DNA of 64,000 nt, from positions 472 through 64,471 of the forward strand of contig CAJOLU010000002.1 in NCBI GenBank assembly GCA_905235475.1, in the 5' to 3' direction. Both the position numbers and the translations under genes were made by a program. A model generated the notes under the pieces. The model was not told the origin of the DNA. It saw only the letters and a list, made by a program, of their open reading frames with translations, and searched no databases. The stretch's first letter is position 1, and the number at the start of each line of letters is the position of its first letter. Origin of the DNA: an uncultured Clostridia bacterium. Its GTDB lineage: Bacteria > Bacillota > Clostridia > Christensenellales > UBA1242. Shown here piece after piece: positions 1 through 64,000 of this stretch.

Positions 1-1917
1 CTTCTTGGATGCATGATTGTTGGTGGAATTATTGGTTCATACATAGATGTGCAAACAATCGACCTTAGCTACATGTTCACAGGAACATATTCATTACTTA
101 TTGGTGGCGTTCTTTTCTTGTTGTTTTTTGTTTGGCTATTACTTCGTGCAACCAACCAAGAAAAAGGCCCCCTATTTAAAAGCACTGGAAAAAAGAAAAA
201 AGTTGAAACAAAACAATTCTTTGATTCAGTTTGGCTAACAGAAAAAGAAATGGACAAAAAATATAGCGGAACAACCTTTAAACACCTTGGCGAAATGAAA
301 TCTGGAATGCCATTAAAAGCAGAACTTCGTGGTGGAGATGTTCACATTAACTTTAAATATGAAGACTGGCACGCACTAATTATTGGTACAACTGGTGTTG
401 GTAAAACTCAATGTTTAATTAACCCAATGCTTCAAATTTTGGGAAAATGTAAGGATAAGCCAGGTCTTGTTGTTAACGATATGAAAGGTGAACTTTTTAA
501 CTACAACAGTGAATATTTAAAGAAAATGGGCTATAATGTTATTTCTCTAGACTTGCGTGATGCCTATAAATCCACAAGATGGAACCCAATGGAAAAACCA
601 TTTGTGGCATATCAAAGAAGTTTGCACCTATATAGTGAAGTTAAGGTTCACCATGGTGGAAAACCTGAAGATTACAAACTTAAAAAGATTGACAATGTTT
701 ACAACAATGAATGGTATGAATTTGATGGAAGAGCATACCCAACAAAAGAAATGTTGGATAACGACTTAACCGCTCTAAAAAAGCAACTTCAAGACTCTGC
801 CTACGAGGATTTAAACGACATTGCATTCACCCTTTGCCCACAAACTTCAACTGGTGATGGAGCCACTTGGGAAAGAGGAGCTAAAGACTTTGTTTTGGGT
901 GTTATGCTTGCAATGCTTGAAGACAGTGCAATACCTGAACTGGGTATGACAAAAGAGAAGTTTAATTTATTTAATGTATACAAAATTTGTAACCTACGTG
1001 ATGATGACCCAGACAACCAATTTGCAAGTCTTCAAAAGTATTTCCAAGGCCGACACTCACTTTCAAACGCAGCGCAACTTGCAAACCCAATCATCAACAA
1101 CGCCCAAACAACCATTCGTGGGTATATGGGTATTGTTTCAAGTAACTTAAGTTCTTTTGCAGATGAGGGAATTTGTTTTGCAACAAGCGGAAACGAAATG
1201 GACTTTGAACACTTCACAGACAAGCCAACTGCCCTATTTGTTAAGGTTCCAGATGAAAAAGACACCCGTCATGCAATTGCAACAATGTGTATTGTGCAAC
1301 TTTATAAAATACTTATTGAAACAGCCAACAAAACAGAAAAACTTCAACTTCCAAGAAAAGTGTTCTTCGTGCTTGATGAGTTTGGTAACCTTCCAAAAAT
1401 TCCAAAGTTTGATTCAATTATAACCGTTGGTCGTTCTCGTCGAATTTCAGTGTTTATGGCAGTTCAAAGTTATAACCAACTTAATGTTAAATATGGTGAT
1501 GCAGTTGCAGACACAATTAAATCAAACTGTAACATTCACTACTATCTAGGAACAACAGACGCAAAAACAAAAGAAGACTTCTCTCTTCGCTGTGGTTCAA
1601 CATCTGTTGACACAACATCAACAACCAAAAACAAAGGAAAAGATGGCAAGCAAGACAGCACCTCTGTTTCAACAAACAAAACAAGTGTTAGACTTATCAC
1701 TGTTGATGAATTGGGCCTTTTGAAAAATGGAGAAATTATTATTTCAATGTTTAAAGAAAGTGCCATTAGAACAACCTTCACCCCATCTTGGAAAGCTGCA
1801 CAAGCCGGAGTTTATGATTTAACTCCACCTCCAGAAACATACATTCCAGCAAGATATTTGGATACAGAAAAAGTTTACTACGATATAAGAATTCGAAATA
1901 GAAAAGTTTTTAGATAG
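1..1917 (+). CDS. virD4: VirD4/TraG-family type IV coupling protein (5' end probably outside window)
   Basis: Frame is open from base 1 (LLGCMIVGG...). N-terminal TM segments, Walker A GTTGVGKT, NDMKGEL, WNP, Walker B LDEFGNL, and GRSRRI..QSYNQL..YG..A..I..NC typical of T4SS-DNA_transf/TraG-D_C. Confidence 0.88.
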   Translation, partial: LLGCMIVGGIIGSYIDVQTIDLSYMFTGTYSLLIGGVLFLLFFVWLLLRATNQEKGPLFKSTGKKKKVETKQFFDSVWLTEKEMDKKYSGTTFKHLGEMKSGMPLKAELRGGDVHINFKYEDWHALIIGTTGVGKTQCLINPMLQILGKCKDKPGLVVNDMKGELFNYNSEYLKKMGYNVISLDLRDAYKSTRWNPMEKPFVAYQRSLHLYSEVKVHHGGKPEDYKLKKIDNVYNNEWYEFDGRAYPTKEMLDNDLTALKKQLQDSAYEDLNDIAFTLCPQTSTGDGATWERGAKDFVLGVMLAMLEDSAIPELGMTKEKFNLFNVYKICNLRDDDPDNQFASLQKYFQGRHSLSNAAQLANPIINNAQTTIRGYMGIVSSNLSSFADEGICFATSGNEMDFEHFTDKPTALFVKVPDEKDTRHAIATMCIVQLYKILIETANKTEKLQLPRKVFFVLDEFGNLPKIPKFDSIITVGRSRRISVFMAVQSYNQLNVKYGDAVADTIKSNCNIHYYLGTTDAKTKEDFSLRCGSTSVDTTSTTKNKGKDGKQDSTSVSTNKTSVRLITVDELGLLKNGEIIISMFKESAIRTTFTPSWKAAQAGVYDLTPPPETYIPARYLDTEKVYYDIRIRNRKVFR

Positions 1918-1924
1918 TTATTTC

Positions 1925-1956
1925 AAAATCATAGCAAAAAATGGCTATGATTTTTT
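1925..1956 (+). terminator. Intrinsic terminator after virD4
   Basis: AAAATCATAGC-loop-GCTATGATTTT followed by T run. Confidence 0.75.
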
Positions 1957-2163
1957 GTTTTTGCAACCATAAAAACATAACACAACTCTTTTATGTTTTT
2001 GAACACAAAAATTGGAGAAATTTTTATATTTTTTAAATCAAGTTTTCAATGTTAATTTTTTGTTATATTTTTACAAAATATAAAATTTTGGTAAAATTTG
2101 CATATATCTTTGAAAAAAAATCAAAATATTTTTAAGGTTTTTCAAAGTTTTTTGTCTTTTTAG

Positions 2164-2193
2164 TTGTGAAAAAAAGCATAATATGCTAAAATT
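2164..2193 (+). promoter_or_regulatory. Putative extended -10 sigma-A promoter of the 3009 aa gene
   Basis: TTGTGA-18bp-TAAAAT with TGn extension; palindrome AGCAT-aat-ATGCT (2176-2188) overlaps it. Confidence 0.45.
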
Positions 2194-2257
2194 TTAACAA
2201 TAAAGACAAATGTAACTTTGCAATTTGGTCGGGAAAACAAAAGTCAAAGGAGAAATT

Positions 2258-5200
2258 ATGCAAAAAAAGAGCGTTAGAGTTTCAATTTTAAGCAGTATAG
2301 CACTAATTTTGATGGCTATGCTATGTGTTTTTGGTTTTGGAAAATTTCAAAGCGTGAAAGCAGCAAACAATATGGGGGCAATGACCGCAGTGGTTATCAC
2401 GGTTGATAATGAAACGAACGGTTATATTTCAGAACGACCACTTGAGAACTTGGATGAAGAAGACATTCCAATAATGCTCAATAGCTACACCGAACTTGTT
2501 GGGGCTGAAATTAGAGATGGCTATCTATTTTTGAAAGGGGCAAGCGACGGAATAGCACCCACAGTAGAAAGTGGCATAAATAAATATTACACAAAGGTTA
2601 CAAACGCTCAAGGAGTTGAGGTTGATGCAGTTGTTATGTATAGTGGCTATCTCAAAAAATGTATTTGGTTCAAAACTCAATATCTCAGCATCCCAATCAC
2701 AAACATCAGAACTAATGAATTTACCTACACATATAACGGCATTGCACGAACAATAACAACAGAAGAGAACATCACAGATGGTTCAACATATAACATAACT
2801 TTAGGCTTTTTGGGAGAACAATCTGGAACATTATCAATTGCAGAGGATGAAATTTCTGGAACATGGACTTCAACAAACTTTTTTGAAACTCACGAAGCTC
2901 TTTTAATTAGAATTGGTTCTAGCACAAGCTCAATTCGTTACGACATTGATGCTCAAACATTGACTTTAAATGGTGAAAGTATTGATGGTTATGGAAAAAT
3001 TGAGGAAGCTGTGGGTTCTTACTACTACAAAGAATATCACGGTATTCCTGCTGAAATTGTAGACGAATGTGGCATTAATGTTGCAGCAAAAACAAGAAGA
3101 GTTCGTGGAAACACCGACCCATCAAACTATTTAAACACTTTGGAAGGGTATTACAAACTCAACATAACATACAGAACACAAGTTGGTGCACCACAAATTT
3201 CAAACTTCAATTTCTACTTAATCACATCAAACACCTACGCAAACACAGATGAAATTTTAACTTTCTATAACACAAACTCTCAAACAGCAGCCGAAGATGA
3301 TGAAGAATACACAAAGTTACACTACTTTAATCACAACAACTTAGACAACAATCAACTTTTGGATATTGCAACGCCAATTGAATTAGACCAAAGTCTTATT
3401 GCAATAGATAGTTCTGGACTGACCTACAATGGAACAACCTACCCTAATGACTTACCAAACATCAATATTTATAATGCCATGAACGAAAATACTTTTGATG
3501 GGAAAAGAGGAATTATCTACAACAATAATCTCACACAAAAATGGATGTTTGCTGATAGGCTGTTATATCCAACACTAACGTTCAACCCAGAAAAATATGA
3601 TTTACAATATCAAAAAGTTTGGTATAACACAGAGGAAAACGGCGAATTTGATTTTGAAACACTTGATGCCTTATATGGAGTTATGAGCGTTTACACTGTT
3701 AGCACTTCTGGCACAAGAACATTAAAAACAAGTTTTGATGTTGCAAGAAAAACTGATGAGTTGGAAGGCGTTGACTACTCCACTCTCAACGTGAACAATA
3801 GTGATGTTTTAGTTAGAGTTACTGTTAATGGAACACCTTACCAAGCAACAAATGGACTTATCACAATTGATGGCACTAACTATTATTACAACAAAGTTGA
3901 AAAGAAAGTTTGCAAATATGATTTAGATGCTCCATTTATTGCAAAATACACCATGGAAGAACTGGGCGAATATGTGTTCTTGCAACAATATAAACTCAAA
4001 ATTAGCAACAATGAATATTATGTAACAAAAAACATTAACGATAGTTCAAACATTTCAGACAAAAATGAAAAACTTGTTATTAACGGCTATCAAGCAACCT
4101 ATCGAAACAACGGCACAACCACAAGTTATTTGCGTAATGAAAATTTTGTTAGTGATTTTTCTTACTTGCTAACAGAACCAGTTTATACAAGTTTAGATAG
4201 TGAATCAAAAGCAGTTGTTCAACCAAATGAAAACATTTCGTATGCGGAAAATAATAATGACTACATCATCACAATTGAAGGAATAAATTATTATATTGAT
4301 GCAACTAAAATAACCACAACAAATCAAGCACCAGTTTCTTTAAGATATTTTGCAACACCAAACAATAAAACAGCAAATGGCAAAAGTCTTTTGTGGTATG
4401 TTCACATAGATAACAATAAGAACATAACAAGAGGCGACTACTCTAACTCAAAATCATTTTCCACCGCTGGGCTTTATGTTGTCTTCCTATCGTTTGTTGA
4501 CTCTTCAGATTCAAGCAAATGTTGCGAACAAATGATTGCCTTCAAAATAACAAACTCTCAACCTGAAGTTTCAATTCAAACAACAGACTATGATAACATA
4601 ACCATTCTAGACCACAAAGGAAGTGCTGAAACCGCAATTACCTCTAACAGTTACACAAACAAAAATGTTTACATTCAATGGCTAAACAACGATGTGTTTA
4701 ATGCAAATATTTATGCAACCTACACACAATATGATTTTAGTGGAAATATTGTTAGAAGAAATGCACCTTTAACAGGGCTTATCTACTACAAAGATGAAAG
4801 CGTTCTCAATAATAATACCACCCTATTCACTGAAAACGGGCGATATGTTGTTAATATTTATTACACGAACTCAGGTTCATCAATTAACAGAAGTTTTATT
4901 ATAGACAAAACAAGCATTTCTGGAATTAAGGCAGTTCAAGTTAATGTTACAGATAGAAGAATTTTTGGATACGACTCCAGTGACTCAACTCTTACTAATG
5001 CAACTCTATCAGACCAAACAAACTTTAATCTTGTTGTAAAAGATGCTTTTGCTTGGACTTGGAACAGTAAATCAAGTGGCGCCAAGATTTCTGCTAGATA
5101 TTACTATTCAAACATTGCAGGAAAATCTTCTTTTGCATTAGACAATATTGAAAAAGATGGAGAAAATTGGGTTCTTGCAAATGGAGAATTTGGAGAAATT

Positions 5201-8200
5201 TTAACTGGAACAAACTATGCTCACACCGAACTTTCCACAACTATTAGCACAACATCAGAAGCAATATATTGGAAAGATGCTATGTTTGATAGTTCTCAAA
5301 TCATTTCAACCAACTGTATGGCAATTCTAGTTTTGAAAGATGAAGCAGGCAACACTGCAAGTTTTGTGACAATTTATGAATCAATAACACCACAAACAAT
5401 TCAAAAGAAAGTTGATAGTTCAGAAAGAACAACAAGCACACTAATCTCCGCAACCACTGAATTTATTTTTGGTTCACACAAGGCACTAAGTGTTGCAAAG
5501 GGTTCTGCTAGAGCAGAAACAATTAACACAGTATTTGCTGGCATTTTAGATGGAACATCCACAACATTTAGCATCAATTCTTCAGAAGAATATGCACTTC
5601 CATCAAACATTTGTTCATCTCTTCAAAACACATTTAAAAGTTATTCAAATGAATTGTATTACACTCTTCCAATAAAAAGAGCAGAATCAAGACTTATTTG
5701 TGATGAAACATATGAAGTCACAATTGCTCCAACAAAAATAGGTTCAAACTACACAAGAACATCTTTGTTTGTTGTTCTGCAACAAAGTGGTAACTCAATG
5801 TTCACATATATATCAACTTCAGCAACTGGTTCACCACTTTCAGCAAGACTTTCACTAGATGTGTATGGTCAAATTCAGTTCACTTTAACAACTGTCGACA
5901 ATCTAGAAAATAAAATCACACTCAACAAAAACATTTCTTTAGACCAATCAGATGGAAGAATTTTTAGTCATTCTGGCAAAAACCCTGACACAAGTGCAAT
6001 AACAGACACAACAACATTTGATAACAAAAGAAATGCAAATAGGCAACAAGTTTTTGTGGGATATTCAACAAATAGAGATTTATTAACATTTAGTTTCTTG
6101 CAACAACCTTCTGGAAACTTTAGAGTTGAATCTATAAAACTTGAGTATTACGAACTAAATCTTAACTTAAAAAACATATCTGAAAATGATGTAGATCCAC
6201 TGTATCCATATAACACAACTCCAATCAAATACACACTCTATAGCATTAACTCAAGTGACCCAACTGTTGGCCTCAATTGGAATGCAACTGAAGGAGATGG
6301 TGGTGAAATTGGAAGTGGAACTTATTTGCAATCTGATGCAATCAATCTAACTTCAAACGGAGTCACAGCACCTGGAAAATATGTGTTCATAAGAAAATAT
6401 GAAACAGACATTTCAAGTCTATCACCAGAAGAAAACAAAAATGATAAAACCACTTTTGAATATACTGTGTATGTTGATAGAAATGGAGTTATTTCTAATG
6501 ATATGACAATTAATATTGGTGTTAAAGGCGTTTTCTCAAACTATGAAGAAAGTGAAACATACAAAGAATTCAATTCTTTTGGAAGTCAAAAAAATGCACA
6601 ACCCGAATTTAGAAACAACTTTATATATAATGGAAACACTGCCAGCAGAATTAATTTTAACCAAACAAAAACCAATCTTTCAACTGATATGCTCCCTGCA
6701 AAAATTGCATTAGAAATTATTAATGGCATTGCATACAAATATTATTACAATTATGATAACAAGCAATATTACAGCACACAAAAAAATTCACAACTAATAG
6801 TGATTGTTCAAAAATTTGGTGATAGCAACATAATAAGTTCTCAAACGCTCTACTCCTCTGCAATAACACAAAGCCATAACACAAATGTTCTTGCAAAAAG
6901 TGAGCCAATTCAAAACCTTAATGCACAAAGTTTTTCTGATGCTGGAATTTATAGAGTGTTTGTGATGGATTTAGCAAACATTAACATACCTCTAACAGAT
7001 TCATACTTCACAACAGATTGGGCAAGTGGGGTTTTGGGAATATGGGACTCCACCATTTATAATAGCAACTTCACGCCAAATGTTGGAACATTTAGTTTTA
7101 AACTTAGAAAAGAAGATATCGCAACATCTGTTCTAATCAAAAACGCAGGTGTTGACACCTACACAAACGTAGGACTTGGTTCAATTAATGGACAAAATTA
7201 TTACTACACTCAAAACAACAATGTCATCTTCTCATTTAGCGACACAATCGATGAATATAAAGCAAAAGTTCAATATAAAAACTGGACTCTTACTAGAACT
7301 GTTCACACACTTGTGAATGGAACAATGCAAGAAAGAGTTGAATCACCAGTTTCTCCAAACAATGTTGAAATTAGAACCTATGACCCAAACAATGAAGAGG
7401 CAAATATTCTTGTGTTTAGTGAAAATGAACTAAATCGCATAAAGGGAGTTGCAACAACAACACCTTCAACAATGACATTTAGCACAAAGGATAATGAAGG
7501 TGGAATATTGTATTATAGAACAAAATTTGCTGGCCTTAATGATGACAGATACACCTACTATATTCTCCTTCCATCTAATGTTGTGGGTGAAACCAAAACA
7601 GACTGTAGTTATAGCCTAACATTAAGTTATTTGGGAAACCCAAACAGTTATATGAGTGCAGACAATCAAACAAATTACTTCTCAAAAACAACACAAGCCT
7701 ATATAGACAACACTGCACCATATAAACACCTTTTAAGTCTCATTAATCAAGACACATATCTCACAAGTGCACAAAAGAGTGATATGATTGCAAATCTTAA
7801 TAACCCTAATTACGAATTTTTAACATATTATGCATTTGCAGTTGGTCCAACATTTAGTCTTGAAGCAATTGATGATAGTGAGAACATAGATTGTTTCTAC
7901 TACAAAAAGGTTTCTGGACAAAAATATGATGGTTCACAAAATCCTAAACAAACCGTTATTCCAGAAAGCGAAAACTTCGATAAATATGCAGACTATCGTT
8001 TTAACGAAACATTCTACAAAAAATATTATCTCTCTTCAACCTCAGCAGAAAGTGGCTACAACAATTCCATAACATCAAGTGCTGAAGGAAGTGGTTACTA
8101 CGACATTATTGAAGTTGATAAAGCTGGAAACCACAGAGTTTACACAATTTACCTAAACGGTGATGGTGTTAGCATAAATACAACAGCAACTGACGAAAAT

Positions 8201-11200
8201 AATTCAATTTATGAATATAACTTTATCAGTTCTTTTGCCGGCACTACCCCAACATATGAAATAACATCAAATGGAGTAACAATATACTCAAAAACAGGAA
8301 TAATAAATTATGATGTTTTAAGTGATATTCCATCTATTTCAAATTCAAGTTTTGTTATTGAGGGATTAAGCATTCAAGATGAATGGTATACCATTAATTA
8401 TAGATTGATGAATGGAGTAGATAATGCGCCTTGGCAAACACTTGTGGCTGCACCTCAAATTTATTCAAACATTACGGGAATAACCTATAACACAAAAGCT
8501 CAAAACATTGCAATCTTAAATGATTTTATTTCACAAAACATTGAAAATGGAAAACTATCAAGTGGAACAAGAATGGAATTTATGATTGTTAACCGCGGTG
8601 GAAATAACTTAAGATTCTATTTGTTAACCCCTGGAGTGGGACTTGTTATAAACAACATTTCTCCAACTCTTGTTGGAAACAGATATTTCACTGTAACAAT
8701 TCCTGCCGACACATATTCAACAAAATTTAGCGACTTTAGAGTAACGCAAAATAGTGTTTTGTTGTCAACAGACCACAATTCTCCTCCAACATATATTTCA
8801 AACATAAAATCAACAAGAGAAACACCTGTTATGTTAAGATTCCTTTTGGGGAACTACCGCTACTCTATTTCATTTAAAGATAATTTTGGAAGAAGTTATG
8901 AATTTATCTATCCAACAACAGAAGGAATTGTTAATGAACTTGTGTTTGAAGATGGAACCACACCAAAATATGTTGATGGAGTGCTCTACACCTCTAACAC
9001 ATCAACGTTTAACTACACAACTGGAACAAGAGATAGAATTAGCATAAAAATTGTTGATAAAGACACAAATATTGTTATTGCAGACCTAAACAACTTGCCT
9101 TATAGTTCAGCGATTGAAACAGATGTAACTTTGAAAACCGAACTTCAAAAAGAAGAAATTATGCCATATATGACTGAAAAGTTAAATATGAATAACTCTG
9201 TTGTTTCAATCACATTTAATGCAATTAAAAACAGACATCTTGTTTATGAAATCACGCTTTTAGATATTGATAACAACCTTCACACAAGAGTTTTTGCAAT
9301 ATACACAAAAGCACAAACAATCACTTTAACAGATACAGTTGGAATCGAGATATTTAACGATGACTTAAGCGATAAAATCACTTCCAAAACAGTTGTCGTT
9401 AGATATTCCACCCCACAAAATGTTTTGTTTAACCCACAAGTGAAATTATTTGATGGAACAAACACAACAAATCTATCTTCAAGTGCACAAATTAGAAACG
9501 CTGGAGAATATAGAATATTTATTGCAAACGACCTTGGAATAATGAATGTCTTCACAATTGAATTCACAATCAAACCAGCCACAACAGATATATACAGTGT
9601 TTACTTTGCTGATGAACTGTTGTCAGCTCACTCGGTGAAATATAATTTTGAAATTGATTCCACAACAAAACTTATAGATAGTTACTTCTTCTTGTCTAGC
9701 TCTAATAACGCTTGGAATGATATTCAAATTCTCCCAAGTGAAGATAAAGACCTCACAACAGAACTTATCACAACTTCTGGAAACACAAAAATATATAAGA
9801 TTTTTGGCAATGTTTATGAAGATTATTTTGCAGTAACGCAAATATTCCCTGTTGCAAACAACCACTTAACAAATTTTGAAGTTTACATAACAACAGACCT
9901 TACAAATTATATTAGTTCATCTGTTGGAAGTGGTGATCACCAATACTTAATTGAACCAACAACAGGCAAAGCAACATATGCAAAACTTCATTGGGACACA
10001 TCAGAAGCAGGATTTAAAAACTTTGTGTTTGCAAACATTTGGTATAACAATGTTTATATGGGTAAATACACAGATGATGTTGTTCTAACAAAATCTGGTG
10101 AATACACAATTCAAATTATGGATATTGTTGGTCAACAACATAGGTTTGGAACACAAAATCGAGATGCTTTCACCTTAACAATTTTAAATAATGTTAACTA
10201 CAAAATTAACAATGCAAATCCAATTGAAAATCAAACATTTAACGATCAAGTAACTTTAACACTTATGAATGAAGATAGATATTCTTGGAACAGTGGTGGA
10301 TTCATAAAAGTTTTGAGGAACAACCAAGAAGAAACAAACTACATCACTCAAGGAAGAAGCTGGACATTCACTTTGGCTGGATATTATAGTGTTTATATTG
10401 AAACCCCAATTTCATCCAACACAACAACTCCAATAAAGATTTCAGCAACAGCACACTTCACAATTTTGGACAAAAATGAAAGCAAAACTGTTTACGACTT
10501 TGCAAAAATATCTGGCTACTCCGTTACAAAAGTGGAAAAAATAGAATATAACAGCGACTTGGCGGAACTTATTAATTTAATTGTTACCAACGCAACAACA
10601 ATTGATGCCGATTCCTCATATAGTGCGCAAGTTTTAAATTCATTTAAGCAATATAATGAAAATGTTATAACACAAAACAACATAACAACAGTAACACAGC
10701 TTGCTGAATATCTAAACTCAATTGATAGCAACAGCCTTCTATATACCTATATTGATGTAACACCAACAATAAAATCAATTTATGAAACAGAAGTTATTCA
10801 AAGCTTTAAAATAACTCCAGACAATTTGGGGGTTGGAAGATATAGAATTTATGTGAAAGTTGAAGGTAGTGAACTAACAGCTGCTCAATCCTATTCTTAC
10901 GACATTTGGATTAATAATGAAGAACCTACCTTAACATCTTCAAGAGCATTTGGCAGTTCTTCAACATCAAGTTTTATTATATCATTTAACCCAAGCATCA
11001 TTTATAGTCAAATTGGTAACTCTTACATTAAGATTAATAACACCATTATTGAAACAATTAATGACTCTAATCAGGCAAATGTGGTCAGAAGTTATCGAGT
11101 TTCAGCACCTGGAACATATTTAGTTCAAGTTTATTCAAATAGTGGAAGTTTGATTTCCAGTCAAAGAATAACAATAGATGTTCCACTCAACACTGCTGCA

Positions 11201-11287
11201 ATTATATTGATTGTTGTAGCCGTTATTGTGGTTGTTGGAGTTATTGTTATCTTCATATTGTTTAGAACTAGAATGAAAGTTAAATAA
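2258..11287 (+). CDS. Giant (~3009 aa) surface protein: signal peptide, Ig-like repeats, C-terminal TM anchor
   Basis: ATG 2258 after GGAG RBS. Basic-hydrophobic N-terminus ending VKA-A. Recurrent D-x-AGN, ID-x-T-x-P and G-x-Y-x-I motifs of bacterial Ig-like domains. Asn/Thr/Tyr-rich. Ends VPLNT-TM-RTRMKVK. Confidence 0.8.
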   Translation: MQKKSVRVSILSSIALILMAMLCVFGFGKFQSVKAANNMGAMTAVVITVDNETNGYISERPLENLDEEDIPIMLNSYTELVGAEIRDGYLFLKGASDGIAPTVESGINKYYTKVTNAQGVEVDAVVMYSGYLKKCIWFKTQYLSIPITNIRTNEFTYTYNGIARTITTEENITDGSTYNITLGFLGEQSGTLSIAEDEISGTWTSTNFFETHEALLIRIGSSTSSIRYDIDAQTLTLNGESIDGYGKIEEAVGSYYYKEYHGIPAEIVDECGINVAAKTRRVRGNTDPSNYLNTLEGYYKLNITYRTQVGAPQISNFNFYLITSNTYANTDEILTFYNTNSQTAAEDDEEYTKLHYFNHNNLDNNQLLDIATPIELDQSLIAIDSSGLTYNGTTYPNDLPNINIYNAMNENTFDGKRGIIYNNNLTQKWMFADRLLYPTLTFNPEKYDLQYQKVWYNTEENGEFDFETLDALYGVMSVYTVSTSGTRTLKTSFDVARKTDELEGVDYSTLNVNNSDVLVRVTVNGTPYQATNGLITIDGTNYYYNKVEKKVCKYDLDAPFIAKYTMEELGEYVFLQQYKLKISNNEYYVTKNINDSSNISDKNEKLVINGYQATYRNNGTTTSYLRNENFVSDFSYLLTEPVYTSLDSESKAVVQPNENISYAENNNDYIITIEGINYYIDATKITTTNQAPVSLRYFATPNNKTANGKSLLWYVHIDNNKNITRGDYSNSKSFSTAGLYVVFLSFVDSSDSSKCCEQMIAFKITNSQPEVSIQTTDYDNITILDHKGSAETAITSNSYTNKNVYIQWLNNDVFNANIYATYTQYDFSGNIVRRNAPLTGLIYYKDESVLNNNTTLFTENGRYVVNIYYTNSGSSINRSFIIDKTSISGIKAVQVNVTDRRIFGYDSSDSTLTNATLSDQTNFNLVVKDAFAWTWNSKSSGAKISARYYYSNIAGKSSFALDNIEKDGENWVLANGEFGEILTGTNYAHTELSTTISTTSEAIYWKDAMFDSSQIISTNCMAILVLKDEAGNTASFVTIYESITPQTIQKKVDSSERTTSTLISATTEFIFGSHKALSVAKGSARAETINTVFAGILDGTSTTFSINSSEEYALPSNICSSLQNTFKSYSNELYYTLPIKRAESRLICDETYEVTIAPTKIGSNYTRTSLFVVLQQSGNSMFTYISTSATGSPLSARLSLDVYGQIQFTLTTVDNLENKITLNKNISLDQSDGRIFSHSGKNPDTSAITDTTTFDNKRNANRQQVFVGYSTNRDLLTFSFLQQPSGNFRVESIKLEYYELNLNLKNISENDVDPLYPYNTTPIKYTLYSINSSDPTVGLNWNATEGDGGEIGSGTYLQSDAINLTSNGVTAPGKYVFIRKYETDISSLSPEENKNDKTTFEYTVYVDRNGVISNDMTINIGVKGVFSNYEESETYKEFNSFGSQKNAQPEFRNNFIYNGNTASRINFNQTKTNLSTDMLPAKIALEIINGIAYKYYYNYDNKQYYSTQKNSQLIVIVQKFGDSNIISSQTLYSSAITQSHNTNVLAKSEPIQNLNAQSFSDAGIYRVFVMDLANINIPLTDSYFTTDWASGVLGIWDSTIYNSNFTPNVGTFSFKLRKEDIATSVLIKNAGVDTYTNVGLGSINGQNYYYTQNNNVIFSFSDTIDEYKAKVQYKNWTLTRTVHTLVNGTMQERVESPVSPNNVEIRTYDPNNEEANILVFSENELNRIKGVATTTPSTMTFSTKDNEGGILYYRTKFAGLNDDRYTYYILLPSNVVGETKTDCSYSLTLSYLGNPNSYMSADNQTNYFSKTTQAYIDNTAPYKHLLSLINQDTYLTSAQKSDMIANLNNPNYEFLTYYAFAVGPTFSLEAIDDSENIDCFYYKKVSGQKYDGSQNPKQTVIPESENFDKYADYRFNETFYKKYYLSSTSAESGYNNSITSSAEGSGYYDIIEVDKAGNHRVYTIYLNGDGVSINTTATDENNSIYEYNFISSFAGTTPTYEITSNGVTIYSKTGIINYDVLSDIPSISNSSFVIEGLSIQDEWYTINYRLMNGVDNAPWQTLVAAPQIYSNITGITYNTKAQNIAILNDFISQNIENGKLSSGTRMEFMIVNRGGNNLRFYLLTPGVGLVINNISPTLVGNRYFTVTIPADTYSTKFSDFRVTQNSVLLSTDHNSPPTYISNIKSTRETPVMLRFLLGNYRYSISFKDNFGRSYEFIYPTTEGIVNELVFEDGTTPKYVDGVLYTSNTSTFNYTTGTRDRISIKIVDKDTNIVIADLNNLPYSSAIETDVTLKTELQKEEIMPYMTEKLNMNNSVVSITFNAIKNRHLVYEITLLDIDNNLHTRVFAIYTKAQTITLTDTVGIEIFNDDLSDKITSKTVVVRYSTPQNVLFNPQVKLFDGTNTTNLSSSAQIRNAGEYRIFIANDLGIMNVFTIEFTIKPATTDIYSVYFADELLSAHSVKYNFEIDSTTKLIDSYFFLSSSNNAWNDIQILPSEDKDLTTELITTSGNTKIYKIFGNVYEDYFAVTQIFPVANNHLTNFEVYITTDLTNYISSSVGSGDHQYLIEPTTGKATYAKLHWDTSEAGFKNFVFANIWYNNVYMGKYTDDVVLTKSGEYTIQIMDIVGQQHRFGTQNRDAFTLTILNNVNYKINNANPIENQTFNDQVTLTLMNEDRYSWNSGGFIKVLRNNQEETNYITQGRSWTFTLAGYYSVYIETPISSNTTTPIKISATAHFTILDKNESKTVYDFAKISGYSVTKVEKIEYNSDLAELINLIVTNATTIDADSSYSAQVLNSFKQYNENVITQNNITTVTQLAEYLNSIDSNSLLYTYIDVTPTIKSIYETEVIQSFKITPDNLGVGRYRIYVKVEGSELTAAQSYSYDIWINNEEPTLTSSRAFGSSSTSSFIISFNPSIIYSQIGNSYIKINNTIIETINDSNQANVVRSYRVSAPGTYLVQVYSNSGSLISSQRITIDVPLNTAAIILIVVAVIVVVGVIVIFILFRTRMKVK

Positions 11288-11290
11288 CAC

Positions 11291-11326
11291 AAAAAAACAC
11301 ATTTCAAAACTGAAATGTGTTTTTTT
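11291..11326. terminator. Bidirectional intrinsic terminator
   Basis: AAAAAAACACATTTCA-aaac-TGAAATGTGTTTTTTT between convergent genes. Confidence 0.85.
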
Positions 11327-11338
11327 ATTATCGTAATA

Positions 11339-11749
11339 TTAACGCTTACTAAATTGAACAGCACGACGTGCTTTGTGAAGACCATATTTCTTTCTTTCTT
11401 TCATTCTTGGGTCACGAGTGAGAAGTCCTGCAGTTTTTAGAACAGCCTTATTCTCTTCATTAATTTTAACAAGTGCTCTTGCAATTCCGTGACGGATTGC
11501 GCCAGCTTGACCAGTTGTTCCACCACCATTAACATTAACAAAAACATCATATTTATTTAATGAATCGGTTAATTCAAGTGGTTGACGAACGATTTGTTTT
11601 AGTGTTTCCAATCCAAAGTATTCATCTAAACTTCTTTTATTGATTGTAATCTTACCTGTTCCCTCAACAAGACGAACACGTGCAACAGAACTTTTTCTTC
11701 TTCCTGTTGCTGGAGTTTGAACAACATTTGAACTCTTCTTTGCTGCCAT
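11339..11749 (-). CDS. rpsI: 30S ribosomal protein S9
   Basis: [26 protein letters not shown]-terminal QFSKR. Confidence 0.99.
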
Positions 11750-12192
11750 TATCTTCTTCCTCCTTTAACTTCTAAAACTTGTGGATTTTGTGCTTGGTGG
11801 TTGTGTTCAGCACCTTTATATGTTCTAATCTTCTTTTGCATTTGTCTTCCAAGTTTGTTCTTAGGAAGCATTCCTTTAATTGCACGAGCAACCACAAAAT
11901 CACTCTTTTCTCTCATAAGTTTATCATATCCAATTTCTTTATCTCCACCTGGATATAGTGTGTGGTATTTATATACCTTTTGATTTAATTTGTTACCAGT
12001 AAGCAACACTTTGTCACAGTTAATAACAATAACATAGTCACCCATATCAACATTTGGTGTGTAGGTTGGTTTATTCTTTCCGCGGATAACTGCAGCAACT
12101 TGGCTTGCAAGTCTTCCAAGAGGAACATCTGTTGCATCAACAACCCACCATTTAGCTTGAACATCTGCTGGTTTTTGCATTAATGTTTTCAT
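11749..12192 (-). CDS. rplM: 50S ribosomal protein L13
   Basis: [32 protein letters not shown]; adjacent to rpsI. Confidence 0.99.
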
Positions 12193-12274
12193 TTTTTTCT
12201 CCTAAAATAAAAATTTTCCGCCTAATTTCTATCTTATGAGGGCTAATTCACAAAATTTTTCATAGACTTTTCGT

Positions 12275-12303
12275 ATTATACATCTTTTTAATAATGTTGT
12301 CAA
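12275..12303 (-). promoter_or_regulatory. Sigma-A promoter of rplM-rpsI
   Basis: Minus strand TTGACA-17bp-TATAAT, perfect consensus. Confidence 0.85.
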
Positions 12304-12379
12304 TAGATTTAAAAAAGTTTACTTAAAAGATTATACTTAAAAATTTTTAAAATTTTCATAAAATTTCTGCAATTTTTTG

Positions 12380-12408
12380 TTGACAAATAAAGTCAAAATA
12401 CATAAAAT
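12380..12408 (+). promoter_or_regulatory. Sigma-A promoter of MFS-CBS gene
   Basis: TTGACA-17bp-TAAAAT, implying a ~210 nt 5' leader. Confidence 0.7.
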
Positions 12409-12500
12409 ATTAAGGCTAAAAAACGACACGATAGAATAGATTTAACATTAAATAATTTATTCCAATAAAAAATGTGTGATTATACATATTTTTTGTTTGA

Positions 12501-12587
12501 TACGGCAGGGCAATTATTATTTGCACTGTTACGGCAGGGCAATTATTATTTGCACTGTTACGGCAGGGCAATTATTATTTGCACTGT
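12501..12587 (+). repeat. Perfect 3 x 29 bp tandem repeat with hairpin-forming unit
   Basis: TACGGCAGGGCAATTATTATTTGCACTGT at 12501, 12530 and 12559; last copy followed by CTTTGTTTTTT. Confidence 0.95.
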
Positions 12588-12625
12588 CTTTGTTTTTTGC
12601 AAAATTAAAAATAAAGGAGAAAAAA

Positions 12626-14485
12626 ATGCTATCTAAACAAAAGTCTATTATGGCTTTTACCATTGCAGCGTTTGCTACATTCTTGGCAACATTCAACGAA
12701 ACATTTATGAACGTTGCACTAGCCCCTATGAGTGTGAGTTTGGGCGTTGATGGCTCAGTTATTCAATGGGTTGTAACTGCTTATTTGTTGGGAGCAGCCA
12801 TTATGGTTCCAATTTCTGCCTTTTTATATAGAAAGGTGCCAACAAAAGTTTTGTTTTTAATCACAATGGGCTTCTTTATTGCAGGAAGTTTGATGGGTGC
12901 TCTATCGCAAACTTCATTCACCCTTGTTCTGTTTGCAAGAATTTTGCAAGCAATTGGTTCTGGTATGCTTATTCCAGTTTCAATGAACATCGTTCTTGAT
13001 GTTGCTCCAAGAGAAAAAATTGGTTTATATATGGGAACAATGGGAGCAATGACAACTTTGGGACCATCTATTTCTGTTATCTTGGGAGGAGTTTTGTTAA
13101 GTGCCACTGGAAACAACTTCCACGTTTTATTCTGGGTTTTTGGTGGGCTTTGCTTACTATGTTTCATTCTTGCAATATTCTTCATTGGAAATGTTGCAAA
13201 ACTAACAAAACCAAAACTTGACACAGTTTCTGTTATCTACGTTTCACTTGGTCTAGTTGGAATTATGTTTGCGATTTCATTTGTATTCCAAATTTGGTGG
13301 ATTGCACTTATTTCACTTGCTATTGGAATATGTGCCCTTATTCTGTTTGTTCAAAGACAAAAACGAATTGAAATGCCACTCATTAATTTGGAGCCATTAA
13401 AAGTTAAACAGTTTTCACTTTCAATAATTTTGAATATGATTGGACTTATTATTGTTTTTGCCTTTAACGTTTTGCTTCCATTATACTTACAAAGCGTTTG
13501 TGGATTTAGTGCTCTCATTTCTTCTCTTGCTCTCTTCCCAGCCATTTTCCTATGTTGCATTATGTCACCAATTGCTGGAAAAATCTACGACAAGCACGGC
13601 CCAAAATGGCTGTTAATCATTGGATTTTCTTTAATGGCAGTATTTAGTGCTATGCTTGCAATCTTCATTAAATATCCAAGCGTTTACCTAATTGCTGGAC
13701 TATATGTGCCACTAATCCTTGGTTCATCATTAATAATTGGACCTTCTCAAAGTTATGGACTTTCATCACTAAAACCAGAACAAAACCCACACGGAGTTAC
13801 CCTCTTTTCAATGGGTATTCAAATTGCAGGTTGTGTTGGTGCCTCATTATTCCTAGGAATTTATGAACTTATTGCCAAAAACTCAGTTCCATCAACAGCA
13901 TTTTTGGTTGTTGGAATGATTGTTGCTTGTATTGCATTAATTGGACTTGCAATTGCTATTGCTGTCACACTTAAAAACGCCAAAAAAACAGCCCAAATTT
14001 CAACGCAAACACCAGCGGCAACTATTGCTTCAGTTATGAAAACAAATGTTTATAAAATACAAGAAAACAACAGCATCTTAGATGCTATGCAGATGATGGT
14101 GGAGAAAAAGATTTCTGGAATGCCTGTTGTGAATGAAAAAGATGAACTTGTTGCTTATTTGAGCGATGGTGACATCATGAGATATCTTGCCAAAAATCAA
14201 ACAAGTATGAAAACTATTTATAGTTTTGCTGTTACCGAAGGAAATGAAGGTGCTATTGAAACAAAAATTCAAAATCTAAAAGATTTAAAAGTTTGTGATG
14301 TTGCAACAACTGGACCATTCTTTGTTGACATTAACGATGACCTTGGCGAAGTTTGTAAGAAACTTTCTGTTAGCCACAAGAAAAAAGTTCCTGTGCTCGA
14401 CAATGGAAAAATGGTTGGTGTTATTAACAGAAGCGAAATCACAAAATATGTGTTTAATGAATGTTTAAAAGAACATCAAAATTAA
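12626..14485 (+). CDS. DHA2/LmrB-like MFS transporter fused to C-terminal CBS pair
   Basis: ATG 12626 after AAGGAG. NETFMNVAL, QWVVTAYLL, ARILQAIGSG, GKIYDKHGPK motifs and many TM segments. C-terminal VMKT..ISGMPVV..LSDGDI..KKVPVLDNGKMVGVINRSEI is a CBS pair. Confidence 0.9.
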   Translation: MLSKQKSIMAFTIAAFATFLATFNETFMNVALAPMSVSLGVDGSVIQWVVTAYLLGAAIMVPISAFLYRKVPTKVLFLITMGFFIAGSLMGALSQTSFTLVLFARILQAIGSGMLIPVSMNIVLDVAPREKIGLYMGTMGAMTTLGPSISVILGGVLLSATGNNFHVLFWVFGGLCLLCFILAIFFIGNVAKLTKPKLDTVSVIYVSLGLVGIMFAISFVFQIWWIALISLAIGICALILFVQRQKRIEMPLINLEPLKVKQFSLSIILNMIGLIIVFAFNVLLPLYLQSVCGFSALISSLALFPAIFLCCIMSPIAGKIYDKHGPKWLLIIGFSLMAVFSAMLAIFIKYPSVYLIAGLYVPLILGSSLIIGPSQSYGLSSLKPEQNPHGVTLFSMGIQIAGCVGASLFLGIYELIAKNSVPSTAFLVVGMIVACIALIGLAIAIAVTLKNAKKTAQISTQTPAATIASVMKTNVYKIQENNSILDAMQMMVEKKISGMPVVNEKDELVAYLSDGDIMRYLAKNQTSMKTIYSFAVTEGNEGAIETKIQNLKDLKVCDVATTGPFFVDINDDLGEVCKKLSVSHKKKVPVLDNGKMVGVINRSEITKYVFNECLKEHQN

Positions 14486-14488
14486 TGG

Positions 14489-14517
14489 AAAAAACTTAAC
14501 ATTTTGTTAAGTTTTTT
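14489..14517 (+). terminator. Intrinsic terminator
   Basis: AAAAAACTTAACA-ttt-TGTTAAGTTTTTT. Confidence 0.75.
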
Positions 14518-14683
14518 TCTTATATTGTTCTATCTAATAGTTTATAACATCATTATTTTATTCATAAAAAATTATGAAATAAAAATCAAGATGACAAATT
14601 GTGACAATGAATAAATTAAATTTTTTTAATAAAAAATAATATTTTAAAAAAAATTGAATATAATATCACTTAGGAGGTATTAT

Positions 14684-14908
14684 ATGAACTACACAATTCC
14701 TAACTGGATTGCCTTTATTATATTGGTCATTGGTGGCTTAAATTGGGGACTTGTTGGCATTTTCAGATTTAACCTTGTTGAATGGATTTTTGGAGGCTAT
14801 AACGCAGGTTCAATCATTATTTATATTTTAGTTCTTCTTTCAACAATTTGGCTTCTCATGGTCGCAATCTTAAAAGGCGCAATCAATTTTAAAAATAGAG
14901 AATTATAA
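14684..14908 (+). CDS. DUF378 (YuzA-like) small membrane protein
   Basis: ATG after AGGAGG; LVIGGLNWGLVGIFRFNLVEWIFG...IIYILV signature. Confidence 0.85.
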   Translation: MNYTIPNWIAFIILVIGGLNWGLVGIFRFNLVEWIFGGYNAGSIIIYILVLLSTIWLLMVAILKGAINFKNREL

Positions 14909-14940
14909 AAAATAGCAATCAAAATGATTGCTATTTTTTA
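14906..14940. terminator. Bidirectional terminator
   Basis: TAAAAAATAGCAATCA-aaa-TGATTGCTATTTTTTA. Confidence 0.8.
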
Positions 14941-15001
14941 CATTTCAAGAATTGTTCATTGGGTTATTTTCTTTTGACTGATTAAAACCCACATAACAAA
15001 A

Positions 15002-15661
15002 TTATGGTAATTTGTTTATCTTTGTGGTAATTTTGGGGCCAACCCAGTTGCTTTTCTTTCTTTCAACAAAGTTGGCTTTTCCAATATCTAATGCACCCAA
15101 CACCTTATTATATTTCTTTGACCATTTTTTTATGATTTCAATAACTTCTTGTGCATTTGTAACACCCCAAACCTTGTCTTCCTTAAAGTCATATCTGTGA
15201 TTGTTATCTAGTGGAACACCTGCAACTGTTGCGCTCCACCCTTCAACATTTGTATATGCAATAACCAGCCTACAATGTTTCCAGGCAAAACTAATTTCAT
15301 TTAAAGTTCCACTTCCACCCCCAATTGCAACAACAACTGAGCAGTTTGCAACCATGCAATCACGATATTCATTTAGTCCTGTTGGAATAACAATATCTGC
15401 AAAATCATTTGAGTCGTTTTCATCATAACTTGGTGAAATTGCAATGGTATCGCCCTCACGATATTTTTTGCTTGCATGAGCACCTGCCATCACGGCACGC
15501 ATAACACCTCTGCCTCCACCGGTCAAAACACGATAACCATTATCCACCAAAGTCTTTCCAAGATCATAGGCAAGGTCCCATTTTTTTCTATCATTAGAAT
15601 TGCTGCTTCCATACCAACACGCAGCATTGCCAACAACCCCAACAATTAATCTTCTTTCCAT
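15002..15661 (-). CDS. LOG/SLOG-family nucleotide-binding protein (TIGR00725-like)
   Basis: VLTGGGRGVMRAV, IPTGL..YRD, AIGGGSGTLNEI. Confidence 0.85.
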   Translation of the reverse strand: MERRLIVGVVGNAACWYGSSNSNDRKKWDLAYDLGKTLVDNGYRVLTGGGRGVMRAVMAGAHASKKYREGDTIAISPSYDENDSNDFADIVIPTGLNEYRDCMVANCSVVVAIGGGSGTLNEISFAWKHCRLVIAYTNVEGWSATVAGVPLDNNHRYDFKEDKVWGVTNAQEVIEIIKKWSKKYNKVLGALDIGKANFVERKKSNWVGPKITTKINKLP

Positions 15662-15711
15662 CTGGCCCCCTCCATACTTTTAATTTCCATTTATAGATTA
15701 TATTTTAACAA

Positions 15712-15750
15712 AAAAAAGATAATTAATCAAACAATTTAATTATCTTTTTT
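15712..15750 (-). terminator. Terminator downstream of cysS
   Basis: AAAAAAGATAATTAA...TTAATTATCTTTTTT inverted repeat. Confidence 0.65.
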
Positions 15751-15753
15751 GCT

Positions 15754-17193
15754 CTATTTGATTCTATATGATGTTGTTCCATCTTTATTATCTGTTATCT
15801 CCACGCCCAAGTCAATTATTTGCTTTTTAATTTCATCTGCTTTTTGATAGTTTTTCTCTTGCCTAAACTTGTTTCTTTCTTCAATTAATTTGTTAATTTT
15901 TTCTTCATCAACATCATCTTTTTCATCTTCTTTTTCATACAAAAAGTCAAAAACTTTAAAAACTGAGTCAATTTTTAAGAAAAATTCCAAAATTTCTTGC
16001 ACATTTTTTGCATCATATGAATTTTTTGATATTTCTTCATTTGCCTTTTTAACAAAAGTGTGGATTTCTGTTAACGCGTTTGGACAATTAAAATCATCAT
16101 CCATTTGTTCTTCAAATTTTGTTTTAAATTCATTAAGCAAATCATCTAATGCTTGATTGTGAGTGTTGCCCACACCAATTTTTAAGTTGCTAATAAAGTT
16201 TTCTAATTTTTTGTTTTCAGCATCAATTGATGCAAAAAGTTGCCTTGAAAATGCTAGCGGACTTCTGTAGTGCGAAAAAGCACATAACCATCTCAATTTT
16301 TGTGGGCCATAAGTTTTTAGCGCATCTTCAACAGTTACATAGTTTCCCTTGCTCTTGCTCATCTTTGTTCCATCTTCTGCATTAAGCATTCCAGTGTGAA
16401 CCCAAAACTTTGCAGGAGTGTTGCACCCAAGTGCATAACTTTGTGCAATTTCATTTTCGTGATGTGGGAACTGAAGTTCTCTTCCACCGCCATGAATATC
16501 AAATGTTTCGCCTAAATATTTTTGGCTCATAATAGAACACTCTATGTGCCAACCTGGATATCCAACACCCCATGGGCTATTCCATTTCAAAACACTTGTT
16601 TTTTGTGCCTTCTTCCAAACAGCAAAGTCATATGGTGTGTGTTTCCTCTCATCATATTCAATCCTTGCACCAGCAGACAGTTTGTCTAGCGTGTTTCCAC
16701 TCAAAATTCCATAGTTAGGAATTTTTGAAACATCTAAATAAACATTTCCATCAAGAACATATGCATAGCCATTTTCAATCATTTTTGAAACAGCCTCAAT
16801 AATTTCCACAATGTGACCAGTGGCTCTTGGGCTAATATTAGGGCGGCGGCATCTAACAGCGTCAAGCCCCTCCCACATTCCTTTAATGTTATAGTCCACA
16901 AGTTCTAGTGGGTGAACTTTTTCTTCTTTTGCCTTGAGTTCAATTTTGTCATCTCCCTCATCAGCATCTCCAACAACAGAACCAACATCGGTTATGTTTC
17001 TAACATAGAAAACTTTTTTATTCTTAAATTTTTCAAAATATTCCGCCATCACATCATAAGCAATATATGTTCGAATGTGCCCTAAATGAAGTGGAGCATA
17101 AACAGTAACACCACAAACATACATTCTTACTTCATCTTTGTGTATTGGAACAAATTCCTCTTTTTGGTTTGTTAATGTGTTATAAATTTTCAT
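15754..17193 (-). CDS. cysS: Cysteine--tRNA ligase
   Basis: MYVCGVTVY, HLGH, GYPGWHIECS, DIHGGG..L.FPHHENE, KMSKS. Confidence 0.98.
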   Translation of the reverse strand: MKIYNTLTNQKEEFVPIHKDEVRMYVCGVTVYAPLHLGHIRTYIAYDVMAEYFEKFKNKKVFYVRNITDVGSVVGDADEGDDKIELKAKEEKVHPLELVDYNIKGMWEGLDAVRCRRPNISPRATGHIVEIIEAVSKMIENGYAYVLDGNVYLDVSKIPNYGILSGNTLDKLSAGARIEYDERKHTPYDFAVWKKAQKTSVLKWNSPWGVGYPGWHIECSIMSQKYLGETFDIHGGGRELQFPHHENEIAQSYALGCNTPAKFWVHTGMLNAEDGTKMSKSKGNYVTVEDALKTYGPQKLRWLCAFSHYRSPLAFSRQLFASIDAENKKLENFISNLKIGVGNTHNQALDDLLNEFKTKFEEQMDDDFNCPNALTEIHTFVKKANEEISKNSYDAKNVQEILEFFLKIDSVFKVFDFLYEKEDEKDDVDEEKINKLIEERNKFRQEKNYQKADEIKKQIIDLGVEITDNKDGTTSYRIK

Positions 17194-17235
17194 TTTTTTA
17201 CCTCAATAATTTATATTATAGTAAAACAAATAAGG

Positions 17236-18819
17236 TTAACTCGTTTTCTCCAAATATGTTTCATAATCACACATATAGTCGATTATTTTCCCATCTTTTA
17301 TTACAAAAATTCTGTTTGCAACACTTTGCAAAAGTTGGTGGTCATGAGATGAAAACAATAAAACGCCCTTAAAGTCTATCATACCATCATTAAGTGCGGT
17401 GATGCTTTCTAGGTCTAAGTGGTTTGTTGGTTGATCCAAAAGCAAAACATTTCCCGCTTCAACCATAAGTTTTGCCATCATACATCTAACTTTTTCTCCA
17501 CCACTTAACACATTCACTGGTTTGTTGGCATCATCTCCGCTAAATAGCATACGTCCCAAAAATCCACGCAAATAAGTGTTGTCTTTTTCTTTTGAAAATT
17601 CACGAAGCCAATCCACAATTTTTGTGTTTGTGTTAAAAAACTTTGCTTGGTCTTTTGGAAGATAACTCACATTAGTGGACTTGCCCCACTTAATCTCTCC
17701 ATCGTCTGGCATAATTTCTCCAGCCATTAAGTTAAAAAGAGATGTCACAGCGTTTTCGTTATCACTCAAAATAGCAATTTTGTCGCCTTGGTTAACTCTA
17801 AATGAAACATTATCTAAAAGTTTTTTACCATCAAAGTTAAAACTAACTCTATCAAACTCCAAAACATCTTTTCCAAGTTCTTTTTCGAACTTAAAATTAA
17901 TGTAAGGATATTTTCTATTTGATGCTGGCATATCTTCTATTTCAATTTTTTCCAGCATTTTCTTTCGACTTGTTGCTTGCCGTGCCATTGATTTATTTGC
18001 ACCAAATCGCCTAATAAACGCTTTTAACTCTTCAATTTTCTTTTCTTTTTGCATATTTTGTTGTTTTGTTAATTGAAGCATAAGTTGGCTAGATTGATAC
18101 CAAAAGTCATAGTTGCCCATCCACATTTTGATTTTTCCATAATCAACATCAACTGTGTGTGTGCAAACAACATTCAAAAAGTGACGGTCATGCGACACAA
18201 CAATAACTGTTCCTGGATAATCCAGCAAGAAGTCTTCAAGCCAATGAATGCTTTTCTCGTCCATATGGTTTGTTGGCTCGTCCAAAAGCAATATATCTGG
18301 ATTTCCAAAAAGTGCTTGTGCAAGCAAAACTTTAACTTTTATCGAACCATTTAGCGTTCCCATAATTTCATAGTGATATTGTTCTTTTATGTCTAGGGCG
18401 TTTAGAAGTTTGGCTGCATCACTTTCAGCATCCCAACCACCCATTTCAGCAAATTCTGCTTCCAAAGTGGCTGCAAGGTTTCCATCTTCTTCAGAAAAGT
18501 CTGGTTTTAAATATAATGCTTCTTTTTGCTTCATTATGTCATAAAGTTTTTTGTTGCCCATAATAACTGTGTCCATAACGGTGAACTCATCAAATTGGAA
18601 GTGGTCTTGCTTTAACACAGACATTCTTTCTTTTTCTGGAATTTCAATAGTTCCCTTGCTGGCTTCCAAATCGCCAGAAAGCAATTTTAGAAAAGTTGAT
18701 TTTCCCGCACCATTAGCACCAATAACACCATAACAGTTGCCTGGTGTGAACTTTAGGTTAACATCTTTAAATAGTGGGTCTCCCCCAAAAGATAGTTCCA
18801 AATCGGTTACGGTAATCAT
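17236..18819 (-). CDS. ABC-F family ribosome-associated ATPase (YbiT/YkpA-like)
   Basis: Two NBDs and no TM; NCYGVIGANGAGKST, LDEPTNH, SHDRHFLN, ARQATSRKK linker, LSGGEKVR. Confidence 0.92.
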   Translation of the reverse strand: MITVTDLELSFGGDPLFKDVNLKFTPGNCYGVIGANGAGKSTFLKLLSGDLEASKGTIEIPEKERMSVLKQDHFQFDEFTVMDTVIMGNKKLYDIMKQKEALYLKPDFSEEDGNLAATLEAEFAEMGGWDAESDAAKLLNALDIKEQYHYEIMGTLNGSIKVKVLLAQALFGNPDILLLDEPTNHMDEKSIHWLEDFLLDYPGTVIVVSHDRHFLNVVCTHTVDVDYGKIKMWMGNYDFWYQSSQLMLQLTKQQNMQKEKKIEELKAFIRRFGANKSMARQATSRKKMLEKIEIEDMPASNRKYPYINFKFEKELGKDVLEFDRVSFNFDGKKLLDNVSFRVNQGDKIAILSDNENAVTSLFNLMAGEIMPDDGEIKWGKSTNVSYLPKDQAKFFNTNTKIVDWLREFSKEKDNTYLRGFLGRMLFSGDDANKPVNVLSGGEKVRCMMAKLMVEAGNVLLLDQPTNHLDLESITALNDGMIDFKGVLLFSSHDHQLLQSVANRIFVIKDGKIIDYMCDYETYLEKTS

Positions 18820-18831
18820 ATCTTCTCCTTT

Positions 18832-20577
18832 TTATTCTTTTATGTCAACTTTGATATGAACTTCATCAAGTTGTTTTTTGGTTACTGTGCTTGGTGCGTT
18901 CGTTAGTGGGTCGAATGCAGATTTGTTTAGTGGGAATGGAATAACATCACGAATGGTGTTTTGGTCAAGAAGAAGCATAAGTGTTCTATCAATTCCAGGT
19001 GCCATTCCAGCGTGTGGTGGGGCTCCATACTTAAATGCATCATAAAGGGCTCCAAACTTTGCTCTAACAACATCTGCCCCATATCCAACAACTTCAAACA
19101 TTTTTTCCATAACGGCGCAGTCGTGGTTTCGAACCGCTCCACTTGCAAGTTCATATCCATTACAAACCATATCCCATTGGTCTGCTTGAATTGTGAGTGG
19201 GTCTTGCTCGAATGCTTTCATTCCACCCTTTGGTTGTGAGAATGGGTTGTGTGCAAAATCAAGTTTTCCTTCATCATCAAGTTCATAAAGTGGAAAATCT
19301 GTAATCCAACAGAACTCATATCTATTAGGGTCACAAAGGTTAAGTCTTTCTCCAAGTTCTTTTCTAAGGATTCCAGCAAGTTTTATTGTTGCTGCCTTTT
19401 TGCCAGCAAGAAGGAATATGCTTGAACCAACTGTGGCATCAAGTTCTTTGATTAATCCTTGTTTTTCATCTTCACTCAAAAACTTTGCAATAGGGCTGTT
19501 AAATTCCATATTTTCTTCAACCTTAATCCAAGCAAGTCCTTTTGAACCATTGTTAATCATAAAGGTTGTTAAAGTGTCATAAAAAGACCTTGGCTGTCCT
19601 GCCAAGTTTGGCACGCAAATTGCTTTAACTGTGCTCCCCTTAAATGCGTTAAAATTGGTGTTTGCAAAAACAGAGGTCACATCGTGAATAATGAGCGGAT
19701 TTCTAAGGTCTGGTTTATCTGTTCCATATAATTCCAAACTTTCGTTATATGGGATTCTTCTAAATGGCGCTTCAGACATTTCTTTTGTTGAAAAGTGCTT
19801 AAAAATGCTTGTGTAGAGTTTTTCTCCAACTTCAAACCAATCTTCTTGAGTTGAGAAAGCCATTTCCATATCTAATTGATAGAACTCCCCAGCGGCACGG
19901 TCTGCTCTGGCATCTTCATCTCTAAAACAAGGTGCAATCTGGAAATATTTTTCAAAACCACCAACCATCAAAAGTTGTTTGAAAACTTGTGGTGACTGAG
20001 GAAGAGCATAGAATTTGCCTGGGTGTTGTCTGGCTGGAATAATGAAATCTCTTGCTCCCTCTGGGCTTGATGCTGTGATTATTGGAGTGTTAATCTCCAA
20101 AAAGCCCATTTTCTTCATTTCACTTCTCATATAGTCAATAACTTGGCTTCTAAAGATTATGTTGTTATAAAGTTGTGGGTCACGCATATCCAAATAGCGA
20201 TATTTCAGTCTAACATCTTCTCTAACATTCTTGCTGTCGCCAACCTCAAAAGGAAGTGGTGCATAAACAGCGCCCAACACAACAAGTGATGAAGCCACAA
20301 TTTCCACTTCACCAGTTTTAAGTTTTAGGTTAATATTGTCATCGCCTCTTGCCCTAACAACGCCCTCAACAGAAATAACCGCTTCTCTTGAAACTTTTTC
20401 CATCATTTTGTCGTCATTAACCACAATTTGAACAATTCCGCTTTGCTCTCTAAGGTCAATAAAAGTGATTCCACCGTGGTCACGAATTGAGTGAACCCAA
20501 CCAGCAACTTTCACTGTTTTTCCAATAAAATCTTTTGTGATTTCGCCACAAACGTTTGTGCGATAAGTGTTTGTCAT
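18832..20577 (-). CDS. aspS: Aspartate--tRNA ligase
   Basis: RDHGG..FIDLR, SPEGARDF, YALPQSPQ, FRDEDARADR, YGAPPHAG..PGIDR. Confidence 0.98.
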   Translation of the reverse strand: MTNTYRTNVCGEITKDFIGKTVKVAGWVHSIRDHGGITFIDLREQSGIVQIVVNDDKMMEKVSREAVISVEGVVRARGDDNINLKLKTGEVEIVASSLVVLGAVYAPLPFEVGDSKNVREDVRLKYRYLDMRDPQLYNNIIFRSQVIDYMRSEMKKMGFLEINTPIITASSPEGARDFIIPARQHPGKFYALPQSPQVFKQLLMVGGFEKYFQIAPCFRDEDARADRAAGEFYQLDMEMAFSTQEDWFEVGEKLYTSIFKHFSTKEMSEAPFRRIPYNESLELYGTDKPDLRNPLIIHDVTSVFANTNFNAFKGSTVKAICVPNLAGQPRSFYDTLTTFMINNGSKGLAWIKVEENMEFNSPIAKFLSEDEKQGLIKELDATVGSSIFLLAGKKAATIKLAGILRKELGERLNLCDPNRYEFCWITDFPLYELDDEGKLDFAHNPFSQPKGGMKAFEQDPLTIQADQWDMVCNGYELASGAVRNHDCAVMEKMFEVVGYGADVVRAKFGALYDAFKYGAPPHAGMAPGIDRTLMLLLDQNTIRDVIPFPLNKSAFDPLTNAPSTVTKKQLDEVHIKVDIKE

Positions 20578-20613
20578 TTTCTTAATCTCCTAAAATATTT
20601 CATTTATAGTTCA

Positions 20614-20642
20614 TTATACCTTAATTGAATAAATATTTCAAG
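20614..20642 (-). promoter_or_regulatory. Sigma-A promoter of aspS
   Basis: Minus strand TTGAAA-17bp-TATAAT, ~30 nt leader with AGGAG. Confidence 0.7.
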
Positions 20643-20715
20643 TGATTTACAAAAAATTAATAATATAGTGCCAATTTCCCTATTTTTTAGCCTTTTCTTT
20701 TAATAAAAGAAACTA

Positions 20716-20744
20716 TTGACAAATCTGGTTAAAAGTGATATAAT
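20716..20744 (+). promoter_or_regulatory. Perfect consensus sigma-A promoter with extended -10
   Basis: TTGACA-17bp(ending TGA)-TATAAT with an A-rich upstream region. Confidence 0.9.
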
Positions 20745-20777
20745 CTTTACAATAAAAAAGTAAGGAGTGTTAGTCTT

Positions 20778-22451
20778 ATGGAAAGAAAAGAACAAGAAGA
20801 AAAACAAAAAACACCAATTTTGGTGCACCCAGTTCAGTTTGCCATGGCTGAAATTAAACGCCAAAGTTTGTTACATCAATTCAAAAATATGAGAAAAGAT
20901 GCAGACAAAATTCAACAAAAAAGAAAAGATATTGCTGAATTTGCCGAAAAAACATCAAATGGTGCTGTTAAAGCAGAAACACTTGTAAGCGATTTTGCAA
21001 AACTAGACAAAATTTACAGCCAAGGAAGCAATGAAGCAAAATCTATTCAAGCAAAACTTAAAACAGTTCTTGGCAAGAAAACACTAAAAGAAGCACAAGC
21101 AGATGAAGAACTATCAAAAGAAGTGACACCACTTGTAAATCAACTTGCAAACATTCACAGAACAAACAGTGCGCAAGCCCTTATGGCAACAAGCATGGCT
21201 GCAGTTAAACTTTATGACCAACAAGGAAACATCACACAAAACAAAAAAGGTGGAATTTCTGCCAAAGGTGCTGCCATTATTGCTGTTGCACTTGCTGGCG
21301 TTGGTGTTGGAGTTTATGTTGCAACTCAATCTGGGAAAAACGGTGGAACAACACACTACAATTCTGTTGACTACGCAGGTTCATTGGTTAACAACATGTT
21401 AATCAATGTGGATGGAAATTCTCCTTACGCATCAAATGTTGATGCTTCCTCACAAGAATTCTTGAATTTGATTAATTCAAATGATTATAAAATTGCTGTT
21501 ATTGACATAAAAAATCAGGGTCAAGCAGAAATAAAATCTTTGCAAGAAAGCATTAATGACCAAATTGTTGCAGAATATCAACGCATAGAGGAACTAAACA
21601 CCGCTTCTGGCTATAGAGAACAAAGTACTTTTATGGGTCGTAATAACTTTTCAAGACTTGTTGACTCAGATTATCGCCCACTTGAAAGTTATGTTGCATA
21701 CTTAACAAGATATAAAAACTATTTGGAAGCGCAAGAACCAGAAAAAATGTATGAAAAATTTGAAGCAGATTATTATAATCAAATTCCACAAAATATCAAA
21801 GATCTCTATTCTTCTTACAATATTGATTTAACAATGGAAAAAGATCAAGAAATTTTGAGTTGGTTAGGTGCAAGTGTTAGAACAATTGACCACTATGACA
21901 TAAACACGGGTGAAATAACAAAAACATTGGTGTTTGATGAACACGTTCCAGATGGAACAACACTAGATTTCTTAAAAGAGTATTATAATATTCCAGCAGA
22001 AATTCGCAACAACTCTTATGACATATATGGCAGACTTACAGTGTCAGAAGAATATTCAGATTATATAAATATATTGGCTGATACAAAATATGCTAACAAC
22101 GGTCTAGAACGATATTATAACAGCATTAACCCAAGTTACGCAAATCAAATTAGGCAATGTGTTGAAAACATTGATGCACTTCAAGCAGACTACATAACAA
22201 AAACAGCGCAAATTCAACAAAACACCAACTTGGAAATTGCGAACCTTCAACAAACTTCTTTAGGGCTTGACACAAACAATCAAATTCTTGGAAGTTCAAT
22301 GGATGCAATGGGTTTGCCTATTAACAACGTTCCACAAACAGGTGAGAAGACTGGAATTATTCAAAACTTTGTGGACTCAGTGCTTGGTGGCATTAATGAT
22401 GCACAAGATGCAATCATTAATGTTGTTGACGACATAACAAGAAATCTTTAA
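20778..22451 (+). CDS. Hypothetical single-pass membrane protein, helical/coiled-coil
   Basis: 557 aa ORF with AAGGAG RBS; one internal hydrophobic segment GAAIIAVALAGVGVGVYVA; no family recognised. Confidence 0.8.
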   Translation: MERKEQEEKQKTPILVHPVQFAMAEIKRQSLLHQFKNMRKDADKIQQKRKDIAEFAEKTSNGAVKAETLVSDFAKLDKIYSQGSNEAKSIQAKLKTVLGKKTLKEAQADEELSKEVTPLVNQLANIHRTNSAQALMATSMAAVKLYDQQGNITQNKKGGISAKGAAIIAVALAGVGVGVYVATQSGKNGGTTHYNSVDYAGSLVNNMLINVDGNSPYASNVDASSQEFLNLINSNDYKIAVIDIKNQGQAEIKSLQESINDQIVAEYQRIEELNTASGYREQSTFMGRNNFSRLVDSDYRPLESYVAYLTRYKNYLEAQEPEKMYEKFEADYYNQIPQNIKDLYSSYNIDLTMEKDQEILSWLGASVRTIDHYDINTGEITKTLVFDEHVPDGTTLDFLKEYYNIPAEIRNNSYDIYGRLTVSEEYSDYINILADTKYANNGLERYYNSINPSYANQIRQCVENIDALQADYITKTAQIQQNTNLEIANLQQTSLGLDTNNQILGSSMDAMGLPINNVPQTGEKTGIIQNFVDSVLGGINDAQDAIINVVDDITRNL

Positions 22452-22487
22452 CAAAAAAAGAAGCAAAAATTTGCTTCTTTTTTTGTT
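22450..22487. terminator. Bidirectional terminator
   Basis: AACAAAAAAAGAAGCAAA-aa-TTTGCTTCTTTTTTTGTT. Confidence 0.88.
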
Positions 22488-22510
22488 GTAATGCTATTTT
22501 GATGAACTCT

Positions 22511-25500
22511 CTATTTTAGTATTCTTGAACTCTCTTCATAAACTCCATTTTTTGCCTTAATTGTGTCGTTAAAATCGTTATTTATTTTTAAGCTTATAGA
22601 AGTTATCCAGCCCCTTGTGCCACACTCTACATCTCTTGCAAGCAAATCGAGCCCTGGAACCCCATCTTGAGTCCATTTATCATCGTCGACGATTGTTGAT
22701 GTTTGGTCGATTTTCACATCTTTGCTCAGCTGAGCAGTCTTTTCATCTTCCCCCAACCAGCCCGCATCCAATATACAACTATAACCAGCTTCAAAGGTTG
22801 CTGTTGCTGAAAAAACAAGTGGATAATCATACAGGATTTTTACACTGCTAAACTTTAAAGTATAATACATTACCAGGGCATCTCCCAAATCCAATAAACC
22901 CCCTTTCTGTTCCTTCTTTGCTTTTGCTACAGCAGAAATTACACATGTCACAACGTTAACTTGTCTCCATATATAAAAAGTGTTGGTTTTAACTTTAGCA
23001 ACTTTCTTCAATTGATCATCATATGGCATATCCTTCGATTCAAGCGCGATTTCCGTTGCCACGTTTAGGTTTCTGTCTAAAGTTTTTGATACTATACCAT
23101 AACTTTTATAACTATCCCCAAATAGTGGCGTTAGGGTGAGCGTTGCGTTATTAATTTTGTTTACTTTCTTACCACTTGCTTTTAAAGTTAAGTAAACTTT
23201 ATCTCCAGAGTATTGTGTGTTATCTTTAAATTCAAAGTTTGAATCTGAAAAACTTGCAATATAATTATATCTATTTGCAACATTATATTGCAATTGTCGT
23301 ATGTAGAATTCATATGAAACAAGAATATTTGCATAAATCATTCCTATTACAGAATCGCTACTATTACTATTATAAACATCCTGATAATGATCAAAAGTTT
23401 CTGGCTCTAACTCTGATTCAAATGGATTTGAATAATCCCCAGTCTTTATTGGTCCCAACAAACCACGTTGAAAACGACAATTTTGTTGAACATCCCAACT
23501 AGAATAATATGCTCCAGTTCCATCCTCTCCAACAATTTGTTCAGCTGAATTATTCTTATCAAGATTTATTTGAGCCGATGATGGAAGAGAGATAGAAACA
23601 TCACCACCATACAGATAATTATAGCCTAAGTTATATGAATTTCCAGAAATTTTAAGTTGAATTTTGTTTTTCCCTAACTGCAAATAACCAGCATTTGAAT
23701 TATTATAAGTAACATCACCATATGTGCCTTCTTTAATATATCCATATCTAGTAGTCAATGCAGTAGCAACTTTTTGTGTGGCATAATCTTTTGCATTGAA
23801 TGTCAAGGCATCCAACTGGCTTGGGTCAACAGAATAAGTTCTACTCGCGTTTGAATAAGTCCATGAACTACCCAAGTCAGATTTTGTCCAATTAGAAGAA
23901 ACAGTTGGGGTGTTGGAACCTGTTTTTGGTGTGACTTCATGTTGCCAAATATTTGCAGTGACTTTTAGTGTGTCTGAGTTAGGATAATTTGTATATGATG
24001 TTGTATTAGGTGTTGTACTATTACTAATGTTCACCTTCATATCGGTGCCACCACTAATTGAAATATCATCATAATCACTATATACTTTCCTATATATAAA
24101 TGGATATCTGCCAGATTCTCCACTAGCTATTTCATTATTTCCTGCCGTCAGTTCATAACTAATATAATAGGAGCCTCCATCTTTGCTTTGCATAATCCAG
24201 TTTAATGCCTCAACAACCCCTTCGGCGTTAAAAAAGTATTTGTGTAGATTTGTTGCTGTCTTCCTATCATATGTTGCAGTAGGATTACGAGCAATTGAAG
24301 AAGTATAAACATATAACTTCCAGTTGCGATCGTCCTCGATTAAGGAGCCATAGTTAATGCCCTCATCTGCTGGACTAGTGAATGCATGGCTGGTTCGACT
24401 GTGTGAATTAAAAACACTTGTGTTGGTCCTAAAGGCTTGCTCATACCACAAACCTCTCAATCCATACACTCCAACGGCAAAGCCTTCTTTTTTCTCTGCA
24501 TTTGGTTGCTGTCGTGCTTTTGTTAACAGATCACTACTGGAAATATCATCTAAATCGGTCCAATCATTATAAAAGTCTTTGTCATAATAATATTCAACTG
24601 CTAAATTACGGAGGTTGGAAAGTTTTAGTTGAAGCGTGTGGGTTGCAGACTTTTCACTTCCATAAATTTTGTAGTTTATATTGTGGTTTGTATCATTCAC
24701 ATTGTAGTAAGGAGTGATGGATGTTATTATATCATTCCCTTTCTCCCAAGCCTGCTTGGTAATATCAAATCCACTTTCGTTCCTATTCTTCTTAAATAGT
24801 TGGTTTAACACATTATAACTATTTGCTGTTGCCTCTGCCTCCATTTCGAAAATGTCTTTCTCATTACCATAATACTCGCCACTAACCGTATAATCAACCC
24901 TAATCTGATAACCATCAGTTGGTTGGTCTTTCTCAGCTTTTTGGAAGTTAATGGTTAACTCTTTTGGAACCAAATATCCAATTTTATAGTAATTGCCATA
25001 TCTGTCTGTCTTTTGAATTTCTCTCTGTGTGTCAAACACCATGTTGCTATATTCAGGGGTTTTCACTTCCACACTGTGATAGAAATAGAAGGCAAAAGTT
25101 CGTGTAAGACTAGCAATCCAATAACCAAAGTTGTTATCATCAGTTGTTTCATATTTAAGTTGGAAAGTAACATATATTAGCTTAGCATCTGTAACTTTGC
25201 TACTTAACAAATTGTAGATATTAGCATTGCTATTGATGTCATCAACAGAAATAATTGGCGACGCATTAGACGAAGTGTTCATTACAAATTTTTGTGTGAC
25301 TAAATCATTGCCTTCTTCGTCTTTAAAGTTTGCATAAACACTAACCACCTTGTCTTCTAATCCTTCACCCGCATGAAATTGCTCTTTAAAATGTAACATA
25401 AATTCTGTTACAACTTTAAATATCGTGTTGTCACTTTCAATCGCCTCAAGGTTTGCACCTAAATATTCCTCAAAATCATCAACATCATCACCAACAGACA

Positions 25501-28500
25501 AGAGATCTTTGAAAACATCCTTTCCATTTACATCAAGAAGTTCCACATCATCCGCCCCTACAATATTAAGTTGCTTCTTGACTGTGATTGAATCCTCATA
25601 CTCGAATATGCTTTGTGAGTTTATATAGTTTGCAGTTTGTGATTTCATTTCGCTGGTTACTTTGGTGAACACATCAAGTGGGTAATTAAAATCATTTGGC
25701 ACTAATGACAAACCATCTTTAGCATAATATGGTTCTTTATTATTGGCAACATAACCAATTGCTTGAAGCTTGAAGGAAACATCTCCAGGTAAATATTGTT
25801 TAAAGGTTGAAAATGCATCACCATCATAAATTAATATTTGATATATCTTGTCCTCATTTTCATCACTATCATATGAAACTCGAATGCCATTGTTGCTGCG
25901 TATTAGATTAATAGTAATTAGATTTCTTGCTACAAGCGTTTTTGATTCACCTTCACCTCTCGTTATTTCATAAATAAGGTTAACAGCTTGCGCTTTATTG
26001 ATGTTTGAAACCTCCAACAACAAGCACACTCTGTCATTATTGTCAAACAATACAGTGTCGGTTTCTTCAGCAAACTCCTTAACCCCACCATTTTCTGTAT
26101 ATAAGCCAAATTTAACACTCGAAATCTGTGCCTCATCAACTTCAATAAAGTGGTTAACATTTGGGCTCTTGCGTGATGCCGAGTTACTGGTCATTGTGTA
26201 ACTTGTTTCATTAAAGATTTTTGCCCTAAATTCAAAGTTTGAAACATTTTTCTTGAAATTGTTTCCATCAACAAGAAATTTTAGTGGCATTCCAAAGTTT
26301 TCAATAACCACTTGTTTCTCTATCTCGTATGTGTTTGCGTTAAGTGAAGTTTGGTAATAACCAACATTTTCTGTTGTTTTATATGGAATAACTGTTTGTT
26401 TTGCATAGATTGGTTCATCTTTAATAAGTATGCCGTTTTCATCAATCTTTCCATTTAGTTGCAGAGATTCATAGATACCCGGCGTTGAAAGGGCAATATA
26501 GTTACCATCACGCAAAATATAACGATTTTCATATTTAGCCGCACCCTCTGCACCAACAATTTCTCTTTGATCATCATCTAACTCAATATATTCTTTAAGC
26601 ATATATTTTCTAGCTGCATCGGTTGAATATATGTAGAGTTTGCGACTATTGTTTATAATTTGTTGGGCTTCTTCAATTGTGGCACACTTTGTGTAGGCTT
26701 CCGTTTCTGTGTTGAAGTAATAATATTCAACATTTGCGTCTAACTCACCATTATATGGAACGAAAGAGCCACTCACATTGCTATCAACAAATTCTTGAAA
26801 TTCAACTCGTCTAATATAAACATTTGATTCTTGTTCTGAACCTGTTACTCCATTCACATTAGTTGCAGCAGTTTGAGTGTTATACCAAACAATGAAATAA
26901 TAATCTGTGTAAACATCAATAGTGTTGTCATTTGAATCTCTTTTTGTCACACACACAATAAAGTAATGGAAATTGTTTTTATTGCTGTCATTAACACCGT
27001 CTAGATTATAGTAAATATAAGCATCTTCATAGCAAATTTCATCCTCATCATTGAGGTATGCAACCTTACTAGATGCATCTAATGTTGCAACCCCTCTTCC
27101 AGCCTCACCCTCATCAACAGTAAGTGACATACTATAATATTTTGTTAAATCTCGAACATCGAACCATTCATCACTTTCTTTGACAAAGTTTTTGTAATAG
27201 CCGTCATCACTTTGTGTCATTTCATATGCAAACTCTTTTGGTGCATTATAACTGTCAACAATAATATGGTTATCAACTTTGTGAGATGAGTTGATGAGGA
27301 ATGGACTAACTCCATTAACATCAACAAAAGATTCATATGTTATTGGCCTATTCTTCTTTATATTTTGTAATGCCTCAATATTGTTGTTATTCAGTTCCAC
27401 AACCCAACTTACTTCATATCTAAGTGAATCTGAAAGCGAAATTGAACATTTTGTATACTCTAATGCATCAATATAAGCCTGTTGCTCCGCTGTTTCTATG
27501 TTTTCGTAAGCTCTTAAGTTGACCATAAATTGCTTGCCATCTTTGTTAGACAACCAGTTTGTGAAATTAAATCTAACATATATTGTAAATCTACCACTAT
27601 TTTCACCATTTCCACCTTTTTGATATTCATATGCATAAGTTGGAGTGTCTAGTTTCACATAATTTACATAAGCTTCCGTGTCTGCCATTGCTTCTGTTCC
27701 AGCGTTAGATTTATATGCCTGACCTTGCGCAAGTTTAACAACAACTCTAAATTTATGTAAACCAAATTGGCTCTTATTGTTATTAATTATATTTGTTACA
27801 TTAACAACATAAACATGATAGTTATCTTCGTCAGTTCCTTGCCAGTCGTTTGCATCAACCGCAAAACTATCTTCATTGCCAATTGTCCAATCTGGATTTC
27901 CATTCAAGAATGTGTTTGCATAATAATGAATTATTGACAATCCAGAAGTATGTGGAAGAGTTGCGCCAGTGCTTTTAACTCTAAATGTAAGATATACATC
28001 TTGTTCATTGTTCACCCAAGCAAGTTGTTCACTTTCTGTTATATAGTTAGGGTCGTTTTCATCTGTTATGGCACTTTCTGTTGTGAATTTAATAAGATTT
28101 GTGTTTGCTTTTCCTGCAACTTGAACACAATCTTTGCCATCAATTTGCACAACATCTTTATTTGTGGCGCTAGCATTTCTTAACACAACATTAAAATCAT
28201 CTGTTACAAATTGAACATCAGTTACAAACCAGTGTTCCAAAATGTGAGTGCCTGCCTCATAAATAAGTCCATCAACATAACCACTATTGGTGCCGTCCAC
28301 AAGTTTGATTTTAAGGAAATATTGACCTGGCAAAATTTCGTTTTGGTTAAGAGGTGTCCAAACATTTTTTATCCACTTGTTTTGTTTTATGAAAATATCA
28401 TCATTATTATCTCTTGCTGTTTCAAAATCTGAGTAGTTTGAAAGCAAAACATAATTATCTTCAGTCTGCAAGTAGTATTGCAAAGCAAAGTTATCTTCAG

Positions 28501-31500
28501 TTATTGCAGTTATTTCTGCACTAGAAAGTTCTGTGTATGTGTTTCCAACATACCACAAAAGTTCTTTAAGATTAAACGAATATGGGCGCAAACCATCTGA
28601 ATAAACCATTCCTTCCTTCACCGCAAGATTAAAGCCTGGTTTAATTATTTCTCCCTCAACTCCCACAGCTTCTTGGAAGAGTTCACTTTCCATCCAATCT
28701 TTTTGTGAATATTTTTCATACTCAATTGTAATAGGATTACTTAAACCTTCATTAATTGCAACAATTTCATCAATAGATTTTTCTGGTTGATCCCTATCAT
28801 AAAAGTCATATTCTGGTGCAGTGTATTCTGCGTAATTCATTCTCCAAATTTCAACTGTGAAGTATGGAGTGTTTTCTTCTTGAAGTCTTGTGTCTTTTGC
28901 ATATTGTTCATTGAATTGCAAGTTAAAACTTATGTTATTTGGATTTTCTCCAGCAGACCAACTTTGTCCTGAAACTCTGCCGCCATCAAGCAAGTTAGGC
29001 TCCCAAACAAATGCACTATCCGCCATAGTTATTTCCACTCCATTTTGAACAACTTTAATGTCTGCATTTGTTAGTGGACTTGGAACTTTCCAATATAAAT
29101 TCGCCTCTCTTAACACAATATAGATTTCAATGTTATTAAAGTTTTCAACATCACTATTATCAGCAAGCAAAATTGTGCTTAAATCGTAGGAACTGTTTTC
29201 TGAAACATTTTTTGTGTCATTAAACAACATATTTCCGTCTTTGTCATTAACAACAATCAAAATTTTTGAAACCATTCTAAATCTTAGGTTGTCAGCAAAC
29301 TCCCAAGTGAGAACACCATTATTCATGTTAAGTTCCAGATTTCTTAGATATAAGTTTTGATATTCAACACCCTTGTGGTGAGTTATGGCATTCATTTCAT
29401 CTGTTTCATTATTAGTAATTTTGTCAAGTTGTGTTGCATAAACATCTTCATAAATAGCGTTTATGCTCCTTTCTTGGTTGTTTGGTTGAAGACTTATTAT
29501 GTTTGCAACATCTTTAACTTCCAATGTAGCTCTATATTCATATTTGCCAACAACTTGGTCCACGCCATAAACATAAGGAAGTAAATCAAATTTCAAAACA
29601 TTGTCTACAATAGTAAACTCTGTGGATGAAGTGTTTAGTAGCTCATATCCATAAGTTATAATCCAAGCATCACCAACTTTTTCAAAACTTTGAATTGTTG
29701 TTTTAACATATGCTCTGTAGGTTATAACTCTGTTAGTAAATATGTCTTTTGCATAAACATAGTAAACTAGTGTTGAGTTAATTTGTGGCATAGCTAATTC
29801 AATATTTAAAGTGTAGGATTCAACATAAACGCCATCTGCAAATGTTTCAAATCTATAATATGATGTTTCTGTATCCAAAACAATGTTTTTGTTTGAACCA
29901 AAACTTAATGCCACAAATTGTTCAACATCATATCTAATTTGAACACCTGCTGTTTCAGCTGTGTCACTATTCAAAATGTTGTTATTCAAATCTGCTTGCG
30001 ATGAAATCCACTTGAATTTAACTGTGTAGGTATCATAAGTTAGAACTTCATTGCTTGCAAGCATAAATTCATAAACTGAAACTTTACTATTTCTTGAAGT
30101 TTGTTTTAGTGCTCTACCAACGGCTGATGTCCACAAAACATTTCCATCTTTATCATAAGTTCTAATAAATTTATTTATGCCCGCAACATAATTTGCAGCT
30201 TTAAATGCCAAATTGCCATTTGAATCATAGAAGTAAATCTCATATGTTGCATTTGCTTCATTAATTCCAGTTGTTACCAAAATATCTTCAAATTGCCCAT
30301 CATTTTTAATCTCTGTTTTGATGTTTTCACCAATCATATGCCTTCTATACACATCAAACTCATGATAAATTTCAACTTCCTCTGTCACAACACAGCCGTT
30401 ATCATCTGCAATTTGTTTAAAGTATGCACCATTGTCGAAATTTGTTTTGATTCTTGCAAAAATGTTATATGTTCCAGGCTCCAAATCTCTTGCTAATATT
30501 GTTGCATTGGCTCCTAATAAGATATCTAATGAATTCCAATTATTGCCACCAATAGGAACATATGAACCGTTGTGTGTGAATGCAATTTCCAAAAATGCCC
30601 CAACTGGTCCAGTTGCAGAAGTTAATCCAGAAACCCAGTTTTCAACACAATCAACATCATTCAAATCAAATGTATCAAGTGTTATAATTTGTTTATCATT
30701 AAAGTATTTTCTAATTGGGTTGTTTGTTGATAAATAGTTTTCAGCTTCTGTAAATATGCTATATACATAAATTTCACTGATTGCAATCTCATTATAATAG
30801 TATGTTCCACCTTGATAAATCACATTGCTTGTTGTGAGTTGAATGAAATCATTGCCATCTCTATAATAATAGTTGTTGTTTGACAAATCTTCATAAACGC
30901 TTGAGTCGAACAAAACTTCATTATAATATAATGGTTCACCATTCAAAATTTCAGAAACATATCCGTCAACCAGCATTGTTATATACTTATTAGATTTTAA
31001 CACAAGTTTTCTATTATTCTTTACTACATCACTCTCCACATCATCACTTAACAACAAGTCGCCAGAAATAGGCACAACTGTGATAATTGCCACATAATCT
31101 CCGGCAGGAAAATTAATCATTTCTGTGGTTATATTTAATGTCACAGTGTATGTGTTGGTTGCAGAGTCATATGTGTAATAATATTTATTGTCTGGATTTC
31201 CATCAGCCACATTTAGGATTCTAACTTCTCCATCTGAAAAACCAACGCTAGAAAGCTTTGTGAAATAACACCTATCAAACTCATTTAGTGAGCCATCTAT
31301 AAATATAACATTATTTCCATTACGATCCTTAATTTGCACTTTATAGACGCTGTTATCAAATTCATTTTGGCCTGTGGTGAATGTTAAATATTTTCCAGAT
31401 TCTCCATTTGGACCAGTTATTATGTCATCATTGAAGTTAGCAACAAGATTTTCAACATTTGTTGCTTTTTTGTATGGAATAAAGTTCTCTCTTGAAATTT

Positions 31501-34500
31501 TGTATACCCTACCGGTTCCATCTGTGAAATCATCTGTTTCTTCATTATCTAACACACTTAATGTTGAATCTATGTCTTTTTCACTATCAACATCAACATA
31601 AATCCAAAAATAATATTCATCATCATCAAAATTATCTGACAAACTTTCTATAAAGTCAGTTAAATCATATTCATAATATTTATAAGAATTTCCGCTAATA
31701 ACCACTTCTGTTAAATTATCAACGTTTGCCCTAATTGAATATGAACCAATCACTTCATAATCATTGAAATAAATCTTTTCTTCATCTTGTGACGCAACTG
31801 CTGTTTTTGTTTTGGAGGTTATAGAAACTTTATAAAGAGTTGCAAAATCAATTTGCTTAAAGCGAATTGAATATTCCACCATTCCCTCTCCCAAATAATA
31901 CTGTTTGTCAAGGCTTAGGCTAACATTTTCGTTGATAATAATTGGAATATCAAGATTGTGAGAAATATCTATTGCAGGAATAACAACAAACTCTTTACCT
32001 TCAATATTAAACATTAAGTCATTAGTTTTTATGTTGATTTTATATTGCTTGTCAGAGTTTCTAATATTTGAGTCAAGCGTAACAACAACATTTCCATTAT
32101 TTAATGACACATTGCTCAAGTAATCCCATTCATTTTCACTAATGGCATTATCCAGCAATTTGATATTAATAGTTTTATATAATGCTCTTCTAACTTCTGG
32201 TGTTATTAAAGCTTGATTTAACACAACACCATTATAATAACTAAATGGCATTAAATCAAAATCATCAAACACTAAATATCTTGTCACATTGTTGCCAGAT
32301 TTTGTGGCTGTGAAGTTCATATTTGAAATTCTATAAGTAAATTGTGGCACAAAGTTTTGATACAAAACCTTTGATGCTGTGCACCCATTTTTCATAGCAT
32401 AAATAAATGTTCCATAAATATAGTTTTCACGCCCTAGGTATGAGTCAATGTTGAACATTGTTTTAGCATTGGCTCCTTTTCCAGAAACCTTAAGCCATTT
32501 GTTTTGCCAATCTATGTTGGTTTCTGTGATTGTTCGAAGAACTTTGTTCTCTGCTTCATCAATGTCCAAATTCTCCGCCTTAACATACATCACATCCGCA
32601 TATGAACTCAATTTTGCCTCTTCAATTTTCACAAGTGTGTTATTTACGTCGTAATATACTTCAAGAGCATCAAATAAAATATCTAAAGTTCTTTGTAGGT
32701 AAAGTGCTTGTTCAAACAACATTTCTTCATAAACCTGTGCTCCCGTTAATGCATAACTAGCTGCGGTGCCTTCTGGTTCTAAATATCGTTCATCTTCTCC
32801 TCCGTTAATATTTGAACCGTCTAGTCTTATTCTTTCATTAAATGCTGTAACATAATAATAATTTGCACCATTTAAAACATTTTCATAAACATCTTCACTA
32901 AATTCAACCTTTCTATATACAAGCGAATTTGATAAACAAATGTAGTTTTCGCTAACTTCTGCATTTAAGAAATTGCATGTAAACACGCCATCACTAAATG
33001 AAATAACATCATTTGATAAATCTAATTCATAATAATTGACGCCACCAACACCATTATAGAATAGTTTTGCTGTGTTTGTTGCTATGTCCCAAGCATAATA
33101 TATATAGTAGTATGTTGTTTGAGTGTTTCCATCCCAATTAACATTTCCATCTTTATCAATATTAACTCGAACAAGTGCTGGTGTTTTGTCTGATGTTGTT
33201 AAAGTGTTTGAAGACTGAGGAGACCTTGTTGTGAATTGATATTCGTCCCAACTCAAACTCTTTTGACCTGGTTGACCCAAAACCACCAAACTATCCATTT
33301 TGGTGTTTTCTCTATCGAACACACCAAGTCCAGTGATCTGACCAAGCCCGTTTCGCTCTTCTTCCACACTATAAATCTTTTTATAGCCACCGATCCCTGA
33401 ATCATAGAAATATTTGCCAACATAAGTGTTGTTTAACACACTTTCATATGTTGCATAAGTTTCAGCAAAGTTTAAATCATACACATTATCGGTATCTTGA
33501 AGTGTGTAATCATTTACCACAATAGTTGATTCTGTTGCATTAATATATTGGCTCAAAATCTTTATATATTCATTTAAAGTTTCATCATAATAATATTTGC
33601 CAACAACCAAATTTAAATCTATCAAATATTTTGACAATTTTGTTTTACTAACAACTTCTGGAACATACACTGGAGTTATGTCATTAACAATAGCATTAAG
33701 ATTTGTTGCCTTTGTGTAGTTAATTGAAGCATTAATCACATAGTTCCAATCCAACTTAGCCCAAGTGTTACCAAATCCACAAATTGTGCTAATTGGAATT
33801 GCAAAGTTATATATTGTTGTGTTTGCGTTGGTGGTTTTTGAAGTTAAATATTTACCTTCAGATCTGCCTTTAAGTGATTCAATCACACACTTATTATCTT
33901 CTGTGAGTGTTAAATATGTTGGGCCTAATGTGCTATTATCTATATATTCGCCATCTTCAATTGGAAGCAATTCAACAGAAAAACTTTCAAAGGTTGATTT
34001 ATCAACATTTGAATATATACTATTATTAACTGTTATTTGAAGGTTTAATGGAAGGTTTGAGATATTTGTTTCAACACTAACCGATTCCACTCCTTCTCCC
34101 TGATATGCGTAGTAAACATAGACTGCATTACTTTGTCCACTTGATTGAATATAACCAAATTCGTTATATTGAACATAAATTTCATATATTCCTAACTTAT
34201 TATAAAAGAAACTATATGGATTAAATGAATAAACAAAGAAGCCGCCAACAGTTTCTAACCTTTGATTTTCAACAACTATTTCATTTAAGTCTGTGTTTAA
34301 AATGTTTCTAATTGTGATATTTGCTGTTCTAACCCCATCTAATGGTCTCATCAAAATTTTAACATTATTTGTTGAAACATCGGCTGAAGCATAGAACACA
34401 TTTTCTTCTTCAACATAAATGATTGGGTTGGCGAACTGTCCATCAAAACAGTTAATGCTTGCCATCGCATTTGTGCCAAGATAGAATTGTGTTCCAATAA

Positions 34501-37500
34501 TACGAACATAAACATTATAATTCTTTGTGGCTGTGAAAATATCTGAATCAGCACTATATTTAACTGTAAAGACTCCCATTTGTGTATCTTCATCATAAGC
34601 ATAATCCAAAGTTATGCTAACACCATCTGGGAAAGTGGATTGTCTGTCTTGCCATTCGCCATTAATGTTAGTTATTAATTGAACCATAAATGTGCCATCA
34701 CTATTCTTTACAACACAAATTTTATAGCCTAAAACTCTAACACTATTATTAGATATGTCTGAACCTTGTTTTTGGAAATAAATTTCAAAACCTTCAAGTT
34801 TTTCCTCGTCATTAAAGTTCTTAAATTCCACCTGAACATCTCGTCTTGTTGCGTAACTTTGTGCTTTGCCACCATCTTTAACAACAATGTCAACTGGATT
34901 CAAACTTTCTGTTATGTCATAATAAACTTCTGGGCTGCTGTGAGGAGATTCAACATTCCACTCTGTGTGTTTGGAAATTGCATACAAATAATATCTTCCA
35001 GCACCAAGTCCATTTTCTGTGATCAAAATGTTTTTAATATCTATTTTAATATCAGATGAATCACCAGCATCTTGATGATATACTAACACATTTCCATCAG
35101 ATAGATATAGTTCATATTCTAAGCCCAAAATATAAGCTTGTTCTTTCTTAATAATAAGCAAGTCAGGATTTTTTGAATCGAAGTAAACTGTTGGAGCGAT
35201 TAAACTAGGCGTGTATGCAAACACATTGCTCACCGACCATTCACTGGCTCTATATTGTGGATAATATGCTTGAGTGATTGTTGTGACAATAAAACCATCA
35301 TTATTTACATTACTTGATGTAACCAAAACATAGTCATCATCCACTTTCACATAGTGGCCAATATAATCTTGCTTTGCACTAAAAGTTCCTGGATATTCTT
35401 CAAGGCCTTCAACAAGTGCATATTTATATGCATTGGCTTGAACTTTTGCAAAAATATCGTGTTTTCCATTCTTTAACTCTGGTTTAGTTTCAAAAATATT
35501 TATTGCTGTTCCATCCCAATCATATTCAGCATAAACAATGGCATCTTCATCATTTATATCTTGATCAACATAAATTTGAACAGTGTATGGGTGAACTTTG
35601 TTGTCACTTGTGTAAACTGAAGCATTTTCAACTTCACTCCAAGAAACAACACCACCTTCAATGCTTAAGTTTTGTGGAGCCATAAGTGTTTGAGATGTGT
35701 AGTAAATTTTATAATCAACATCTCGCATAACAATGGCAACAGCATTCGCTGGAACAACTTTAATAAAGAGTTTTCCAACTTGATTAAAGTTTAGAGGGAA
35801 TCTAAACACATAATAATCAAAACTAGAAATAGTTTCTATTTCACCATTATTATATCGGTTCAAGCAATCATCTTTACTTACTGGAATGCTTTTAATAAGG
35901 CCATCATCATCAAACTTATAATATATAACAAATGTTTGAATTGTTGAAGTTTGAGAAATCTTATATTTAAAAGTTAATTCATTTGTGAGCACATCATAGT
36001 CAAAATATTCCACTTCTTCCATATGGAATGCATCATTATAGTTAATGATTTTGTTATTAAGTCCTATAATATAGCCCGCTCTTTCTGCTGTTATATAGTT
36101 GTTTTTATTATCTTTGGTTATATCAAAAGAAACATCTAAGTGAATGTTTGTCATTCCGTTAAATTTAAAATAGCTTTCATCAATATCTATCTTTGTTTCT
36201 TTGTTTGTGAAACCACTCAAATAAACATTTAAAGTGTTTGCAAAAGCATTTGAATCAGCTTCTGCCTCTTCATAAGAGTAACCACTATCATCGTTGTTTT
36301 TGCTAAACCAGAACCTAAAATTGTTTGCGTATTTTTCTGAATAGAACTTTATGTAATATGAAACCCCACTTTCCGTTCTTGTTCCACCAACACTAACATT
36401 CTTTGTGAAATCATATGCATATTCAATCTTGTATCGATATGCCTCATTAACCGAAATTCCATCAATAATTGCGTCTTTAAACTCTTTTTCACTTGAACTT
36501 GCAAGATAGTTGTTGCAGTTGTTTGCCTGAACTCGAACAATGTTATTTCCTGGAAGAGCATATTCACTTATTTCAAGTCCATAATATTTTTGACCATCAA
36601 ATGTATATAAATTAGCAACAGAAAATGATATATTTGTTACCGCTTTCCTGCCATTAACAAACACATCAAAAGTTTGACTTTCATCAAACATTGTTCTATT
36701 TGATAAATCTGTGTATCGCCAGAAAACATAATATTCATTTGAATCTTGGCCCGCAGCATTTAATTGGCTGGTGTGTGACAAAATTGGAGTGTTAACATAT
36801 TTTATAAGGTTAAAGGAAGCATTATTTGAACTTACACTCCTAGTGTATCTACTGTCTGCACCCTCTGCAACAGCATAAAATGTGTAGGTGCCCGGATTTT
36901 TATCATCAAAATAGTGTTTAACATTAGTAATTTTTATGTATTGGTCACCCTCATCATAACCCAAAGTTAAACCATCAACTCTTGTAAAGAGATATCCACC
37001 AGTAATGGTGTTATCATCAACATTAACTGTGATTATTGCATTTTGAACATCTGTGGAATAGATTTGATATTTGCTTGCATATTCAACTTCTTTAAATGTT
37101 ATCACAACATCATCACTTTCTTCTTTAATAGAAAAGTTTTTAGGTGATTCAAGTTTTATGGTATGGTCAACAATCGTGCCAACAACATCTGAATCTTCAA
37201 ATAGTAAATAACCACCCAAAGATTTTAATGTTACATAATATTTGCCAGCACCATAAATGTTAAAGAAGTTTGTAAGAGAATATCTATATGTGGAAAGTTC
37301 AAGAGCAACTTTTGGAATAATTTGTTCTCGCAAAAGCGTTCCTGAAGCACTTTCGCCCTCATATATTTTTATTTCAAAACCATTGTTATCAGTGGCTCTT
37401 GGAGCCATAAAAATGGTTCTTATTATGTTTCCATCGCCCCCAATAGGTGCTTGAACTATTTGGCTATTTGCTCCATACACAATATTTTGAGATGCATCTT

Positions 37501-39028
37501 CATAACTTAATTTTGGTGTTGCCAGTTTTGTTCCAACAGTATCATCAAATCTTATGATAACCCTAACAAAACCAATGCTTGGGTCAAAGTATTCTTGTTG
37601 TCGAAGTGATTTAACACTAATTTTATAATATCCTGTTGGACTTAAATTCAAATCAAAATATAAAGTATTTGTGCTGTCAACTATTTCATAATACTTTTCT
37701 GTTGAACCAGGTTTTGTGATATAGCCACCATCATACACACCATTGCCATTTGCATCAACAAATGATTCGCCAATATCGTAAAAACCATTATTGTTTAAAT
37801 CCTCAAAAATTTCTTCATTTTCATTTTGAATATAAACATAATAATATGTCCTTTCGCTTTCCAAGTTCCAAGAAACTCTAATTTGTTCATTCACGCGTTC
37901 AGCATATAGGTTTGAAATTGGTGCTGTTGTGGCGCGAAAATCAGGCAAATAGGCAACATCACTGATTTCAGAATCATCAATATATTTTGAAGTATTAAAT
38001 GCTCGCACACTAACATTATATTTACCATATCCCTCAGGTTCAAACTCATAAGAAGTTTCTTGAGGGTTTGTTAGTGTGGCCGCCAAGTTTCCATTGATGT
38101 AAACATAATAACCCTCAGCATATTCTTGTTCATTCCACTCAAAGAAATATTTGTTGCCTATAAAACTATAGTTCGTTATTTGTGGCTTTTCAATATACTT
38201 GTATGTGAATATATCCGCCTCTCCAAAATTATCGCCATTTTTCACAAACTTGTTTTCTGATGTTGCCCTAACTTGCACAACAAATTCGTTTCCAGCATAA
38301 CCTCTCATTGTGTTTAAAACATCTTGTGGCACAATATATGAGTTACCTGAAATAATTTGAGGAGTTTCAAAAAGTGTTTCATCTGTTTCTTTATACTTTA
38401 TGTTTAATTCATATTTAACATTATATTTTGTTGCATTTGAAACACTTCTCCAGCTTACACTAATTCCTTCTCTTGTGGACTGTGCCACAACTGATGGAGT
38501 TTGAAGAGTGTAACGATTTATAACCATTGCTTGATATGGATCACTTAAAAGAGAACTATAAGATTCAACTTTTCGATATATTGCTTGAACTGAAAAATAA
38601 TAATCTCCAATTGCCGCAATGGTGTTTGTTACATCAACTGATGTTCTTGTGGTATTAATATATGGTATTACATTAGCAAATTTTTCTTCAATGGCATTTT
38701 TAACTTCATCTTCGCCCTCAAACATATAAATTGAATAGTAGTCTGCATATTTAACGGGCTCAAAGAGTAATTCATATTTGCTATTGTCAAACTCAATCGT
38801 TTCCTCAATTCTAACATTTTGAGGTGTTTCAAGTTGGCTTGCAATAACACTTTTTTTGTTTTGATTGAAAACCACGACAAAAGTTACAACAAAAGCAAGC
38901 AAAATGATAAATACCGATAATATTATTATCAGTTGTTTCATATTCCTTTTTTGAGAATTTTTTAAAACATTCTGCCCCATCATTTCTGTTGCGTGAGTAT
39001 TTGCTCTATTTTTATTTTCTTTTGACAT
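22511..39028 (-). CDS. Giant (~5505 aa) N-terminally membrane-anchored surface protein with FN3-like repeats
   Basis: ATG 39028 after AAGGTG. TM IIILSVFIILLAFVVTFVVVF. Many L-x-x-P...W..V..A..Y...V.A......S..S FN3-like units and a DxNxNGxxDxGE Ca-binding-like pair. Uninterrupted 16.5 kb ORF. Confidence 0.85.
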   Translation of the reverse strand: MSKENKNRANTHATEMMGQNVLKNSQKRNMKQLIIILSVFIILLAFVVTFVVVFNQNKKSVIASQLETPQNVRIEETIEFDNSKYELLFEPVKYADYYSIYMFEGEDEVKNAIEEKFANVIPYINTTRTSVDVTNTIAAIGDYYFSVQAIYRKVESYSSLLSDPYQAMVINRYTLQTPSVVAQSTREGISVSWRSVSNATKYNVKYELNIKYKETDETLFETPQIISGNSYIVPQDVLNTMRGYAGNEFVVQVRATSENKFVKNGDNFGEADIFTYKYIEKPQITNYSFIGNKYFFEWNEQEYAEGYYVYINGNLAATLTNPQETSYEFEPEGYGKYNVSVRAFNTSKYIDDSEISDVAYLPDFRATTAPISNLYAERVNEQIRVSWNLESERTYYYVYIQNENEEIFEDLNNNGFYDIGESFVDANGNGVYDGGYITKPGSTEKYYEIVDSTNTLYFDLNLSPTGYYKISVKSLRQQEYFDPSIGFVRVIIRFDDTVGTKLATPKLSYEDASQNIVYGANSQIVQAPIGGDGNIIRTIFMAPRATDNNGFEIKIYEGESASGTLLREQIIPKVALELSTYRYSLTNFFNIYGAGKYYVTLKSLGGYLLFEDSDVVGTIVDHTIKLESPKNFSIKEESDDVVITFKEVEYASKYQIYSTDVQNAIITVNVDDNTITGGYLFTRVDGLTLGYDEGDQYIKITNVKHYFDDKNPGTYTFYAVAEGADSRYTRSVSSNNASFNLIKYVNTPILSHTSQLNAAGQDSNEYYVFWRYTDLSNRTMFDESQTFDVFVNGRKAVTNISFSVANLYTFDGQKYYGLEISEYALPGNNIVRVQANNCNNYLASSSEKEFKDAIIDGISVNEAYRYKIEYAYDFTKNVSVGGTRTESGVSYYIKFYSEKYANNFRFWFSKNNDDSGYSYEEAEADSNAFANTLNVYLSGFTNKETKIDIDESYFKFNGMTNIHLDVSFDITKDNKNNYITAERAGYIIGLNNKIINYNDAFHMEEVEYFDYDVLTNELTFKYKISQTSTIQTFVIYYKFDDDGLIKSIPVSKDDCLNRYNNGEIETISSFDYYVFRFPLNFNQVGKLFIKVVPANAVAIVMRDVDYKIYYTSQTLMAPQNLSIEGGVVSWSEVENASVYTSDNKVHPYTVQIYVDQDINDEDAIVYAEYDWDGTAINIFETKPELKNGKHDIFAKVQANAYKYALVEGLEEYPGTFSAKQDYIGHYVKVDDDYVLVTSSNVNNDGFIVTTITQAYYPQYRASEWSVSNVFAYTPSLIAPTVYFDSKNPDLLIIKKEQAYILGLEYELYLSDGNVLVYHQDAGDSSDIKIDIKNILITENGLGAGRYYLYAISKHTEWNVESPHSSPEVYYDITESLNPVDIVVKDGGKAQSYATRRDVQVEFKNFNDEEKLEGFEIYFQKQGSDISNNSVRVLGYKICVVKNSDGTFMVQLITNINGEWQDRQSTFPDGVSITLDYAYDEDTQMGVFTVKYSADSDIFTATKNYNVYVRIIGTQFYLGTNAMASINCFDGQFANPIIYVEEENVFYASADVSTNNVKILMRPLDGVRTANITIRNILNTDLNEIVVENQRLETVGGFFVYSFNPYSFFYNKLGIYEIYVQYNEFGYIQSSGQSNAVYVYYAYQGEGVESVSVETNISNLPLNLQITVNNSIYSNVDKSTFESFSVELLPIEDGEYIDNSTLGPTYLTLTEDNKCVIESLKGRSEGKYLTSKTTNANTTIYNFAIPISTICGFGNTWAKLDWNYVINASINYTKATNLNAIVNDITPVYVPEVVSKTKLSKYLIDLNLVVGKYYYDETLNEYIKILSQYINATESTIVVNDYTLQDTDNVYDLNFAETYATYESVLNNTYVGKYFYDSGIGGYKKIYSVEEERNGLGQITGLGVFDRENTKMDSLVVLGQPGQKSLSWDEYQFTTRSPQSSNTLTTSDKTPALVRVNIDKDGNVNWDGNTQTTYYYIYYAWDIATNTAKLFYNGVGGVNYYELDLSNDVISFSDGVFTCNFLNAEVSENYICLSNSLVYRKVEFSEDVYENVLNGANYYYVTAFNERIRLDGSNINGGEDERYLEPEGTAASYALTGAQVYEEMLFEQALYLQRTLDILFDALEVYYDVNNTLVKIEEAKLSSYADVMYVKAENLDIDEAENKVLRTITETNIDWQNKWLKVSGKGANAKTMFNIDSYLGRENYIYGTFIYAMKNGCTASKVLYQNFVPQFTYRISNMNFTATKSGNNVTRYLVFDDFDLMPFSYYNGVVLNQALITPEVRRALYKTINIKLLDNAISENEWDYLSNVSLNNGNVVVTLDSNIRNSDKQYKINIKTNDLMFNIEGKEFVVIPAIDISHNLDIPIIINENVSLSLDKQYYLGEGMVEYSIRFKQIDFATLYKVSITSKTKTAVASQDEEKIYFNDYEVIGSYSIRANVDNLTEVVISGNSYKYYEYDLTDFIESLSDNFDDDEYYFWIYVDVDSEKDIDSTLSVLDNEETDDFTDGTGRVYKISRENFIPYKKATNVENLVANFNDDIITGPNGESGKYLTFTTGQNEFDNSVYKVQIKDRNGNNVIFIDGSLNEFDRCYFTKLSSVGFSDGEVRILNVADGNPDNKYYYTYDSATNTYTVTLNITTEMINFPAGDYVAIITVVPISGDLLLSDDVESDVVKNNRKLVLKSNKYITMLVDGYVSEILNGEPLYYNEVLFDSSVYEDLSNNNYYYRDGNDFIQLTTSNVIYQGGTYYYNEIAISEIYVYSIFTEAENYLSTNNPIRKYFNDKQIITLDTFDLNDVDCVENWVSGLTSATGPVGAFLEIAFTHNGSYVPIGGNNWNSLDILLGANATILARDLEPGTYNIFARIKTNFDNGAYFKQIADDNGCVVTEEVEIYHEFDVYRRHMIGENIKTEIKNDGQFEDILVTTGINEANATYEIYFYDSNGNLAFKAANYVAGINKFIRTYDKDGNVLWTSAVGRALKQTSRNSKVSVYEFMLASNEVLTYDTYTVKFKWISSQADLNNNILNSDTAETAGVQIRYDVEQFVALSFGSNKNIVLDTETSYYRFETFADGVYVESYTLNIELAMPQINSTLVYYVYAKDIFTNRVITYRAYVKTTIQSFEKVGDAWIITYGYELLNTSSTEFTIVDNVLKFDLLPYVYGVDQVVGKYEYRATLEVKDVANIISLQPNNQERSINAIYEDVYATQLDKITNNETDEMNAITHHKGVEYQNLYLRNLELNMNNGVLTWEFADNLRFRMVSKILIVVNDKDGNMLFNDTKNVSENSSYDLSTILLADNSDVENFNNIEIYIVLREANLYWKVPSPLTNADIKVVQNGVEITMADSAFVWEPNLLDGGRVSGQSWSAGENPNNISFNLQFNEQYAKDTRLQEENTPYFTVEIWRMNYAEYTAPEYDFYDRDQPEKSIDEIVAINEGLSNPITIEYEKYSQKDWMESELFQEAVGVEGEIIKPGFNLAVKEGMVYSDGLRPYSFNLKELLWYVGNTYTELSSAEITAITEDNFALQYYLQTEDNYVLLSNYSDFETARDNNDDIFIKQNKWIKNVWTPLNQNEILPGQYFLKIKLVDGTNSGYVDGLIYEAGTHILEHWFVTDVQFVTDDFNVVLRNASATNKDVVQIDGKDCVQVAGKANTNLIKFTTESAITDENDPNYITESEQLAWVNNEQDVYLTFRVKSTGATLPHTSGLSIIHYYANTFLNGNPDWTIGNEDSFAVDANDWQGTDEDNYHVYVVNVTNIINNNKSQFGLHKFRVVVKLAQGQAYKSNAGTEAMADTEAYVNYVKLDTPTYAYEYQKGGNGENSGRFTIYVRFNFTNWLSNKDGKQFMVNLRAYENIETAEQQAYIDALEYTKCSISLSDSLRYEVSWVVELNNNNIEALQNIKKNRPITYESFVDVNGVSPFLINSSHKVDNHIIVDSYNAPKEFAYEMTQSDDGYYKNFVKESDEWFDVRDLTKYYSMSLTVDEGEAGRGVATLDASSKVAYLNDEDEICYEDAYIYYNLDGVNDSNKNNFHYFIVCVTKRDSNDNTIDVYTDYYFIVWYNTQTAATNVNGVTGSEQESNVYIRRVEFQEFVDSNVSGSFVPYNGELDANVEYYYFNTETEAYTKCATIEEAQQIINNSRKLYIYSTDAARKYMLKEYIELDDDQREIVGAEGAAKYENRYILRDGNYIALSTPGIYESLQLNGKIDENGILIKDEPIYAKQTVIPYKTTENVGYYQTSLNANTYEIEKQVVIENFGMPLKFLVDGNNFKKNVSNFEFRAKIFNETSYTMTSNSASRKSPNVNHFIEVDEAQISSVKFGLYTENGGVKEFAEETDTVLFDNNDRVCLLLEVSNINKAQAVNLIYEITRGEGESKTLVARNLITINLIRSNNGIRVSYDSDENEDKIYQILIYDGDAFSTFKQYLPGDVSFKLQAIGYVANNKEPYYAKDGLSLVPNDFNYPLDVFTKVTSEMKSQTANYINSQSIFEYEDSITVKKQLNIVGADDVELLDVNGKDVFKDLLSVGDDVDDFEEYLGANLEAIESDNTIFKVVTEFMLHFKEQFHAGEGLEDKVVSVYANFKDEEGNDLVTQKFVMNTSSNASPIISVDDINSNANIYNLLSSKVTDAKLIYVTFQLKYETTDDNNFGYWIASLTRTFAFYFYHSVEVKTPEYSNMVFDTQREIQKTDRYGNYYKIGYLVPKELTINFQKAEKDQPTDGYQIRVDYTVSGEYYGNEKDIFEMEAEATANSYNVLNQLFKKNRNESGFDITKQAWEKGNDIITSITPYYNVNDTNHNINYKIYGSEKSATHTLQLKLSNLRNLAVEYYYDKDFYNDWTDLDDISSSDLLTKARQQPNAEKKEGFAVGVYGLRGLWYEQAFRTNTSVFNSHSRTSHAFTSPADEGINYGSLIEDDRNWKLYVYTSSIARNPTATYDRKTATNLHKYFFNAEGVVEALNWIMQSKDGGSYYISYELTAGNNEIASGESGRYPFIYRKVYSDYDDISISGGTDMKVNISNSTTPNTTSYTNYPNSDTLKVTANIWQHEVTPKTGSNTPTVSSNWTKSDLGSSWTYSNASRTYSVDPSQLDALTFNAKDYATQKVATALTTRYGYIKEGTYGDVTYNNSNAGYLQLGKNKIQLKISGNSYNLGYNYLYGGDVSISLPSSAQINLDKNNSAEQIVGEDGTGAYYSSWDVQQNCRFQRGLLGPIKTGDYSNPFESELEPETFDHYQDVYNSNSSDSVIGMIYANILVSYEFYIRQLQYNVANRYNYIASFSDSNFEFKDNTQYSGDKVYLTLKASGKKVNKINNATLTLTPLFGDSYKSYGIVSKTLDRNLNVATEIALESKDMPYDDQLKKVAKVKTNTFYIWRQVNVVTCVISAVAKAKKEQKGGLLDLGDALVMYYTLKFSSVKILYDYPLVFSATATFEAGYSCILDAGWLGEDEKTAQLSKDVKIDQTSTIVDDDKWTQDGVPGLDLLARDVECGTRGWITSISLKINNDFNDTIKAKNGVYEESSRILK

Positions 39029-39057
39029 AGTTTTCACCTTTTCTTTTTAAACTTAAA

Positions 39058-42000
39058 TTACAAAACTGTGTAAGTTTTTAATATTGGATAATTTGTTCCA
39101 TCAAAGTAGAATAAATTCAATTCTTTAATCATGCTATCATATAACAAGTTTGTGTTCAACGTGCCAAGAGGATCAGTAGCATTTGGATAGTAAACACTTG
39201 TTGGCATATATTGAAGCGTATTATTTACATCATTAATTGTTCCAAAACTTACAAAAGCCCCTTCACCAATGCCAGCCTTGAGGTCTACCTCAGAAACTCC
39301 AAAGCTCCTCTCACTACCATTAAGTCCACCAACATAGTTTGTGCCATCACTCAAGTAGTAACAATAATCGGCTATAACTGAATTTGCCGCAGAAAGACCA
39401 TAGAAAGTTGAGTCATTAGTTGATACATAATTATCATTATAATCAACTCTGTTTGCCACGTTTATGCAGTTCATTAATATTATGTCACCAGACCTTGAGC
39501 CAACAATTCCAGAAATCACCGCTTGAACTTTTGTTGTGCCACCATTATTAGCATATCGAATTCCATTCACAACTTCCAAACCTCCTGCCTGCAAGCAGTT
39601 AACAACAAATGTTCTTGCACCACCAAATCCCAAAATTCCGCCTGATTGTGATTTTGTTCCTTCAACAGTTCCCACTTGTTGTGTGGCATATGAGGTTAAT
39701 TTTCCTTCATTTGTTGAACCACTAATCACATTTACCCATCCGTTTTCATTATCCAAACTTGGGGCAAATGTTGAATAAACAATTCCACCAATTTGTGATG
39801 CACCTAGGTTACCTGTGTTCTTACAGTTAATCACACTTGCACCATAAATAGCACCAGCAATTCCTCCCATACGAATAGTTGAGTTTAACAAGTTTGAGCC
39901 ACGCGTTAGAGTGATGTTCACATCGGTCACACAATTAATAATTTTTGCTTTCCTATCAACATCTTCCCCATCTTCCAAAGGCAAATATGAGTTTGATGAA
40001 TCAAGTCTTGCAACAATTCCACCATATAAGATTTCCGATGCAGCATTTGTCACACTAAAATTAATTCCATGGTTTTCATTATTCTTTAATTCATCAGACA
40101 TCTCAAGTTTACAGTTCACAAACCATGCCCCATAACCATAAGTCGCAAAGAACCCAATGTCTGAGAATAGTTGACCATAATCAAATTCAGCAATTTCAAG
40201 TGTTACATCATTAATAATACCACGTCTTCCAAAGAAGTTATTGTTTGCTGAGCCAGCACCCTCAACTGGTTTTCCATAAACAGCGTAGAATAAACCAGCA
40301 TTAATAGCACCCTCATACACTTGATAATTATGAATGGTATGTCCATTTCCATATAGCCCACCTGCAAAGAAAGTGAATTCATTGTCATCAAACATAAAGT
40401 TAGAGCAAAGACGGGTTGAGTCTATTCCTCCAGACGCAACATAGAGGTCGTCTCCATCATATAATGTAACATCTTCATCTAAACTGAAGTAAAGTGTTTG
40501 CAATTTTTTAATGTTATAGAATTGTTCGGTTGCAGAAATGCTTTTACTAAAGAAACCATCTTGAGTTGGAGTTATTGATTGAATAACAAATGGATTCTCC
40601 ATTGTTCCTTGTCCACCAGCAAACTTATCAAACTTAAGCTCTTCGGAACTTACAATTTCACTTGGAATAACGTTGGCACTTGTTGATGAAACTTGAATGT
40701 CAACCAAAAATGTTCCAACATTCCAAAATGGCACACTTGCATTTACTGTTCCGTCCATATTATAGGTTAACATAAGTTCATCTTCTGTGAATATTTTAGG
40801 TTCACTTGCAGTGATTGAGCTCATACTCAACGCATTATCTTCTGGGCTTCTAAACTTATATGATACAATAAATTTATCATTTGAAGCACCTTGTGATTGT
40901 TGAGTGTAGTTCCACTCAAGTTTTAACCCATCATCTGAAATACCAACCTGATTTATTTTTGAGAATCTATATGCGCTCATATATTTCTCTTCACTATTCA
41001 AATAGTATGAACCATCATTAGCTCTTTGAGTGAAGTAAGAAATTCTAACAGAGAAGTTTGAATTTTCAAATGAACTTTTACTAAAATTCAACGTTCCAAC
41101 AAAAGTGTCGTTTGTTAAATTATAATTAGGCTCTTCTTCGCCATCTCCAGTTATTTTTCTAAATTCCACACCATCAATCATTACAAAAAGTTCTTCATCG
41201 GCGTTTTGTTGTTTCCATTCAAATAATCCATCTTCATTTATTTTAACTTGAGAAACATCTGCCAACTTTTTAACGTTTATGCATTCATTAGAATATTGTG
41301 AGTTAACATAGTTGCCATATTGAGAAACAGTGCTGAGTGCCACACCTTTATGCCTTACTTTAATGCTTGAAATATTTGTCATTGCAACAATTGCTTCAAT
41401 TTGAGCCAAGTTGTCAGCACTGTAAGCAGACAAATCACCAAAAGTATTTAGTGTTAACAGAGTTTGATTTGTTGTGATTTGCGCTGAAGTTACATCATCA
41501 ATTAAAATCTCATAGTCATTGTAGTTAAATGAATCTTGATTTTCTCTCCATTTCAAAATTCCATCTTCAATTTCTAGTATTGGCTTTCCAGCAATAGTTA
41601 CTGAAAATGCAGAAGTGTAGTCACTGTTAATCCAAGCCCCATCTTTATTTGAGTTTGGAGTTCCAACACAACAAACTTTAATGTCTAGAGTTTGCCTTTC
41701 TGTAATTCTTGAACTTAAATCAAAATAAGCTTCATTCAAACTTGATTGTGCTTCTTGGTCACCATATAAAACATTATAATAACTAAACGTTGGCAATCCA
41801 AGTTGTGTTGTTTCACTCGCACTAATTTTGTCCCAAGTGATTTCTCCATCAACAATTCTAACTCCTGTTGGAATTGCCCATTTATTCACATTATGAACAG
41901 CTGTTGGCTGTGAATTGATATATGCCCATTCTGTTTCATTTGAAAGCATATTGGTTCCCATAGATTGCAATGTGAATCTAATTTCACCCGTCTTTCCTTG

Positions 42001-45000
42001 CAATGGTGCAAGTGGCATTTGATATTTAACTACGCCATTTTGTTCTTGGCAGTCCACAATGTCAGTTTGAATAAATTTATTACTTTCATTACCTCTTTCA
42101 TAAACAACCGCGGTGTAAGAAGTTGCATTATTTATTGCATTCCATTTAATAATTCCATTTTCAACATAGAATGTTGGAGCACTTAATTGCGTAACTGGAT
42201 TTTCAAAACCCGTGTAAACACTTGAATCAATATAATTTTCACCATTTCCCAAAACTTTCATTTGAACTGTAAACACTCCAGCACGACTATTTAGGCTCAT
42301 ATCATAAGATGTTTGTGATGCATCTAACTGAATTATTTCTGGGCTAGATAGAAGATTGTTTTCATAGAATATAAGTTCATAACCGAACTTTGTGTTATTT
42401 GAATCAACCCACCTAATAAGCCCATCAGAAACACTTAAAACTGGTTCAGCAAGTTTAACAGCAAAATAATCTTTAGACTCAGGAGAACTTAATGTAAGAG
42501 CACCATTTGATTGTGCTAAATTAGAAGCGTTAGAAGCGTCAATAATAGCCCTAACAGTTAATCTGTTTGAACCCGCATTAAGAATACTTAAATCAAAATA
42601 ATCATCAACAACATCATTTTGAATACTTGAACCATTTGAAGAAATTGAATATAACCCAACTCCAGCACTATCTATCCAAGAAAGCCTATATTCACCATCT
42701 TGTTCCGAAACATCCAAATTTGTTGGTTTTGCAAGTCTATTGATCACAAAGTTATTTGTTCTAACATTGCTCTTAACATAACCAGCTTTCACTGCTTGAA
42801 TGCTTATCTCACATCTTTCCAAAGTGTGGGAATTTCCAAATTCAAATTCTGGATTTATGTCAATCCCCAAATCTTCAACCAATGTTGAAGAAATTAGTTT
42901 TGTTCCACCCGTTGAAAGAGTTTGATAAACTCTAACTATGTAATCAACCTTATTTTCATCACCTGGATAAATTCTGCTCCAAGTGATTTTGTTATATGGA
43001 TATTCATTCTTAACTTCAAGAGTTGAATAATCAACTTCTTTTAGTTTCACAAATGAAAACTCGTTTGAATAAGCACTTGAAATAACCTCTGGTCTATCGC
43101 TTAAGGCTTGTATTCTAACCTTATATCTTCCATAATCCAAAGCACTTGTGTTCCAAGTTGTTCCATTAATAATAATAGGTTCTCCCCAGTTATCCAATTC
43201 ATTGATTTTGAACTGAAGTTGATATCTGCTAGCATAAGTTATGTTTGAATTAACTGTTGCACTAACACTATTCCAACACACTTCATATTGTTCTTCATCA
43301 ACAAACAATGTTGGTGCCGACATTCTGTATAATTCCAATGATGTTCTTGAGTAGTTTGAATTAACATAATATTCATCATCTCCGTATGCCATAGCTGCAA
43401 CAGTTAACTTCCCTTCTCTTGCGTCCTGTGCCATCAAATCAGCATAACCCACTTGCCAATATCCATTCAATTCACTATCTGTTGTTCTATATGAAGTGGA
43501 ACCAGATGAGTTTGTTAAAGCAATTCCATAAACGCTACTACCTTGAACCATAGAGCCACGAATAAAATCGCCATAAACTTCTGGAACACTTGGTGTGGCC
43601 AATTTCGCAAAAGTTAATGAAGAGCCATACCCTGAACTCAAAAGGTAAATTCTTTGCCCATCAATCTCAATAACATTACCATCTTCTCCGCCCAAAATTT
43701 CCGCTCTCATTGCAACACTATTTCTGCCCTCATAGCAATCACTTGGTGCCAAACTATAGGTCGTGTTATATTGCTCAATTCCATTAATTATTGTTGTTTG
43801 ATTAACATAAATTGGGATATTTCCACCAATTTGCAAAACATATCTAAACTTATTTTTAATTTGTTCATTAATTTCGCTAATACCAGTGTTTAGCGTATCC
43901 CACGCAAATCCACCATTGGAAATTCTAATACCAGTTGGAGCATTTAGACGATAAAAGCCAATCTTTTCAGACTCTTCAGAGTTGAGATATCTCACATCAG
44001 ATTTATTGTTAATAACTTTAACACTAAACACATATTCTCCAAAACCAGAATTTGTTAAATATGATGTTAGGCTTTCTCCATTTTTATTTGAAGAAACTTT
44101 TATTTGAATATCTCCACTTGTGTTATTTCCGTTTGCTTTATTGTGCACAGTAATAACAATATCACACTCGCTAGAAATAAAGGTTGAACTATTATTCCAA
44201 CTTAAATATCCATCTCCATTGATTTTAAGGCTTGTTGGGGCCTCTTGTTTTATGAATGGAAGCATATTATTTATGTCTTCAGTTGTGTATTCTTTAGCAG
44301 ACCTCACAAACAAATCGTCCCCAATCGCTCTAACACAAACCTTATAATCTCCTGCCGGATAAGAAACAACTTCAGTGTTTGCAAGTGAATATGAAGTTTG
44401 TGCTGCACCCAAAGCAATTACATCATGTTTCTGTTTTGTTTCAAGTTCACCATTTTGTGAATTTAATTCCTGAACACTGTAAATAAGTTCCAAAGAATAA
44501 CCTGTTGCACCCGCAACTTGATTCCAAACAAGTTCACCACCGCCAGTGCGCACAATAGGGTTTTGAAGTTTTGTGAAATTCAAATTTGCTTTATCACTTT
44601 CAATATAATGCATTGCATTACCTTCTTGAAGGTTTTGCTTTGGTTTTGCCACAACGGAAATTATATTATCTCCCTCAACAAAACCAATTCCATCATCAAA
44701 AGAGAATGTTGTTTGGTTTATGGTTGTTTTCACTTCATCATTCAAAAGAATTTGATATTCACCAGCAAAAAGAACATCATCCCAAGTTAAAATTGTTTGA
44801 GAACCACCACCAAGTGTTGCTGTTAAGTTTTCCACTTTTGCAAGTTTGACGGTGTCAACCAAAGAAAATGCCCCATCAAGTTTTTCTAAGCCATTTCCTT
44901 TTGCCCTAACTTTTATATTATTTGTTTCTAAATCCAAGTCATCAGAATTTAACTCACATCTATTTACATTCACAACAATAGGGTCACCATCGTTAACAAC

Positions 45001-46086
45001 AACTTCATATTGGCTTGCGTTTGGAACAGCATCCCAAACCACAACATTTTCCATTAACGCAACACCAGTTGGAGCACTTAATTGATAAAAAATCTTGCTC
45101 CCACTTTGAACTGGGTCAAAAAATCTTTGTCCATCACCTTTCAAGTTAACAGAAATTTCAAACTCACCCGTTCCAAAGTCTTCGCCAATATTGTCGTGAG
45201 GGATTGTCCAGCAAACATAATTGTTCCCATCAATTATTCTTTGAGACTTTTCAAAAGAACTCAAAGTGTCTGCATCAAGTTCTTCGTTTTGGGTTTTGTT
45301 AAAGATTGAAATGTCATAACTTTCTGGTGTTGCCACATAGTCTTGAGAATAAATTGGAACCAAAATCTCATAATTCTTCACTTCAATTCCACTTGGTTTA
45401 TCTAGTATTGTGAAAACATACCTTTGGGAATAAGCCGAATCTCTAAAAGTTTCTTCATCATCACTTAAAGATTTCACCCAAACAGAATAAGTTCCAGATT
45501 GGTTAAAAGAATTTTCGCCGAAAACATAAGATAGATTCCTTCCAACATCAAATTCTTCCGCCAAATCAATATCTTCAACATCACCAGAAGCAATTGCTAG
45601 CGTGTAGCAAGGATTATAATTGGCAATCTTAATATCACCATCGCTTTCATCAACAAACAAAACCTCATCCCAAACAATAGATTTTTTGTTGTTGTCATAC
45701 CTTAAATTAGATGGAGTATCCAAAGTTATTTTATCTGCCAAAATTTTAACTCTAAAAACTGTTCTAAGTCTAGAGTCATAGTCTGGAGTAACCAAAATTT
45801 GCGCTTCGTGAGCCTTCCCATCAACCACCAAAGCGCTAACCAAACCATTTTCATCAACGGTCACATACTCCCCACCTGAAATAACAGAATAGGTAACCGA
45901 TTTATTGGTTGCCTCTTCTGGAGTGAAGTTGACCTCAAGTTGAACTTGCTCTCCTTGTAAAACAGAATAGAATGCTTTATTGGAAGAAATTCCATTAAGC
46001 GGAACTCCTTGTGAGCACGCCACCAAAATTGGAGCGAACAACAAACAAAGAATTAATCCAAAAACTGTGTGTTTAACTTTTCCCAT
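39058..46086 (-). CDS. Giant (2342 aa) lipoprotein: Big_2 Ig domain, ~17 FN3-like repeats, C-terminal GLUG-like domain
   Basis: Lipobox LVAC. GEQVQL.V.FTPEEATNKSVTYS..VTVDENGLV is Big_2-like. Repeats such as LSAPT..VENGIIKWNAINNATSY. C-terminal FAGGQGTMENPFVI, GNGHTI, GGIVA/GGIAG/GGIVY/GGILG. Confidence 0.85.
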   Translation of the reverse strand: MGKVKHTVFGLILCLLFAPILVACSQGVPLNGISSNKAFYSVLQGEQVQLEVNFTPEEATNKSVTYSVISGGEYVTVDENGLVSALVVDGKAHEAQILVTPDYDSRLRTVFRVKILADKITLDTPSNLRYDNNKKSIVWDEVLFVDESDGDIKIANYNPCYTLAIASGDVEDIDLAEEFDVGRNLSYVFGENSFNQSGTYSVWVKSLSDDEETFRDSAYSQRYVFTILDKPSGIEVKNYEILVPIYSQDYVATPESYDISIFNKTQNEELDADTLSSFEKSQRIIDGNNYVCWTIPHDNIGEDFGTGEFEISVNLKGDGQRFFDPVQSGSKIFYQLSAPTGVALMENVVVWDAVPNASQYEVVVNDGDPIVVNVNRCELNSDDLDLETNNIKVRAKGNGLEKLDGAFSLVDTVKLAKVENLTATLGGGSQTILTWDDVLFAGEYQILLNDEVKTTINQTTFSFDDGIGFVEGDNIISVVAKPKQNLQEGNAMHYIESDKANLNFTKLQNPIVRTGGGELVWNQVAGATGYSLELIYSVQELNSQNGELETKQKHDVIALGAAQTSYSLANTEVVSYPAGDYKVCVRAIGDDLFVRSAKEYTTEDINNMLPFIKQEAPTSLKINGDGYLSWNNSSTFISSECDIVITVHNKANGNNTSGDIQIKVSSNKNGESLTSYLTNSGFGEYVFSVKVINNKSDVRYLNSEESEKIGFYRLNAPTGIRISNGGFAWDTLNTGISEINEQIKNKFRYVLQIGGNIPIYVNQTTIINGIEQYNTTYSLAPSDCYEGRNSVAMRAEILGGEDGNVIEIDGQRIYLLSSGYGSSLTFAKLATPSVPEVYGDFIRGSMVQGSSVYGIALTNSSGSTSYRTTDSELNGYWQVGYADLMAQDAREGKLTVAAMAYGDDEYYVNSNYSRTSLELYRMSAPTLFVDEEQYEVCWNSVSATVNSNITYASRYQLQFKINELDNWGEPIIINGTTWNTSALDYGRYKVRIQALSDRPEVISSAYSNEFSFVKLKEVDYSTLEVKNEYPYNKITWSRIYPGDENKVDYIVRVYQTLSTGGTKLISSTLVEDLGIDINPEFEFGNSHTLERCEISIQAVKAGYVKSNVRTNNFVINRLAKPTNLDVSEQDGEYRLSWIDSAGVGLYSISSNGSSIQNDVVDDYFDLSILNAGSNRLTVRAIIDASNASNLAQSNGALTLSSPESKDYFAVKLAEPVLSVSDGLIRWVDSNNTKFGYELIFYENNLLSSPEIIQLDASQTSYDMSLNSRAGVFTVQMKVLGNGENYIDSSVYTGFENPVTQLSAPTFYVENGIIKWNAINNATSYTAVVYERGNESNKFIQTDIVDCQEQNGVVKYQMPLAPLQGKTGEIRFTLQSMGTNMLSNETEWAYINSQPTAVHNVNKWAIPTGVRIVDGEITWDKISASETTQLGLPTFSYYNVLYGDQEAQSSLNEAYFDLSSRITERQTLDIKVCCVGTPNSNKDGAWINSDYTSAFSVTIAGKPILEIEDGILKWRENQDSFNYNDYEILIDDVTSAQITTNQTLLTLNTFGDLSAYSADNLAQIEAIVAMTNISSIKVRHKGVALSTVSQYGNYVNSQYSNECINVKKLADVSQVKINEDGLFEWKQQNADEELFVMIDGVEFRKITGDGEEEPNYNLTNDTFVGTLNFSKSSFENSNFSVRISYFTQRANDGSYYLNSEEKYMSAYRFSKINQVGISDDGLKLEWNYTQQSQGASNDKFIVSYKFRSPEDNALSMSSITASEPKIFTEDELMLTYNMDGTVNASVPFWNVGTFLVDIQVSSTSANVIPSEIVSSEELKFDKFAGGQGTMENPFVIQSITPTQDGFFSKSISATEQFYNIKKLQTLYFSLDEDVTLYDGDDLYVASGGIDSTRLCSNFMFDDNEFTFFAGGLYGNGHTIHNYQVYEGAINAGLFYAVYGKPVEGAGSANNNFFGRRGIINDVTLEIAEFDYGQLFSDIGFFATYGYGAWFVNCKLEMSDELKNNENHGINFSVTNAASEILYGGIVARLDSSNSYLPLEDGEDVDRKAKIINCVTDVNITLTRGSNLLNSTIRMGGIAGAIYGASVINCKNTGNLGASQIGGIVYSTFAPSLDNENGWVNVISGSTNEGKLTSYATQQVGTVEGTKSQSGGILGFGGARTFVVNCLQAGGLEVVNGIRYANNGGTTKVQAVISGIVGSRSGDIILMNCINVANRVDYNDNYVSTNDSTFYGLSAANSVIADYCYYLSDGTNYVGGLNGSERSFGVSEVDLKAGIGEGAFVSFGTINDVNNTLQYMPTSVYYPNATDPLGTLNTNLLYDSMIKELNLFYFDGTNYPILKTYTVL

Positions 46087-46424
46087 TTCTTATCCCCTAT
46101 TGTTTTTATGTTTTGTATAATTCAAGCATCTATGCAGTCAAAACCAAAGATTGCTACTTGATTTTATATTATATATTATAATATATTCAAGTAACAAAAT
46201 CAAACAGATTAAAGCAAAATTCAACAATAAAGTTAAATTTTTTTAACACCTAAATGCGCTATTTTTGACACTATATTAACAAATTTTGCACATTGTTTTG
46301 AATAAAAAAATATATATTTTGCATTTTTGAACACATTTTTCATAAAAATTTCAATTTTTTAACATAAAATTTTCGCAAAACATAACCCACCATATAATAC
46401 AAACAAATATATCTCGAAAACCAT

Positions 46425-46453
46425 TTGATTTTATGTTTTAATTGTGTTATAAT
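46425..46453 (+). promoter_or_regulatory. Promoter of tRNA-Arg(CCT)
   Basis: TTGATT-17bp-TATAAT with TGn extension. Confidence 0.7.
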
Positions 46454-46469
46454 AGAAATATAAATTTTT

Positions 46470-46544
46470 GTTCCCATAGGTAAAGGGATATACCTTCGAC
46501 CTCCTAAGTCGGGATTGCTGGTTCGAGTCCAGCTGGGAACGCCA
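46470..46544 (+). tRNA. tRNA-Arg (anticodon CCT)
   Basis: Cloverleaf: acceptor GTTCCCA/TGGGAAC, D-loop with A20, anticodon loop CT-CCT-AA, TTCGAGT T-loop, G73, encoded CCA. Confidence 0.95.
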
Positions 46545-46580
46545 TAAAAATCATCACAACATTGTGGTGATTTTTTTATT
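46545..46580 (+). terminator. Terminator after tRNA-Arg(CCT)
   Basis: AAAAATCATCACAA-ca-TTGTGGTGATTTTTTT. Confidence 0.75.
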
Positions 46581-46711
46581 CAACATAACCCCAAACCAAA
46601 ATAATAAATAAGATTCCCAACCATTTCTTAAACTTCACATAAATTATAACAACATTTGTTCCACAAACTTTCTTAAAAAGCCAAAACAATAAACATCAAA
46701 TTTTCATAAAC

Positions 46712-46740
46712 AAAAAAATCAGTGAGAAATTCACTGATTT
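46712..46740 (-). terminator. Terminator after tRNA-Arg(TCG)
   Basis: AAATCAGTGA-gaaat-TCACTGATTT, with an A run that reads as a U tail on the minus strand. Confidence 0.7.
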
Positions 46741-46746
46741 AATTTT

Positions 46747-46823
46747 TGGCACCCCCAGCAAGACTCGAACTCGCAACTTTCTGGTTCGAAGCCAGACACT
46801 CTATCCAGTTGAGTTATGGGGGC
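46747..46823 (-). tRNA. tRNA-Arg (anticodon TCG)
   Basis: Reverse complement GCCCCCATAACTCAACTGGATAGAGTGTCTGGCT-TCG-AACCAGAAAGTTGCGAGTTCGAGTCTTGCTGGGGGTGCCA. Confidence 0.96.
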
Positions 46824-47048
46824 TTGAAGATAAGGTTATAATATCACAAAAAATTAATTTTTGCAACTATATATTGCGTTTGTAAATAAATAATAAAAGA
46901 TAAATTTGCAAAAATTAAATACTAAATTTTGAAAAATAACTCAATTTTTACATATTTTTTACATTTTTTAAGCAAAAATATTGCATTTTGTTGACTTTTT
47001 TTAAAAATTTAGTATATACTACTTATATCAAAAAAGGAGTGCGAAATT

Positions 47049-47591
47049 ATGGAAAATAAGAAAACAAATTCATTCCCTTTTGTTTTCGTCTTTGTTGCAA
47101 CCATATGTTTTATTCTCATCTTGGGTTGGTCTTTTGGTGCCACATCTGGTTACGGACTCATCACAGTTTGGTCAAACTTCTGTTTGTGTATATCTGCCCT
47201 ACTGCAAATAATTTCAATAATTTTGCTAGTGCTATTACTAATCACAAGTCTTTGGGGTTGGGGATATAGCATGGGCAAATGTGCAGAATTAAAAATTGGT
47301 AAATATGGAATGAAAGCAATTTGCGAGTTGTTATACACAATTTTTGTTTGTCTTGCTGTTTTGGTGTTCTTGTTCGCTGCCATAGGTTTTGGAGGGGTGA
47401 CCATTGGTTCAATCCTATATCTAATTGTCAGCATTGGTTCATACATTTTGTATATTGTGTTTAGAAGTCGTGGGCTCATTGACAAAAATGGAATCTTGGA
47501 ACAAGTGGAAAACTTTGGTGATGATAGTGAAACAACAGTTGTGAAAAAAACAAGAAAATCCAAAAAATATAAAGATGAAGATGAAGAATAA
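47049..47591 (+). CDS. Hypothetical integral membrane protein (~4 TM, charged C-terminal tail)
   Basis: AAGGAG RBS, 180 aa, four hydrophobic segments. Confidence 0.75.
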   Translation: MENKKTNSFPFVFVFVATICFILILGWSFGATSGYGLITVWSNFCLCISALLQIISIILLVLLLITSLWGWGYSMGKCAELKIGKYGMKAICELLYTIFVCLAVLVFLFAAIGFGGVTIGSILYLIVSIGSYILYIVFRSRGLIDKNGILEQVENFGDDSETTVVKKTRKSKKYKDEDEE

Positions 47592-47618
47592 TAAAAATGG
47601 CAATAAAGCCATTTTTAT
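47591..47618. terminator. Terminator
   Basis: ATAAAAATGGC-aataaa-GCCATTTTTAT. Confidence 0.7.
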
Positions 47619-47666
47619 TTTTTTAACTTTTTTGTTTCAAAACTGTTATTATTCAACATAAAATAA

Positions 47667-48236
47667 TTATTCATTATTAATCTTTTTTGTTTTCTCTTCC
47701 ATAACACCAACAAAAAAAGTGTTATCTTCCAAGTTTTTTCTAATCGTTGTGCCAGCACCAATAAAGCAGTTATTGCCAATATCAACTGGTGCAACTAAAT
47801 TTGTGTTTGCACCAATAAATGTGTTTTTACCAACATATGTTTTTTGCTTTATTTTCCCATTATAGTTTGCAAACACAGTCCCGCACCCAACATTGGTGTT
47901 TTCACCCACATAAGCATCTCCAATATATGCATGGTGGGCAGCCTTCACGCCACGTTCTAATAGTGAGTTCTTAACCTCAACAAAATCGCCAATCCTACAA
48001 TCCTGTTCAATAAAGGCATTTTGCCTCAAATAAGCAAATGGCCCCACTCTAACATTTTGCCTAACAACACAGTTTTCCAAAACACTATTAATTATCACAG
48101 CCCCATCACACACAATGCTATTTGTGATTTTGGAACCATAGATTTCACACTTCCCAAGAGTTGCATTTTCCACATAGTTGACCCCAACAAGTTTTGCTTC
48201 TTTTGATATTTTGTTATTTCCACTCAAATAATTCAT
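47667..48236 (-). CDS. GlmU C-terminal left-handed beta-helix acetyltransferase domain only
   Basis: VGPFAYLR, IGDFVEVKNS, KAAHHAYIGDA.VG..NVGCGTVFANYNG, FIGANTNLVAPV; no N-terminal uridyltransferase domain. Confidence 0.85.
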   Translation of the reverse strand: MNYLSGNNKISKEAKLVGVNYVENATLGKCEIYGSKITNSIVCDGAVIINSVLENCVVRQNVRVGPFAYLRQNAFIEQDCRIGDFVEVKNSLLERGVKAAHHAYIGDAYVGENTNVGCGTVFANYNGKIKQKTYVGKNTFIGANTNLVAPVDIGNNCFIGAGTTIRKNLEDNTFFVGVMEEKTKKINNE

Positions 48237-48307
48237 ATATTTTTATATGCCAAAATAAAAAAAGTTGTTTAAATTGTTATATTTTTTATTTTGAGTGCAT
48301 TTTTTTA

Positions 48308-48336
48308 TTGATTATTTTATTCCATTCTGGTATAAT
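48308..48336 (+). promoter_or_regulatory. Sigma-A promoter of ABC exporter operon
   Basis: TTGATT-17bp-TATAAT with TGn extension. Confidence 0.65.
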
Positions 48337-48360
48337 GCTTCAAACCATAGAAGCATTTCA

Positions 48361-48473
48361 TTATAATGTTTCACATTATAAAAGTTTTGTTGTAATGTTT
48401 AATGTTATAAAGTATCATTATGTAAGATAGTTTATATCACAAAAAGGTTTTATTATAATGTTTTTCATTATAA
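48361..48473. promoter_or_regulatory. Three palindromic operator-like sites TTATAATG-N5-CATTATAA
   Basis: Perfect copies at 48361-48381 and 48453-48473; degenerate copy at 48390-48410. Confidence 0.7.
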
Positions 48474-48523
48474 AGAATTTCGTTTTCCATTAAAATTAAA
48501 AACTAAAAATTTAAGGGGTTAAA

Positions 48524-50248
48524 ATGTTTAAATTATTAAAATATATGACAGGTAAGGAATGGTTGCAATTTTGTCTTATTATTGTGTTTGTTGCCTGTGA
48601 TGCGTTTTTTACAATACAACTTCCAGAAAGTATGGCACAAGTTATTTTTATGGTTCGAACAAGTGCCCCAATTTCTGAAATTGCAATAGAAGGGCTTATT
48701 ATGCTGGCATATGCGTTTGGCTCACTATTAAGTGTTGTGCTCGCAGGATATTTTTCCGCAAGAGTTAGTGCAAAACTTTGTCAAACAATTAGAGCCAATC
48801 TCTACACCAAAGTTGGAAACCTTTCCATGAACGAAATTAACAAGTTTTCAACAGCCAGTTTAATCACAAGGTCCACAAATGACATCACACAACTTCAACA
48901 AACTTATGCAATATCTTTTAGACTTTTGTTCACAGCACCAATTCTTGCAATTTTTGCAATCATTAAAATTGTTGGCAAGAGTTGGCAACTTTCTTTAACA
49001 ACTGCTGGATTTATCCTACTTCTCACCGCACTATTTATTGGAATTATGTTCTTTGTGTTCCCAAAATTCAAGGTAATGCAAAAACGAGTTGATAATCTCA
49101 ACCTTCAAACAAGAGAAAATCTAACTGGAATAAAAGTTATTCGTGCCTACAACGCACAAGAAAAACAAGCAAAAAAGTTTGAAAAAGCAAATAAAGACTT
49201 TTATGATATTAATATATTTTTAAACAAAACAATGGCAGTTTTGTCACCCTTTATGGGGCTTATTATGAATGGATTATCTCTAACACTCGTTTGGCTTAGC
49301 GCATATTTAATTGGTCAAGGCAGTTTGTTTGTTGAAGACATGATGGAATTTACGCAATATAGCACAATTTTAATGACAAGCATAACAATGCTTTCAATGA
49401 TGTTCTTAATTCTTCCAAGAGCCAATGTTTGTGCAAAAAGAGTTAGGGAAGTTTTGGAATGTGAATCAAGCATTATAGACGGAACAAAAACTGATGTTAA
49501 AGACATTGGAACAATAGAATTTAAAGATGTTAGTTTTGCATATCCAGAAGCAAGTGAAGAAGCATTAACAAACATCAATTTCAAACTAGAAAAAGGCAAA
49601 ACACTTGCAATCATTGGTTCAACTGGAAGTGGAAAATCAACCATCTTAAACCTTATTATGCGTTTTTATGATGCAACTTCTGGCGAGATTTTAATTGATG
49701 GAACAAACATAAAAGACATAAAACTTGAATCGCTTTATAACAAAATTGGCTATGCCCCACAAAAAAGTGCAATCTTTTCTGGAACAGTTAAACAAAACAT
49801 TGGCTATGGTATGGATGAAACAGAACATGAGCAAGATGTTCAAAAAGCTTTGCAAGTTAGCCAATCCAAAGAGTTTGTTGACAAACTTGAAAACGGCATC
49901 GACAGCCAGATTAGTCAAGGCGGAAACAATGTTTCAGGTGGTCAAAAACAAAGAATCACAATCGCAAGAGCACTTGCAAGAAATAATGAATTCTTGCTTT
50001 TAGATGACAGCCTTTCTGCTCTAGACTTTTTAACAGATAAAAAATTAAGAAAAGAGTTAAACAAAGAATATAAAGACACCACTAAAATTATTGTTGCTCA
50101 ACGAGTTGGCTCCATTATGGATGCAGACAATATTATTGTGCTAGACAACGGAAAAATCGTTGGGCAAGGCAAGCATTCTGACCTTTTATCTTCTTGCCAA
50201 ATCTATCGTGAAATTGCCTACTCTCAACTGAATAAGGAGGAATTATAA
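48524..50248 (+). CDS. Heterodimeric ABC exporter, subunit A (TMD-NBD, degenerate site)
   Basis: SLITRSTNDI, GSTGSGKST, VSGGQKQR, LLLDDSLSALD, IVAQR (TM287-like). Confidence 0.95.
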   Translation: MFKLLKYMTGKEWLQFCLIIVFVACDAFFTIQLPESMAQVIFMVRTSAPISEIAIEGLIMLAYAFGSLLSVVLAGYFSARVSAKLCQTIRANLYTKVGNLSMNEINKFSTASLITRSTNDITQLQQTYAISFRLLFTAPILAIFAIIKIVGKSWQLSLTTAGFILLLTALFIGIMFFVFPKFKVMQKRVDNLNLQTRENLTGIKVIRAYNAQEKQAKKFEKANKDFYDINIFLNKTMAVLSPFMGLIMNGLSLTLVWLSAYLIGQGSLFVEDMMEFTQYSTILMTSITMLSMMFLILPRANVCAKRVREVLECESSIIDGTKTDVKDIGTIEFKDVSFAYPEASEEALTNINFKLEKGKTLAIIGSTGSGKSTILNLIMRFYDATSGEILIDGTNIKDIKLESLYNKIGYAPQKSAIFSGTVKQNIGYGMDETEHEQDVQKALQVSQSKEFVDKLENGIDSQISQGGNNVSGGQKQRITIARALARNNEFLLLDDSLSALDFLTDKKLRKELNKEYKDTTKIIVAQRVGSIMDADNIIVLDNGKIVGQGKHSDLLSSCQIYREIAYSQLNKEEL

Positions 50249-50249
50249 T

Positions 50250-52082
50250 ATGAGCGAAAAACAACAAAACAATCCTCCAAGACACGGCAATAGAAACGCT
50301 ATGGGAAGCATGGTGGGAGGAGCAAAAGCAAAAGACTTTAAAAAAGGCTTGAAACGATTTTTAAAATATTTAGCACCTTTCTATGTTGGACTTATTTTTT
50401 CAATTATTTTTGCAATTAGTGGAACAGTTTGTTCAATTTTGGGACCAAAACTTTTGGGAGACATCACTGACGTTGCCTCAACCCCAATGTATGGAATTCC
50501 AATCAATTATTCAAAAGTGACCTATTTGGGAATTTGGTTAGTTTGTCTATACTCATGTGCAGCACTTTTTGAATATTTGCAGAACTATATCACTGGTGTT
50601 ATTTCAGCCAAAATTGGTCGAAAAATGCGAAGTGAAATAAGTCAAAAAATTGATAGATTACCACTTAAATATTACGACAAAAAAAGTTATGGCGACACAC
50701 TATCTAGAATCACCAACGATGTTGACACAATTGTTCAAAGCGTGAACCAAAGTTTGGGGCAAATTATTTCAGCCCTCACAACAGTTGTGGGAATTATTAT
50801 AATTATGTTCGTCATTAGCTGGCAACTTGCACTTGTTTCTCTAATTTGTGTTCCCCTTGGCTTTTTATTTGTGTTCTTTATTGTTAAAAAATCACAAAAA
50901 TACTATAAAATTCAACAAAAAACTTTGGGAGAACTTGATGGCCACATTGAAGAAGTTTATTCTAACCTCAACATTGTGAAAGCCTACAACGGAACTCAAA
51001 AAGAATCACAAAAGTTTGAAAGTTTAAACAACACACTATATAAATCTGGTTACAAAAACCAATTTTTTGGAAGCATTATGATGCCACTTATGCAATTCAC
51101 TGGAAACTTTGGCTTTATTGCTGTTACAATTGTTGGTGGAATTTTGGCAGTTAATGGTGCTGTTTCTATTGGTGCAATTATGTCATTTATTTTATATGTT
51201 AGAATTTTCTCAAGGCCACTTCAATCAATTGCATCAATTGCCAGCGTTTTACAATCAACGGTTGCCGCCTCTGAAAGAGTTTTTGAATTTTTGGATGAAG
51301 AAGAAATTCCAAAAGAAAAAGAATGCCTAAAAGTTCTTTCAAATCCAGAAGGAAACATTTCATTTAAGAACGTTAAATTTGGTTATGATGAAAATAAAAC
51401 GGTTATTAAAGACTTTTGTTTAGAGGTTAAAGCAGGACAAAAAGTTGCAATTGTTGGGCACACCGGGGCTGGAAAAACCACTATTGTAAACCTCCTTGAA
51501 AGATTTTATGAACTAGATGATGGAGATATTTTGATTGATGGAGTTTCCATTAAAGAAATGTCACGAAAAGATGTAAGAACACTTTTTGGAATGGTTTTGC
51601 AAGACACTTGGCTTTTTGAGGGAACAATTAATGAAAATCTTCGTTTTGGAAATGATAATGCGAGCGATGAAGAAATCATTCAAGCCACAAAAGATGCTGG
51701 AATATACGACTTTATTGAAAAACTTCCAAACAAATTTGAAAGCACAATATCAGAAAACACAAACATCAGCCAAGGGCAAAAACAACTTCTAACCATCTCT
51801 AGAGCAATGATACAAAATGCGCCAATGATGATTTTAGATGAAGCAACAAGTTCAGTTGACACAAGAACAGAAACCCTCATTCAACAAGCCATGGACAAAT
51901 TAAGCAAAAACAAAACAAGTTTTGTGATTGCTCATAGGCTTTCAACAATCAAAAATGCAGATATTATTTTGGTTATGGAAAACGGAGATGTTGTTGAAAA
52001 AGGAAATCATCAAACTCTTCTAGATCAAAAAGGAAAATATTATCAACTCTACAACAGTCAATTTACTGATGAGTTAGAGTAA
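50250..52082 (+). CDS. Heterodimeric ABC exporter, subunit B (TMD-NBD)
   Basis: GHTGAGKTT, ISQGQKQLL, ILDEATSSVDTRTE, IAHRLSTI (TM288-like). Confidence 0.95.
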   Translation: MSEKQQNNPPRHGNRNAMGSMVGGAKAKDFKKGLKRFLKYLAPFYVGLIFSIIFAISGTVCSILGPKLLGDITDVASTPMYGIPINYSKVTYLGIWLVCLYSCAALFEYLQNYITGVISAKIGRKMRSEISQKIDRLPLKYYDKKSYGDTLSRITNDVDTIVQSVNQSLGQIISALTTVVGIIIIMFVISWQLALVSLICVPLGFLFVFFIVKKSQKYYKIQQKTLGELDGHIEEVYSNLNIVKAYNGTQKESQKFESLNNTLYKSGYKNQFFGSIMMPLMQFTGNFGFIAVTIVGGILAVNGAVSIGAIMSFILYVRIFSRPLQSIASIASVLQSTVAASERVFEFLDEEEIPKEKECLKVLSNPEGNISFKNVKFGYDENKTVIKDFCLEVKAGQKVAIVGHTGAGKTTIVNLLERFYELDDGDILIDGVSIKEMSRKDVRTLFGMVLQDTWLFEGTINENLRFGNDNASDEEIIQATKDAGIYDFIEKLPNKFESTISENTNISQGQKQLLTISRAMIQNAPMMILDEATSSVDTRTETLIQQAMDKLSKNKTSFVIAHRLSTIKNADIILVMENGDVVEKGNHQTLLDQKGKYYQLYNSQFTDELE

Positions 52083-52083
52083 C

Positions 52084-52112
52084 AAAAATGCCACTAAATA
52101 AGTGGCATTTTT
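52084..52112 (+). terminator. Terminator
   Basis: AAAAATGCCACT-aaata-AGTGGCATTTTT. Confidence 0.8.
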
Positions 52113-52133
52113 CTTATTTTAAATATTTATTTA

Positions 52134-52162
52134 TTGACTTTTCATTTATGAAATGTTAAACT
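52134..52162 (+). promoter_or_regulatory. Sigma-A promoter of valS
   Basis: TTGACT-17bp-TAAACT with TGn extension. Confidence 0.65.
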
Positions 52163-52196
52163 TGAATAAATAAACTAACAAAAAGGACAAAACAAA

Positions 52197-54608
52197 ATGT
52201 TAAGCAAAAAATATGACTTTAAAGAAACAGAACAAAAATGGCAAAATTATTGGAAAGACAAAAACATTTATGCATATAAGCCAAGAGATAATAGGCCAAA
52301 GTATTTAATTGACACTCCACCGCCAACAATTAGTGGGCCAAGTTTACACACAGGGCATGTGTTTAGTTACACTCAAATTGATGTTATTGCAAGACACAAG
52401 CGAATGAGCGGTTTTGATGTTTACTTCCCTATGGGTTTTGATAACAACGGGCTTCCAAGTGGAAGATATGTTCAAAAAAAATATAATCTAAACCCAGATA
52501 ATTCAACAAGAGAAGAACTCACACAAAAAGTTTCTGAGGAAATGGAAAACATTTTGCCAATTTATAAAGATTTGTTTTTCAATCTTGGATTTTCTTGCAA
52601 CCTAGAACAATACTACACAACAATTTCGCCAGCGTGCCAAAAAATAAGCCAACAATCTTTCATTGAACTATATGAAAAAGGCGAAGTTTCAAGAAGAAAA
52701 TCAGCAACCCTATTTTGTCCAGAATGCAGAACGGCAATTGCTTCTTCTGAAATTGACACAAAAGAAATTGAAAGCAAAATGAACTATATTTATTTTGGCG
52801 TTAAAGATAGTGATATAAAACTTGAAGTTGCAACCACAAGACCAGAACTTTTGCCAGCATGTGTTTGCGTCTTTGTTAACCCAAACGATAAAAAACACAA
52901 CAGCCTTATTGGAAAAACAGCCATAAGTCCAATCTTTGGCAAAGAGGTTCCAATTCTAGCAAATGAAGAAGCGTTGATGGACAAAGGAACTGGGGTTGTT
53001 ATGTGCTGCACCTTTGGTGATGAAAAAGATATGGAATGGCAAAAGTCCTACAATCTTCCAGTTTTGGAAGCAATTGGTCAAAACGGCCGTATGACGGCAC
53101 TTGCTGGCGAATTTGAAGGACTAAAGATTCGCGAAGCAAGAGAAAAAACAATCGAAAAACTAAAAGAACTAAACCTTTTGTATAAGCAAGAAGACATCAC
53201 TCACCTAGTTGCAACACATGAACGTTGTGGAAAAGAAATTGAAATCCTAACAAAGCAACAGTGGTTTATTGACCTTCTTTCTCACAAAGATGAAATTTAT
53301 CAAAAAGGCTTGGAAGTTAACTGGCACCCAAAAACAATGCAAAAGAGATTCCTAAACTGGGTTGATGGTTTAAAGTGGGATTGGTGCATATCTCGTCAAA
53401 ACTTCTATGGTGTTCCCTTCCCAGTTTGGTATTGTAAGAAATGTGGAAAAGAAAAACTTGCAAGCATTGATTCTCTTCCAGTTAACCCAACACAAACAAA
53501 CCCAACCACTCCTTGTGAATGTGGCTCAAGTGAGTTTGAACCTGAAAAAGATGTTTTCGACACTTGGCAAACATCTTCCCTAACACCACAAATTTGTATG
53601 GACCTTGGATTTAACACAGGGCTTTCTGGCGACTTTTTGCCAATGAGCCTAAGACCAAGTGCACACGACAACATTCGTGTTTGGAACTTCTACACAATTG
53701 CAAAAAGTTTGCTTCACTTTGGAAAACTTCCTTGGACCGACATTATGATTTCTGGTTATGCTGTTGATGAAAAAGGCGATAAAATTTCAAAAAGTAAAGG
53801 AAACGAAAAGCAATCTCCTCAACAACTTGTTCAAATCAACTCTGCCGATGCAACAAGATATTGGGCAAGCAATATTTCAATTGGGCTAGACACAGTTTTG
53901 GCACAAGAACAATTAACAAACGCTCAAAAACTTATTCAAAAGATTTTTAACGCAAGCAAATTTGTTATTTCTTTCTTGGACGGTGCCCCAACAGAAATGC
54001 CAGAAAAAATGGAAATGATGGACACTTGGATTTTGGGTAAACTTAAAATAACAACTCAAAACTTTAATAAATATATGGAAAGTTATGAAATGGGTTTAGC
54101 ACTAAAAGAAGTTGAAAAGCTTTTTTGGAACTTCTGTGACAACTATATTGAAATTGCAAAAAACAGATTATATAAACCTGAGATATATGGCGAGGACGCA
54201 AAGAAGAGTGCTCAATATGCCGCAAAAACTGTTTTGAAGGCATTGCTCAAATTGTTCTCAATTTATATGCCACACATAACAGAAGAAATTTACATGGATG
54301 CTTTTGCAGAAGAAGATAACGAAGCTTCAATTCACACCTCTGGCTACACTGATGTTTCCGCTTTCTCAACAGACAAAAATGACGCCGGTGATTTGGTATC
54401 ACAAATTGTTGCTCAAATTAGAGGTTATAAATCTCAACAAAATGTTTCTTTAAAACACGAGATTGAAGAACTCACGATTTGTGGATATCCAGATGTGATT
54501 AAAAAAGCAGAACAAGACATCAAAGCAGTTGGATCTGTTAAAAACATAAAATATATTCAACAAGAAAACAAAGAAGTTATCATCAAACTTGCTCCAATCA
54601 ATGAATAA
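52197..54608 (+). CDS. valS: Valine--tRNA ligase, short archaeal-like (type 2) form
   Basis: DTPPPTISG..LHTGH, PMGFDNNGLP, ATTRPELL, KGTGVVM, DWCISRQ, KISKS; 803 aa with no C-terminal coiled-coil arm. Confidence 0.93.
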   Translation: MLSKKYDFKETEQKWQNYWKDKNIYAYKPRDNRPKYLIDTPPPTISGPSLHTGHVFSYTQIDVIARHKRMSGFDVYFPMGFDNNGLPSGRYVQKKYNLNPDNSTREELTQKVSEEMENILPIYKDLFFNLGFSCNLEQYYTTISPACQKISQQSFIELYEKGEVSRRKSATLFCPECRTAIASSEIDTKEIESKMNYIYFGVKDSDIKLEVATTRPELLPACVCVFVNPNDKKHNSLIGKTAISPIFGKEVPILANEEALMDKGTGVVMCCTFGDEKDMEWQKSYNLPVLEAIGQNGRMTALAGEFEGLKIREAREKTIEKLKELNLLYKQEDITHLVATHERCGKEIEILTKQQWFIDLLSHKDEIYQKGLEVNWHPKTMQKRFLNWVDGLKWDWCISRQNFYGVPFPVWYCKKCGKEKLASIDSLPVNPTQTNPTTPCECGSSEFEPEKDVFDTWQTSSLTPQICMDLGFNTGLSGDFLPMSLRPSAHDNIRVWNFYTIAKSLLHFGKLPWTDIMISGYAVDEKGDKISKSKGNEKQSPQQLVQINSADATRYWASNISIGLDTVLAQEQLTNAQKLIQKIFNASKFVISFLDGAPTEMPEKMEMMDTWILGKLKITTQNFNKYMESYEMGLALKEVEKLFWNFCDNYIEIAKNRLYKPEIYGEDAKKSAQYAAKTVLKALLKLFSIYMPHITEEIYMDAFAEEDNEASIHTSGYTDVSAFSTDKNDAGDLVSQIVAQIRGYKSQQNVSLKHEIEELTICGYPDVIKKAEQDIKAVGSVKNIKYIQQENKEVIIKLAPINE

Positions 54609-54612
54609 TTGC

Positions 54613-54643
54613 AAAAAATAACACAAAAAATTGTGTTATTTTT
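54613..54643 (+). terminator. Terminator
   Basis: AAAAATAACACAA...TTGTGTTATTTTT. Confidence 0.75.
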
Positions 54644-54690
54644 GTTTTTTACCCCACAATTTTTGCAAAATTTAATTTTTGTTAAATCTT

Positions 54691-54719
54691 TCATATCAAA
54701 AATGTATTAAGCATAAAAT
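54691..54719 (+). promoter_or_regulatory. Putative sigma-E (sporulation) promoter of yqfC-yqfD
   Basis: TCATAT...CATAAAAT matches the sigma-E consensus; yqfCD is sigma-E controlled in B. subtilis. Confidence 0.55.
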
Positions 54720-54725
54720 GTTAAT

Positions 54726-54983
54726 ATGTTTTATGATAAGTTTTTTGATTCACTAAATTTGAATGAACTATCTGCCCCATTTAATTTTTTTTGTTTTGGA
54801 TGGAACTATTTTTGTTTAGAAGGAAAATGCACTATTTCATTATTTTCAAGTGTGAAAATTGTGTTATCCCTAAAAAAACAACAAGTGTTTATTTGTGGAA
54901 ATAATTTATCCATAAAAGATATGGACAAAGGTCACATCACAATTGTTGGAAACATTGAAACAATTTCTTCAAAGGAACAATAA
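54726..54983 (+). CDS. yqfC: YabP/YqfC family sporulation protein
   Basis: 85 aa, I.G..LSIK.M....I.I.G.I..I pattern, directly upstream of yqfD. Confidence 0.75.
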   Translation: MFYDKFFDSLNLNELSAPFNFFCFGWNYFCLEGKCTISLFSSVKIVLSLKKQQVFICGNNLSIKDMDKGHITIVGNIETISSKEQ

Positions 54984-54992
54984 CACCTCACA

Positions 54993-56090
54993 ATGAAAAC
55001 AAGCCTTGTTATAAAGGGCGTAAACTTTTCAAATTTATTGGAAGAATTCAAAAAACAAAACATCAAGATTTTCAACATAAAACGCATAAGTGCGTGTGAA
55101 ATTGAAATATCTTTCACCAATAAACAAAAGTCAAAAATTATTGCAATTTTAAATCAAAAATGCTATACTATATCAAGTCAAAAAAAATCCCAACTCCCAT
55201 TTTATTTAAAGCCATTTAAAAACACTGCAATTATTGTTGGAATTATTTTTGGTTTTCTTCTAAACATTATGGCAAGTTTTTTTGTTTGGAACATCAATCT
55301 TGTGGGCGATGCAAGTTTAAGTAGTGACATCACAAAAACGTTAAATGAAAACGGAATAAAGAGATTTGCGTTAAAGTCTCAAATAAGCGCACAAACCATT
55401 AAAAAAATCTTGTATGAAAATGTTGACGCAATAAGCCTTGTTAGTGTTTCACAAAGAGGAACCACCCTTTTTATTAATTACACCAAAAGAGTGAATGCCC
55501 AAACTGACTTCAGCGAAAGCGAAAACATTATTGCAAAAAGTGATGGAATGATTGCAAGCATTCTAACTCTTTCTGGCACTCCACTTGTAAGCCCGGGCGA
55601 CTATGTTAGAAAAGGGCAAATTTTGATTGCTGGAACAACTGCTGAGGGCGAAAAAGTGAAGGCACGTGGACAAGTGTTTGCATATGTGTGGAAAAGTGCA
55701 ACGGCAGAATTTCCATTAACCACCATTTTGTGGGCAAGAACAAACAACACATGCACAAACTTTAAAGTAACCTTTAAGGATTCAACGCTATTCCAATCGC
55801 ACAACACCCACTCTTTTAAGAAATTTGAAACGGAAGAAAATATTTCTTATCTAACAGACAAAGTTTTGCCAATCAAAATTGTGGAAACAATTGAATATGA
55901 ACTTGAACCAATTGAAACAGAACAAGACTTTGAACAGAACAAACAAAAGGTTATTGCCGAAGCAAAAATGCGTTGTTGGGAACAAATTGCGGGAGATGAA
56001 AACATTTTAGAAGAAAAAACAGAAACAAACTTTGTGTCTAACATTTATTTTGTGACACATTATATTAAAATAAAGGAACAAATAAGTTGA
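54993..56090 (+). CDS. yqfD: Sporulation protein YqfD
   Basis: TM then FVWNI...G, GTTL.I, IIAKSDG.I..I....GTPLV..GDYV.KGQILI.G, ARG.V.A. Confidence 0.88.
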   Translation: MKTSLVIKGVNFSNLLEEFKKQNIKIFNIKRISACEIEISFTNKQKSKIIAILNQKCYTISSQKKSQLPFYLKPFKNTAIIVGIIFGFLLNIMASFFVWNINLVGDASLSSDITKTLNENGIKRFALKSQISAQTIKKILYENVDAISLVSVSQRGTTLFINYTKRVNAQTDFSESENIIAKSDGMIASILTLSGTPLVSPGDYVRKGQILIAGTTAEGEKVKARGQVFAYVWKSATAEFPLTTILWARTNNTCTNFKVTFKDSTLFQSHNTHSFKKFETEENISYLTDKVLPIKIVETIEYELEPIETEQDFEQNKQKVIAEAKMRCWEQIAGDENILEEKTETNFVSNIYFVTHYIKIKEQIS

Positions 56091-56587
56091 AATTAAAATT
56101 AGAATTACAAAACAAAACAAACTGCACTTTTGCAGATGAAAAACTCTTAACAAAAATTGGAAAAGAAGTTTTAAAAATTGTTGGTCAACAAAATGCTTGT
56201 GTGAGTTTAACAGTTTTTTATGTTGATGAAAAAGAAATTAAAGAAATTAATAAAAATTATAGAGACAAAGACAAAGAAACAGATGTGATTAGTTTTAGGC
56301 TTGTTGATAATCCACAAAACCTTTCACTCACAAAGGAAAACTTTCGTTATGAGTTTGATGAAGCAACAAAAACAATCTATTTAGGAGAAATCTTTATTTG
56401 TGACAAAGTGGCAACACTCCAAGCAAAAGATTTTTCAAACACACCTTTCCGTGAGGCATGTGAACTTTTTGTTCATGGCATGCTCCACATCTTGGGTTGT
56501 GACCACCACAAAGAAGAAGAAACAGCCATTATGAAACATTATGAGGAACAAATGATTGTTTTTCTAGACAAAAACAAAATAAACTAA
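56087..56587 (+). CDS. ybeY: rRNA maturation endonuclease YbeY
   Basis: N..YRDKDKETDVISF, LGEIFI, HGMLHILGCDH; TTG start overlapping the yqfD stop. Confidence 0.95.
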   Translation: MKLKLELQNKTNCTFADEKLLTKIGKEVLKIVGQQNACVSLTVFYVDEKEIKEINKNYRDKDKETDVISFRLVDNPQNLSLTKENFRYEFDEATKTIYLGEIFICDKVATLQAKDFSNTPFREACELFVHGMLHILGCDHHKEEETAIMKHYEEQMIVFLDKNKIN

Positions 56588-56602
56588 AAGGAAAACAAAA
56601 AT

Positions 56603-57496
56603 ATGGAATTTCATTCAGGATTTGTTGCAGTTATTGGAAAACCAAATGTTGGTAAATCAACACTAATTAATGCAATTATTGGGAAAAAAGTGTCAATCGT
56701 TTCGCCAAAACCACAAACAACCAGAAACAAAATTTTGGGAGTTTGGAACAGCCCTAACACCCAAGTTGTTTTTGTGGACACCCCCGGAATTCACACAGGT
56801 CCAACAGTTCTTGATAAGTATATGGAAAAAAGTGTTGAAAGTGCAACACAAGACATTAACCTACTTTTATATGTTATTGACGGCAGTAAGCCATTTTCAA
56901 ATAATGAATTAAAACTTTTGGAAGACTACACAAACAACTCTTATCCAGTTTTTGCTGTTGTTAACAAAATTGACTTAACAAACTATGAAAAACTTTTTCC
57001 AGAACTTGAAAAACTGAACAAAATTGAGAAACTAAAAGAAGTATTCTGCATCTCTGCCCTAAACAGCAAAAACTTGGAACCACTTAAAGAAAACATCAAA
57101 AAATATATGACTGATGATATTGAATATTTCTCAAAAGATGAAATAACCGACAAGTCTTTTGGATTTATGGTTGCAGAAGCTATTAGAGAAAAAATGCTTT
57201 GGTTACTTTCTGACGAGGTGCCACACGGCGTTGGCGTTGTTGTTGATGAAATGGAAGAAAATGAAAAATTCACACAAATTTCAGCAACAATTTTCTGCGA
57301 AAAGCCAAGTCACAAAAACATTATTGTTGGTGCTGGCGGGCAAATGCTAAAAGAGATTGGAAAAAGTTCTAGGCTTGCCATAGAAAAGTTTTTGGGCAAA
57401 AAAGTTAATTTAAGCCTTTGGGTGAAAGTTAAAGAAGATTGGCGTAACCGCGAAGGCATTTTGGGTAATATTGGTTACTCCATTGATGAATTATAA
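56603..57496 (+). CDS. era: GTPase Era
   Basis: SGFVAVIGKPNVGKST, PKPQTTR, DTPG, NKID, KH domain, LWVKVK.DW. Confidence 0.98.
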   Translation: MEFHSGFVAVIGKPNVGKSTLINAIIGKKVSIVSPKPQTTRNKILGVWNSPNTQVVFVDTPGIHTGPTVLDKYMEKSVESATQDINLLLYVIDGSKPFSNNELKLLEDYTNNSYPVFAVVNKIDLTNYEKLFPELEKLNKIEKLKEVFCISALNSKNLEPLKENIKKYMTDDIEYFSKDEITDKSFGFMVAEAIREKMLWLLSDEVPHGVGVVVDEMEENEKFTQISATIFCEKPSHKNIIVGAGGQMLKEIGKSSRLAIEKFLGKKVNLSLWVKVKEDWRNREGILGNIGYSIDEL

Positions 57497-57543
57497 TAAA
57501 ATAAACATTTTTGGCAATCATAACATTATTAGGAGATGCCAAA

Positions 57544-57699
57544 ATGAAAGAAAAAGATGTAAGTGACCTTGTTTTTAACAACTTTTTAGAAACAGGACAA
57601 ATTGGATATTATTTACTATACAAAAAACTGAAAAAAGAAGAAAAAAATGAACCAAGAAATCATAACAAAGGCGATAGTGATAAAAAGCGTTCCGTATAA
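57544..57699 (+). CDS. yqzL: YqzL-like small protein
   Basis: AGGAG RBS; F.ETG.IGYYLLYK motif; lies between era and recO. Confidence 0.75.
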   Translation: MKEKDVSDLVFNNFLETGQIGYYLLYKKLKKEEKNEPRNHNKGDSDKKRSV

Positions 57700-58378
57700 G
57701 GATAATGACAAGATTTTAACACTTCTCACACCAGATCATGGCAAAATTAGTGCAAGCCTAAGGGGCGCAAACAAGCCAAAAGCAAAGTTAAAATTTGCTG
57801 GGCAACTTTTTTGTTTCGCTGAATTTGATTTAATTCAGTTTGGTTCAAACTTCACAGTTAAAACAGTAACAGAAATTGAAAGTTTTTTTGATATTTCAAA
57901 AGATTTTCAAAAACTTTCAATTGGTTCATCAATTTTGGAAATATGTGACAAAATCACAAAAGAGGGTGAAACAAATTGTTATCCCATTTTTTTAAGCACG
58001 CTAAAAGCCCTTCAAACACTTGTGTTTTCATCAACAAGCCCAAAACTTGTTCTAGTAAAGTTTATGCTAGATGCTTTTAAATTTTGTGGGTATGAACTCA
58101 CAATGGATAGATGCAAAAACTGTGGAGCAAAATTTAATGGTAATATTTTTATGAATATTGAAACAGGTGCTTTTGTGTGCCCACTTTGTAAAACTGAAGA
58201 ATGTATGAACATATCACTGGGTGCCTTTAATATCATAAAACTTGTGTCGAACACAGAATATCAAAATCTAAAATCAATTACGGTGCATGAGCATCATTTA
58301 GATGAAATATTAATACTATTAAATGCAAATTTCACTGGAAAATTTGAAATTATTATAAAAAGTTTAAAAAATTTATAA
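57647..58378 (+). CDS. recO: DNA repair protein RecO
   Basis: AIVIK...Y.D.DKILTLLT...GKI...RGA.K; CxxC/CxxC zinc finger; gene context. Confidence 0.93.
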   Translation: MNQEIITKAIVIKSVPYKDNDKILTLLTPDHGKISASLRGANKPKAKLKFAGQLFCFAEFDLIQFGSNFTVKTVTEIESFFDISKDFQKLSIGSSILEICDKITKEGETNCYPIFLSTLKALQTLVFSSTSPKLVLVKFMLDAFKFCGYELTMDRCKNCGAKFNGNIFMNIETGAFVCPLCKTEECMNISLGAFNIIKLVSNTEYQNLKSITVHEHHLDEILILLNANFTGKFEIIIKSLKNL

Positions 58379-58476
58379 AAAATAAAAGTAATTTTCAATC
58401 TTGTTAACAAATAATATCGTTACAAGAAAATAAAAGTAAATTTTTAAAGTAAAAAACGCTATTTATTGGGGATTTT

Positions 58477-60270
58477 ATGTCAAACTCAACATTCACACCT
58501 GAGTGGAAAGATGAACTCAAATCACGCAGTGACATCGTTTCCACTGTTTCAAAGTATTTAAAATTAGAAAGAAAAGGCAAAAACTATTGGGGTCTTTGCC
58601 CTTTTCACTATGAAAAAACCCCAAGTTTTTGCGTTAACGAAGTGGACCAATTCTTTAAATGCTTTGGGTGTGGCGAAAGTGGCGATGTTATAACCTTTGT
58701 CAGAAAGTTTGAAGGCGTTGATTTTATGCAAGCAATTGAAATTCTAGCCAAAAACGCGGGAATGGAAGTTCCAAAAATAGAAAACAATCAAGAATTAAAG
58801 AAACAAAAAGAGGAAAAAGAACAAGTTTTGCAAGCCCTTCGAGCCGCTGCAATGTTCTATCACAAAACGTTAATGTCTGAAAGAGGACAAGTTTGTATGA
58901 ACTACCTCAAAAATAGGGGCGTTAACAGCACAAGCATAACAAACTTTGGAATGGGCTACTCCCCTGACTTTGAGTCGATGAAAAACGCTTTACTAAAACA
59001 AGGATTTAGCCTTGACACTTTAAAGAAAGCAGGACTTGTGGACACTTCTGCAAATGGAAAAACTTATGACGCTTTTGCTGAAAGATTAACTTTTCCACTT
59101 ATTAACACTTATGGCGATGTGATTGGTTTTTCTGCAAGAATTATTGAAAATAAAGATTTTGCAAAATATAAAAACAGCACTCAAACAATTGTATTTGACA
59201 AAAGTCATGTTATCTTTGGAATTAACTTAATTAAAAAACTGCGAAATGAACTTCATTCCAATGTTCCAAGAATTATTTTAGTTGAAGGGCAACTTGACGT
59301 TGTTGCAATGCACCAAAATGGATTCAACAACACTGTTGCATGCCTTGGAACTGCTCTAACACCATTCCACGCCAAAGAACTTAAAAAGATGACCGACAAT
59401 ATTATTCTTCTTTTAGATGGTGATGGCGCTGGGCAAAAAGCCACAATGCGAAGCATTGATATATTAAGACCAAGTGGACTATCAATAAAAGTTGCCACTT
59501 TACCAGAAAAACTTGACCCAGATGAGTTTTTGAAAAAATACTCAAAAGAAGATATGCAAGCACTTTTGGATAACGCAGTGGAGGCAATGGAATATCAATT
59601 GCAAACAATTGCTCAAAACTATGATTTAACATCAAAAGAACAAAAAGCAAACTACATAAAAAGTGCGTTGGCACTCATTAAAACCCTTGACACAGACGCT
59701 GAAAAAAGCATTTATTTGGATAGTGTTAGAAAACTAACAAACATTCCTGTTGATGTGTTAAGACAAGACCTCGACAATATAAAAATAGAAAAACCAAAAG
59801 AAATAGATGAAAAACGAAATCTATTTATTAAAGAAAATATTGAAAAAGATGCCTTTATTATTGCAGACAAATTCATTTTGGCATCACTACTCTACAAAAA
59901 ACCTTGGGCAAAAATTGAAGAATGTGACAATGTTAGTTTCATACTCCCAGACGCAAAAACACTATTTGACTACTTAAAGCAATCAACACCAGAAAAGCCA
60001 GCACTGGTTGGCGGAGTGTTTGACAGAATTGATGTGGACAATAGCCCTTTTGTGCAAAGTGTTATTAACTGCACATTCAATGATGAAACAGGACAAAAAG
60101 TTTGGAATGACTGCTTAGTCAAAAATGAACAACGACAAATTTTAATGGAAAAAGATGAACTTGAAAAACAATTAAGCACAGCGAATGTTGATGAACGAAA
60201 AGAGATTGCGAAAAAACTTTTTGAATTAGATATAAAAATTGCAAAATTAAAAGCAAAAATAAACAATTAA
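58477..60270 (+). CDS. dnaG: DNA primase
   Basis: CPFH.EKTPSF..CFGC zinc domain, KYKNS, VEGQLDV, DGDGAG, DPDE. Confidence 0.98.
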
Positions 60271-60283
60271 GGAGAAAAATATT

Positions 60284-61342
60284 TTGGAATTTGATTTAGA
60301 AGTTGAAAAACTAAAGGAACAAGGCCTACAAAAAGGATATATTAATGAAGATGATATTTACTTAAAACTTTTGAAGTATGAATTAACAGCAGAACAACTG
60401 GAAAATGTTATGCAAGACATAAGAAAAGCCGGCATTGAAATCAAAAAAGAGGAAGAGGGCTTAGACAACGATGATGATGCCATGCTTGAATCTCTTATGA
60501 ACCAAGCAAACATTAATGACCCAGTGAAAATGTATTTTAAAGACATTGGAAAAGTGAGCCTACTCACCCCAGAAGAAGAAATTGAACTTGGTAAAAGAAT
60601 TATGGCTGGAGATGAAGAAGCAAAGAAGAAACTTGTTGAAGCAAACTTAAGGCTTGTTGTTTCAATTGCAAAACGTTGGGTTGGAAAAACAAGCATGAGT
60701 TTTAGCGACCTTATTCAAGAAGGAAATATGGGGTTAATTAAAGCCGTTGACCGTTTTGATTATAGGCGTGGTTTCCACTTTTCCACATATGGAACTTGGT
60801 GGATAAGACAATCAATCTCTCGTGCAATCGCCGACCAAGCAAGAACAATTAGGCTTCCCGTTCATATGGTTGAAACAATTAACAAGTTAAGCAGAGTTAC
60901 AAGGCAACTTTGGCAAGAACTTGGCAGAGAGCCACTAGACAGTGAAATTGCAGAAAGAATGGGAATTAGTGAAGAAAAAGTTGGAGAAATCAAAGAAATT
61001 GCACAAGAACCAACATCTCTTGAAGGTCCAGCTGGAGAAGAAGGCGACAGCGAAGTTTCCGACTTCATTCCAGATGAAAACGCAAAAAGTCCTGTGGATG
61101 CCGTTACTCAAACAATTTTGAAAGATGAACTGCTTTCTGTTATCGACACATTAACCCCAAGAGAGCAAAAAGTTATTCGTTTACGTTATGGTTTAGATGA
61201 CTCTCACCCACGAACCCTTGAAGAGGTTGGAAAAGAATTTAATGTCACACGTGAAAGAATCCGTCAAATTGAAGCAAAAGCACTTCGCAAACTTCGCAAC
61301 CCATCAAGAAGTAAAAAATTAAAGGATTTCTATGATGAATAA
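60284..61342 (+). CDS. sigA: Primary sigma factor SigA/RpoD
   Basis: [63 protein letters not shown]; TTG start with GGAG RBS. Confidence 0.98.
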
Positions 61343-62018
61343 TTTGTCTATAAGACAGCAAGCCCTTGTTAATGTTTGCAAAAAAGCAAATTCAACTTGT
61401 GATGTTGGGTGCGACCATGGTTATATTGGAGTCACCCTACTTGAAAACAAGAAAACAAATTTCTTAATTGCCACAGACATCAGTGCACCATCAGCCAAGA
61501 AAACAGAAATTTTGCTACAACAAAAAAATCAACAACAAAACGCAGATGTTCGTGTTGGCGATGGTTTGCAAACAATAAAAACGGGTGAAGCCCCAGAGCA
61601 AATAATCATTGCAGGAATGGGCGGAAAAGAAATTGTTCACATATTAAGTGAATATAAGAACACACAACAAACGAAACACTTTGTTTTTCAACCAATGAAT
61701 GAACTTGTGTTTTTCCGAAAATATTTAAGTGATAATAACATAAAAATCAAAAAAGATATTGTTATTTTTGATAAAAAGTTTTATCATATAATAACAGCCA
61801 CACCAAGCAAGCAAACTCTATCCCCTTTTAAAACAAAATGGGGAGTCAGTTCCAAATTTAGAGATAACAATTATTATTTATGGCTGAATGAAAAAGAAAA
61901 AAAGATAAAAAAAATAATAAGTAACCTACCCAAAAATAGTGAGAAAACAAAAATGTTTAATTCTTGCTTAAACGACATAAAAAAAATAAAAGCCACAAAA
62001 GGAGCAAAAAAATGTTAG
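61332..62018 (+). CDS. trmK: tRNA (adenine22-N1)-methyltransferase
   Basis: [21 protein letters not shown]; follows sigA. Confidence 0.92.
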
Positions 62019-62707
62019 AAGCAATATTAGAATATCAAAAGAAAGATGGCGAACTTGTGAAAATAGAAAAAGAAATTTCAGAAAGTAAAGCAAAAAAGGT
62101 TGTTAACCAAATGGTTGGTATTGTTAAAGATGCACAACAAAAAATTGTTGCAACTGAAAAGAATGCCGACCAACTCATCAAAAACTTTGAGGAGTTAAAT
62201 AAAACTTTTGCAGAACAACAAAAGCAGGCAATGAAATTTCTAAAACTAAAAGCAGAAAATGAACAAGATGAAGCAATATTGGAATATGAAAAAAATATTA
62301 AAGAGATAACAACCAATCTTCTATTAATGCAAAAGAACATTGCAAAACTTTCAAAAAACATCACCGACACCCTCAAACAATTCGAACAATACAAAAATGA
62401 TGTTATTGAAGCAAAGAAAAAACACACTCAAGGAATGAATGCCTACAACAAACTTATTGAGAGCCACGCAAAAGAAGTTGAAAACCTTAAAAAAGAACTT
62501 ACAGAACTAGAAAAGAAAGTTGACCCAAAACTTTTAGCAAAATATAAAAAGATGAGAGAAGACAAAAAGTTCCCAATCTTTGTTCCACTTCTAAACTCTT
62601 CTTGTGGTGGATGTTCAATGGGACTCGCAGTTTCACAACTCAACAAACTGGACGAAAAAGGAATGCTAGAGTGTGAAAACTGCCACAGAATTATTTATAA
62701 AAAATAA
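62012..62707 (+). CDS. Coiled-coil protein with C-terminal C4 zinc ribbon (DUF164/zf-RING_7-like)
   Basis: ATG 62012 after GGAG; long coiled coil, then LL.KY..R, CGGC.M...CENCHRIIY. Confidence 0.85.
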   Translation: MLEAILEYQKKDGELVKIEKEISESKAKKVVNQMVGIVKDAQQKIVATEKNADQLIKNFEELNKTFAEQQKQAMKFLKLKAENEQDEAILEYEKNIKEITTNLLLMQKNIAKLSKNITDTLKQFEQYKNDVIEAKKKHTQGMNAYNKLIESHAKEVENLKKELTELEKKVDPKLLAKYKKMREDKKFPIFVPLLNSSCGGCSMGLAVSQLNKLDEKGMLECENCHRIIYKK

Positions 62708-62727
62708 TATTTGCAAAAAAAATATAT

Positions 62728-62765
62728 AAAAAAGTTGTTAAAATTTGAAATTTAACAACTTTTTT
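62728..62765. terminator. Bidirectional terminator
   Basis: AAAAAAGTTGTTAAA...TTTAACAACTTTTTT. Confidence 0.75.
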
Positions 62766-63434
62766 TTACTTAATATTCCAATCTATTGGCTCAATGTTAT
62801 GCTCTTCCAAAAACTTGTTGGCTTTGCTAAAATGTTTGCATCCAAAAAATCCATTATATGCAGAAAGTGGGCTTGGGTGAGCTGCAGTTAAAACAAGGTG
62901 CTTCGTTTTATCAATATTCTCCCCTATTTGTTTGGCGTTATTTCCCCACAACATAAAAACAATTGGTTCTTCTCTCTCGTTTAGTTTTTCAATAATTTTT
63001 TGTGTGATTTGCTCCCAACCTTTGTTCTTATGTGAATTTGCTTGCCCACGCCTAACTGTTAGCACAGAGTTTAAGAGAAGCACACCCTGTTTTGCCCACG
63101 AGGTTAAGTCGCCATGTGTTGGAATTGGGCAACCAACATCGTTATGTATTTCAGTGTAGATATTTGCAAGACTTGGAGGAATGGGAGTGGTTTTTGGAAC
63201 TGAAAACGAAAGCCCCATCGCTTGTTCTGGCTCGTGATATGGGTCTTGTCCAATAATCACAACTTTCACATTTTTATAAGGAACAAGATTAATGGCGTTA
63301 AAAATATCTTCTGCCACTGGATATATAGTGTAGTTTTTATATTCATTTCCCAAAAACTTTTCCAGATTTTTGTAGTTTTCGCTATCAAACTCATCTTTAA
63401 GTATTTCAAACCAATTTTTTGCAATCCTAATCAT
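62766..63434 (-). CDS. ung: Uracil-DNA glycosylase family 1
   Basis: VVIIGQDPYH, PPSL.NI, GVLLLN..LTV, HPSPLSA. Confidence 0.98.
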   Translation of the reverse strand: MIRIAKNWFEILKDEFDSENYKNLEKFLGNEYKNYTIYPVAEDIFNAINLVPYKNVKVVIIGQDPYHEPEQAMGLSFSVPKTTPIPPSLANIYTEIHNDVGCPIPTHGDLTSWAKQGVLLLNSVLTVRRGQANSHKNKGWEQITQKIIEKLNEREEPIVFMLWGNNAKQIGENIDKTKHLVLTAAHPSPLSAYNGFFGCKHFSKANKFLEEHNIEPIDWNIK

Positions 63435-63552
63435 TTTGATCCCCTTATGATTTTATTATATCACACTTTTTTGTTCTAAACAATCCAAAATATTATACAA
63501 AACAAAAATAATATGATATAATTTTGTTGATGAAAAAGTGAGGTGCAAAAGT

Positions 63553-64000
63553 ATGACAGAAAGATATCGTGCAATTATAATCAAAGACGGAAAACTTGTT
63601 GTTATGGAAAGATTTAAGAATGGAAGGCACTATTGGGTTTTCCCAGGTGGTGGACGCGAAGGCGAAGAAACGGAAGCAGAATGTTGTGAAAGAGAGGTTA
63701 TGGAAGAATTTGGCATTGAAGTAAAAGCAAAAAAAATGATTTACTTTATGGAACAATCAGGAACACTTCAAGGGTTTTTTGTTTGCGACTGGATTAACGG
63801 GGAAATACACAAAACAGATGCAGTGGAATATTCTTCATATGATCCAGATGTTTATGGCACATACAACCCAACAACAATTAATGTTGATGAACTTGAAAAC
63901 TATCCAACATTATATCCACAAGAAATAGCAGAGCAACTTATAAAAGATTTAAAACAATATGGAACCGAGTTAAATAGGCCACTTCTCAACTTTAAACTAA
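63553..64000 (+). CDS. NUDIX hydrolase (3' end runs off the window)
   Basis: Translated by hand: MTERYRAIII...WVFPGGGREGEETEAECCEREVMEEFGI contains the Nudix box GX5EX7REUXEEXGU; no stop before base 64000. Confidence 0.88.
   Translation, partial: MTERYRAIIIKDGKLVVMERFKNGRHYWVFPGGGREGEETEAECCEREVMEEFGIEVKAKKMIYFMEQSGTLQGFFVCDWINGEIHKTDAVEYSSYDPDVYGTYNPTTINVDELENYPTLYPQEIAEQLIKDLKQYGTELNRPLLNFKL

What the first reader, a model, noticed from the sequence alone, without database searches (positions are those of the whole stretch)
1..46086. Candidate cell-contact system: chromosomal VirD4 plus three giant membrane-tethered repeat proteins in a streamlined clostridial genome
Seen: three ORFs of ~3009, ~5505 and 2342 aa take ~32.6 kb, about 51% of the window. 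They sit among core genes (rplM-rpsI, aaRSs, tRNAs), and no integrase, relaxase, transposase or phage gene is visible. Each uses a different membrane anchor (C-terminal TM, N-terminal TM, lipobox); I see no LPxTG or SLH. A VirD4-type ATPase lies directly upstream of the first. Known: giant adhesins plus chromosomal T4SS components characterise host-attached small-genome bacteria such as Saccharibacteria. Inference: a vertically inherited adhesion/contact apparatus, possibly for an episymbiotic or predatory lifestyle. The functional link between the loci is not shown by the sequence.
Basis: partly seen in the sequence, partly recalled or inferred. Interest (0 to 1): 0.75.

Follow-up and report, generated by a model that had tools for sequence, protein, structure and literature searches.

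The report
Domesticated conjugation machine with giant adhesin
An uncultured gut bacterium with a genome of about 1 Mb keeps, as an inherited part of its chromosome, a conjugation-type secretion machine paired with a 3,000-residue surface protein, while the two other giant genes nearby are separate, fast-evolving surface proteins.

Summary
VirD4 and three giant ORFs (3009, 5505-5508 and 2342 aa, 51% of the window) are real, with the stated anchors and no mobility genes. VirD4 is not alone, however. It and giant A form one arm of a Mycoplasma-ICE-type type IV secretion locus. The other arm (pilin-like protein, lipoprotein, VirB6-like channel protein) lies on contig C10, which probably abuts the window. 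VirB4 was not found in this 88%-complete assembly. In the ~1 Mb family, VirB4 is found in 58/60 genomes, the pilin in 59/60 and VirD4 in 23/24. MobL relaxase is found in only 13/60, and four other relaxase families in 0/5. The flanks are housekeeping genes, and the VirD4 tree matches the RpoB tree (10/14 splits). Giant A is a conserved, C-terminally anchored rod of beta-sandwich domains. It is homologous to shorter proteins that follow VirD4 in relaxase-bearing ICE-like modules of sister families. Giants B and C are recognisable only within the genus and show no link to the secretion genes. They belong to a set of nine ORFs of at least 2000 aa that take 13% of the assembly. The cargo is unknown; I favour contact-dependent DNA exchange. 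This scan noted a similar locus earlier in another gut Clostridia genome (e1-2305015). I rate it a new variant of a known kind.

The parts
1..1917 (+). VirD4-type coupling ATPase (T4CP). The true start is 42 nt upstream of the window (C2:430), giving 652 aa.
   Evidence: Pfam T4SS-DNA_transf, TraG-D_C and TrwB_AAD_bind. NCBIfam conju_CD1115 at 260 bits, cut-off 250. Start codon. Walker A motif intact in 27 of 29 family VirD4s, with K131 and D455/E456 at least 96% conserved. dN/dS 0.12 against G006.
1925..1954 (+). Terminator-like hairpin directly after the VirD4 stop codon
   Evidence: Consensus scan: 11-bp stem followed by a T-run. This is a pattern match only.
2070..2097 (+). Promoter-like site ahead of giant A (10 of 12 consensus positions, with TG before the -10 element)
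   Evidence: Consensus scan. This is a pattern match only, but it suggests that giant A may have its own transcript.
2258..11287 (+). Giant A: 3009-aa surface protein with a signal peptide, tandem beta-sandwich domains, the conserved tail motif PLNT, a TM helix and the end RTRMKVK-COOH. It is the T4SS-linked adhesin candidate.
   Evidence: No Pfam or NCBIfam hit. Family alignment A1 of 22 sequences is colinear from about residue 600 to the end, and all 22 share the tail. AF2 of the last 480 aa gives pLDDT 89, and of the first 1100 aa pLDDT 78.5; both are essentially all-beta. hhalign to the ICE-linked proteins of G031 and G034 gives 99.1% and 97.9% probability. Synteny with VirD4.
11289..11328 (-). 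Long hairpin between the convergent giant A and rpsI genes, terminator-like
   Evidence: Consensus scan: 18-bp stem.
22511..39037 (-). Giant B: 5508-aa protein with a single N-terminal TM anchor. It is recognisable only within the genus and no link to the T4SS is shown.
   Evidence: No family hit. Only G011 among 40 family genomes has a match, an 8691-aa ORF at 26-39% identity.
39058..46086 (-). Giant C: 2342-aa lipoprotein with one Big_2 domain at the N-terminus. It is adjacent to B in G000 and in G011.
   Evidence: Orthologues in 10 of 12 other genus genomes at 30-59% identity. Outside the genus only weak partial hits in 5 of 39 genera.

Best explanation
The region holds two unrelated things. 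(1) Window 1-11287 is one arm of a chromosomal, single-copy type IV secretion locus of the kind known from Mycoplasma integrative conjugative elements (the minimal monoderm MPF-FATA type), with no relaxase found. That arm holds the coupling ATPase VirD4 and giant A. The divergent arm holds a pilin-like Mbov_0395/CDS15-family protein, a 667-aa lipoprotein and an 882-aa Mbov_0396/CDS16-family VirB6-like channel protein. In relatives it also holds a Mbov_0397-type VirB4. In this assembly the divergent arm is on contig C10, which most probably joins the left end of the window. The locus descends from a MobL-relaxase ICE module like those still seen in sister families. It has become a fixed, vertically inherited cell organelle of a family of gut/rumen Clostridia with genomes of about 1 Mb. 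Giant A is its surface component: a membrane-anchored rod of some 25-30 beta-sandwich domains whose fast-evolving N-terminal end would bind a partner cell and hold it at the channel. This role is inferred by analogy with the CDS14 lipoprotein of Mycoplasma ICEs and with PrgB. The cargo is not shown. I commit to contact-dependent DNA export between cells without a relaxase, in the manner of Mycoplasma chromosomal transfer (about 0.35-0.4). The next option is protein or nutrient-related transfer to or from a host bacterium, as proposed for Patescibacteria (about 0.3). (2) Giants B and C are a separate adjacent pair of very fast-evolving surface proteins, part of a genome-wide set of nine ORFs of at least 2000 aa. 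They are probably attachment or envelope proteins and nothing ties them to the T4SS. The confidence given (0.5) is for the anatomy and evolutionary reading as a whole; the DNA-cargo step alone stands at 0.35-0.4.
For: T4SS identity. VirD4. C10 proteins: MMCAP2_0566 family 126 bits (cut-off 90), ICE_Mbov_0396_TM 81.8 (cut-off 70), pilin-like ICE_MMCAP2_0565 56.3 (cut-off 40), and Pfam T4SS_pilin. The VirB4 of relatives scores 577-586 bits on the Mbov_0397 model, cut-off 590. Adjacency. The same genes lie divergently upstream of VirD4 in the 5 same-genus relatives that have enough flank (G011, G004, G010, G003, G006). The C10 3' end and the C2 5' end carry the same 45-bp repeat. Vertical, non-mobile nature. 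VirB4 in 58/60 family genomes, pilin in 59/60, VirD4 in 23/24. MobL in 13/60, 11 of them over the cut-off. PF03432, PF01076, PF02486 and PF03389 in 0/5 near-complete genomes. Flanks are MnmA, GAPDH, Dus, SpoVT and a MiaB-like gene. The VirD4 and RpoB trees share 10/14 splits, against a label-shuffle maximum of 3 in 2000 trials; identity rank correlation is 0.96, n=17, rows not independent. In the order, the full-length Mbov_0397-type VirB4 is in 9/9 family genomes but only 13/191 others. GC3 is like that of neighbouring genes. VirD4 dN/dS is 0.12 and Walker A is intact in 27/29. Giant A link. It lies directly downstream of VirD4 in 7/7 other same-genus loci examined. The same holds in 3 of 11 other genera in the unselected sample, plus a probable fourth (G014). 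It is also linked in 6 further genera that I picked because coordinates suggested proximity. It aligns colinearly with the 1431-aa and 1962-aa proteins that overlap the VirD4 stop in the MobL-VirD4 modules of G031 and G034 (E 8e-19 and 6e-13), which have the same signal plus C-terminal TM layout. The tail is conserved in 22/22. Fold. Beta-sandwich arrays, with nearest matches among Ig/FN3 arrays, GhpA, S-layer proteins and SiiE. Precedent read in papers (passages only): CDS14 promotes donor-recipient contact (PMC6030558); the minimal MICE T4SS and Mycoplasma chromosomal transfer (PMC12857230).
Against: No VirB4 was found in G000 itself. The assembly is 88% complete, so loss cannot be excluded. 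The C10-C2 join is not proven, because the same repeat also ends contigs C1, C3 and C5. VirD4-giant A adjacency is far from universal: 7 of the 17 other genera whose VirD4 locus I examined lack it. Giant A homologues were seen by tblastn in only 19 of 40 genomes from other genera. A terminator-like hairpin and a promoter-like site separate VirD4 from giant A, so co-transcription is doubtful. No expression data were obtained. DNA as cargo is pure inference: no relaxase, oriT or recombination tracts were shown. ComEC is present in 5/5 genomes, so ordinary DNA uptake exists. Some family genomes carry extra MobL-linked copies of the same T4SS type, so mobile cousins circulate and could blur the vertical signal. 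DDE transposases of the MICE type were not searched for.
Confidence: 0.5

Rival explanations
1. The T4SS and the giant proteins form an attachment and feeding apparatus for an episymbiotic or parasitic life on other cells, as proposed for Saccharibacteria. The T4SS would move proteins or take material from a host bacterium.
For: The genomes are about 1 Mb, and a T4SS with no relaxase found is near-universal in the family. The system bears a pilin, like the Patescibacteria T4SS, which is essential for epibiotic growth (PMC10633639 passages; PMC12102498 abstract and section 13). Nine giant surface ORFs take 13% of the assembly. The nearest structural matches include GhpA of the contact-dependent predator Aureispira.
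Against: Nothing about lifestyle was tested here. The genome keeps sporulation genes (YqfD; SpoVT in a relative) and ComEC. The machine keeps a conserved VirD4 of a conjugative family, whereas the essential Southlakia system lacks a recognisable coupling protein (PMC10633639 passage). B and C are not conserved beyond the genus. The GhpA matches are generic Ig-array similarity, with TM scores of 0.10-0.15.
Confidence: 0.28
2. The locus is an active integrative conjugative element whose relaxase and recombinase are of unrecognised types.
For: All recognisable parts are conjugation genes. The closest relatives of VirD4, giant A and VirB4 outside the family sit in MobL modules. Extra MobL-linked copies exist in some family genomes.
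Against: The locus is near-universal and usually single-copy in the family, whereas the same subtype occurs in only 13/191 other genomes of the order. The VirD4 tree is congruent with RpoB. The flanks are housekeeping genes with no recombinase. Five relaxase families were not found.
Confidence: 0.08
3. The T4SS genes are a decaying remnant of an old ICE, and giant A is simply one more adhesin that happens to lie beside it.
For: VirB4 is missing from this assembly. Adjacency of giant A is lost in several genera. A terminator-like site separates the two genes.
Against: The reading frames are intact in nearly all genomes examined; one VirD4 carries a single in-frame TGA. VirD4 dN/dS is 0.12 and giant A about 0.35-0.39. 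ATPase motifs are conserved. The genes persist across at least 58 genera in genomes that have shed most other genes. Giant A is homologous to the protein at the same position in ICE modules.
Confidence: 0.06
4. All three giants and the T4SS act together as one cell-contact system.
For: They lie within 46 kb, and the same arrangement is kept in the same-genus genome G011.
Against: Core genes (rpsI-rplM, CysRS, AspRS) separate them. They share no sequence similarity. B and C have no recognisable orthologues in other genera that keep the T4SS and giant A. Six other giants lie on other contigs.
Confidence: 0.08

Closest known systems
Conjugative module of Mycoplasma ICEs (ICEA of M. agalactiae, ICEB of M. 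bovis): CDS5 (VirD4), CDS15, CDS16, CDS17 (VirB4) and the CDS14 surface lipoprotein
   Same: The C10 proteins pass NCBI's curated cut-offs for the Mbov_0395 (pilin-like) and Mbov_0396/MMCAP2_0566 (polytopic) families. The VirB4 of relatives scores 577-586 on the Mbov_0397 model, cut-off 590. It is the same minimal set, and no VirB1 or VirB8 was detected among the locus proteins I scanned. A surface protein accompanies the channel, and CDS14 is reported to promote cell contact (PMC6030558, passages). The machinery is reported to mobilise chromosomal DNA (PMC12857230, passages).
   Different: The host is a Clostridia lineage, not a Mollicute. The locus is fixed in the chromosome, near-universal in a family and congruent with RpoB, so it is not a mobile element. 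The surface partner is a TM-anchored protein of 2,300-3,300 aa that has no detectable similarity to any named family. MICE-type DDE recombinases were not tested.
Chromosomal T4SS of Patescibacteria/CPR (Southlakia epibionticum SEML1_0006-0019; survey PMC12102498)
   Same: It is chromosomal, widespread in a reduced-genome lineage, lacks a relaxase in most clusters, derives from the monoderm MPF-FATA type and carries pilin-like proteins (PF18895 was used in that survey as well; PMC12102498 section 13).
   Different: Here VirD4 is conserved and lies inside the locus. In Southlakia no coupling protein is recognisable in the system (PMC10633639 passage), and in the survey only 148 of 5,713 T4CP homologues lie near virB4. 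dnaA is on another contig. The phylum differs (Bacillota). Whether this VirB4 falls in the Patescibacteria clade was not tested.
Gram-positive conjugation adhesins such as PrgB of pCF10
   Same: It is a surface protein encoded with a monoderm T4SS, and the proposed role in mating-pair formation is the same.
   Different: There is no LPxTG motif, no sortase was found in G000 and there is no polymer-adhesin or any other Pfam domain. Anchoring is by a C-terminal TM helix, and the protein is two to three times longer.
Giant Ig-like fibre proteins (GhpA of Aureispira, SiiE of Salmonella, S-layer proteins SbsC and Sap)
   Same: They are tandem beta-sandwich arrays. These are among the best Foldseek matches.
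   Different: The similarity is at fold level only (whole-model TM scores 0.08-0.21, 6-12% identity). Secretion routes and anchors differ. No sequence relation was found.

Membership tests
VirD4/TraG type IV coupling protein | T4CP domain models pass curated cut-offs; Walker A/B ATPase motifs; N-terminal membrane anchor | tested here: met
   Pfam and NCBIfam hits. GTTGVGKT at residue 125 and a conserved D455/E456 pair. Hydrophobic N-terminus once the true start is used.
Mycoplasma-ICE-type (minimal MPF-FATA) T4SS | VirB4 ATPase of the Mbov_0397/CDS17 type | tested here: inconclusive
   Not found in G000 (assembly 88% complete). Present next to the locus in relatives at 577-586 bits, just under the cut-off of 590, and in 58/60 family genomes by PF19044.
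Mycoplasma-ICE-type (minimal MPF-FATA) T4SS | Polytopic CDS16/Mbov_0396-family channel protein and CDS15/Mbov_0395-family small hairpin protein | tested here: met
   C10 882-aa protein: 126 bits (cut-off 90) and 81.8 bits (cut-off 70), with about 7 TM segments. C10 119-aa protein: 56.3 bits (cut-off 40), with 2 TM segments.
Integrative conjugative element (ICE) | A relaxase encoded with the T4SS | tested here: not met
   MobL not found in G000 and found in only 13/60 family genomes. PF03432, PF01076, PF02486 and PF03389 in 0/5 near-complete genomes. TrwC-type and novel relaxases were not tested.
Integrative conjugative element (ICE) | An integrase or DDE recombinase at the border; patchy distribution incongruent with phylogeny | tested here: not met
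   Housekeeping flanks. Near-universal presence. 10/14 splits shared with the RpoB tree. Recombinase families were not searched genome-wide.
Patescibacteria-clade chromosomal T4SS | VirB4 inside the Patescibacteria clade; locus near dnaA; T4CP usually not linked | tested here: not met
   VirD4 is inside the locus. dnaA is on contig C4. Placement of VirB4 in the clade was not tested.
Sortase-anchored conjugation adhesins (PrgB type) | LPxTG sorting signal, a sortase, and a polymer adhesin domain | tested here: not met
   No LPxT[GAN] motif. No PF04203 in G000. No Pfam domain in giant A.
Repeat adhesins (sequence-repetitive Big/FN3/cadherin arrays) | Detectable tandem sequence repeats or repeat-family Pfam hits | tested here: not met
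   No off-diagonal self-hits at E<=1e-3 in A, B or C. The only hit is one Big_2 domain in C. Structural beta-sandwich repetition is shown for A only.

The most novel reading that the evidence does not exclude
An entire family of roughly 1 Mb gut and rumen Clostridia has turned a Mycoplasma-ICE-type conjugation machine and a 3,000-residue adhesin into an indispensable organelle for living on, or exchanging macromolecules with, other cells. This would be a convergent, CPR-like contact-dependent lifestyle inside the Bacillota. The arsenal of nine giant surface proteins (13% of the genome) would serve partner recognition.
Probability: 0.2. Interest if true: 0.9.

Novelty: new variant of a known kind. 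Interest (0 to 1): 0.62.

Why it matters
Chromosomal type IV secretion systems without a relaxase have so far been described as a hallmark of Patescibacteria. A December 2025 review (PMC12857230, passages read) calls those systems unique among monoderms. Here the same evolutionary move, an ICE transfer machine fixed as core cell equipment in a lineage with a drastically reduced genome, appears in Clostridia. It uses the minimal machine known from Mycoplasma ICEs, and it retains the coupling ATPase and a dedicated giant surface protein. If the system moves DNA, it would be a built-in sex apparatus for tiny genomes. If it moves proteins or nutrients, it points to hidden cell-to-cell dependence among common uncultured gut bacteria. 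Either way it supplies concrete genes (VirD4, giant A, the C10 proteins) for enrichment, imaging and population-genomic tests. It also shows that 13% of such a small genome is spent on proteins that no family database recognises.

Tried and rejected
LeuRS as a species marker: rejected. The 803-aa type is found at 46-54% identity in only five genomes outside the genus, and all other genomes give about 30% hits. RpoB was used instead.

PLNT tail of giant A as a sortase-type sorting signal: no sortase was found, and no other ORF of G000 has such a tail. I read it as a plain stop-transfer anchor with a conserved basic end.

T4SS as a substitute for missing competence genes: ComEC is present in 5/5 genomes.

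Sequence search of the A1 profile against PDB: nothing below E 0.6.

tblastn of the giant A C-terminal part against plasmids: no match. The best VirD4 plasmid hits are only about 30% identical.

Word-indexed protein search with giant A residues 1900-3020: 23 proteins including the window's own, all 2688-3090 aa, with no Pfam domain and no name.

ESM Atlas with the last 859 aa of giant B: no usable hit.

Complex prediction of VirD4 with the last 181 aa of giant A: no verdict, score 0.00.

Sequencing runs: no RNA holder listed. Two DNA holders come from one study, and one of them may be the source sample.

Literature searches for this clade or a Clostridia equivalent found no description. The one paper holding both 'Christensenellales' and 'T4SS' (PMC10266427, passages) is unrelated.

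Supplementary files of the papers were not opened. Tables S2 and S3 of PMC10633639 and PMC12102498 could hold Bacillota outgroups that bear on novelty.

Biosynthetic auxotrophy was not assessed. Only Mur ligase (2 hits) and dnaA were looked up.

Full report
WHAT IS IN THE WINDOW. The window is bases 472-64471 of contig C2 of a 10-contig assembly of 839,660 bp. The assembly is 88% complete with 0.7% contamination and about 33% G+C. The ORF list confirms VirD4 (13..1917, +), giant A (2225/2258..11287, +), giant B (22511..39037, -) and giant C (39058..46086, -). Together the three giants take about 32.6 kb, 51% of the window. The genes between and beside them are ordinary. They include rpsI, rplM, an MFS-CBS transporter, a SLOG protein, CysRS, an ABC-F protein, AspRS, two tRNA-Arg genes, ABC exporters, LeuRS, YqfD, YbeY, Era, RecO, DnaG and SigA. 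None of the 24 other ORFs scanned is a mobility or phage gene.

ANCHORS AND REPEATS. A has a signal-like N-terminus plus a C-terminal TM helix. B has one N-terminal TM. C has the lipobox LVAC. No LPxTG-like motif is present. The true VirD4 start lies 42 nt before the window. The three giants have no internal sequence repeats and no similarity to one another. G+C and GC3 of the giants resemble those of neighbouring genes.

THE GIANTS ARE DARK MATTER. Pfam and NCBIfam find nothing in A or B and only one Big_2 domain in C. The genome holds nine ORFs of at least 2000 aa: 7683, 6022, 5508, 5255, 3020, 2513, 2359, 2342 and 2032 aa. That is 110 kb, 13% of the assembly by my sum from the list. ORFs of at least 1000 aa take 20%. 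Some of the other six are paralogous to each other, but none is related to A, B or C.

VirD4 IS NOT ALONE. The contig stops 471 nt before the window in a 45-bp repeat that also ends contigs C1, C3, C5 and C10. I fetched the VirD4 neighbourhood in 20 relatives. In those with enough flank, the divergent upstream side holds four genes:
- a protein of 119-138 aa matching Pfam T4SS_pilin;
- a protein of 630-945 aa with a single N-terminal hydrophobic segment (a lipobox was read only in G000's copy);
- a polytopic protein of 770-980 aa;
- a VirB4-like ATPase of about 860-890 aa (P-loop_TraG, DUF87, AAA_10).

G000 carries the first three on the 5.8-kb contig C10. NCBIfam names them precisely:
- The 882-aa protein passes the cut-offs of the MMCAP2_0566 and ICE_Mbov_0396_TM families.
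- The 119-aa protein passes that of the Mbov_0395 pilin-like family.
- The VirB4 of relatives scores 577-586 on the Mbov_0397 model, whose cut-off is 590.

These are consecutive genes of the Mycoplasma bovis ICE. According to a 2025 review, they correspond to CDS15, CDS16 and CDS17 of the minimal Mycoplasma ICE machine, with CDS5 as its VirD4 (PMC12857230, passages). VirB4 itself was not found in G000. I attribute this to the repeat-broken, incomplete assembly, but loss cannot be excluded.

THE LOCUS IS INHERITED, NOT MOBILE. Submitters' titles label the relatives as uncultured Clostridia or 'Christensenella sp.' MAGs. The family (coded f1, at least 74 genera sampled across my searches, genomes of 0.7-1.6 Mb) shows the following:
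- VirB4 in 58 of 60 genomes.
- The pilin in 59 of 60.
- VirD4 in 23 of 24.
- MobL relaxase in only 13 of 60, 11 of them over the cut-off. Some genomes hold several copies, and two copies contain stop codons.
- Relaxase families PF03432, PF01076, PF02486 and PF03389 in 0 of 5 near-complete genomes.

The genes flanking the locus in relatives are MnmA, a zinc-ribbon protein and GAPDH in G011, and Dus, SpoVT and a MiaB-like enzyme in G021. VirD4 identity to G000 falls in step with RpoB identity, from 89/79% to 53/41% (rank correlation 0.96, n=17, rows not independent). Quick maximum-likelihood trees of the two proteins share 10 of 14 splits among 17 common genomes. In 2000 label shuffles the maximum was 3 shared splits. 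The four conflicting splits are weakly supported nodes. VirD4 keeps its Walker A motif in 27 of 29 sequences and has dN/dS 0.12 against the nearest relative. Across the order, the full-length Mbov_0397-type VirB4 is in 9 of 9 family genomes but in only 13 of 191 others.

ANCESTRY. In two of those other genomes (G031 and G034) the gene order is MobL relaxase, VirD4 (37-42% identical to ours), a large membrane-anchored protein, a CDS16-family protein and VirB4 (G031 only). That is an ICE-like module. The simplest history is that such a module was fixed in the ancestor of the family and lost its relaxase.

GIANT A BELONGS TO THIS MACHINE BY DESCENT AND POSITION. A gene of 2,300-3,300 codons homologous to giant A lies directly downstream of VirD4 in 7 of 7 other same-genus loci. 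In the unselected sample of 11 other genera it does so in 3, with a probable fourth (G014, where BLAST did not show homology). I then fetched 14 further giant A loci, six of them chosen because pilin and giant coordinates looked close. Those six (G052, G041, G057, G063, G062, G049) all have the giant within two genes of VirD4 or the pilin. In G015 it lies next to a VirB6-like fragment. In G021, G024, G048, G050 and G043 no T4SS gene was seen in the fetched flanks. Adjacency is therefore frequent but not fixed.

Twenty-two family members align colinearly from about residue 600 to the end. All 22 finish with the same tail: (E)PLNT, a TM helix and R-x-x-M-K-V-K/R at the very C-terminus. A profile of the family matches the proteins that follow VirD4 in the MobL modules. 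The match to G031 (1431 aa) has probability 99.1% and E 8e-19 over 660 columns. The match to G034 (1962 aa) has 97.9% and E 6e-13 over 745 columns. Both align colinearly with the last 1000 residues of giant A, and both proteins have a signal peptide and a C-terminal TM with a basic tail.

STRUCTURE OF GIANT A. AlphaFold2 models of the last 480 residues (pLDDT 89, pTM 0.79) and the first 1100 residues (pLDDT 78.5, pTM 0.64) are chains of beta-sandwich domains. The C-terminal model also has a genus-specific helical hairpin and the terminal TM helix. Foldseek returns Ig/FN3 arrays, the grappling-hook protein GhpA, S-layer proteins and SiiE. Whole-model TM scores are low, as expected for flexible multi-domain chains, and no enzyme fold appears. 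Giant A evolves fast (44% identity to G011 in alignment A1, where RpoB is 89%) but under overall purifying selection. Its dN/dS is about 0.35-0.39, with dS near saturation. The N-terminal 600 residues are the least conserved part, as expected for a distal binding end. A terminator-like hairpin after VirD4 and a promoter-like site before giant A hint at separate transcripts, but these are pattern matches only.

GIANTS B AND C ARE A DIFFERENT MATTER. C has orthologues in 10 of 12 other genomes of the genus at 30-59% identity. In G011 it is again followed by the B orthologue, there 8691 aa long. Outside the genus, C gives only weak partial hits in 5 of 39 genera, and both halves of B give none in 39. 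They may have diverged beyond recognition rather than be absent. Either way there is no conserved association with the T4SS.

HOW IT PROBABLY WORKS. What is shown: a complete-looking minimal monoderm T4SS (with VirB4 seen only in relatives), a conserved coupling ATPase, and a conserved giant surface protein of ICE ancestry. The whole locus is vertically inherited in a reduced-genome family with no relaxase detected. What is inferred: giant A holds a partner cell at the channel. This rests on analogy with the CDS14 lipoprotein, which promotes donor-recipient contact in Mycoplasma (PMC6030558, passages), and with PrgB-type adhesins (PMC12857230, passages). The cargo is also inferred. I lean to DNA export between cells in the manner of Mycoplasma chromosomal transfer, because every recognisable part, including the tightly linked T4CP, is of conjugative type. 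A protein or nutrient-related role like that proposed for the essential Patescibacteria system (PMC10633639, passages; PMC12102498, abstract and section 13) is nearly as likely. ComEC is present, so the system is not a stand-in for missing competence genes.

NOVELTY. Chromosomal T4SSs lacking a relaxase in most clusters are published for Patescibacteria, and the minimal machine is published for Mycoplasma ICEs. I found no paper describing this fixed system in Clostridia or its giant partner. Supplements were not read. The scan itself has noted a similar locus in another gut Clostridia genome (e1-2305015) and a phylum-wide chromosomal T4SS operon in Dormibacterota (e1-5061365). I therefore rate it a new variant of a known kind.

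Noticed in passing
G000 contig C2:1-135 (just before the window); also the ends of C1, C3, C5 and C10: A 45-bp unit in tandem copies, with related short GC-rich palindromic elements, sits at five contig ends and at a few internal sites. In all, 15 exact 24-nt cores occur in the assembly. It appears to be the main cause of the assembly breaks, including the one beside VirD4.
   Followed up: partly
window 52197-54608: The 803-aa LeuRS-like synthetase of this genus is found at 46-54% identity in only five genomes outside the genus (G020, G023, G024, G025, G038). All other relatives give about 30% hits to proteins of about 880 aa. The type of this synthetase therefore seems to have been exchanged within the order.
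   Followed up: no
G000 contigs C1, C3, C4, C6, C7 and C8: Six further ORFs of 2032-7683 aa lie here. Two are lipoproteins and several are TM-anchored. They form two paralogous groups (C3/C7/C8 and C1/C4), and several lie at contig ends and may be truncated. With A, B and C they make up 13% of the assembly.
   Followed up: partly
G011:C3:353562-379600 (loci L054 and L055): The orthologue of giant B in the same-genus genome G011 is an open frame of 8691 aa, against 5508 aa here. The gene's length changes by thousands of codons within one genus.
   Followed up: no
family genomes G065 and G041: Some family genomes carry a second VirB4 and pilin close to MobL relaxase genes (for example G065 C2, G041 C7). 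G065 has six MobL hits. Mobile copies of the same T4SS type therefore coexist with the fixed chromosomal one.
   Followed up: no
window 20778-22451: This 557-aa ORF has no family assignment, has one central hydrophobic segment, and gives a sub-threshold hit (21 bits, cut-off 22.6) to DUF2963. As I recall, not from a call, that family is otherwise seen in Mollicutes.
   Followed up: no
window about 46100-50000: Gene orientation switches here, from the minus strand on the left to the plus strand on the right. Cumulative GC skew reaches its minimum here, beside two divergent tRNA-Arg genes in an AT-rich gap. dnaA, however, is on contig C4, so this is not the dnaA-linked origin. The skew may simply follow the coding strand of the giant genes.
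   Followed up: partly
G000 genome: Only two Mur-ligase-domain genes were found (C9:8967-9524 and C1:15008-15529), fewer than the four or five I would expect from memory for a walled bacterium. Yet sporulation genes such as YqfD are present. The envelope of this lineage may be unusual, or the genes may be unassembled.
   Followed up: no
window 15002-15661: A SLOG cluster-4 (LOG-like) protein of 219 aa lies between the MFS-CBS transporter and CysRS. Its function here is unknown.
   Followed up: no
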